Positions 1-64,000 of a stretch of DNA of 64,000 bases are shown piece by piece. Position 1 is the first letter of the stretch; every line of letters starts with the position of its first letter. Location of the stretch: the NCBI GenBank assembly GCA_048013815.1, contig CM106585.1, positions 13,206,001 through 13,270,000 on the forward strand. Reading direction: 5' to 3'. Position numbers and translations under genes: made by a program. This stretch comes from Setoptus koraiensis. Its lineage: Eukaryota; Animalia; Arthropoda. The notes beneath the pieces are model-generated. The model was not told where the DNA came from. It was given only the letters and a program-made list of their open reading frames with translations, and searched no databases.

Positions 1-10700: not shown

Positions 10701-13700
10701 TGATCCAAAAAGATTCGGATTTTCCATGAATCTTTGTATCCCATTGAAAGTCTGGTGAGATGCGCAATTCGATTTTAAGACTAGATCTAGTTATAGGCTG
10801 AATTTGTGCTTCCAGGTCCAATCTAGGGAGTTGGTGGATGAACCTGTGTACTTTGTTACCCAGTTTAGAGTGAGAACCTAAGAGTTCTCCAATGTCGTGA
10901 GGTTTGAGATCGTACAGTCTTTCCCAAGGGAAGTTCTTTCTCTCTATTTTTGTGACTGCGAGTGCTGGAAGTGCTGGAAACTGCCTGAGTGGTGACATAG
11001 AATGCCACATCCTTTTGTCAATCATTTTGCAAAGAGATAAAGCGATATCAGATAATTGGGCCCAACCACGGTGAAGGACAATCTCGTGAATGGCTCTGGC
11101 AAGACGAGCAGCACTTTGTGTTACATAAACCATATCCGCCATGAGAGCAAGTCCTTCCAATTTAAGTTGAGAAATGTATGCTTGAAGCAAAACGTTAACT
11201 TTCGCTGTTGGCTCTTCAATACTTTCCTTGATGGGTATAGGAACTTTATCCATAAGCTCCTTTAACTCAAACTTCTCCTCTTCTCTGATGACTATATTCC
11301 GGAATTCGTGTGATTTGGAGAACATGCTGAATAATTCAATCTCACTTAGGGTGGGACGTAACATTTTATTGTATGTTTTGATTGATTCATGGGCACAATA
11401 GAAATAAGCTGCTATTCGGCCGAGTTCGGTTGCTTGAATCTCCCCACTCCTTCTGTCTAACTTGATCAAGTTTCTGTCATCCAGAATAGTAGCCGCTGTA
11501 TAGATTAGATTAGTTCTGTATCGCTCGAGTTTCGGGTCATTCCTCTGAAACTCATCTGGAACACCATACAGGCATGGATTCCCCAACATTCTGATGTAGA
11601 GATAGGTGTTTTCCAACCAATTCATAGCATCTCTGACTGATTGGACGTTCCCTAAAACGCACTCAGCGTTTAGAAGATCTGGAAGTTTGGCAATCATTTG
11701 ACTTTCTATAGGAAGTTGCTGATTCATTAGTGATAGATAGTATTGAAGCTCGGATTTCTGAGTTATAAGTATACCTTCTCCCTCTCTGTCATATTGAGGT
11801 CTACCAGCTCGACCGAGCATCTGCATGACATCTAGATGACTCAGTTCAGTCCATCTACTCTTCTCAGGATTGTATACTTGTGTGCCTTTAATAATGACAG
11901 TATGAGCGGGCAAATTGACACCCCATGCTAAAGTTGCTGTAGAAACCAAAACTTGTATGTGTTTATCAGCGAATAGAGTTTCAACCATTATACGATCTTC
12001 TCTACACATGCCTGCATGATGTATGGCGAACCCGAATGGTAATAAATACTTTAATTCTAGATTGACAGCATCCTGAGATTGTTCCTCTAAGATTTTAGTC
12101 GAAGATGATTCACCTCGCAGGAATCGGCCGAGAAAATTCTTTTCAGTGGCTTGTTCAAGAATAGATCTCGCTGTCTTTGCAGTATCTTTTCTAGAATGAA
12201 CAAATACAAGAACTTGATATTTGCCGGCACGATCCATGACTTTTTCATAAAGTATGTTATTCATCAATTGGAATCTCTTGATGGCTTTCTTCTCAGATAT
12301 GCCAATAAATTGTTGCTTGAGGGGCACAGGCCTAAAACTGTTGTCGAAGAAAAAAATACCCCGCTTCTCGCAATGCAAAAAAGAGGCTACATCTTTCCAG
12401 TTGGGTAGAGTAGCACTCAAGCCGACCAATCTAATGTTATCCTCAGTTGCTTCTTTGCTCCTCAAAATTCGAGCAACTAAAGCTTCAAGAACTGGCCCTC
12501 GCTCATCATGCAACAAATGTATTTCATCAATAATGACAAGTTTAACTATCCGGGTGTATGTTCTGTCGTTTCCTTTTCTTGTGATGATATCCCACTTTTC
12601 GGGTGTACAAACAATGATTTGACATTCATTTATTTGTTCTCTACTGAGTTGATGATCACCTGTTAATTCTCCAACTTTTAAATTGTATCTTTCTAGCCTC
12701 TTAGTAAAATTATTGACCATCTCTTGAACCAGCGATCTCATCGGCGCGATATAGATGATTTTGAATTCGTTTGCATTAATTGTATCGTCAGAATTCACAT
12801 GTTTGCCAATTTCCCTCATCATAGTCAACAAAGCAACATTTGTTTTTCCAGCTCCTGTAGGAGCGCAGATTAGAAGATTTAAATCTTCTTCGAGAGCCAC
12901 CTTATGTATTCTACTTTGAATCCTATTCAACTCTTTAAAGCCATCGAAAGCTGCTTGAGCATGACGTGGTAAAGATGATATTGGGATCATTTTCTGCAGT
13001 CAAAATATAAAAAAAGTAAACATTCAGTTTGTTAGTATGAGTTTCATAATGAGCTTCATTTCTTCAGAAGCTTCATTTCTTATAAATAAACAGTGTATAT
13101 CCATCAGTATGACGAATGCAGCAGGTAAGGCTTCACCATCAATTGCAAGGACAAACATTAATATTAGCTCCGATATTCATCGAATGAATGATCATTCACT
13201 GTGAACAATAGATTATGTTTCACTGAATTTCACAGAGCTAAACTAACAATATAAGACGACTTTGTACTTACCTCATCAACACCTAGAGGGGGTTTAGAGG
13301 GTGCGGGAACTTGTACCTCAACATAACCTTTCTCGTATCTCCTAATTTTTTCCGAACCTTCTGGCAAATGACATTCTTTGTTCACCATCAGGTGTGATCC
13401 TTGATTGAATGCCATGTCTTCAAGATTCAATCGCTTGCAATCGCTTAGATTAATTCCTTGGAATCCATCGTGATCCATGGGCTCATCAGGTTTTTGCAAT
13501 GATTTTTGCCTAATGGCTAACTTGGTGTCTTCTTTTAGATCGACGCTCTCCCCCTCTAAAGACCGTAGAACTCTAGATAGTTCAGGATTTGCCAACATTT
13601 TATCACGAATCTTATTTCTATCGATAGCATTTTGAGCGGATGCCAATTCGATACAATGAACCACCATTTGCCTATTGCGCCTAAGTATTTTGATGAACTC

Positions 13701-14687
13701 AAATATCTTCCCACGAAGACCTTCAGGCCTGGTGTCATCATCTAGTAGACCAATCAAATCCCTTTCAGCGCTTCTATCATCAGGAGCCTGTTTCAATATC
13801 AATAAAGTGTTGCGAGCTTTCTCTTGGGCTTCAAGTGGATCCTTATATGCCTTACTAAGTTCTCGTTGAAGCCAATGAGCGTCAATATCACGAGGGTGAA
13901 GTTCGCTTCTGACCACACGATCCCTGCTCAATGTATCTTTACCAATTGTTGGGTCGGCAGTGGTAGGATTAGTGTCGAGGACCTGGAGTAGAACGTCATC
14001 GTTTGCTTCGGCACCATCAACATCCTCGTCAGCATTTTCGTTGACCTCATCAATAAAAGTGTCACTTTCCTCACCGGAGTCGAAATTGACATTAACACCC
14101 TCAACGTCGTTTCCAACATCCATATCGTCTTTTCTTTGATTATCAGAACCATAGTCGGTCATTCTTCGACACAAGTCTGTTATTTTGGCGAAAATTTCAT
14201 CACTTAGTTTTCCTAACAGTTCCTCTGTTTCCATACGACGGGCGGACTCGACGCTATTTTGGTTGCGAATGACAAGTAAAACTTCGTCAGCTGCTCCGCA
14301 TAGCACGTCGCGTGGTTGATCTCCAATCAAAGTTTGTATGTGACTAAGTAGAGATTCGTAAACCATTTTAGTTTCTGGTTTGGTTGGCCTGTAATAGAGA
14401 TTGGCCATGACATCAACTTCAGCTATGGACAAACCTCTTATAGATTCATCGTGATGGCGGGACTTCTTTTTTTGATGCTTGATTTCACGACTCGATATGG
14501 GCGGCTTACTACGAATGGCTCTGTCTCCCATCTCTCCTGAGACGAAACCAAGACTGGCCAAAGATTGCACCTCACCGGTGGATTCATTTTGTGGTCTTCT
14601 GTCGGAGAGACTCTGGTCGGATGGTAGAACTAAATTGGAATTTGCCTTGTAATCAAAGCGCTGTTGACGAGCTGCTTCACCAGCCAT
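7786..14687 (-). CDS. SNRNP200: U5 snRNP 200 kDa helicase Brr2; join(complement 14687..13272, 12993..8131, 8007..7786), 2166 aa
   Basis: N-terminus MAGEAARQQRFDYKANSNLVL; PWI-like region HPRDIDAHWLQRELSK; cassette 1 motifs CAPTGAGKTNVA, DEIHLLHDERGPVLE, QMLGRAGRPQYD; Sec63 domains; cassette 2; C-terminal exon AREEGWWIVIGD...DSYLGCDEE. Both introns are GT-AG, phase 0 (278 nt and 123 nt), and the frame is preserved. Confidence 0.97.
13031..13037 (-). promoter_or_regulatory. Perfect TACTAAC branch point, Brr2 intron 1
   Basis: GTTAGTA on + strand; branch A about 39 nt upstream of the CAG acceptor at 12994, followed by a T-rich tract. Confidence 0.7.
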
Positions 14688-15270
14688 GATCGCTCGAAAA
14701 ACTAATGCAGGCACTCAACAAGCAACTCTGCGATCGTTTATTTCTTGTGATACACAAGCTGGATGTAATTGAATGACGGTCAAAGGGGGCTTTCGTAAGT
14801 AATAGATAATATTTGAAAGACCGATTATTTCATTCCTGAGATCAACGTCGGCGACGACATCGGTAGGTAATGGATAAACGTGTTTAGTTTTTCAGTTGCC
14901 GAATGATACCATTCTTGCACAGCGCTTGATTGTACGTTGAACCAAGTGAGGGCGCAACTTTTAAATTTTCATCAAATTTTTGGACTGATACAACTATTGA
15001 GTATTGACTTTCGGAATCGATTTTTAATTTATATTCTATCGTCGATTTGACTGTGCCTAAAATATTTGATGGTAGGTCAATTCATTCATTTTTAAAAATT
15101 AAATTTATTCTGGAAACCGTTATTCGGGGTTTATTTATAGTAATCATGCGGCAGTCAAATCGTGTGTATGTGTATTTGGAGGACCGACATGTTGTTTGAA
15201 GTATTTTATGCATGTCTAGTAATAATAATAATAATACAGTCACATAAATAATCTAAAAATTTTATTCCTC

Positions 15271-15942
15271 TCACCTTTTAGTGGTGGCTGACACAGAATT
15301 ACCAAGGCGTGAAAATACAGTTGACTTAAGTCTAGCCGGTTGATTTGTAGATGATGCCACTGATGCCGGCGTTCCAATGCGCGAACTTATTGGACGCGAT
15401 GTTGTCGTTATTTCGCTGTTGTTAGAAGATCTTGATAATCTTGAACTAATTGGAGGGCGTGTTGATGTCGTCTTGAGGTGACTGTTCATCTGGGATAACA
15501 ATCTTTTTGTTCTTTCAGTGGTACCAGCCGGATGTCTCACAGTCAATGTTTTCTCTTCGTGAATTCCGCTCGATGGGGATGAGCTATCTAGTGCCGGCTT
15601 AAGTCTTTTGGCTATAGAAGACGGTAAGGTTGAGATTGTTGTTAGACTCCTCTTGGTACTGATGCCTGGCGAGATAATGTTGTTGGGGTGATTTAGTTTA
15701 CTCGACGTAGTGCCATTATTATTGTTGTTACTATTAGAGCCACTAGGATTATACGAGGTAGAATTTATTGTCTGTGAAGTATTTGCAGAGTTGCTGCCTG
15801 AATTTGTATTTTTTGCTTCTCCTTTCAATTCTACTTGAGTATGGACATGCTTGGCATGTCTTAGTATAGCTATAACGTCACCCATAGCTTTGATCCCCAT
15901 ATCAAATAAAATGTCCTTTGTTAGATCTTTTTGTATTCTGTT
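15271..15942 (-). CDS. C19orf47-like (DUF5577/SAM-like) protein, 5'-truncated
   Basis: NRIQK-DLTKDILFDMGIKAMGDVIAILRHAK resembles the C19orf47 SAM-like core (NRIQK...DLNKE..ELG....GDIIAILKHAK, recalled). C-terminal STVFSRLG motif. The upstream sequence is replaced by G/T low-complexity DNA. Confidence 0.75.
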   Translation of the reverse strand, partial: NRIQKDLTKDILFDMGIKAMGDVIAILRHAKHVHTQVELKGEAKNTNSGSNSANTSQTINSTSYNPSGSNSNNNNNGTTSSKLNHPNNIISPGISTKRSLTTISTLPSSIAKRLKPALDSSSPSSGIHEEKTLTVRHPAGTTERTKRLLSQMNSHLKTTSTRPPISSRLSRSSNNSEITTTSRPISSRIGTPASVASSTNQPARLKSTVFSRLGNSVSATTKR

Positions 15943-18900
15943 TTTATGTTTTGTTTCTTTTTGTTGGATTGTATTTTGTTATTTTTGTATTTTTTATATT
16001 GTCTGTGTTCTTTTGTTTGTTTTGATTTTTATTTTTGTGTTGTTTGTTTGTTGTCTATTTGTGGTGTTTTGTTTTGGTGTCTTGTGTGTGTGATTTGTGA
16101 GTATTTTTTGTTCTTTCTTTTCTGTTTATTGTTTTATTGTGTATGTTTGTTTGTGTGTTTTTTGTGTGTTTGTTTTTCTTTGTTTGTTATGTTTTATTTG
16201 TGTTGTTTCTGTGTCTGGTCTGATTATGTTTTTTTTTTGTGTTTTTTTTGTTTTTTTTTGTTTTTTTTTATTTTTTTTTTTTTTGTGTAGTTTTTTTGTT
16301 TTTTTTGTTGTTTTGTTTTTGTTTTTTGTTTTTTTTTTTTTGTTTTTTTTTGTGTTTTTTTGTTTTTTTTGTTTTTTGTTTGTGTTTTTGTTTTTTGTTT
16401 TTGTTTGTTTTGTTTTTTTTTGTTTGTTTTTTTTTGTTTTTTGTTGTTTTGTGTTTTTTTTGTTTTTTGTGGTTTTTTTTGTTTTTGTGTGTTTTTTTGT
16501 TGTGTTTTTTTTTTGTTTTTTGTCTTTTTTTTGTTTTTGTTTAATTTTGTTTGTTTTTTTGTTTTTTGTTTTTTTTGTGTTTTTTGTTTTTGTGTTTTTT
16601 TTTTTGTTTTTTTTGTTTTTTTTTGTTTTGTGTTTTTTTTTTTTTTTTTGTTTTGTTTTTGTGTTTGTTTTTTGTGTTTTTTTTATTTTTTTGTTTGTTG
16701 TGTTTTTTTTTGTTTTTGTTTTGTTTTGTTTTTTTTGTTTTGTTGTTTTTGTTTGTTTTTGTTTTTTGTTTTGTTTTTTTTTGTGTGTGTTTTTTTTGTT
16801 GTTTTTTTGTTGTTTTTTTTTGTTTTTTTGTTTTGTTTTGTGTGTTGTTGTTTTTTTTTGTTGTTTTTCTTTTTTTTTTTTTGTTTTTTGTTGTTTTTTG
16901 TTTTTTTTTGTTTTTTTGTTTTTTTGTGTGTGTTTTTGTTTTTTTTTGTTTTTTTTGTGTGTTTTTTTGTTTTGTTTTTGTTTTTTTTTGTTTGTTTTTT
17001 TTTTTTTTTGTTTTGTTGTTTTTTTTTGTTTTTTTTGTTTTTTGTTGTTTTTTTTGTGTTTTGTTGTGTTTTTTTGTTTTTTTGTGTGTTTGGTTGTGTG
17101 TTTTTTTGTTTTTTTGTTTTTTTTGTTTTTTTGTGTTTTTGTTTTTGTTTTTTTTTTTTTTTGTTTTGTTTTTTTTTTTTTTTTTTGTTGTTTTTTTTTG
17201 TTTTTTTTTGTTTTTTGTTTTTTTTTGTTTTTTTTTGTGTTTTGTTTTTTTTTTTTTTTGTGTTGTTTTTTTTGTGTTTTTTGTTTTTTTGTTTTTTGTT
17301 TTTTGTGTTTTGTTTTTTTGTTTTTTGTTTGTGTTTGTTTTTTTTTGTTTTTGTTTTTGTTTTTTTGGTTTTTGTTGTTTTTTTTTGTTTTGGTGTTTGT
17401 TTTGTTTTTTTGTTTTTTTGTTTTTTTTTGTTTTTTTTTTTTTTTTTTTGTTTTTGTTTTTTTTTGTTTTTGTTTTTTTTGTTTTTTTGTTTTTTTTTGT
17501 TTTTTTTTTTTTTTTGTTGTGTTTTTGTGTTTTTTTTTTTTTTTTTGTGTTTTTTTTTTTTTGTTTTTGGTTTTTTTTTTTTTTTGTTTTTTGGTTTTTT
17601 TTGTTTGGTTTTTTTGTTTTTTTTTTGTTTTTTTTTTTGTTTTTTTTTGGTTTGTTGGGTTTGTGTTTTTTTTGTTTTGTTTTGTTTTTGTGTTTTTTTT
17701 TTTTTGGTTTTTTTTGTTTGATTTTTTGTTTTTGTTGTTTTTTGTTTTTTGTTTTTTTTTGTTGTTTTTTTTGTGGTTGTTTTTGTTTTTGTGTTTTGTG
17801 TTTTTTTTGTTTGTTTTGTTTGTTTTTTTTGTTTTTTTTGTGTTTGTTTGTGTGTGTTTTTTTTTGTTTTTGTTTTTTGTTTTGTTTTTTTTTTTTTTTT
17901 GTTTTTGTTTTTGTTTTTTGTGTGTGTTTTTGTTTTTTGTTTGTTTTTTGTTTTTTTTTTTTTTTTTGTTTTTGTGTTTTTTGTTTTGTTGGTTTTTGTG
18001 TTTTTTTTTTTTTTTGTTTTTGTTTTTTTTTGTTTTGTTTTTGTTTTTTTTTGTTTTGTTTTTGTGTGTTTTTGTTTTTTTTTTTTTTTGTTTTTGGTTT
18101 TTTGTTTGTTGGTTTTTTTTTGTGTTTTTGTTTTGTTGTTTTTGTTTTTGTTTTTGTTTGTGTTGTTTTTTTTTTTGTCTTTTGTTTTTGTTTTTTTTTG
18201 TTTTTTTTTTTTTTTTGTTTTTTTGTTTTTTGTTTTTTTTGTTTGTTTTTTGTTGTTTTTTTGTTTTGTTTTTTTTGTTTTTGTGTTGTTTTTGTTTTTT
18301 TTTCTTTTTTTTTGTTTTTGTTTTTTGTGTTTTTTTTTGTTTTTTTTGTTTTTTTTTGTGTTTTGTTGTTTGTTTTTTTGTTTTGTGTTTTTTTTTGTTT
18401 TTTTGTTTTGTGTTTTTTTGTTTTTTTTTTTTTTTTTTTTTGTTGTTTTTTGTTTTTTTGTTTTGTTTTTGTTTGTGTTTTTTTGTGTTTTTTGTTGTTT
18501 TTTTTTGTTTGTTTTTTTGTTTTTTTTGTTTTTGTTTTTTTGTTGTTTTTTTGTTTTTGTGTTTTTTGTTTTTTTGTTTTTGTTTTGTTTTTTTGTTTTG
18601 TTTGTTTTTTTTTGTGTTTTTTTGTTTTTTTTGTTTTTTTTTTTTTGTTTGTTTTTTGTTTTTTTTGGTGTGTGTTTTGTTTTGTTTTTGTTGTGTGTTT
18701 TTGTTTTGTTTTTTGTTTTTTGTTTTGTTTTTTTTTGTTTTTTTTGTTTTGTTTTTTTGTGTTTTGTGTTTTTTGTTTTTTTTGTTTTTTTTTGTTTTTT
18801 GTTGTTTTTTTTGTTTTTTTTTGTTTTGTTGTTTTTTTTTGTTTTTTTTTTTTTTTGTTTTTTTGTTTTTTGTTTTTTTTGTTTTTGTTTGTTTTTTTGT

Positions 18901-20766
18901 TTGTTTTTGTTTTTTTGTTTTTTTTTGTTGTTTTTTTGTGTTTGTGTGTGTGTTTTTGTGTTTGTGTTTTTTTTGTTTTGTTTTGTTTTTGTTTTTTGTT
19001 GTTTTTGTTTTTTGTTGTTTGTGTTTTTTTTTTTTTTTTTTGTTTGTGTTTTTTTGGTTTGTGTTTTGGTTTTTGTTGTTTTTTGTTTGTTGTTTTTTTT
19101 GTTTGTTTTTTTTTTTTTTTTTTGTTTGTTGTTTTTTTGTGTTTGTTTGTTTGTGTTTTGTTGTGTTTTTTTTTGTTTGTTTTTTGTTTGTTTGTTTTTT
19201 GTGTTTTTTTTGTTTGTTTGTGTTTGTGTGTTTGTTTTGTTGTTTTTTTGTTTTTTTTGTTTTTGTTTGTTGTTTTTGTTGTTTGTGTTGTTTTTTGTTG
19301 TGTTGGTTTGTTTGTTGGTTTGTTTGTTGTTGGTTTTGTTTGTTGGTTTTTTGTTGTTTGTTGGTTTGTTTTGTGTTTGTGTTTTGGTTTGTTGTTGTTT
19401 TTTGTGTTTTTGGTTTGTGGTTTGTTGTTTTGTGTTTGTTTTGTTTGTGTTGTTTTTTGTTTTTTGTTTTTGGGTTTTTTTGTTGTGTTTTGTTTTTTGT
19501 TGTTGTTTTTTGTTTGTTTTTGTTTGTTGTTTTTTGGTTGTGTTTGTGTTTGTTTTTTTGTTTTGTTATTTGTGTTTTTTTGTTGTTTGGTTGTGTTGGG
19601 TGTGTTTTTGGTTTGTTTTTTGTTTTTGGTTTGGTTGTTTGGTTGTTTTTTTTGTTTGTTTTTTTGTTTTTTTTTTTTTGGTTTTTGTTTTTTTGGTTTG
19701 TTGTTGTTTTTGTTCTGTTTTGTTTGTGTTTTTGTTTGTTTTGTGGTTTGTTTGTTGTTTTTTGTTGTGTTGTTTTGTTTTTTGTTGTTTTTGTTTGTTT
19801 GTGTTTTTTTGTGTTTCTTTTTTGTTTGTTTTTGTTTTTTTGTTTATGTTTTGTTGTTTTTGTTTTTGTTTTGTGTTGTTTTTTTTTGTTTGTGTTTTGT
19901 TTTTGTTTTTTTTTATTTTTTGTGTTTTTTTGTTTGTTTGTGTTTGTGTTTTGTGTGTGTTTTTTTGTTTTTGTGTTGTTTTGTTTTTGTTTTTTGTGTT
20001 GTTTTTTTGTGTTTGTGTTTTTTTTGTGTTTTTTTGTTTTTTGTTTTTTTTTGTTTTGTTTTGTTTTTTTGTTTTGTTGTGTTTTTGTATTTTTTTGTGT
20101 TTTTGTTTTGTTTTGTTGTGTGTTTTTGTTTTTTTTTGTTTGTTTTTTGTTTGTATGTTGTTTTTTTTTTGTTTTTTTTTTTTTTGTGTTTTTTGTTTTT
20201 TTTGTGGTTTTTGTGTTTGTTTTTTTTGTTGTTTTTTGTGTTTGTTTTTTTTGTTTTTTTTTTTTGTGTGTGTTTTTGTGTTTTTTGTTTGTTTGTTTTT
20301 TTTTGTTTTTTTTTGTGTTTTTTTTGTTTTTTGTTGTTTTTTGTGTTGTTTGTTTGTTTGTTTTTTTTTGTTTTTGTTTTTTTTGTTTTGTTGTGTTTTT
20401 TTTGTTTTTTTGTTTGTTTTGTGTTTTTTGTTTTTATTGTTTTTTTGTTTTTTGTTTGTTTTTTGTTTATTTTTGTTTTTGTTTTTTTGTTTTTTTGTTT
20501 TTGTGTTTTTGTGTGTTGTTTTTTGTTTTTTGTTTTTTTGTTTTTTGTTTTTGTGTTTTTTTTATTTTTTTGTTGTTTGTGTGTTTTTTTTTGTTTTTTG
20601 TTTTTTGTGTTTTGTATTTGTTGTTTTTTTTTGTGTTTTTTTTTGATTTTGTGTTTTTGTTTTGTTTGTGATTTTGTTTTGTTGTTTTTTGTTTGTGTTT
20701 TTGTGTTTTTTTGTTTGTTTTTTTGTTTGTGTGTTGTTGTTTTGTTTTTTTGTTTTTTTTGTTTTT
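15943..20766. other. ~4.8 kb aperiodic G/T-only low-complexity tract, probably a sequencing or assembly artefact
   Basis: A and C fade out over roughly 300 nt and are then nearly absent. No repeat period is visible. The tract ends at the N gap. Confidence 0.8.
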
Positions 20767-21266
20767 NNNNNNNNNNNNNNNNNNNNNNNNNNNNNNNNNN
20801 NNNNNNNNNNNNNNNNNNNNNNNNNNNNNNNNNNNNNNNNNNNNNNNNNNNNNNNNNNNNNNNNNNNNNNNNNNNNNNNNNNNNNNNNNNNNNNNNNNNN
20901 NNNNNNNNNNNNNNNNNNNNNNNNNNNNNNNNNNNNNNNNNNNNNNNNNNNNNNNNNNNNNNNNNNNNNNNNNNNNNNNNNNNNNNNNNNNNNNNNNNNN
21001 NNNNNNNNNNNNNNNNNNNNNNNNNNNNNNNNNNNNNNNNNNNNNNNNNNNNNNNNNNNNNNNNNNNNNNNNNNNNNNNNNNNNNNNNNNNNNNNNNNNN
21101 NNNNNNNNNNNNNNNNNNNNNNNNNNNNNNNNNNNNNNNNNNNNNNNNNNNNNNNNNNNNNNNNNNNNNNNNNNNNNNNNNNNNNNNNNNNNNNNNNNNN
21201 NNNNNNNNNNNNNNNNNNNNNNNNNNNNNNNNNNNNNNNNNNNNNNNNNNNNNNNNNNNNNNNNNN
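20767..21266. other. Scaffold gap, exactly 500 N
   Basis: Counted from the sequence; the round number suggests a placeholder gap. Confidence 0.97.
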
Positions 21267-21703
21267 TGTTGTTATTTATACATAGCAATCATCCGGCCTC
21301 TTATTATTACAGAGCTCGCGCGATACATCATCAACAGAGGAATATAAAGATTTTGGAAGACATAATTACGCATATAGGTTTAAAATAACAACCAATGAGA
21401 CTGGATGATGATCCAATTTGAAATCTACTAAACAGTGGTCGGGGGAGATTATTCTCCCACCTCCCGCCTGCAGCGAGATTAATACCAACTGCCCCTCCCA
21501 GCTGACCTCCCACCTCCCCCGATTGCCATACAATTTTCTCGTCTCCGCAATCGGCTTGTCGGCGCGGCGATGCGATCACGTGTGGCTCCATTTTAAGCAC
21601 ATGTCGGACAGAAATAAAACAACATGGCCAAAAACGTTTCTAAAGATTTATCCCTTTGTCCTTATATTGAGTGTAGGTCTCAAAGAATCGCAATAATTTA
21701 ATC

Positions 21704-22792
21704 ATGGATCCCCTCGGTGTGGCGGCACAGGCCGTTTTGAAGCCCTCGTCGAACTCTTTGTCGCACCAACATGTTGTAAAGGGGTGCGACTTTGAGGATG
21801 CCCACGGAAATGTCACTCTCGATTACAAACAAATAACCTCTTCGTTTCTCACAACCGGATATCAGGCGACAAATGTTGGCGTTGCCATCGATATAATCAA
21901 TGGCATGTTGGACGAAAGAAGAAAACCGTTTGAGGAAGACACTCTTGCCGAAGATGAGTTCATCAAGCGAAAATCGGGCTGTACCATTTTCCTTGGTTAC
22001 ACTTCAAATATCATATCTAGCGGACTTAGAGATACTATTAGATTCCTTGTTAAACACAGACTAGTTGATTGTATCGTTACGACGGCTGGTGGAGTTGAGG
22101 AGGATCTCATCAAGAGTCTAAAAGATTGCAAAACCTACGTGGGTAAATTCGACATGTCAGGAAAGAAACTCAGGGACGAAGGCATCAATAGAATAGGCAA
22201 TCTCTTGGTACCCAATGACAATTATTGCAGATTTGAGGAGTGGATATTGCCAATATTCGACAAGATGTTGGCAGAACAAACAGAGAGCAGTTTCATTTGG
22301 ACACCCTCAAAGATGATTGAGAGATTAGGCCTAGAAATAAACGACGAACAATCTGTGTGCTATTGGGCCGCCAAAAACAAGATACCTATATTTAGTCCTG
22401 CCTTGACCGACGGATCCCTCGGCGACATGCTGTATTTCCATTCATTCAGAAGTCCGGGCTTGATTGTCGATATCAACCAGGACATTAGAAGGATCAACAC
22501 CATTCCGCATTCAGCTGTCAAAACGGGTGCGATTGTCATTGGGGGCGGTGTATGTAAGCATCACATAATGAATGCCAATCTGATGAGAAATGGTGCCGAC
22601 TATTCCGTCTACATAAACACTGGCCTAGAATTTGACGGCAGTGACGCCGGAGCCGAGCCCGACGAGGCGATTTCGTGGGGGAAAATTTTGCCCGAGGCCA
22701 GAGCAATCAAAGTGCATTCTGACGCGACAATTGTCTTGCCTTTAATAGTTGCCGAAACTTTTGTTAAATATTTAAAAAATAATAAATCCTAA
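21704..22792 (+). CDS. DHPS: Deoxyhypusine synthase, intronless, 362 aa
   Basis: Motifs TGYQATN, FLGYTSNIISSGLRD, VTTAGGVEED, GINRIGNLLVPNDNY, TDGSLGDM, GGGVCKHH, FDGSDAGAEPDEAISWGK (catalytic Lys context). Confidence 0.97.
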   Translation: MDPLGVAAQAVLKPSSNSLSHQHVVKGCDFEDAHGNVTLDYKQITSSFLTTGYQATNVGVAIDIINGMLDERRKPFEEDTLAEDEFIKRKSGCTIFLGYTSNIISSGLRDTIRFLVKHRLVDCIVTTAGGVEEDLIKSLKDCKTYVGKFDMSGKKLRDEGINRIGNLLVPNDNYCRFEEWILPIFDKMLAEQTESSFIWTPSKMIERLGLEINDEQSVCYWAAKNKIPIFSPALTDGSLGDMLYFHSFRSPGLIVDINQDIRRINTIPHSAVKTGAIVIGGGVCKHHIMNANLMRNGADYSVYINTGLEFDGSDAGAEPDEAISWGKILPEARAIKVHSDATIVLPLIVAETFVKYLKNNKS

Positions 22793-23027
22793 CAAAGGTG
22801 TCAAGTATATATCTTTAATACCATCAATTTTATAATAAAAAAGGCTGGATATGCTTGAAAATTTCGAATTTACCGCCTTACTAGAGCCAGGAGCATGAAT
22901 TGATGACAGTGTACCAATGTTATACGATCGAAAACAGACCAGCCAGCCAGAATAGGTACCCCACTACGAATTAATTTTTATTAATTGGACTCAAATTAAC
23001 CCCATCCACTTGTTTGCCTGGATCAGA

Positions 23028-23580
23028 ATGGCAGGAAAGTTTCGAATGTACCCCAGATGGGACCCATTCCTCATCATATTTCAAATATTGACCATTCAAT
23101 TGTTGGGATACGCATCGCTCACACTATTTATCTTGATTGCAACGCTCATTTCTGGACAGTCACCATCAGTCATATTCATATTCAATCATCGGGTAAGTAA
23201 AAACGACGTCGACACTTCATCTCAAACAAATGCAGATAAACTCAATGTACTAACTGAGTATGTGTTCTTCCTCGCTTTTCACCATGGAACAGATGTTACG
23301 TTTGGGATCGGGCAAACTAGTCATATTGGCACATTTAGTGAACTCCCTAGTCGGATCATATCTGCTCAAACTATTCGTTGAAAGATCCAAATCTTGCCTT
23401 GATTTCACTCTGACGAATTACGCAATACACTTTCTACTGACATGGTGTTATTCTAAGAGCATTCCCGATACCTTCCTATGGTGGTTCATTAATTTTGCTT
23501 GTATATCACTAATGTGCATCGTGGGAGAGCTTCTGTGTCGACGCGAAGAACTCAAATCGATCACCCTCAGTTCAGTGTGA
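23028..23580 (+). CDS. SYS1: Golgi membrane protein SYS1; join(23028..23192, 23293..23580), 150 aa
   Basis: MAGKFRMYPRWDPFLIIFQI...; RSKSCLDFTLT; WWFIN; IVGELLCRREELKSI match the SYS1 pattern. 100-nt phase-0 intron GTAAGT...TACTAAC...CAG joins ORFs 23010..23381 and 23260..23580. Confidence 0.92.
23248..23254 (+). promoter_or_regulatory. Perfect TACTAAC branch point, SYS1 intron
   Basis: Branch A about 40 nt upstream of the CAG at 23290-23292, with a pyrimidine tract in between. Confidence 0.7.
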
Positions 23581-24031
23581 TATTGTTAGATATAGTTCAA
23601 TGTACATTTACACCACCCCATCTCATGTATCTCTCTGTATGTATTAAAAAGCTATCGACTGCTACAACAAGAACAGTTATATCGCCAGCTATTCAGGAAT
23701 AGGATAGTACAACCGCATGAAATGATTTCGCGGAGTCACCATGACAATAAATTATGACTAGTAGTATTATTTAGTTCGTTATAATTGAGCTTCCGTTCTA
23801 ACAAGGCTTGTAAGGCTTAGAAGCTTCCATTTGGAGCGTTTTTTTTTTTGTCAAACTTCACCATGATCGGGTCGCGATGCGACACCTGGCCGCCAGGGGT
23901 CGCCGAGGTGGCATGTTCGATAGGGGCTTCTCAGGGTGGGAAAGCGTTCGAAAGTCGACTAATCTAGGATATATTCCAATGTTGAGATGGCGCCACTGGA
24001 AAATGGCTAGATTGTCGAAGTTCGGAGCTGT

Positions 24032-24110
24032 TCACCTGTTTGCCCCGCCTCGAGTTTCAGTGGATGCTGGTACCTAACACTACTGACTCTAGCTGAGAGA
24101 AACGTAAGCC
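24032..24110 (+). promoter_or_regulatory. Candidate promoter / short non-coding leader exon of the expansion-like gene
   Basis: TCACCTGT (24032), CCCCGCC (24043), Inr-like TCAGT (24057-24061) and a GTAAGC donor at 24104. A second Inr-like TCAGTT lies at 24641. No transcript evidence. Confidence 0.25.
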
Positions 24111-25291
24111 ACTTATTTGTCAGGTTGGCCAAATGTTGTTGTTGTGAGAGCTAGAGAGAGGCTGTCGTTGCTGGTAGATTGTTGCTAGAAAGTAACTAGT
24201 GCAAGTGCAGTGAGAGTTAAAAGTCGTGATTGAGCGAGTTTATTGTGATTATCATTTAGGAGAAAGTGATCGAAAGTGAAACACCGCCAGATTGTTTGCT
24301 TTTCTGACAGCACCATTTTATTAGCACTTTACTACTACTACTACTTGTACTACCATCACCCGCTCGCTTGGCTTGCATTACTTACACAAAATCACGTATC
24401 ACTTAGATCCGATTAGACATAGACAAAAATAAAAAAGTGAAAAGTAAAAAAAGTGAAATAAAATTGTTTGTGCTAGTTGCACGTTTGTTGCAACAACTAC
24501 TATGACACTGCCATATCAAGCGAACTGTCATGTTGAAGCTTGCAAGATACACAAGAAAGAAATTCAGCGAGAGGAAGCAATTAATTGCGGCAGCCAAGAC
24601 AAGTTAATTAAATTACAGCAGCATCACTTTAAACATTGTGTCAGTTGAATTTGATTGTGCCTGATAACTGTTTTAACTCTCAGTGTATTTTGCCAACTTA
24701 TCATCTTTGTCATGTGCATATTTGTAGATAGCGATTGTCATATTTAGTGACACTCTTCTAGTGTTTGCCCGATTGTAAAATAAACTTGCACCAAATTAAA
24801 CTAAAGCGGCGGTTACCACAACAACAACAGCAATAGCAACCACAACAACAGCTATAGCAACAACAACAACAGCTACCAAATATGAATACATTTTGATACT
24901 ATCAAGCTGATAACATCAACAATAGGAAGTGTATAATTTGCAACAAACAAGCATCCGCTCGGCTCGGCCTCTGAGAATCACCGACCAGATCAGAATCGTC
25001 CAGGGTGCTTATAACAAAACAAAGAATAAATAAATTTATAATGATAAGAAGATGGAAGCTGCATAGAATCGTGATAACATTTGCAACAATCGAAAAAATA
25101 CTATAAATTATATAACTTATATATACATTTTCATAAGACACACACATAAGGCACGAGCTGGCCCCAGTAACTGTGTGTGCAGCTTCGATCAGGTGATACT
25201 AGGTATTTACTATTAGGAATTAGAACAGAATTACAACAGAATTGATTATATAGTGAGCATCGTTGTGGAGTCATCATAAAAGTGAGCAGTC

Positions 25292-25504
25292 ATGATCAGC
25301 AGACGTCAAATAATTCGTCATCAATTGGAAGAGGACGAGCATCGCCAATTGAGAACAGTGTCGTCCTTGGGCGCAAACAACCATCACAACAATCATCATC
25401 AAAATGGCAACCACAACAGGCTCGACCAATTCGATCCCTATTCCATATACGGCGAAGAAGACGACGAAGAAGACGTGTGGTACTCAGAGGACCGACTGTT
25501 TGAG
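25292..25504 (+). CDS. exp: Expansion/Rebuf-family (Smad-like MH2) protein, coding exon 1
   Basis: MISRRQII...DEEDVWYSEDRLFE followed by a GTGAGT donor. Resembles the insect Expansion N-terminus (MVSRRKIL...EDVWY.KDKLFK, recalled) and joins in phase 0 to DHIQEVIDKW at 56969. Confidence 0.82.
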
Positions 25505-28500
25505 GTGAGTAGCCCATTGCAGATGACGACAATCTGACGACAGTCTGACGACAAATTTGCAAATTGGAAATGTGAACAATCTGACGACAAATTTGCAAAT
25601 TGGAAATGGGAAATTTCAAATTTGTGCTCGACTGGGGCTTGTCGACAAACGGACAATGACCGTACAGTGAGATCATAGTCAGATATAAACAGTGCAATGG
25701 CGTGGTTGGCAAGACTGAGCCAATAATGGTGAGCCATAACTTTGTTAGTGTCAATTACAATTATTATCCGGCCAGCGCCGGCCCGATAATTGTAATTGTT
25801 GTGGCCGGCTCTTCTGGTCGCACCGATAAACTGATAAACACCGATAAACCGACAAACACTGATAAGCATTGCGCCGCATGGGCGCCTTAAGCCGTCTATC
25901 CCATATGATCCGTATGATCCAGCCCAAGATGCACAGAGCGAGCCATGAGTGATGCAAATTAATGAGCCTATTCAATTAGAGCGGGCATTAGCGTTATGGA
26001 TTGGGCAGCAAAAAGCTCAGCTGCTTAACCGCTTTGCAGCAGCGCCAGCGCCTGTTGTGCATTCACCTTTGGACTGCATCATTTGCATGTCACTGTCGCC
26101 ATTACTGTCACTGTTACCTGTTATCTGGCTGTCTCATTAGCCTGTGTAACGGCACCAGCAGCGACAATCGGTCATAGCGCACCGCAGATAGCAGCAGCAG
26201 CATTGTTAATTTATTGATCGCTTAAATGATCGCAGTTGCTGGCGGTTGCTAGCAACTGCGACACAACAACCTGTAGCAATTCGGTGTGTAGCTAGGGTGT
26301 ATTCAGTGTGCAATGGTGGCGTCTAGAGGCTCTAGAGATTAGTTACATAACTAGCGACCAACACACGACAGACAGTGTGTGTGTGTCAGATTATGTGACT
26401 CACAAAGATTGTCAGATAGATGGATAGGTGAGGCACAAAAACAGGCCACTGTAATATGTGTCTAATCACATAAACTCTGGTGACTTGTTTTTGTCGGCGC
26501 CAATCACTTTGGCCGTGCCAACAACAACGACACCAGCGACAACGACACCAGCGACAACGACACCAGCGACAACAGCGACACCGCTCGCAAAAACAACAGC
26601 CACAACTAAACGAACTCGAGTGCCGTACGTCAGCGTCGATCGATCGATTACACCGATAACTGACACTCACACACAGCCGAGCCAAAAGTGAGAGCGAAAC
26701 TGGAAAGCGATCGCAATATTCGCAGTGCAAAGTCGATCGGCTCCAGCGGAGCCTCCAGTTGACACGTTGGTGACACAACGGTGACACCTTGCTCCCACTG
26801 CCAGAGCGGCATTATTTTGCCAATGAGTCATGCGTCTTAGTCGGTGTACGACCATACACACTTACCATATATCATGACCAGGTGACTCACAGGTGACTGG
26901 GTGACTTGCCAGCAGCGACAACAGCGACAACAGCGACAACAGCGACAACAGCGACAACGGCGACAACGGCGACACTTCCTAGTGTCTTCTGGCTCATTTT
27001 GCACACACTGACAGAGCGGGCCGACGCCAGATATTAGGCAATATGCCACCGTATAGCACTGTACGGTGTGGCCTGCAACAGGTAGGTGCTTATGGGTCAC
27101 TTTGTGTGTGTCACCTGAGCTTGTGGCGCTGTCAGTGTTGTCGGCGTTGTCAGTGTTGTCGGCGTTGTCGGTGTTGTCGGTGTTGTCGGTGTTGTCGGCG
27201 TTGTCGGTGTTGTCGGTGGCAGTGTTGTGGCCAACTGCTGTCCGCCAATGCGCTGACAGCGGCCAACGGTGCAGTAATGCAGCCGCCACACGATGAATAG
27301 ATGCCCGCGATGAATAAATGCGCTTATGTTTGACACTGTCCAATTGACACTGTCAAACTGACGCCGTCAAACTGACACTGTCAAATGGGACACTGATCGA
27401 GAGAGCCAAATCGATACACACACACACACACACACATTCGAGACGCCAATATGTGACAATATGCACCGCGGCCGCAACAGTGTCGCCACAATAGGGCGCC
27501 ATTACGCAGGCCGGCCCGACATGGCGTGATTCACCGGCCAGCTATTCAAATGATTGAAACGACTCAAACGATTCAAATGATCCAAACGACTCACAAATGT
27601 TGTCAAATGTTGTCAAACGATCAGATGAGCGCCGGTGTTGGCCCGTTAACAGTCATTTAATAGTTGTCGACAAGCTGCCGCCGCCGCCTGCATTACGTAA
27701 CATTGCGTATAATAGTACACGTAATGCGGTAGCAACATCGCCGATAACAGTGCTAATACAGCCAGTTATCAATAATTGCTGCCAGCCACTTGATGCCCGA
27801 ACAGCTGATCACCGGCTGTCATGACAGCTCGCATGAGCTGTCATGACAGAGGTGTCATCACCATCAGCTGACAGGCGCACTGCACAAGGAACTGGCATTG
27901 TTGTCTGCGTGGCTTGCCTTGCTTGCGTCTGACGTTTGCCACATCTGTAACGGCACATCTGACAGATATCACATCAGATATTACAACACCTATTACAGCA
28001 CATATTACAACAGATAGTTGACACAACAACAATAATTGTGACAGCAAGATGCTGACAATTATCATTGCGTAATCTGTAATGTCAACTGTGCCACCGCATG
28101 AGCCAGCGCAACAGTAACAAGAAGTGAGAGTAACGACGAGTCAGCGGCCTACGCGATCACGGGCAGTGCAATTGTGATTATTCATTATTGCGTAACAGCG
28201 GCTGCCGATGAGGCTTACGGGTGCCGAATCACAGCGCCACATGGCAACAAATAACGGTATCGCAACACTGTGATATATGCGCCACGTTGCGAGCGCCAAC
28301 GATCGCCCGACAGCCGATTGAAAAACAGACTCGTCGTGATTGGCCGCCCTCGACAATTGTCAAACTCACTCTTGGCTCGATTTTCGAACGGCCGCTCGAG
28401 CTCACCTGTGACAGTGGCCAGCGGTCGCCGGCTCGGAACCGCTGCCGACAGCCACAGGTGAGGCGGCGTCTCGGGTCAGCCGGACAGTTTGTTTGTGGGC

Positions 28501-31500
28501 GCCCAGACTGGATTGCGGCGGCCATTGTGATTGTGCTCTCGATGACGGTGCCGTTGATCGGCGCACGGCCGACACAATTGGCCACTGGTCAGTCACCGAA
28601 ATTTGGTGCATGCGGCGCACGACTCGGTGCAGCCTCGTCAGTACAGGTGCAAGCGGCGTGATGCGGCCATTACATAATAATACAAATTGTTGCAATGCTA
28701 CATAACGCCTGTTACATAATGTGCCGGTTGCAACTGGTGGCAAGTTGCGCAACACAACAGGTTGTGTTTGCTGGACTCTTTGTTGTTGTTGTTGCTGTTG
28801 TTGTTGTTGTTGTTGTTGTCCGCTCTGTGTTGCGATGCGCATCGTCAGCAAATACGGCGACAAGCGGGCCGGCACTATATCCGTGTTTGCGTTGTGCGCT
28901 TGTTGTAGCGCCGCATATCGGCATACCGACCGCATACTACTGTGTAATTGCCAATGTGCGAGCGCAACCGCAGCTAGTCCCGTCAACCGCGGCTAGTCCC
29001 GTCAACCGCAAGCCGGTAGCCGCACCGAGCAGCAACGAGAGAACAACGCCGAGCGGTCACGATGGCGGCCAATAACGGGCATCGCCTTGCGCAAATCTCG
29101 GCACTCCAATCGTGACTTATCGGCGCCCAAAGTCGCGCAGCTCATTTGCACCGGCTCATTGTTCTTCGGTGGCGCATCACGACGACACTTTGCGCTTGTT
29201 GCTCTGATACGATTTTCCAATATTTTGCGCCAACGGGCCGATATTCGAGAGCTGCTGTTGGCGGCGACCGAGTCGCCAGTAGCGGCCAGACCGGACAAAC
29301 ACTGTCGCTCACGCTGCGATTCGCGCCACTTGCCCGACTGCGACTGTTTGTTCATAGTTCGGGCGACCGCGACCGTCCGCGCCACCGCTCGGGTAGCTGC
29401 GCAACGGTGAAGGCAAGTGGCCCGTTGCGCAACTCTCTCGCGAGTGGCGACTTTCGACCACTCGGCCAACGGTGCCGTGACATCACAATGGCGCGCCCGG
29501 GTCCGGCAAGCGTGCGTCGCGTCGTGTCAGCTGTTTGTTTCTGTTGTGTCAATGGCGCGCGGTCGTCATGACGACCGATGGCGGACAAACGGACACTTGT
29601 TGACGTCTCGCCGAGCGCTGGCCAGCCGAGCCGTTATGTTGGCTGGCCAGCGCCCGGCAAACGTCAACTGACACGGCGCTGAGCGCAATGAGTCGCCAAT
29701 TGAACGCGCCTATTCAACCGCTGCGATTGATTGCGAGCGACGGCGGCCGATTCGAGCGACAGCGACGGCCCGATCCGGTGAACGGGCGCCGCCCGGACGG
29801 TGCCCGGCCCGCGAGCCGCCGGCGGCCGGTCGGTCGGATATTTGTGGCCTTGCGTGTGCGCGGTGTGTATATTTAGTGCGCACAATCGGCCGATAAAATG
29901 GCCAAAACGGATTGGCAATTTGCAATTCATAATCCGTAATGAGTTTATATTTATTGCCACGGCCGTTACAATTATTTATGTTTATTATTGCATTGGCATT
30001 GTATTGGCGTTACGCGGCCGTCGCATGCCGTTAGGTGGCCGTCGCATGCCGTTAGGTGGCCGCCGCATGGCGTGATACGACAGCGCCGGCCAGTGACAAT
30101 ATAACAGCGTGATGACGATCGCGGCGCCGCCAAACCTTGAATGGATTGGTCATTGACTTGTGGCTGGCCAGTGGTGGCTCGCCAGTGGCGGCTGACCAGT
30201 CACAACCGGCCAACAGCAACCGCTCGCACCGGCACCGTTGACCGTTGCTGGCCGGCAGCGGCCACTGGCCGATCTAGTTGAGCCTGCGCGGGGAATCAAT
30301 TTGTTCAACTGTTGCTGCCACTGTGACCGACTGTGGCCAATTTGTCCGTTACCCGCTGCCCGTCACACCAGCGGACAAGTGGCCCGTTAGACCGGTAGAC
30401 GAGTCGCCCATGGCCACTTGTCGATGGGCAGTGCATTGTGGGCACAGTGGCGGCCTATTGTGGGTGCCAGTCGCATTGTATTGACCGGTGTGATTGGCCG
30501 CGCATTGTTGGCTCGAACTGCGAACTGCGATTTGCGAATCGCCAACTGCGAGCCGCCGGCCCGACAAGACAGTGGCATAATTTTAATTTTCATTGGATTC
30601 ACCGGTGACTCATTGGTGGTCAGTGCCAGTTGGCACAATGATCGCATTGAATGTCCATTGGACAGGCCCTGACAATGAGCTCACTCTTGGCTCAACAGTC
30701 TTGGGCGACCGTGATCCCCTTTCGTGTGCTGTCATGCTGATGCTGGCCCACTGGCCACTGGCTGACATTGGCCGCTGCCGACACCAACTGACAGTTGCCA
30801 GCAACTGTTGCTGTGCCTGGCTCAGCTGATCGCATACGTCAATTGATCGATATGCCGGCCGATCAATGGGCCAGCTGATCGACGGGCCAGCTGATCAATT
30901 GTGAGTGTGTGTTGGCGAGAGTTGGCCGGCCAAGCGACTGTCAAACGCTGGCTGTCAAAAGCTCTCTGACACTTTGTCGTCGTATCGCCGCTTCGACCAT
31001 TGCTCTGTCAAACTGTTTGACTCGAACACCAGCCAGCCAGCCAGCGTGGTGCGTTTGACAGCGAGCAACACATGACGCAATGGATGACGCAATGGATGAC
31101 GCAATGTATGACGCAACAGCTGATGAGTTGTGGGTGTGTCGTCGTGTGCGATATCGTTATCGCCGTGTGCCGTGATATCGTTGCCAAGCCATAGGCACAG
31201 GTTGACCATTGATTGATTATGGCACAATCACACAATCGAGTCACAATTTAGCGCAAATTGGATCACAATGGCCGGCAGTTGCGCAATGTCAAAGTCAACT
31301 GCACGGCGGTCCAATCAATGGCGCCCATTGCTGATTTGATCCATACTGATACGATTAGCGCTCGACAACATTGCACCTGTTGCCGTGTTGTCGCCATATC
31401 GGTGCCATACTGTGGCCGTGCTGTGGCCACAATAACGCTGCCGGTCAACAGTGCGACCATAGCACTGTTGACCGGCAGCGAGTCGTTGCCGGCCAGCCAA

Positions 31501-31560
31501 GCATCAGTGTCGAGCCAAGGCTAACTGGCCGTTTGAATCCGCTGTCGAGTCCAGCAGACG

Positions 31561-31600
31561 CTGTCCAAGGCTGTCCAAGGCTGTCCAAGGCTGTCCAAGG
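31561..31600. repeat. 10-bp tandem repeat (CTGTCCAAGG)x4
   Basis: Read directly. Confidence 0.9.
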
Positions 31601-34600
31601 CTGTGTAATTGCGGCCAATCGGCTAACAATAGCCGACAATTGACCAACAGCGCCATCACGGTGGTCGTGATCGGTTGCTGGATTGAAACTGTGCTTGCTT
31701 GCACTCTCGTTATCCCTCCACTTACCTGTCCATCGATCCGTCCGTTCAAACGGATATGATCGCATTTGATGCTGCCAACGGGCCGACCGGAATCGGCGCG
31801 CGCCATACCGTTTTGCTGTGTGTGTGTGTGTGTGTGTGTCTCGTTATCCAACAACAACAACACCGACAACAACGGCAGCAACAACAACGACAGCGCCACC
31901 GACAACCGCCGCCGGTTACGTCATTGTGTGTGTGTGTGCGCGCACATTGTGAAACCGATTACAAATCAATGATTTGACATGATCGAATGCGATTGAATTT
32001 GATTCACTTGACCACTTGATTGGCGCCCGTCGAGCATCGGCCGCTCGCTCGCTCGCTGACCGTTACCGCACTCTGGCCACACTTTGCGCACTTGTTGCGC
32101 CTGGCGCCTGGCACGCTGCAAATTGCGCAACAAGTAACGGCTTGTAATGAGTTATTTGAGACTGCGCTCAAGTTGTTTGTTGATCGCGCAAGCGGATATT
32201 TGAGCGGATATTGCAGGCCGCAGCGACGCATGAGCGGCAACGGGCGCAAACAGGCAGCCAGTTAGCTAGCCAGCAACACTGTGTAATACGCACACACGAT
32301 TCACCTGTGTGCGTTACACAGGCTGCGCATGTATCATCGTGTGTTGTATTATGTTGCAAACAATGACTGACCGCTTACGTAACAGCAGTAATCTAATCAT
32401 GTAACGCAGTGAGCGACAGTGTCGTAGCCGTTATATGGCCCGTTTAGCGCTTGTTTAGCGGCTGGCATACCGACACTCAATATGTGATACCAACACAGAC
32501 TGCACAGACGATGATGACCATTATATATCGTGTGCAATACGGGCCAACTGACCACCACCGGCCAGCTAATAACGCGCGAACCGCAAACGAAAATTGTGGC
32601 CCCGTTACAATTGGACACGCGCTCCATTGTGTTGGGCCATTGTTTATCGGTGTCGGCCGCTGGCGGCCAAACTGTGGCCGCCAGCGGTTGCCTCGACAAG
32701 TGGCGCCGATGAACGGGTCGCCCACAGCTACTTGCCGGTCGCTCGGCCGGCCGCCTGTTCACTTGACGCTTACGTAATGTCGAGCGCAATGTCGAGCGCA
32801 ATGTCGAGCGTCAAGTGAGTTGAGCGACCACCAAGGTTAAGATCACACACGCGTGCACTCGTTGCGCAACGAGCGAGCGCGCGACAAACAGGCGAGCGGT
32901 CGTGGGAGCGCCGGAAGTGGTCAGTTGGCCCAGCGTCGGCACAGAGTCGGCCCAGCGTCGGCTCAGTGTCGGCTCAGTGTCGGCAAAAACGTTGTGCCAG
33001 AACGACCCAGAACGGCACAGTGCGCTCGCCTAGAGCTGGGCAAGTTGTCGGCTGACAAGTGCAAGTGTCCAGGCTAAATGTCGAGCCAAATTACACTGGT
33101 CGTCGTACGAAGTATGCGAACATAAATTGCGGCTCGTGCGTCGGGTCGCACGCCAAGCGAGCAGCCAATTTATATTTCATATTTTATATTTCTCATTTCA
33201 GTTTAGCGAGCGACCCTTTTGGCAAGCTCTCAATTGGCTCCAATGGCAGAGTTCAGCGGCCACTGGCCGCTGACCGGAATAGTGGCCTGTAAGAATAGTT
33301 GTGAGCAAAGGTGAGCTGATTTTGACGAAGCCAGCGCGTTTTTTTGACGCAGCCAGCGCGTTTTTTTTTTGACACAGCCAGCGCGCTTTGACACAGCGTC
33401 GATGGCAGTGACTGCGCGGCTAATTGTTTGCCTAATTGCGACATTGTGACTGGCGCCCGGCGAGGGCCACCAACCGCAACCGCGACACCGACACCGACAC
33501 CGACGCCGACGCCAACAGCAACTGCAAATGAGACGCCAACAGCAACTGCGACGGGACACGCAACGCGCGACATCGACTATTGCATAAATGCACTTATATT
33601 GCACACTCGTTACGTGCATCGTTGGCGACAATTGACAATTGACAGTTGGCTACAACTGACAGTTGACAGTTGGCGACGACTGTCAACCGTCATTGCGTCA
33701 CAGCTTGCTCATTGGGCCGGACTGACACAGCCAATGACTGCATGTTCGCAAATGTCATACTTGGCGCTGACATTTGCGATCACATGCGGCGCTCACCTGA
33801 CCACAAACCAAACCAACAACCTCAGCCGATCATATGGCGATCATATGGCGATCATACGGCCGATCATACGGCCGATCAGCTGACTGTCAAGGCGACATGT
33901 TGGCCCATGCTGGCCAGTCGCAAAATAGGCTTCGCAAAACGAAATGAGCACAACAGGTGAACGCTGGTGGGCCACACGACGCCTAGCGGCCAGGTATGGC
34001 GCCACCGGTGAGCGGCGAGTGAGCGAGGCGGCGATATTGGCGAGTTTAGATTGGCTTGCTGTTAGAACTTGTGAGTAACAAGCGCCTGTTAGCGCTGAGA
34101 TTGTTGAGATCGTTGAGCTTGTTGAGCTTGCTGAGATTGTTGGACGGCGACGGCGGCGACAATAAAACATAACACAACGCTGCTGACGTAATAATATAAT
34201 AATAATAATAATATCATACATTACATGTCGTATTATTAGCTCACGCAGTGGTGGCAATAATATGAGCATGGCGATGATATTAATAACAATATTGTGAGCA
34301 GTGTGAGTGTATTATGTAACAGGGCTGCCAGTTTGGGCGAGTGTGAGAAGTGGAGTGACTGGCAGCGGCCAACAGCGGCCAGCAAGAGGCAAAAAGCGAA
34401 AAAAGCGCAAGCCAACCTGTTGCAAAATGGCAACATGAAATGGCATGCAAAAAACACTAGATGCCAGCCAGATAAAGCCGGCCAGATAGAGCCAGATATA
34501 GCCAGGTAAGGCCAGGTAAGCCGGCCAAGTGGCCGCACAAAGCCGGCTAAACGTCGCATCGCTTCGCGACTTGTTTCTCGGCTCGTTTGTGTGTCTCATA

Positions 34601-35004
34601 GTGGCACTTTGTTGTGTTTATTTGTCGTTTACAAACTCGCCTGCCGTTGCGGCCTCCGTTCGCCCGCGACCGGCCGCTCGTCACTCGCTCAGCTGACGTT
34701 TGCCGTGTGTGTCCCATGCCAAAGGTGACAAGCGCCGACTCACCTGTCGTGGTTGCCAGTGTCGTCGCTGCAAGCGAAGCGCCGCAATGTGAGCCGCCGA
34801 CCGAGCAAAGATGCGCCCTAATCTAATCACACTAACACAATTGGCCGCGTCACTTGGCCGCATCGCTCTTGCCGCGGCATGAGACTAGTTTGTATTAGTG
34901 TCACGCCAGCGCCGTCTGTTCACATCCATACCACTCCGTCTCGGGCGCGACTCGGGCGCATCTCTAGCGCGACCCGGCGCAACTCGATGGCGTCGCGCTC
35001 TCGA

Positions 35005-35100
35005 GCGACTCCCGACGGGCGACTCCCGACGAGCGACTCCCGACGGGCGACTCCCGACGAGCGACTCCCGACGAGCGACTCTCTCTCTCTCTCTCTCTCT
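35005..35100. repeat. 14-bp tandem repeat (GCGACTCCCGACGR)x5 running into (CT)n
   Basis: Read directly. Confidence 0.9.
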
Positions 35101-37900
35101 TGTCGCGACTCGCAAAGGCACCGACAAACCGCCAGCGATCGGCCGGCTCATTGGAATGCGTAGCGAGCGACAAACCAACGCGCCAACCAACGCGCCAACC
35201 AACGCGCCGGCCACAACTGGCTCCAGTCGCCACCGAATGCGCTGCTCCCGGCCGATCTCGGGCCGGTGGCGCTCGGCGGCGCTCGGTTGCGGGCCGTGGG
35301 CCGGCCGTGCGCGGACCCGAGCGGTCCTGAGCGGCACAACTTGTGCGGCTCAAGTGGCTCAAGTGGCTCAAGTGGCCGAAATCGGAGGTGGCCGCGAAAT
35401 TGGGCAATTGCGTTGGCCAATCGTGTGTGTCTAAAACTAATATCCACAAACTAAATATCAACAGGCGACGGCACACGGGACAGGTGAGCACTTGTTGCGC
35501 TCACCTGTCGCGTTGTTGCCGTTGTCGCGCTCACCTGTCGCTGCAATCAGTGCGCTCGATGTCGGCCTGGCCCATTGTCCTGCAGTGCGCTGCCTCGCGA
35601 TGTTTGCATTGTCGGCGGTCAGTGGGCCGGTTGTTGCGCAACAGCTCTCGCTGTTGCGTAACATTGCAATGCATCACAAACAAACAAACAAACAAAGCAG
35701 CTAAAACAAGCGGCCGCCCGAACAAAGACCGACCAGCGATGCACGCACAATGACAACGACTAATTAAGCCGATCCTAATTACCTGGCTGGCCGTCGCCAA
35801 GTGTCGGCCAGTTACCTTGTGAGCGCCCGCTGACATGCCGACAGTCGGTGGCCGTCGGTGGCGCCACAGTCAAGTGTGTCAGCGCCGACTGGCCAACAGT
35901 GCCGACAATGTGACAATTGCTGCCAGCGCTTGTTCATCAACTCGGCATAATAAACACAAACAAGTGCAATAGTTGCGTAACAAGCCCGCCTGGCCAGATA
36001 TTGTCGAGGTCAGCTGTGCGATGCATCGACTTGGTCCAATGTCGCCACAGACACACGCGCCTCACACTGTCAACTGCGACCGTCTCAGCTGACAGTCCGG
36101 CGACATCTGACAGTGCGACCAGCTGATAGTCCGGCGACATCTGACAGTGCGATCAGCTGACAGTGCGACCAGCTGACAGTCGCCGTCTGACGGATTGTGA
36201 CGTCTCCTGCGACTCACACACAAGCGCTGTGAGTCGCTCCATTTTCGCATTATTCCATTTTGACAATGCCGCCGCCGGGCCGCAAACAATGCCACCATAT
36301 ATACATTTCGCCGCATATACCGTGCATTGCGACACATACATTTTGGCAAGACTTGCCGCCGGTTGGTTGCGCAAGATTGCGCGACACATTTTGTTGTGAC
36401 ATTTTGTGTGACATTGGCCCACTTGGCCACTTCACATGGCCAATTTGCTGTCCATTGCGGTCAGTTGGCGCCCTCCTCGGCTCTGTCGGGCCGCGGGCCG
36501 GCGCCCCCTTTGACTGGGCAGTCGAGCGGGCCTCGAGTTGCCAGCGGCCCCACCGAGCGCCGGCCCGAATCAGACCGAGCGGTGGCCCGACTCAAATCAG
36601 ATCGGCCGGCGGCGCGCCCACCTGGCAGCGCGTGCTCGGGTCGGCCGGCGCGGGCGACATTCCTGGCTTTTGTGTCACCTTGTTCAATGTCACGCCGGCC
36701 ATTTGGTGGCCGCAGCGGCGGGTCGCAGTTGGCCGGCGTGCAGTTTGTTCACCTCGGCCATTAATTATTTATATGTCATGTCAGGCCGTGTGGCGATATG
36801 CGCCGAGTGGCCATTGGCAAGCCATTGGCGATCCATTGAGAAGCCGTCGAGAAGCCGTCGAGAAGCCGACTGCGCGTCGTGTCGGCGCAGTTCAGTCGCC
36901 ATTAGACTCTAATCACAGTGTAATGGCCGCTGTCAATCACTGGAGCGCTACCTGTCGGCCGAGCCCATGGCGAGAAAGTGACACCGATCGCTCGAACAGT
37001 GTCGCCGGGGCCCGTTCCGATGGCCGATGAGCGAGCCATTCGGACCATGAGCGAGCCATTCGGACGAGTCGTTCGAAATGGCTCACTTGAAACGACTCGT
37101 TCGAAACGACTCATTCCAAGTGACGGGTCGCGATCTGGCCGCTCGCTCAGGGGTCATCCGCGGTGCGCGCGGCCAGCCCGAAGGCGCCCAGGGTGACATA
37201 TGGACACAAACAAAAAGCCGTCTTGTGGCGCGCCGATAAGCCTGCGAAAAGTCGACACGCCGAGACGAGCCAGTCGCTCGCTCGATTATCTCGTTTCGCT
37301 CGGAGCGAGCGCGGCTCGGCTCGAATAAGGCGCGGATCGGGCTCGAACAAGGCGAGAATCGGGCTCGGATCGGCTCAGATTAGACTAGATTAGGCCGGCG
37401 CGGCGCACACTGCGCGGCCGCAAGTAGTTCACCCGATCGGCGGCTCGATCGCGAATGCGAATCATGCCGAGATGTGAACTACTTGGCCGGTTATTATGTG
37501 GCGACAAGTGTCAGCGCAAATAGTTGTCGCTCTTGTTTTTTATTGAATAATATTAATCTCGCAGCCCGACGCTCGCAGCCCGCAGCCCGACGCTCGCAGC
37601 CCGAAGCCCGAAGCCCGCAGCTCGGAGAAGCGCCAACAGGCCGAAAGAGAAGCGCCGAGGTTATTCACCACGGCGGCTATTTGTCGCCGCAATTGCGCAC
37701 TTGTCGCGAATCGCCACATCCATTCGGCATTTCGACTGACCATTTATTTGCACATCTCCCCACGACCATTCGTCTCGTTCGAGTCGCCGTGGCTCGCCAC
37801 TGGCACCAACGGCAAAGTCGCCGCTGGACGACATTGCGGGCGAAAGTTTGTTCGCGCAACTATGATCAATTATCGTCCGCTGTCCGGCTCGTTGGCCAGC

Positions 37901-37998
37901 CTCTCAATTTTCGGCTCTCGGCTCTCAATTTTCGGCTCTCGGCTCTCAATTTTCGGCTCTCGGCTCTCAATTTTCGGCTCTCAGCTCTCAATTTTCCG
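37901..37998. repeat. 21-bp tandem repeat (CTCTCAATTTTCGGCTCTCGG) x4 plus a degenerate copy
   Basis: Read directly. Confidence 0.9.
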
Positions 37999-40900
37999 CT
38001 CGCAACTCTCAATTTCAATTCTCAATTTTCAATCATCCGGCGCGGTCGGCATTGTGGCAGCTTGCGAGCGGCTTGTGGGCAGCTCAACGACCAAAAGAGA
38101 GCCGATTAGGCGAATCTTGACAAGTCCTTCGAATGTCGCCCAACAGCACAACATTAATTAATGCTATTAGTGTTGGCGCTCAGCTGGATAATGCGAGCGC
38201 GCATAATCCGGCCAGTGACGCAAATAGACGACACAACAAGCCAACGACGACAGACAGATAGACAGCCGCGAATAGACGCCGAGCAAACACGGCAGCGCCG
38301 CTCCACGGCCGTGACCAGCACTTGAGCGCCGGTCGTTGCGTCGGCCGGTCGGTGCGTCGGCCGGTCGGGCCGATTAGCGGCTCGCTCGACAGGCCTAATT
38401 CACCAATCTGTAAAGTACACATGTCGTCTGGCCGTGCCCCAAGCCGCCCGAGTGTCGGGCGGCCAGAAATAGGCCTGACGACGACAGGCCCGCGTCTGGC
38501 CAGATTATCCCTCAATCTGGCAGCATTAATGCTGGCAGATTGAGCAATAATTGCGTCACACACACAACAACTGTAACAGTTGTTTGTGGCGTCACAGTTG
38601 GCGAGACGCCGAACGAAACCAGATTGGGATTGCGCAATTACGGCCGACGAATTGAATTACAGGTGAATTGTTAGGCAGAAGGAAAATATGTTATTAATTT
38701 GCGCTGGCACAGAGTTGGCCGGTTGCGTGCAACTGTGCCACTGGCCGGCCGGCCGGCGTACCCGCGAATCACACAATTCATAAAGCTCATCGTTTGGGCT
38801 CATTTCGGCTCTTTGAATTAAAATCAATTACGCTCGTTGTTGATTTGGGCTCGCTTTGCAGCCAATTGCAGCGGTCAGCGGCGACCGGCCGCTTGCGTGC
38901 CGATTGACTGGCACAAAAGCAGCGCTGAAGTGCGAGCGGCGCAAGCGCTTTTCCGGCTCGGGCAACCTGTGCACCGCTGGCCGGCCGGCAGGCGCCAACA
39001 CCGACCGACATAGCGGCCTACGGTGAACCGAGTGACCGCTTGCGCCACTCGATACCAACAGCTCACATGTCATCATCATATAGAGGTGAGGGCTCGCCGG
39101 CATATCCGCGAGCGCATGAGTGTCGCCGCAATGGCAAATTGAGTGCCGGCGATTATTCGCCGTCGTCCGTCTGGTCGGGCGGGTTGCGTTGCTGATTGGC
39201 GCCCGACCGGGTTGTGTGGCGCTGTCGCCGGTGGCTCGCTGGCAATCGGACACCGATCGCATGCAACCATGATGCGGATAATGTGAGTTCATCGCTCATG
39301 TCGGGCGCATATTTCGAGCGGCCGACATGAGCCAGTTCCTCAAATGTCGCCGGCAACAGCTGACGGCGCCAACTGTCATCATCAGCTGTCGGCAGCAGCT
39401 GTCATCATCAGCTGACGGCGCCAACTGTAATCATCAGCTGACGGCATCAGCTGACGGCAAACGATCGTCGTCGGCGGCCAACTAGATGGGCCGAATTAGA
39501 TCAGATTGACTGGACAGTCGGCCGGTTTGTTTGCGCGCACGCCACACAAATCACGCCGGCGAGTCGCCGCCAAAATGCTTAAAATGCTTAAATTACTCAA
39601 TTCGCTCACTCAGTCGCTCAGTCGGTCGCTCATGGGGCTCATTCAAAGAGCCATACATTATGTATTACATGTCACTGTAGCCGCTGTATTATGTAACAAC
39701 AGTTACACAAGTACAGTTGCATAACTGCACTTATACAGTGTTGACTATGTTACGTAACTGTGGCCACACAGGTGAGCTGTGCAGCAGTCCAGTATCGCAC
39801 GCCAGCCATCGCGCGATATCGGGCCAGCGATCTACTTTTGGCTGGGGGCCAGCACAGTGCTCGCTTGTTGCGCCCGGTGGCCGGCAATTGTCGCTATTGA
39901 CATGCGGCCAACACGCCAGAGCTGATTGTCATTAGCTGGCTAACTGACAATCGCTCTGCGGAATCAAAATGAATGAGCGCAAATCAGCCGAGCACGCCAG
40001 TAATGAGCCAGCTGATAAACAATCTTGACAGATATTGTGTTGACAGATAATACTGACAGATGATGCTGATGGATGCTGACGGATGCTGTAATGTTTGCAT
40101 TCGTGCGCTGGCCACCGGCCGTCGCCTGAGCCGGCCTGATAATGATGATAATTGAGAGCACTCTCAATTATCGGCGACTCGGCGCATTGTTGCGCAATCG
40201 CTGGCACCGGCAGCCCCATTGTGCCACACGACGTACGAGTGGTGGCTGCAAGCGACAAGCGCAACAATGTGCCGTTATGCAATCCGCCGTAGTTATGTAA
40301 CTGGCGTCGCTTGCCGATTGCGCCTCATGTGACTTACGTAACTGTCGCCTATGTGGCTGTCGAGCTGCAAGATCAACATCACGCCATCACAGCCAATTTG
40401 CGACCAACAATCTTGATTTGCGACCAACAATCTTCATTTGCGATTGACAGTCTCGATTCGAGACTCCCGATTTGCGAGCCAGCAAGCGGCGAGTAATTAT
40501 CGGTTGCGCACTGCAAACTTTAATGAGAAATTTAATGGGCTGCATGAAGCGCAAAAGTGTTCGGGCAGCGGCGTCTTGCGCCACTTTCAGGGGCCACTTT
40601 TCGGTCGTTGTGCGCGTCTTGGCTCACAATTTGTGAGTCACAAAGCTTGTCAAAGCTCTTGAGCGGTGCCTTTTCTGGATGCGCCCAGCTCACCTGTGCG
40701 TGGCACAGAAAGAAAAGTGAGCGAACAGCCAGAGAAAAGCGGTGCGCTCGTCGGCCGTTTGGCCGAATTCGGATAAATCTGGATAAATGATGCAGCCGAG
40801 CAGGCAAAGTACAAAGTATATATTTGGCGAGCAGCGTGTGCGATCCGTTTGACGCCGTCGCATGCTGTCCATCTGTGGCCTGGCCGTCGCTGGCAAGCCG

Positions 40901-43900
40901 ATGCTGGCGAGCCGACTGGACAGGGCGATATCAGCGCACTAGTTAACTTGCAATTAGCGCAACTTATCGGCCCGCTGAGTGTATTTGTGATGGCGGCTGC
41001 CGAGGCTTCGCTCGCAGCGTTGGCTTCGGCTGCAGCGTTGGCTTCGCAGGCAACGCTGGCTTCGAACGGACAGGTGAGACAAAGCAAACAATCGCAACTC
41101 GTTCGCCATTGCAGCTTCATCAAGTTTACTGTTGCAACTTGATGAAATTGCGCAATCGCAGCCAGATTGTGCCAGATCATGTTGCTTGTGTGGCGGCCAT
41201 TTAGTGGCCCGTTACTTGTTGCGGCCGGCGCTCACACTTGTAATAGGCACTTGTTATGTATACTTGCTATGTACACTTGTTATGTAAGAGCGGCCTGGCA
41301 TGTTTGTGCCAGGCCGTTTGACACACAGCCAGCCGATGTCAGCTGATAGAGGGCCGTTTGACACAGGGCCAGCTGATACTAGCTGATTGAGAGCCGTCTG
41401 ACAGCGAGCCGCTGCACAGCGCAACACAGAGCCGCTGCACAGCGCAACAGCGAGCCGCTCGATGGAGGGGTCAAGCCGCACTTGATGATTGACCACTCGA
41501 TTCACCTGTCGCAGCCTGTCCAGTGTGTGGTCAGTATATATACGTATGTATTACGTAACCAGTTATATAATATACAAACAGTTATACATGATATATAAAC
41601 AGTTATATATGTAGTGTATAACTGGCTGATATAGCTGGCCGCTCACTGGCAAGTTGTCAGTGGGCAGCGTCATTAGAGCGAGCGACATAAATAGCCGTCT
41701 AATTATATTCTCTCTCTTAACATGTGTATTATCTAGACAAACGCTCTCTGTGACATGGACTCTATGTACTCGCTCTATGTATACACTGTCCGTACGGGCG
41801 AGCTCCGCGTCGACGCAACGCTGCCCATCTCCGGCTCGATCTCTTCCTGTCTCGTTTGTCGCAATCGAGCGCCCTCTGTCACTGTCCGCGCTCCGTCTCT
41901 GTCCGGCAGCCTTATCGCGGTGCACCCGTCACACGGGCCTGAGAGCGGGCTGTTGGCCACTTGCGCCAACTTGCGCCCGCTTGCGCCAACTTGCACTGAC
42001 TTTCGCCAGTCTGGCCGCTGTCGCCGGTCTCGCCAGTGTCGCCGGTCTCGCCAGTGCCGCCAGTTCGGACCGGCAGCGGTGAGCCCGCTCGCGAGCCAAA
42101 TCCGACGGGACAGACCCGGCCAGACCGACGGCGACCAGACCGACGGCGGCAGACCGACCACGGCGACCACAGACACTCGGCGGGAACATTGACGAGCCCT
42201 CGCGAGCAGTGCCAATCGCGCAGTGTCCCGTTTCGTCAACGGGCAGCCTCCGAAATCAACACCGTTTGGCCGGCTCGCCTAATGGCCTGGCCAAACGGTG
42301 GCCGGCCGGCATCGCTTCGAGCGACGCCGGCGCCGCACGATCTCGCAACAGATCATTACAAAACATTACATAATGTATGACGTACGTCTAGACGTTACGT
42401 AATGCGTCCGCCGACGCAAACGAGCGCGCCATTGAGCCGCATTATGCCATTATGACGCAACTGGAGCGCCACCCGGGAGCCAGCTACCTGCGCGCTACTC
42501 GCGAGCTGCCCGACAGCCACCTGACAGCTACCTGACGGAGAGAGCATGAACGAGAGCTACCCGACGGAGCGGGAATACGAATGAGAGCGGGATGGACAAA
42601 TATAGAGATATGATAATCGCCAGTGATGACTCAATTCGGATTATGCAAGCAAACGGTCGCCCATTTGCCACTATTTGCTTTCTCTTGCGCCCTCGCTCTC
42701 ACTGGTCGCTGTTGGCCGGCCCAAGCAGCGGTTGGCCGGCTCAGACCAGCGGTTGGCCGCTGTCGGCGGCTAGGCGAGGCCTTGGCAAGCTCTGCGCGGC
42801 TGCAGCGAGCTCGCCAACGGCCGGCCAGAGCTTGCCGACAGTGGCCGACAGAGTGCGGCGAGTCGGGCTCAACGGCGGCGCCGGCAACAAGTGGCGACGA
42901 GCGTCGGTTAACCGTCGGGTGGTGACGCCGATGGCGCCGTTCAGCGCCGTTAATCGTCGCGCCGTCAGTTAACGCGACGCATGAGGCAACAAGGCGCCAG
43001 TCGCTTGTGAGTCGCAATTGGCGAGATCATCAGTCAGTCAACTGACCATTGTAATTACTCGGCGCATAATGATGAACTCACACACACACTCTAACCGCTC
43101 GTCTGTCATTTGTAATCGATAGCGGCCGGCAGCCGACGAGCCGCTGCGGGCTACGCTCGCCGGCCCGCAACGGCTCATGCGAATAAATGAATCTATTTAT
43201 TTGCTCACTGCATCGTCGACACATTGCGACACCAAATGTTACCTTTCCAATATTCGATAAAATGTGCATTGCCGATTGTGACGATTGGTCAGTTCGGCCA
43301 GTCGCTATTTAGCGCAATTTCGCACAGTTGGTAGTCAATCGTTGGCCGATTGCGCCAGTTTGCGCCAGTTTGCGCCAGTTGTCAGTCGGCTGACAAGTGA
43401 GCGGCCGACCGGCTGACAAGTGAGCGGCCGACCGGCTGGCAAGTGTCAACAGGGCCCATGATCGACAGCTGATCTGATTGGGGCCGATTCGCCGGCCGTC
43501 GGGCCGGCCATGATCAAGTTGCCGACAATGTGGCGACAGTGTCAGACGCGCTAATGCGCTAATTGGCTAATTCGCTAATTAGAGACGCATGCTGAGCACC
43601 AAGTTCAAACTGAGTTTAATTTGAGCGAGGTTGCGTAATGGTCGGGTGGCATGCAAATGATCGGTGGTTGTTTGTTGTTTCGGCTGAACAACGGCAACAG
43701 CAGCGACAGCAGCAGCCACAACAGCTACAACAACAGTCATCAGAGTTGGCTGCTGCGGCGAAATTGATGATGCTCGGCCGCGACCCCAAAAACAACACAC
43801 AACAACAAACAACAACAACAGCAGACAACGACAAACAGCAACAACCAGCAACAACAAACAACAACAACAAACAACAATCGCGATAGCGATAGGGCGAGCG

Positions 43901-44522
43901 TCTCAGGTAATGCGAGACTGTTACGCAATTGCGACGGGCACGAGGTGCAGTCGCAACGGTTGCGTAACAGTCTGCTGCAATTGTCTGCTGTCTAACAGCC
44001 AGTTGTCTGCTGATATTTGGTACAGTGTGTGAGCTGATGTCACGCGATAAACAAATGATTGCGCAATGATCAACATTGTGTGTCAAACGATATCTCATGC
44101 ACCGGCTAACCTTGCCCGCTTTGCGCACACATTATGTACCTGTCACGTTATGTACATTTATCTGCATACTATGCACATAATGCAGTGCATAGCCTGTTTA
44201 ACCTGGCAAGCTAATAACGTTGCGTAATACATTACGTAATAATACAATGCGCATAACTGCGCGTATCACTGTAACAGTGTGCTAAAAACGCTGTTTGGGC
44301 GGCACTGCCATCATTGTGTGTATTATTAGTGTGTGTGTGATTATGTGATACTATTATGTGATATTATTATGTAATGTTATTATGTAATAAGAGACACCCA
44401 GTGGTTAATTACAACAATTTGTGTGTGTTCTAGCGGCGCTGTAGCTTGCAAATTGCGCCGCAAGACCGTTCCAATAGTGTCCGTACAACAACTTGTTGCA
44501 ACAGCGCTATTGGAACAAGCAA

Positions 44523-44571
<49 letters not shown>

Positions 44572-44996
44572 GACACGCCAAGACGGCCCGCTAAAAATAG
44601 AGCGGCAAGGCCGGCCGTTGTTTTATTGGACCTGGCCGGCATGGCGACCGCGCTGACCAGCGTCGGTCAACTGCGTTCGGGTGAGCATGAGCCGAGTCAC
44701 ACGAGATTTTATTTGATTTTCGTGCCCGCCTGAGAGTCCCATTTTGAGAGTCTCGCTTCGCGAGTCTCGGTCCGCGAGTCTCGGTCTGAGAGTCTCAGTC
44801 TGAGAGTCGGGCGGTTCGGGCTGCTCGCTCGCCGCCCGCCGCCCGCCGCCCGTGTCCGCACCTTGGATACCTCGGGACGCCCTGGCTGTGTCTTCATGCG
44901 GGCTCGTTGCGTCGGCCCGACCTATCTCGCGGATAAATAAATAGTGTCTATGGATGTTGTTGGCACGGCAACTTGATCGCTTCATCGGACCACTTG

Positions 44997-45063
44997 ATCG
45001 CGCGGTCGGGCCGCCTCATCGCGCGGTCGGGCCGCTTCATCGCGCGGTCGGGCCGCCTCATCG
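44997..45063. repeat. 21-bp tandem repeat (ATCGCGCGGTCGGGCCGCYTC)x3
   Basis: Read directly. Confidence 0.9.
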
Positions 45064-48000
45064 TGCGGCCAATTTCATTAGCCGAGCTCGAATGGCGAAC
45101 CAGACACAATTGCGAGCCAGCGTTCGACTGTCCATTGTTAATTAATGACCGCCACTTTACAACTTTGACCCAACTTTGACACTTGCGTGGCCGCCGCTGC
45201 CGGCTGCCCTCTCTCTCTCTCTCTTTCTCGTTGAGATTGTCGGGATGCCGAGCTCGCCGGGCCGGCATATCATATGACCGCTGCTGAGCAGACATCGGGC
45301 ACCGGGATATCGTATGCGCATGATGCGATTGGCTATCGGGCGAGCCCGCAACCAACGCAATATCTGCATGTCGCGCACACGCCGTCAGGGTGCCAATGGC
45401 CACCGATGGGCGCCGATGCACAGATCATTTATCATGAATCGATAGGCAAGCTCGATAGGCACCGCCAAGTTGGCTGTGCGAGCTCGCCATAAGCCGGCGC
45501 AACTGTTGGCATAATCCGAGCCGGATAAACGTTGCACAGTTGTAAATAACCAATGCTAACAACTAACAATAACAGCGATGCATTTATCCGTCGGTTCGCT
45601 CTCGTAATTCGCTTGGTTGTTGGATTGAGCGGCGACACGCACATGGGGAATCATCCGCGATTGCGAGCATCAATCACTGAACTGAAACGGCAATAGCAAA
45701 TGAAATCGCTCGCTGAATTCGCCAACTGGAATCGCCGACTGAGATTGCCGGCTGAGATCGCCGGCTGAAATGGCCGCCGATCGCAACATTGTGATGCGCG
45801 CGATCAAAAGCTGGTGGGCGTCGACAGGGTTCATCGGCATATTTGTTTGTCTCTAGTGGCGTCCATTATTTTAGATATATTGTGGCATTGTCTCGGCGTA
45901 ACGAGCCTTTCGGAGGCTTTTGGGCTTTTCATGGGAGCTCCGTATCGGGCTTCGTTGCGAGCACTTCGGCCGCAGCTTCGAAATGCACAGCGCACAACCA
46001 AGTGCGGCCCATTTACAAGTTCACAGTTGCAAAATGAGCACACACAATTACTATGGTAGCTCAATTAATATATCAATACTATCGGTCATTATCGGCCGCA
46101 CTCAAACTGACCGCACTGGCACACATAATGGCGCACACACTGTGCGCTACACACATGTCATGTAATGGCACAAGCGAGCCTCACCTGTGCCCATGAACAA
46201 TGAACAGCTCACCTGTTGGCGCCGACAATAATGAGTGACCGATAATTATCCAGTGGTCAGTTGTTGGCGGCTACCAGCCAGCACTGTGCTAGCTAGTGTA
46301 TGTATCTATGAGTATATCTATGCAAGTATTATGCGCTGTCCATAAGGCGCTTACGTAATCGCTTACATAATCACACTTTCTTCTAGCATAATAGTGCAAT
46401 AACCTAAATGAGAATTGTTTTGTCTCTCTCTCTCTCCCTTCATCCCAACTCTGTTATCGCACACACGCTCTGGCACCTCAACGCACTCACGAACGTGTCC
46501 ACGAACCCCCGCCAATGACGCCAAAATAAAACGCGATAATAATTAAAAATCAAAAATAACACAAAACACACAGGTGAGTGATGTCAGGTTGCGATAGTCG
46601 ATGGTCGACGGTCGACAGTTGATGAAATAGTTGAGTCGACGGAACAGTTGATGGCCAACGCGATGGTCGATGGCCAACGGAATGGCCAAAGTGTGTCGAC
46701 TCCGAGAAGCGCTGTGTGAAAAGTAGCGCGAGATAAGTCGACGGGCGAGAGCTTTCAGCCAGGCGAGTTCAACACTCTCGCCGACCGAACACATTCGATT
46801 CGAATCGAAACGAAACGAACCGATTCGCAGCGATTCGAATCGATTCGAATGAGCGCCCATTCCAACAGGTAGATCACTCATGGCTTTGTCGCCATGGCAA
46901 CGGCTCGCGCACCCGACTATTTTTGTATTCAAATTCGCCTTCACTGGCCATGTTACCCGCTGGCTGCTGCTTGCCCGTTATGCTGGCCAACATGACGTAA
47001 CGTGTTATGTAATGCCACGCAACGCGACGTAACACTAAGCAATGTGACGTAACACTAAGCAATGTGACGTAATGCTGAGCAACGTAAAGTAAGCCAATGT
47101 AACCTACACTGACAATTGTGAATGTGACGTAATGTTGCCTAGTGAAATGTTATGCAACAACGCGCGCTTGACCAACTGGCAAATTACAATTGGCAAATTA
47201 CAACTACCAAATTACAGCCACTTCATTTGGCTACCGATCACTAACACTGGCCGCTGATCGCATGCACACTATTCATACGGTATGAATATTCACACAACGC
47301 ACATCAATGCCAATGGCACCACCATTGGCAGCAGCACATCAATCAATGCGTACTTGTCACCTGTCACGCGTTACCTGTTGCCCGTTACCTGTTATGACGC
47401 ACAATGCGACAACGTGCAACGAGAGCAACACCAACTGTGACACCCGCAACAATAACTGCAAAGCTGTTGTGTTGTGTGTGTCGCCCATTAATGGCCATAG
47501 CGGGCGCACGAGTCACAATGGGAGCACAACAACACGAGCGACAACAACACGAGCGACAACACTGTCAAAGTGAGTCAACACACAGTGTCAGACAGTGTTG
47601 GCTGTCACTGTCGGACAAAGCGGGCAACAGGTGAACGACAACAGCTGTTGTGTGTCAGTCGCTGTTGTTTGTCTGTACGTTGCATAATATGAAATAGTAT
47701 GAAATGATATGCAATGATATGCAACATGTTGCCATATCATCGATATTATGAGCTGCATATTTGCGTATTAATACACTTGTGTTAATATATTAATTATACA
47801 GCTCATAATGACAGCCGATCGATACAAACAAACAGATCGATACAAACAAACAGATCGATTGGCGTGCTGATGCGATCGATCTGTTCGCCTGTTTGGCTCT
47901 ATTTGGCCATGCCGACCTCCACCGACCCTTGCCCGTTATGGCCAGTGTGCGAGGGCCGTTACGTAACCCGTTACATACTCGTTACACTTTGCTGCTAATA

Positions 48001-51000
48001 ACTGTTTGTTGCTAGTACAAAAGTATCGGTAGCATACACGATATTGGTATTGGCGTCCACTGCCATCTACCAACCATCAGCTAATAGCCACACTATCAGC
48101 TGACTGCCATACTATCAGCTGACTGCCAAACACTGCTTACGTAACAGGACGTATTGTAATGCGCACACGCGTTGTTTGGCCAGCGACGGTCAGCGACCAA
48201 AAGCAGCAACTAATGGCAGTGACTGAAATAAAAGCGGCCAGTAAAAGAGACGCGACAAAAGCAAACTCTCGATAAGTTGCCATTTTCCTATGTCGCCGCT
48301 AATGATTGGCCGCCAACAATTGCATAATTGTGAGCGTTTTATGGCCAATCATTGAGGGCCAAACATTGACATAATAGATGTGTTGTGATAACAAGTGTTA
48401 CGTAAGTAACACTTGTCATTATGCGCTTGTTGTCATTATGCACTCGTTGTCATTATGCGCCCGTCATATTATGTTGTCATGTTCTGAAGAGTCCATGCAA
48501 TTCCCGCACAAACTATGCAAACTATGCAAACTGTGCAGACTGTGCAGACTGTGCAAACGGTCTGGCCAAATCTGGCGCTCGCTGGTGCCCGTGCACTGGC
48601 GTCAGGCTTGCCATGACCCGGCTAGAACCCAAAATCGGCACACGCGAGCCCAAGTGCGCAACGACACCGATAATGATTATCGGATAATCAATCATGATAA
48701 TTAATTATTTATGGCGATCATTTTAACTGATCCATCGGCCACAAGCAAGCGTCGCGGCATCATTAGCGACACACGTCTGAATATGGGCCCATGCCAATTG
48801 CTGCAGCGACGCCCACCATTTGTTGTCGGCGACGATGGCCAGCTATAAATAAGTTGTTATTTGATACAAACAAGTCCATAAATAGCGATATTTGTGTCGC
48901 ACAATTTCTGCGCGATCGCTCGTCGTCAATTTGAGTGTCCGCTAGCAATCGTATTTCGTGTGTTTGCTCGAGGCTCGATTCATACGAGTTGAGGGGGCCC
49001 CACAGCGAACAGCTTGCGCTGTGGGGCCCCTCAACTCGCTCAAAAGTGGCGCGAATCGCCGCAACGAGCACGTGATTGCACTTCAGGCAATCACGTGCTT
49101 GTTGCAAATGGCGATTGGCTTGCGTAACTCGAGTTGCACCTACAAGCTGGCAGCTGAATCGGCAGCGTGCATTGGCCGCCAAACACTCGACCGAAGCCGG
49201 CCCGTCAGCCGGCCCGTGGCCGCCTTGTCGGCCAGCCCACTCGATATATCGCGATATATTATGGCCGATAACTGGCCGACGATATGGAGCCGCAATCAGC
49301 TTCATTGCGTAACCATTGAGCGCGTCACTCATCGTGTTTGTCAGCGATCGTTTGGACATTTGGTCAGCGTTGCCGTTGCCGTTACATAACCGTTGCACAC
49401 GGTTACGTAACAATAATGGTATACGTGCAGTGGGCCAATATCGATCGCCAGATCGTGATCGATATTGACGGGCATCGGTGGCAGTGACCGGCACTGGCTT
49501 TCGAGCAGTGATGCGTTGCGTAACAGTGCGCCGAGAACAAGTTCAACTGATCGAGTTGATCAAACGAGTCAGCGCCATTTATCCGTCGCCAGTGGATAAA
49601 TCGCTGGAAATTCGCCGAAAAATCGGTGCAAAATCGGTGCAAAATCTGCCGTTGTCATGACAACAACATGCGACCGTCGTAATTGATTTGGCGCGATCTA
49701 GCTCGGCCGTCTAAAGCATGTGGCCGCCATCGGCGCTGCGTATGCCATGTCGATCTGTTATGATCCGTCGTTCGCAGTTCTGTCCAGTGGCGGGCCGTGC
49801 GAGCTTATCGCGAAAGCAGGTGAATCGGGCACAAGCCGTCATACAAATGTCGAGCCGTCGAACGAAAATCGCGTCGAGCGCAACGGGTCACAGCTGGCCC
49901 GGCTCGACGGGCCTTTCGAAGCCGGTCCAAGGCTCGTTTGGGCCGATTTTGGGCTGATTTCGGGCTGATTCTGGGCTGATTTGGGCCGATTTGGGCCGAT
50001 TTGGGCCGATTTTGGGCCGACTAAGGCCGACTCACAGCTGATTTGTTTGGCCCGTCTAGCCCAACTGATTGGCCGATATTGATTAATGGCGCGATATCGG
50101 CGCTGCGATAATTTGTGGGCGCCAGCTGACTGTGCCAGCACAACAACCACCACGATTGCGCAACAACCCCGTGTCAGCTGGCAACTTGCGAGTCACCGTT
50201 ATGACGTAATGAAGTTACGTAACGGTACAACGTTGTAACGCGTTGCTTTGCGCACGGTTGTGGCGAGCGCATTTTACATAACAGCCTGCATAACATAATC
50301 GTGCGTTACGTAATAGCTCACGATTGAATTAAAATGCTTGTTAAAACCAGATCGTTGCTGCAAAACGACGTTGCACTTCACTTTAGCTTCACTGACTTTT
50401 GGCATGAGTGTCGAGCTGCGCACAGTGTGGCGCAAAAACAACTCATCGGCTGTCAAATTGGCGCTGTTGGCAAATACGTCATGTACAAATAGTTGGACAA
50501 TTTGCTCGTCAATCTGTCAATTTTTCATCTGTCAATTTGCTCATTGGCCAGCGAAAGTTGTGAAAGTGACATTGTCGAGCCCGCGAGATGCCGCACACAA
50601 CGAGCGGTCACAATTTGCGCAATTTCACCAGCTATCAAGCCGTTATCTCTCGTTATGTCTCGTTGTGTTGGATATGAGTTGCGCTGGCATTGGCCGCCGG
50701 GGTCGCTCGTATCGGCGAGCCGGCGATGTGGCCGCGCACCAGGGACACTTGTCGAGTTTCGCTGTTTATCGGTTTTTTGTTTGTCGCTTGTCGCGCGCAC
50801 TGTCCGACAGCGACACTCCGATTTGACCAGTTCGACCAGTTAACCGATGTGCCAACAGCGGCGAGCATGTAATTGTGTCATTACGTAATGTTGTGCTCAA
50901 CTGGTAGCGGCCAAAGTGGCCACTGATGCTTGTGAGCTGGCCACTGGCTGGCGAGCAACCAGCGCAACGGCCAAAAAGCGCCAACTGACAATCAATCAGA

Positions 51001-51603
51001 TGAAATTATAAAATTGGTCGCACCGTTGATATCGCTCACCGTTGAACTGTCAAAACGGCGGCTCACAAAAATCATTGCTGACTGGCCAGCCATAATCGCG
51101 GCATAATCACTGCATAATCACGGCATAATCACACTAGCGCGGTACACTGACCGCGCTGACCGCTGTATATTTAGCTGGTGTCATTACGCCGCATGCATGA
51201 TAAATCATTCGCAAATGAGCGCGCAAAGACAAACAAGAAACAATCTATTTATTTGTGATGGTGGCCGCATCGCGACGCCGGCCGCTTGCTTTGCAACACT
51301 TGCCCGGCACTTGTCCTCATTGAGGCCGCACCGGCCATTTCGGTCGGTTCGGCCGTTTCGGGCAGCCCGCGAATGGCGGGCTCCAGCTGATCGCGGCGGC
51401 AATTCCAATTGCGCCAGCATGCGCTCGCTGAACTCGTCAATGTGTCTCGCTGTGTGTCACAAGTTGTGACTCACAACCATCGCCTCTCGACAGCAGCCGA
51501 CAGCATCGGCAACAGCGAGCTCACCTGTCGGGCCGCTCGCGGCGAGCGGCCCGCGCCACTTGAGCGGTCTCGAATGGACAGATTCGGCACTGGTGAGCGG
51601 TCA

Positions 51604-51719
51604 GCCCGATATTGAGGCCGCACTGGCCCGATATTGAAGCCGCGCCGGCCCGATATTGACGCAGCGCCGGCCCGATATTGAAGCCGCGCCGGCCCGATAT
51701 TGAAGCCGCGCCGGCCCGA
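51604..51719. repeat. 22-bp tandem repeat (GCCCGATATTGAAGCCGCGCCG) x~5
   Basis: Read directly; two copies are diverged. Confidence 0.88.
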
Positions 51720-53871
51720 AACGGTTGCCGCTTCGGAGAGCGAAGAAATAATTACGCAAATGATGATCGTGTTTGCCCATGTTGCCGCGCTGACATTCAG
51801 CCGCGACGCGGATGAGCCCCGGGCTAGCGAGGGCACCGGCCAAGCGACAGAGAGTGGCAAATTGCGCTGTGATGCAACAAACGGCAAACAAGTGGCCGGC
51901 CGGCACTAACAATGAGTGGTGTTGGTGGCTTAATTGTGTGCCATTATTATTGTTTAGCCACTATTGACAAATCAGTGCGTTTTAGCCGCTTTAGCTAATT
52001 ACACCAACCAGCGATGTCCGTGCCACCGAGCCGCTGTTGCTCAGAATGCACAGACTGCCGGATGAGCGGCCGGTTTGTGGCTCGGCTTGATACGGCCAAA
52101 CAAGCGGCTACGAACGGCCAAACAAACGGGCAAACAAACGGCCACAAACGGCCACATCAACAGGTTGCTCTTGTTGTTTTCTGGTCCAGTTTTGTCTCGC
52201 CACAATGACGCCATTGAGCCGGTGGCCACTGATTGATGGAATGCCCGCAATGATGATGATCGATCGGCCGGCCAGCTTGCCAGAGCGATCGTTATAGCGG
52301 CGGCGGCGCCAGTTGAGCCTCCAATTAGCCAGCAGCAGGTAGTAGAGGGGCTTTTGTGTCATTTGTCCGTCATTAACATGTCTAATGGGCCTATTTGTTG
52401 TTTGTTGTTGCTGAACTTTCTCTCTGTGGCCTACCCGATGTGTTGCTCGTTTGTTTATGCTTGTTTGCTTACGTTTGCTTGCTTGTTTACGTTTGCTTGC
52501 TTGTTTATGTTTGCTTGTTTGTCTGCGCTGCACTTGACGGCCCGAGACGTCGAGCGCATGTGATGCAATCAAACGAAAAGCTGCACTCATTAGCTAATTG
52601 ATTGATGCAATGATTGCATCCGACTTGACGGCTTCCAGCCAAGGCCCGGCTGCCCGCAAGTGTGAGCCGGCTGCCCGAAAGTGTGAGCCGGCTGCCCGTG
52701 AGCGCAAGCCGGCTGCCAGCCAAGAGCCAGCAAAGTGGCCATTTGTGGCCATCGCAGCTCGCTCACTTCCTGTTGGCCGGGCGATTGTCTTTGTTCGTTG
52801 GCGCGCTCGCATTTGTTACTTATTAACGGGCCATACTGATGGTGTCATTATCGTTATTGCATGTCTATTAGATTATGTCTGCCGAGCCGGCTATCGTGTG
52901 ATTTATCGCCGCTCGCGTGATTTTGTTCATTTGTTGTTCAACAATGGCGCATCAACGGCGTCAATGGCGTCCGCGCCGGCATGCCTACTGTCCGCCGGTG
53001 CAACCGCTCGTAATCCCGACGGCGCAATCTGCCGTCCCGATGCACTCGAACCAATACGCCAGCCAGAATTGCGTTAGTCAAATTAGTCAAATTATTAGCT
53101 ATATTACTAATATAATATTAGTCAGTTTCATGAGCCCCGCTCATGAGAGCTCGCCGGCCGGCTGGCAAATCTTTGTCTAGTCGATCTTTGGCTAGTCGAT
53201 CTTTGCCTATTCGATCTTTGCCTGTGCGATCTTTGCCCGGTTGATCTTTGCGTAGGCGTCGCATTCATCCTGGTTAGGGTGGCGAAGGCGCATTCTTGCA
53301 ATACATTCTTGTCTGCTTTATAAACAATTATTTTTCTGTCTTGGCGATCGCGCGTTTGCTCATTATGAGCGACCAAGTGATTATTTTAAATCAATATGGA
53401 GCAGCAAGTTGGCGTTAGTTCAAACAATCTCTCATACGAGGCTCACTAATTTATATTTATATTATTGTATATATTTATTAGCTGGCATTCTGCCCAGATT
53501 ATCACTACTTATCTTATCTTAGCTAGTGAGAGTAGCGCCCTGTTGAGAGATTAAATGATGCCACCCCATACATTGTTCGCGTCGGCAGTTATCACAATCC
53601 TTTCACAGGCCAAAATGGATGTCGATGATTTGTTGTGGCGCCACACTAGCGCGTAGACTAACTGCTCTAAATTATCTAGCCTCTATATCGTGCGACCTAT
53701 TCAAATTAATAAATTTAATAACAACATCAACAGGTTGTTAGTTATTAATTAGCGTATCTGACACTCCACTGACAGTCGCAGTCCATGCCAGGCTGACTTG
53801 AGTGAGTGGTGAGTAGTAGTACGGTTCGTGGGCCCGTCAAAAAGAAATCAAGTGACAGCGACAATAATTTG

Positions 53872-53874
<3 letters not shown>

Positions 53875-53906
<32 letters not shown>
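53875..53906. repeat. (TC)16 microsatellite
   Basis: Read directly. Confidence 0.9.
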
Positions 53907-53908
<2 letters not shown>

Positions 53909-54822
53909 CATGAATTGCCTTGACATGGTTGGCTTTATTCAATGTCAGTGGCGGCGCTGATATTGTGCACAAGTACAATGGCTTTGTTTTATGTCTGGCT
54001 TTTATTCTTCAATAATGAGGATGCTCCTCGCATTGTTCTCATTTAATTAGTATGATCGCACCTTACCACCGATTGTGTTTAAGTGTCAGTGCCAAATAGA
54101 ATGTAGGTGGCAATTTGATGTTGCAAGCTGATAAAATACTCGTACTACAACAAACAACAACGCTCTGGCTACTAGCCTGCTGCTTCGTCGGTCATTGAAT
54201 TTGCATATTTTAGGCACCTTCAACAAATCAAGATCACTTCCTAATTTGATTTTTAGGGCTTGTAATTGGCAAAGGCCGCCCCATGGCTGTGGTTGTGCGA
54301 TAATGAACAACAATGTGTTCATTACTGCAATAACTTTCCACCTGACAGATCACCTCCAGGGACAACGACACAGCAGCAACAACAACAACAGCAACAACAA
54401 GTGTGTATGTCCAACTAGTTCATTAAATTGAATTTGCAAGCCAATCCATCTAATCATTTGATAATCATTATTATAATATCTGATGGTGATGATAACAAAG
54501 CGTATAGACAGACCTTGCTGATGTGGCCGCTTGTTATTGTTTGGCCTGCATACCACACTCCCCACGTACTCATAAATTACTGATATATACAAATGAATAT
54601 ACGTAATATGGGTAGGCATTGCAGTTGTGTAGTAATATCTGTGTGGTAGTGGCACCATTGACAGTGCGGGTCCGAGGTAGCAGGATGCTGACGATGATAA
54701 TAATAATAATAATAATGAAATATCTCTCACTCTCTCTTTCAATGTGTGTCCATGAAATATTAGTGGCCAATCCTTTTTCATTCACAACAATTCAATTTTT
54801 AGTAATCTAACCACAAGCTCTA

Positions 54823-54823
54823 G

Positions 54824-54855
<32 letters not shown>
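54823..54855. repeat. (GTT)11 microsatellite
   Basis: Read directly. Confidence 0.9.
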
Positions 54856-54857
<2 letters not shown>

Positions 54858-56968
54858 AAGTTAAACGAGCCTGCCACTCGGCTAGCTGGCCGTGCAACAG
54901 GTAGCCCTAAATGAGATGATAATATATAGCCTATGTACAGTCAAAGAAGGCAAATAAGCGAGCAAGAGTTAGATGAGATTACAGGTTCAACATCATTATT
55001 TGCTGGATATTACCTACTAGTAGTTCATTTAGTTGTGGCTCTGGCCACTTTCACTTTTTGCTTTTTATCATTTTTCTCTGCCTTCTCTCTCGCTCTGGCT
55101 CGCTCTTTATCCATCAATCTCTTTTCTACAAGAGAAGTCGAGTTGCAGCTATTTTCTTTTCTTCAGACCAATTTCAGGTTCATTCATAGATTGCGAGCCA
55201 AGAGAGAGCGAGAGGGATAGGAAAAAAGAGAGTGGAAGGCAGAGAGATTGAATCAAGTGTTAGCATTCATCACTCAAAATCTCAATCACATTTTCTTTAA
55301 TTCTTTCTCGATCCACAATGGTTGCTGCTTATCACGTTGTAGAGAATAAACTAGAATTTTCTAGATGATTGTCTGGACCGTTGGCGATCGTGGTCATGTG
55401 GTTGTTGTTGCAACCACCGCAACAACAACAACAGAAAGTTTGAGATACAGAAATAGTGATTGTATATTATCCAATGCTTTCCCTCGTCATCGCCACTCCT
55501 TATCTCTGTGGCCCGGCAGACAATTTGTTTAGTTGAGGTGACCAGTTGAGAAATTTGTTTTTCTCTTAGTTTGTTGGCATGTGGATTATTAGTCAGGCCA
55601 TTAGTCAGCGTTTGCTGGCGCCGCCACCAATTCATGAACAACAAACTCGTATTTTTCTTTTTCTTCTTTTTTAAACACATAAATAAATAAACGTTTGTAT
55701 TTGTTGTTGTTGTAGTTGTTTGAAGGCCAATTTGTGTGCTCGGCCACCAATGATCTATGTGTAACTCAACATACAAATGAACGAAATATCTATCTTGGCA
55801 GTTGCCAACAAATTGCTGGTGTCTTCTATCTATCCATCCACGTATAACCCATTGTGTGTATGACAATCGCACAACAGCAACAACAACGACAGCAACTACA
55901 ACAGTTAGCGGTATGTTTTTTCTTATTGTTGCTAAACTTGAATTGATTGGCCATTATTGCGACATGAACTAGATTAAGACCTTCCTCTCCTAATTGATTT
56001 ATCACTCTTTGTGTGATTTTGGCTTCTCTATCTAAACATATCTCTCTGCAAATGCTGTATCTGGACCTTTGTAGCCTGCAAGTGTTCAACAGTGTTGTTA
56101 TGCGATGTAACAGTTAGATAGCTGTTACTACATATATGGTTATTACGTGTTACCTATTCCTTGGCCAGTTGCCACTTTGATTCAATCCTCCAATTAATGC
56201 GTGTGTTCTCAGTGGGAAGCAATTGCTAACACGGTCGATCATGGCAAGTATCACACACACAAGGTGATTAAATAACAATTTATCAGTGGTATGATTAGAG
56301 CACCAAATGCAATTGGTTATTATTATTTTTAAATTATATTGGGATAGGCTATTAGTTAAATCGTATCACAGCAATGCAAATAATGATGATATGATATGCA
56401 GATTGTTGATTGCTTTGCCCGTGTTCACAACGTGCGCCACACACACAATGCAACATTGTTTTTCCTGTTGGGCCAGTTGCAATTTGGGTGAGAGCAGCAA
56501 CAGAAAGAAGAAAAAAACCGTTGATTAGACAACACTGTTGAGCAACGAGTGAGCCATGTGGCGCCTTGAGCATCCATTGTTGAGTGCGCGAAAATGGCCC
56601 ATTGTCTAGCCAGTTGAGCGTTTAAGTGAAAGCAGATTCGATTAACAAGTTTTTATAAACAAGCAACTGTTTGCGTCACAAGTGCGCCACCCTGCGTGCG
56701 ATACCGCAACCGCGCATGGATATAGCATAAGCGTGCATTATCAGACCGTAACTATAATTGTTAGAGGTACCCACTTTTATTATATTTTATCCACATTGTG
56801 GCCACATTGCATCATGCGTTGGCATTGAACTCCAAATATTATTCTGAACCATTGAACGAGCAATTGAATCTGATTGAATCTGAATTTACCGATACCATTG
56901 AACTAACAAAACTAACTCAATAACGTATGCACCACTTGCAACATCCGTCCTCAACCCCAAACTAACAG

Positions 56969-57202
56969 GATCACATTCAGGAGGTAATAGACAAATGGCA
57001 CTCTATCGACGACGAGATCTGGGCCAAAATAATTTGTATGGAACGAAACAGAAGAATAGCCAAGGCGTACGGGAGAAAGCATGTTCTGACAATAAACGGA
57101 TCTCATGATGATTATATAGATGGAACAATATTGGGCCTGAATTCGTTTGATAATCCAGATCGTGATGTCAAAACTAAACACATCAAACAATACATAGGCC
57201 AC
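56969..57202 (+). CDS. exp: Expansion/Rebuf-family protein, coding exon 2 (start of MH2 domain); gene continues beyond the window
   Basis: DHIQEVIDKWHSIDDEIWAKIICMERNRRIAKAYGRKHVLTINGSHDDYIDGTILGLNSFDNPDRDVKTKHIKQYIGH then GTAAGT. Matches the Expansion pattern W..IDDEIWAK.I..ERNRR.AKAY....VLTING...G...FDNP.RD.KT......IG (recalled). Confidence 0.88.
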
Positions 57203-59734
57203 GTAAGTAGACATACTTGTAACACTAACCGCTTTCACTTCTCGCCGGCTAACTAAATAGCCACTCCGACTGGCTGCCAGGCTGACAGACTGACAGTGCC
57301 AGCATTATTTCGAGCAACATGTGTCGACGGTGAGAGACAAGTGGCTGCACAATTCACTTTATCCACGAACGATCGGGATTTTCAGTTGAAAGATGGTGGT
57401 TTAAAGTTCCAAGTTATTAGTTATTATATCTAGTCTTAAACTGACTCGTTTAACTGCTGCTGCTGCTGCCGATAGTGGTAGCAGTTTACTTGAGTGGCTA
57501 AGAGCGGATAGGCGAATGATACAAATGGATTGAGACAATTATTGAAACTTGTCGCCACTCTCCGAACCATCGCTCGCTTCTTTTGCTGGCTGTGACATGA
57601 TTCCAATGAACCTTTCGCAAACATTAATCGGCCAGCCCTGACACTGATACTGACACCATCAACCTGTTATCGTCGTCGTCGTCGTGTTCACTACCACTGC
57701 CACTGTCAGACTAAAGTGGGAAGTAAGCGTAAACACAGTTTAAATCATCATTCGCCCATCCAATAATAATAATAATAACAAGACGAGATGACTGTGTGTG
57801 CCAGCCCCAAAAGATCAGAAGTTAATGTGAGAGATGAACAACCTGAACACATACCGTATATCGACTACTCGGGCATAGACGCATGTGACATTGGTAAGGC
57901 CGCTTTTATCCCTGGATTGGAAGCTGATAATAACGAATCAAGCCAATAAGAAGTTCCTCACTAGACACTGGAGAGTTAAAACTAACGTTTCTGTGCTCAT
58001 TATAACCATAGTGGCCGTCGATTGAGGCAGTTTTACCTACCACATGCCATGATATGGCATGTATGAGTGGTGTTCATCGAGCGTGTAATGGCACTCTTAC
58101 AATACTTATACTTGTGATACTGCTCAAAAGAAAAAGTTGTAACTTGTTTAGCTTAGTTGGTTAACAGCAACGACACTCAAACAGTTAGTCGGTCATGACC
58201 GACTAACACACAGCGCGATCCAATTAGGCGAATTATGTTGATTATCAACAGAAACATTATCTGCCTAAACACAAACAACGCGACATGAGATGAATATCGA
58301 TAGCGCCAAGGTTAACACTGACAGTGTGTCACAGATTCTACTATTTTCGGCACCACTATCAACTGCTGATGATGAGACTAATAGGCCAAATTGGAAATTC
58401 TGGAGCTCATCATTCAGCATATACAACTGTATCGGCAATATCCGCTTTTAGCACATTTAGCATAAACATTTTGCACCACGGCCATGTGTATCAATTAAAA
58501 CTTAAGTGCACATTTGATAGCTTGTTTTAACTGCCTTCAAAGCATTTTACAACAACTACAACGACAAAACGACTCCTCCAACGTATCCTGGTTTTCCTAC
58601 TTGTGTGTTGTTTATGTGGGTATCTGCGCCTACAGGTACATGCAAACATTGTTTAGTTGGATTAAAACGTCGCACCCAACAAGAGGTTATCTGTTGATGG
58701 AAGACTGACACATAGTAACACATAGTGATAGCTGTATTAGCCGAATTGGCTAATTAATTGGCATCTCCCCAATCAACAGTTTGCCTTGATCAGAACGTGC
58801 CTCGTCGAACGTGAGCTAAAAGAGTGGCGCGCTGTTAATTAATTTAATCTTTTGCTTAAAGCACTCGCAAGTAACAACAACGTTACTCATGATCAACAAG
58901 TCGTCGTTCAACTGGTTGAGCGGCGAACGGAAACTAATTATCAAATTGATCTTTACACCGATATTGGCTTGTTATTTATTCATCGCGTCCATGCTGTTGC
59001 GGTTGATAACAGGCGGTTGTGCGGCTAGCCAATCAAATAAAATTGTTGGTGCCTTGTTGGCAACTCTCATTAATTATCTCTCATGTATAAACATGAGCAC
59101 TGATGCAGCAGCAGTAGCGATGGCTTGTCATCTAACAAAGTCAGTGTGACCTTTGCATCAATAACGGCGGGCTTAATTGATTGCCGTTGTGTGTGTGTGT
59201 TGGCTTGAGATTGTCGACTTGCAAGTTGCAACAACAATGGCACTTCCTCAAGATGACCACTGCTGCCACTTGTTGCACGACTAGACACAGAGCGAGTTAC
59301 CGAGAGCGTTTGTTGTTGCTATTTGATTTGTCTATTGTTGTGTAACTGTATTTGGTCGCGCACAAACAAACATTCACACCTGTGAACAACAGGTAGCCCA
59401 ATGGGCCGAAGTCCTGACGCCAACAACCAGCCAGCTGACCAATTGATCGCCTCAAACAACTCAAACCGGCACACCGAACACAGGTTAGTTAGTCGTTTGT
59501 TGCTGTTGTCGTTGTTGCTGTCGCTGCTGTTGTTGCCGTCGTTGTTGTTGTTGCCGTCGTTGTTGTTGTGTGGAAGCCGGGAGAGACACATAATAACAAA
59601 CAGCTAAACCGATTGTTGTGTTATATTCAATTAGTGGTGGTTGTTGCTCGTTAGTGAGGCCGCTGCTTACGCGGCTTGCCAGCATTGGCAGTCGACAATG
59701 AGTCGACTGGACAATTCGCCCAATTTGTTCGCTC

Positions 59735-59823
59735 AGCCGACTGCAGTCAGCTGATGGTCAGCCGATGGTCAGCCGACTGCAGTCAGCCGATGGTCAGCCG
59801 ACTGCAGTCAGCCGATGGTCAGC
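59735..59823. repeat. ~25-bp tandem repeat (AGCCGACTGCAGTCAGCCGATGGTC) x~3
   Basis: Read directly. Confidence 0.85.
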
Positions 59824-60774
59824 AGCTAATCGGCTGAGCTGGCAAGATGCAAACGGCAGAAAGGGTTGCAAGTTGCGCAACATTAATACAGGCAACGAGG
59901 GTGATGGCAAGCGGCAAACAATCATTAGTGGTAGGATAGCGCTGTTTTCTATAGAGTTTGTTTGCATACAGTGAATACCCTAGTGAATAATCAGTTTGCC
60001 AGCTGGCGATGATGTGTGTTTGTATATTACATCTCATACTTGAATTATGATATACAAATGATGTTTTAATACGTCTGGCCACTGTCAAATAACGACACCG
60101 TTTGGACCAGTCCCGAGTGGCGCCACCTCAGGCCAATTCGAGACAACAGCCCTGGACAACAATTGCGATACACACACATATAAATATGGCAGCCACTTGA
60201 TCGACGACAGTGCCAATTTATAAGTTACATACCAATGTATGTTGACTGACACCAAATCAGACTTGTGAGCTGACTTGCGAGGCGAGCGGCCAACTGCAGC
60301 AAGCGCCTGCCAATATGCAAATTTGGCAAGCGATCGGCAAGCTGTCACTGGGAAATTGATAGTATGAATTGTAACTGTAACATGGACGCGACCACGTCTG
60401 ACGTCTTAATAGCAGCGACTATAAAATAGCATAAACTATAAAATAACGGTAAACTGTTTACCCTTTGCTGCGATGTTTGCCTCGTCGCCGCCGCCGCCGT
60501 CGCCGTCGCTTCGTTTACGGTCGACATCACTTTCGTGGGCCGACGATAATAAGCGATAGCAATAGCAATGATAATGGCGATAGTGATAATGATAGTTATA
60601 GCGTGTGCTCAAACGGCTCACTGAAACGGCTATCGCTCGCTTCCGTTTGGCCAATCGGACACAATTTGCATATAGCTTGGGCGCTTGTTATCACTTGCTA
60701 CAAACAGTGCAAACGGATAAATAATGGCCACTGTCTGTTTGTAGTGTCCATTTTATTTTATGTGTTTGTACAGC

Positions 60775-60793
60775 GTAGTAGTAGTAGTAGTAG

Positions 60794-60825
<32 letters not shown>
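60775..60825. repeat. Compound microsatellite (GTA)6(GTT)11
   Basis: Read directly. Confidence 0.9.
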
Positions 60826-60827
<2 letters not shown>

Positions 60828-63800
60828 AGGTGAGCTTGTCCGTACAACAGTTGTAAAAAAGTAACTGTATTACCTGGCGAGATAAAGTGATGATTTGCGC
60901 AATCATCACTTGAGCAGGCTTTCCACGCGGCCATCGGTCAGCTGTCAGTCAGACAGTAGTTGATATTTAGTAGCCCTAATGGCCGCTACTAAATTTGTAT
61001 ATATAATACTATTATATAATATACTATTATACAATATATATTGTACATACACGCTGATATTACGCTGACCCGGCATGTCTGAAGGTAAAATAAAATGAGA
61101 GAGAGAGAGAGAGAGAGAGATTCCGTTAATTTCGCCACTTATGCAGCCATATAACTGTATCATGGGGCCTTGCAGGTGACCATTGCGCTGTCGTCGTTGG
61201 CTGGTCTTTGTTTATCGCTCGTTTTACCATTGAACTCATTAGATGTCAAGTGTGTGGCATGCAATTAATTACAGACAAACAAAAAAACACACACACACAC
61301 ATTCAGTTCCGTTCCGTTGTTTTACTCTAATGAATGTCACTCTTCTTCGTCTGCCTCCAATCCGACGACGACAACAACCGAGCGAAAGCGCTGAGACAAA
61401 GAGACTAATTACACCAAATTCAGTGTGCTGGTGTGACCGATAAACTTGAACTTGTCCCCTCGTCTGACATGAAAATAAACAGTTGCCCATGCCCACGACC
61501 ACAGGAAGTGCGGTGCGTCTACACAATGTCAACTGCTGCTGCTGCTGCCACTGTCAGCACAATGTTCGCCGGCAACAAAATACCAATATTATATATTACA
61601 TAATAATATGATATTAATTCGTCATGACAGGTGACGAAAGTCGGTCACATGGTCGGCGGCCGATAATTGCATGCAGCATGCATAAACACACATAAACACA
61701 TGCTATCGTCATGTTATCATGTGATACATGTTGCCGATAATTTGCTTAGACAGCAGCTCTTAGCGCGCCAGATAAACAGTGCCAATTATTCGGCACCAAC
61801 AACAACGACAGCGACAACAATCGAGCGTACTGTTATTAATTTCACCTTCCATTGATTAACGGTTGCGCTGCGGCTCTCCGCTGATTATCAATTCAGGCCA
61901 AAGCTTGAGGCAATAAACAAATTGTTGTTTGTTGTGGCCCGATTTCTCGGTGGCTTTTTGCGGCAGCGACACTTCTCTGTCTCTCTCTGTCTCTGTCTCT
62001 CTCTCTCTCTCTCTCTCTTTGTCTGTCTTGCTGGCCAACAATGGAGCGAGCCGAGGTTGTGTTTGTCATGACACAACACTGGCCAGAGACTAGATTGCCG
62101 CTCACCGGAAGTGTCCCTCATTCTGTGTGTGTGTGTGAATGTGCCAGAAACAATGGTCGATGGACGGATTCACGGGCACACGAATAGTGAGCGAGTCGGG
62201 CACACTTTCAATTGGGCATACTCGTCGCTTGGGTGCAACAACTGCGAGCCAGCAACAACGACAGCAGCAACAACAACAACAGCAACAACGACAGCAGCAA
62301 CAACAACAACAGCAACAACGACAGCAACAGGTGAGAGATAGGATTGGCAAAGGCGGCAACAATTGCGCAACAGAAACAACAACAACGCTGTTGCAACGCG
62401 ATGCGAAGCGTGTGTGTGTGTGTGTGTCTTTTTAAATTATACCAAGTGAAAACGGCAACAACAATATGATGGCTACGACGATAATTACGACCACGATGGC
62501 GATTGCAATCAAGCACGCGCGATCATGATGAGTAGAGCAGTCGCCATGCCCACTGTTACCAGCAACAAGTTGACCATTTGTGGACCATCTCTGAATATCT
62601 GAATCTTTGAATCTTTGAATCTCTGGATTGAGCCAAACATCTCACACAATGATGTGCCCGTTTGCGACAAACAATTGCGACAATGTCCGACCGAGAACAG
62701 GTTGTTGCACACACGCACTTGACACTTGCCAGCCATTTGTTGGCCAGCGTGAAAAGATGATTTTGTTGGCTGTTGCTGTTGTTGTTGTTGTTGTTGTCTT
62801 CATCGCTGACCAGCTGACCAGCTGGCCAGCTGGCGCTCGCCGTTGATGATGGGAAAAACGGAAATTAATAATAACGATGGATTTATCGCGCCACAACAAT
62901 ACGGAACAAGGCCAAATGCAGCTCATTAAATATTACAAAACAACAACCATAAAGCACCGTTTAGACATGCACACCGGCGGAGATGCAAACTCTGGCCACT
63001 TTGGCCACTCTCGCTAACAGCGCCATTGTTTGGCACGATGGCTCGATTGCGCAAGCGACAAATAATTGAATAACAATGTTATCACTGTCATCATCTGTCT
63101 GGGCACAATTGTCAGACTTGGGCCACTTTGCGACTGCAACAAATTGTAAATTGTGTCCACACTCGCCGGCGCCCATTCCGACGACAGTATCCGCTTCTTA
63201 ATTGCGCCCCAGATTGCGTCGGATTAGACCAGAGGATAATGCACATTACACTCTGGCGTGTGCGCTCTTGTGTGACGGAAAGCGGCCTACAGAATATACA
63301 AAATATTTCGACAATATTCACACTTTTCAGCTACTGTGTGCACTTTGCTGCAACACGAACATGGCTTTCAATTTTAGGCCACTCCGCGGGCCGACACACC
63401 GGGAAAAAAATGGCGACATTCCGGCAAAAATATCGACATACCGGCGCAAAAATATCGACACCCTCCCGTTTGTCTTCCGACGATATTGCGGACCGCTGGC
63501 GATCGCACAATATTCACACTAATACTGATGATAAATACTGATGATAGTCCGGCGCGATGCATTGATGATTTTATTTATATACGTTGACGCTGATAATTGT
63601 TTCATCATCGCTGATACTCGATCGCTTCGTCGCTATGTTTGTGTCGACGGCGATGCTGGCCATCATCGCAATGCTTGCTGAGCCATGTTTTTGCACTGGC
63701 AACTCGCTACTTTCGAGTTACGTTCGGGTTACGTTCGAGTCACTCTCGAGCTACTCCCGAGCTGGTCGCAACTCACACCAAATCTCACAAATTGTCGAGC

Positions 63801-64000
63801 GATGAAGCAGGCCAACTAATGGCACGATGATGAATTAGTTTATGTTAATATTAGCATTGTAATGAAGATTCAATTACTTGCCGTTGTTGTTGCCGTTGTT
63901 GTTGTTGCTGCTTTTGCTGCTGTTGTTGTTGCATTCATTATTATGCATGCTGCGCCATGTTGAAACTTAAAAAATGAAATGCAACAACAGCAACAGCAAC

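What the first reader, a model, noticed from the sequence alone, without database searches (positions are those of the whole stretch)
27693..50888. Intron saturated with PAR-bZIP and C/EBP palindromes
Exact TTACGTAA occurs 16 times (27693, 32375, 32770, 39750, 40334, 41551, 42395, 44232, 46351, 47959, 48137, 48398, 49403, 50215, 50306, 50881). TTGCGCAA occurs at least 14 times (28745, 29087, 29425, 31279, 32123, 32862, 35634, 36367, 38630, 40190, 41148, 44059, 50156, 50615). Hybrid TTGCGTAA/TTACGCAA occurs at least 11 times (e.g. 28065, 28188, 35654, 35973, 43631, 43921, 43960, 44220, 49120, 49305, 49516), with many TTATGTAA/TTACATAA variants as well. A given 8-mer is expected about 0.5 times in 31.5 kb at uniform composition, so this is roughly 20-30-fold enrichment, and I noticed none in the coding block. 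These are the established sites for PAR-bZIP/NFIL3 (Vrille, Pdp1, Giant) and C/EBP factors. Inference: a large homotypic enhancer landscape that could tie a chitin-deposition gene to a moult or clock oscillator.
Basis: partly seen in the sequence, partly recalled or inferred. Interest (0 to 1): 0.75.

Follow-up and report, generated by a model that had tools for sequence, protein, structure and literature searches.

The report
bZIP palindrome field in mite intron
A 24-kb GC-rich stretch in the apparent first intron of a mite chitin-deposition gene (an Expansion/Rebuf homologue) holds dozens of exact binding words for two classes of bZIP gene switches; the pattern looks selected rather than accidental, but other notes from this scan report the same excess at many other loci, so a special link to moulting or the clock is not shown.

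Summary
Observation confirmed. Every coordinate is exact. The 27.0-51.5 kb block holds 16 TTACGTAA (0.2-0.3 expected under Markov orders 1-3) and 14 TTGCGCAA (1.8-2.7 expected). The 10-mer RTTRCGYAAY occurs 31 times against 1.8 expected.

The excess is motif-specific:
- The other 253 palindromic 8-mers match expectation (150 against 151).
- The only one-mismatch variants of TTACGTAA present are the three known bZIP half-site swaps.
- Flanks are unique, so this is not a repeat family.
- Only 3 of 63 sites lie in tandem arrays.

The host gene is real. Exon 1 is conserved in a congener. Exon 2 matches the Drosophila Expansion N-alpha-MH2 structure (E 4e-27). The 31.5-kb intron between them is inferred; there is no RNA evidence.

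The sites fill only the GC-rich block, not the whole intron. Clock and moult partner motifs (CACGTG, RORE, nuclear-receptor sites, Grainyhead) are absent or depleted.

This scan found the same excess before, on other DNA of this genome: at least 15 notes and one follow-up (ovo, dusky-like, AP-2, AhR, vrille and others). I could not test those notes.

Best reading: selected PAR-type and C/EBP-type bZIP sites in a retained regulatory domain, as one instance of a genome-wide layer. Site conservation and protein binding remain untested.

The parts
27001..51500 (.). GC-rich non-coding block (51-59% GC; flanks are 39-44%), made of unique sequence plus many short local tandem repeats
   Evidence: GC profile. 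No ORF has coding potential. No dispersed repeat families. TRF covers 15%. The dinucleotide signature matches the flanks, so the DNA is not foreign. No Rfam or tRNA hit.
27693..50888 (.). Field of bZIP-type palindromes: 41 TTRCGYAA, 63 TTRYRYAA, 15 TGACGYAA hybrids, and 31 full RTTRCGYAAY 10-mers
28745..41155 (.). Part of the block where the C/EBP-type TTGCGCAA sites concentrate (11 of the 14 lie in this span; 9 of 14 lie before 39.5 kb)
   Evidence: median position 36.0 kb against 45.3 kb for TTACGTAA; Mann-Whitney p 0.036; Fisher p 0.024 (post hoc split).
39750..50888 (.). Part of the block where the PAR-type TTACGTAA sites concentrate (13 of 16), including pairs of different sites spaced 12-14 bp apart
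25292..25504 (+). Exon 1 (71 codons) of the Expansion/Rebuf homologue, ending GAG|GTGAGT
   Evidence: Sequence. 62 of 74 residues identical, with in-frame indels only, in the congener contig L001; coding DNA there is about 82% identical and neutral DNA is unalignable.
25505..56968 (+). Inferred intron 1 (31,464 bp, phase 0)
   Evidence: Donor. Acceptor aactaacag|GAT, used at the same place in the orthologue L002. No RNA run is available, so the join is inferred.
56969..57202 (+). Exon 2: the start of the N-alpha-MH2 domain of Expansion/Rebuf
   Evidence: PDB 4R9P residues 42-117, E 4e-27. Pfam MH2, E 4e-9. 45 homologous exon-size ORFs found.
31072..31116 (.). Tandem array (12-bp unit, about 3.8 copies) that multiplies a TGACGCAA hybrid site
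39341..39466 (.). Tandem array (13/26-bp unit) of ATCAGCTGAC E-box words, the second enriched palindrome of the block
59873..63054 (.). Smaller cluster of four TTGCGCAA downstream of exon 2, probably in intron 2
   Evidence: Exon 3 was not found in the window.

Best explanation
The 24-kb GC-rich block is a retained cis-regulatory domain in the inferred first intron of the mite's Expansion/Rebuf homologue. Its palindromes are high-affinity sites, kept by selection, for homodimers of two bZIP classes. One class is PAR/NFIL3-type (RTTAYGTAAY); the other is C/EBP-type (RTTGCGYAAY). A minority of sites are hybrid or CRE-hybrid and would fit heterodimers.

The sites sit in local clusters under about 150 bp wide, and several pairs are 12-14 bp apart, so neighbouring dimers could bind cooperatively. 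In these families, activators and repressors compete for the same word (PAR activators against E4BP4/NFIL3, as described in PMC6627103). A dense array would therefore convert the activator-to-repressor ratio into a sharp on/off or level decision for the gene.

Similar fields are reported at many other loci of this genome. This one is most likely an instance of a genome-wide bZIP regulatory layer in the few long non-coding domains this compact genome keeps, not a private link between chitin deposition and a moult or clock oscillator.

Shown: the enrichment, the motif grammar, the non-repeat origin and the gene identity. Inferred: protein binding, selection, regulatory effect and target gene.
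For: Enrichment:
- TTACGTAA 16 against 0.17-0.33; RTTRCGYAAY 31 against 1.8; the D-box 10-mer 20 against 0.5.

Specificity:
- Only 3 of 256 palindromic 8-mers are enriched. The rest sum to 150 against 151 expected.
- Of the 12 one-mismatch classes of TTACGTAA, only TGACGTAA (7), TTGCGTAA (11) and TTATGTAA (13) occur. The other nine have 0 occurrences.
- Half-sites with TTGT, the CpG-decay product of TTGC, are depleted (1 against 2.0 and 0 against 3.1), whereas TTAT, which PAR factors tolerate, is kept.
- Flank -1 is R in 71 of 82 half-sites, and +1 is Y in 109 of 126. This matches the published D-box consensus RTTAYGTAAY (PMC6627103).
- An AT-rich word is the most enriched 8-mer in a 55% GC block, against the compositional trend.

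Grammar:
- Homodimer palindromes are favoured over hybrids (16/11/14 against 11.3/20.5/9.3 expected; p 0.003).
- The two classes are partly separated in space.
- Short-range clustering: 25 site pairs within 40 bp against about 10 expected.

Origin and setting:
- Flanks are unique and only 3 of 63 sites lie in tandem arrays.
- Neighbouring genes are compact: Brr2 is split only once, Dhps is intronless, and Dhps to SYS1 is about 220 bp. A 31-kb intron is therefore an outlier here.
- The sequence is confirmed in an independent run.
Against: - No binding, accessibility or expression data exist. No RNA run holds the stretch.
- Site conservation could not be tested. The congener contig ends at about 26.56 kb. 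Three runs from the same studies as the holder runs, two of them labelled as other organisms, did not align to 44-50 kb, and whether they are relatives is unknown. An ORF-based search for the congener's copy found nothing.
- Exon-2 loci of at least 7 more distant species show no such field: 1 TTACGTAA in about 95 kb. Their architecture differs, and that DNA is mostly coding.
- The target gene is assumed only from position.
- Genome-wide recurrence rests on unchecked scan notes.
- The motif consensuses for partner factors come from insects and vertebrates.
Confidence: 0.6

Rival explanations
1. The sites are bound by a bZIP protein but serve a domain-level or architectural role that is the same at all such blocks in the genome. 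Examples are marking or insulating long non-coding domains, anti-silencing, or chromosome organisation in a holocentric mite. On this view they do not regulate Expansion/Rebuf in particular.
For: - The sites track the GC-rich block, not the intron.
- Density is roughly even over 24 kb, with 1-8 sites per 2-kb bin.
- Scan notes report the same words in long non-coding domains next to many unrelated genes.
Against: - The local clusters, paired sites and other co-enriched transcription-factor words (CAGCTG, CAGGTGAG, GAGA) look like ordinary enhancer grammar.
- The two site classes are partly separated, as in modular enhancers.
- No architectural role is known for these bZIP families (own knowledge).
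Confidence: 0.2
2. One reading: the field ties the chitin-deposition gene to a moult or circadian oscillator through Vrille/Pdp1-type factors.
For: - The D-box consensus is met.
- The host gene is an Expansion/Rebuf homologue.
- Some other loci flagged by the scan are cuticle or epidermal genes (ovo, dusky-like). This is a lead only.
Against: - No clock or moult partner motifs: CACGTG 2 against 2.1, AGGTCA 1 against 8.6, and RORE, FTZ-F1, EcRE and Grainyhead all 0.
- Half of the sites are C/EBP-type, not D-boxes.
- The same excess is reported at unrelated loci.
- The exp/reb paper read for its regulators names Spalt and no bZIP, and a search for vrille with tracheal and chitin returned no paper making the link.
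Confidence: 0.1
3. The excess is a neutral by-product of composition or mutation in GC-rich DNA of this genome (a k-mer bias or biased gene conversion), with no protein binding involved.
For: - The excess coincides with a compositional block.
- It is said to recur genome-wide.
- A Markov order-4 model already explains part of it: 4.3 of the 16 TTACGTAA.
Against: - There is no general palindrome excess (150 against 151).
- The most enriched word is AT-rich in a GC-rich block.
- The allowed variants are exactly the bZIP half-sites, and random one-mismatch decay products are absent.
- There is a flank preference one base beyond the 8-mer.
- CpG-decay variants are asymmetric: TTAT is kept and TTGT is absent.
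Confidence: 0.08
4. The sites are remnants of a dispersed repeat or transposon family that carries the palindrome.
For: The block is rich in short tandem repeats (15% TRF coverage).
Against: - All sites have unique flanks beyond +/-1.
- No dispersed families were found apart from low-complexity CAACAA.
- Only 3 of 63 sites lie in tandem arrays.
- There was no Pfam hit on the two ORFs of the block that were scanned, the longest (256 aa) and a 211-aa one.
Confidence: 0.02

Closest known systems
PAR-bZIP / NFIL3 D-box elements (consensus RTTAYGTAAY; Pdp1, Vrille and Giant in insects; DBP, TEF, HLF and E4BP4 in vertebrates)
   Same: Same 10-bp consensus, including the tolerated Y at position 4 and the R/Y flanks. 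20 full matches against 0.5 expected. Consensus as cited in PMC6627103.
   Different: Known D-boxes occur singly or a few per promoter or enhancer. Here there are dozens over 24 kb, mixed with C/EBP-type words and without E-box or RORE partners.
C/EBP sites (RTTGCGYAAY; Slbo and Irbp18/Xrp1 in Drosophila)
   Same: 21 full matches against 1.7 expected. Hybrids with the CRE half-site (TGACGCAA) are enriched, as expected for C/EBP-ATF heterodimers, while the CRE palindrome itself is absent.
   Different: The density and domain size are far greater. The consensus is quoted from my own knowledge, not from a paper read here.
Homotypic clusters of transcription-factor binding sites in developmental enhancers
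   Same: Local clusters under about 150 bp, site multiplication partly by short tandem duplication, and location in a large intron of a tissue-specific gene.
   Different: These are perfect-consensus palindromes at 50-90-fold excess over a 24-kb domain, and they reportedly recur across the genome. Usual clusters are degenerate sites at a few-fold excess over about 1 kb (own knowledge).
Drosophila expansion/rebuf (N-alpha-MH2 chitin-deposition genes)
   Same: Exon 2 aligns to Expansion residues 42-117, and about two thirds of the residues are identical.
   Different: Regulation by a bZIP has not been described for exp/reb; the paper read here names Spalt (PMC4305360). The more distant orthologue loci fetched show no such field within the up to 10 kb of upstream flank fetched, where a tandem gene family lies on the opposite strand; their exon 1 was not located, so the length of their first intron is unknown.

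Membership tests
PAR-bZIP D-box | 10-bp consensus RTTAYGTAAY | tested here: met
   20 full matches against 0.5 expected. Flank statistics. Consensus from PMC6627103.
PAR-bZIP D-box | Bound by PAR-bZIP or NFIL3 dimers | not testable with these tools
   No binding data. The mite's bZIP genes could not be fetched.
C/EBP site | Consensus RTTGCGYAAY, with hybrids to the CRE half-site tolerated | tested here: met
   21 against 1.7 expected. TGACGYAA 15 against about 3; TGACGTCA 0.
Homotypic binding-site cluster / enhancer | Site density above a composition-matched background, with local clustering | tested here: met
Homotypic binding-site cluster / enhancer | Sites conserved in relatives more than flanking DNA | tested here: inconclusive
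   The congener contig stops before the block. Other runs do not align. The ORF-based search came back blank.
Homotypic binding-site cluster / enhancer | Drives or modulates expression of the host gene | not testable with these tools
   No RNA run holds the stretch.
Clock- or moult-controlled cis-module | Co-occurring clock (CACGTG, RORE) or ecdysone-cascade (EcRE, FTZ-F1, NR half-site) or Grainyhead words | tested here: not met
   CACGTG 2 against 2.1; AGGTCA 1 against 8.6; RORE, FTZ-F1, EcRE and Grh all 0. The consensuses are from my own knowledge.
Dispersed repeat / transposon-derived motif | Shared sequence extending beyond the motif | tested here: not met
Expansion/Rebuf (host gene) | N-alpha-MH2 domain without an MH1 domain | tested here: met
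   Exon 2 matches 4R9P at E 4e-27. Exon 1 has no Pfam hit. The rest of the domain and the C-terminal part lie outside the window.
Expansion/Rebuf (host gene) | Exon 1 spliced to exon 2 across the block | tested here: inconclusive
   The splice sites and phase fit. Exon 1 is under coding constraint. There is no RNA evidence, and exon 1 is not recognisable in distant orthologues.

The most novel reading that the evidence does not exclude
In this mite lineage, one or two PAR/C/EBP-type bZIP proteins have become a genome-wide reader of the few long non-coding domains that survive genome streamlining. Each such domain (at exp/reb and, per scan notes, at ovo, dusky-like, AP-2, AhR, vrille and others) is saturated with perfect RTTRCGYAAY palindromes. 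The palindromes would act as a shared domain-wide switch or chromatin mark. That mode of regulatory-domain organisation has not been described in other animals.
Probability: 0.2. Interest if true: 0.8.

Novelty: new variant of a known kind. Interest (0 to 1): 0.5.

Why it matters
Exact consensus palindromes for one transcription-factor family at 50-90-fold excess across a 24-kb domain are far outside what is usual for animal enhancers. The grammar seen here points to selection: only bZIP half-site variants occur, there are no random decay products, and homodimer words are preferred.

If the recurrence elsewhere in the genome holds, this compact mite genome would be an unusually clean system for reading how one bZIP family controls a whole set of developmental and cuticle genes. 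It would also help explain why a streamlined genome keeps certain long non-coding domains.

For this locus alone, the result is a testable candidate regulatory domain for a chitin-deposition gene. It is not evidence of clock or moult control.

Tried and rejected
- **Repeat or transposon origin:** rejected. Flanks are unique and there are no dispersed families.
- **General palindrome-forming bias:** rejected.
- **Hidden exons, RNA genes or tRNAs in the block:** none found.
- **Conservation in relatives:** four routes failed.
  - The window's Dhps protein is not on record.
  - The congener contig L001 ends at about 26.56 kb.
  - Laying contigs of four runs on 44000-49999 (6,000 letters) gave only a same-species run; the three other runs did not align.
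  - A word search with a spurious ORF spanning four sites found nothing.
- **Exon-2 orthologue loci (L002-L010):** fetched as comparators. They are too distant, and the stretch upstream of exon 2 is occupied by a tandem gene family.
- **Literature:** no paper holds both TTACGTAA and mite. No link between vrille and chitin genes was found.
- **Spliced model:** exons 1 and 2 were searched exon by exon, by reference. The joined protein was not built or searched.
- **The big protein search** was not used.


Full report
**What is in the window.**
- Pfam scans identify a PIN-domain ORF (4324-5337, minus strand), the spliceosomal helicase Brr2/SNRNP200 (8092-14714, minus, split once), deoxyhypusine synthase (21704-22792, plus, intronless) and a SYS1 homologue (about 23.0-23.6 kb, plus).
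- From 16.1 to 20.8 kb lies a T/G-rich low-complexity tract that ends in a 500-N gap.
- From 27.0 to 51.5 kb the GC content rises to 51-59%, against 39-44% on either side.
- No ORF in that block has coding potential by a codon model trained on the window's genes. The two ORFs of the block that I scanned, the longest (256 aa) and a 211-aa one, have no Pfam hit. There is no Rfam family or tRNA.
- The block's dinucleotide signature matches the flanks, so it is native DNA.
- Another report of this scan calls the genome a mite related to gall mites. I did not verify the taxon. The tight gene spacing fits the streamlined eriophyoid genome described in PMC7738191, where the median intron is 170 bp and the median intergenic spacer is 538 bp.

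- In the block, TTACGTAA occurs 16 times, TTGCGCAA 14, the hybrid TTGCGTAA/TTACGCAA 11, TTATGTAA/TTACATAA 13 and TTGCATAA/TTATGCAA 7. Together these five words are 61 of the 118 TTNNNNAA words in the block.
- Markov chains of order 1 and 3 trained on the block predict 0.17-0.33 TTACGTAA and 1.8-2.7 TTGCGCAA. Order 4, which already contains most of the word, still predicts only 4.3 and 4.9.
- TTACGTAA is the most over-represented non-microsatellite 8-mer at orders 1 and 3.
- The 23.6 kb of other non-coding DNA in the window holds 1 TTACGTAA and 4 TTGCGCAA.
- An independent run from another sample and study reproduces 44.0-48.4 kb with only 3 SNPs and one 16-bp deletion, so the sequence is real.

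**The excess is specific and has the grammar of bZIP recognition.**
- Of the 256 palindromic 8-mers, only TTACGTAA, TCAGCTGA and TTGCGCAA stand out. The other 253 sum to 150 observed against 151 expected, so there is no general palindrome-making process.
- Of the twelve one-mismatch classes of TTACGTAA, only three exist at all: TGACGTAA (7), TTGCGTAA (11) and TTATGTAA (13). The other nine have no occurrence. These three are the known alternative bZIP half-sites: CRE, C/EBP and the Y tolerated by PAR factors.
- In a half-site matrix, enrichment is confined to dimers containing TTAC or TTGC. TTGT, which CpG decay of TTGC would produce, is depleted (1 against 2.0 and 0 against 3.1). The CRE palindrome TGACGTCA is absent.
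- The base 5' of the word is R in 71 of 82 half-sites, and the base 3' is Y in 109 of 126. This gives RTTRCGYAAY, which occurs 31 times against 1.8 expected. The D-box form RTTAYGTAAY occurs 20 times against 0.5, and the C/EBP form 21 times against 1.7.
- The D-box consensus, and the competition of PAR activators with the repressor E4BP4 for it, are as stated in PMC6627103.
- An AT-rich word is the most enriched 8-mer in a GC-rich block. Random decay products are missing. Both facts argue for maintenance by selection rather than for a compositional or mutational by-product.

**Two site classes and a local arrangement.**
- Homodimer palindromes are favoured over the hybrid: 16/11/14 observed against 11.3/20.5/9.3 expected from half-site frequencies (p 0.003).
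- TTGCGCAA lies mostly in the 5' half of the block and TTACGTAA mostly in the 3' half: medians 36.0 and 45.3 kb, p about 0.03, on a post hoc split. This suggests at least two factors and some modularity.
- Sites cluster at short range: 25 pairs within 40 bp against about 10 expected, with the excess fading by about 160 bp.
- Several pairs of different sites with different spacers sit 12-14 bp apart.
- Flanks beyond +/-1 are unique. No dispersed repeat family exists. Only 3 of 63 sites lie inside tandem arrays, although short tandem duplication does multiply some words, for example TGACGCAA four times at 31072-31116.
- The field is not purely homotypic. ATCAGCTGAC and CAGGTGAG E-box words and GAGA runs are also enriched.

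**The host gene.**
- An 81-codon ORF at 25292 ends its coding part at a consensus donor, GAG|GTGAGT, after 25504.
- In a congener contig (L001, Logan SRR33593474; Dhps 94% identical) this exon keeps 62 of 74 residues, with in-frame indels only, and the last 29 residues are identical. Most of the surrounding non-coding DNA there is unalignable.
- At 56969, after the acceptor aactaacag, begins a 78-codon exon. It aligns to residues 42-117 of the crystal structure of the Drosophila Expansion N-alpha-MH2 domain (4R9P, E 4e-27) and hits Pfam MH2.
- The same exon borders are used in a more distant orthologue.
- Expansion and Rebuf are the MH2-only proteins needed with chitin synthase for chitin deposition (PMC4388265, PMC4305360, PMC9894549).
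- The join is inferred. No RNA run holds the stretch, and exon 1 is not recognisable in distant orthologues.
- I searched the two exons separately by reference and left out the joined model.
- Exon 3 was not found in the window.

**Where the reading goes too far.**
- The sites fill the GC-rich block, not the intron. The last 5 kb of the same intron (52-57 kb) has none.
- Words expected for clock or moult control do not accompany them. CACGTG is 2 against 2.1. The nuclear-receptor half-site AGGTCA is 1 against 8.6. RORE, FTZ-F1, EcRE and Grainyhead words are all 0. The consensuses are from my own knowledge.
- The exp/reb paper I read for regulators names Spalt and no bZIP. A search linking vrille to tracheal or chitin genes gave nothing relevant.
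- Other notes of this scan, in the same genome, report the same excess in long non-coding domains at many loci: AP-2, AhR, a RhoGEF, ovo, dusky-like, vrille and several unnamed ones. One follow-up at ovo concluded that the excess is probably not special to that gene. These notes are leads I could not test, because only this window of the genome is readable here. They changed my reading from a gene-specific tie to one instance of a genome-wide layer.

**Comparisons.**
- Exon-2 loci from at least seven other species (74-83% identical in the exon; about 95 kb in all) hold one TTACGTAA. Upstream of exon 2 they carry a tandem family of 500-800-residue genes on the opposite strand, and exon 3 lies close by.
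- The long motif-rich intron is therefore not an old feature of the gene. These loci are mostly coding, however, and the species are distant.
- The informative comparison is the congener's copy of the block, and I could not reach it.

**Verdict.**
- The words are best read as selected PAR-type and C/EBP-type bZIP sites in a retained regulatory domain of the Expansion/Rebuf homologue (confidence about 0.6).
- An architectural, domain-level role is the main rival (0.2).
- The moult/clock tie is speculative (0.1).
- A neutral bias (0.08) or a repeat origin (0.02) is unlikely.
- No paper in the library reports TTACGTAA in a mite.

Noticed in passing
window 26437-26520: A non-coding element of about 76-85 bp at the start of the intron is almost perfectly identical to the congener contig L001, while the DNA around it is unalignable. 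As RNA it folds better than all 200 shuffles (z -3.6), and it has no Rfam hit. It could be a conserved enhancer core or a small RNA.
   Followed up: partly
window 16104-20766 and 20767-21266: A 4.6-kb T-rich tract with scattered G (unit roughly TTTTTTGTTT), with extreme GC and AT skew, runs directly into a 500-N gap. This may be an assembly problem or a real low-complexity satellite between Brr2 and Dhps.
   Followed up: no
window 3835-4554: A 358-bp unit is duplicated in tandem at 99% identity and overlaps the 3' end of the PIN-domain ORF (4324-5337, minus strand). It duplicates the ORF's C-terminal coding part and two bZIP-like words (4088/4446 and 4121/4479).
   Followed up: no
window 59873-63054: Four exact TTGCGCAA lie within 3.2 kb downstream of exon 2, in 44-47% GC DNA. 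This looks like a second, smaller C/EBP-type cluster, probably in intron 2.
   Followed up: partly
L002 1-9517, L004 1-9260, L005 1-9896, L006 3-9441, L008 2030-6703, L009 2-3998: In several other species the stretch upstream of the Expansion/Rebuf MH2 exon holds a tandem array of 500-840-residue ORFs on the opposite strand. They have no Pfam hit and are only weakly similar to each other, within and between species (21-27% identity). This appears to be an unnamed, fast-evolving gene family in conserved synteny. It is absent from this window.
   Followed up: partly
window 27000-51500: Two further words are strongly enriched in the block. ATCAGCTGAC (TCAGCTGA, 12 against 0.4-0.9 expected) comes partly from tandem arrays at 39341-39466 and 36086-36180. 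ACAGGTGAG (12-13, on both strands) is the other. In addition, the nuclear-receptor half-site AGGTCA is depleted (1 against 8.6).
   Followed up: partly
window 8092-14714: Brr2/SNRNP200 is encoded in two large ORFs with a single short gap (12990-13230), and Dhps has no intron. This fits an intron-poor, streamlined genome, and it makes the 31-kb intron next door an extreme outlier.
   Followed up: no
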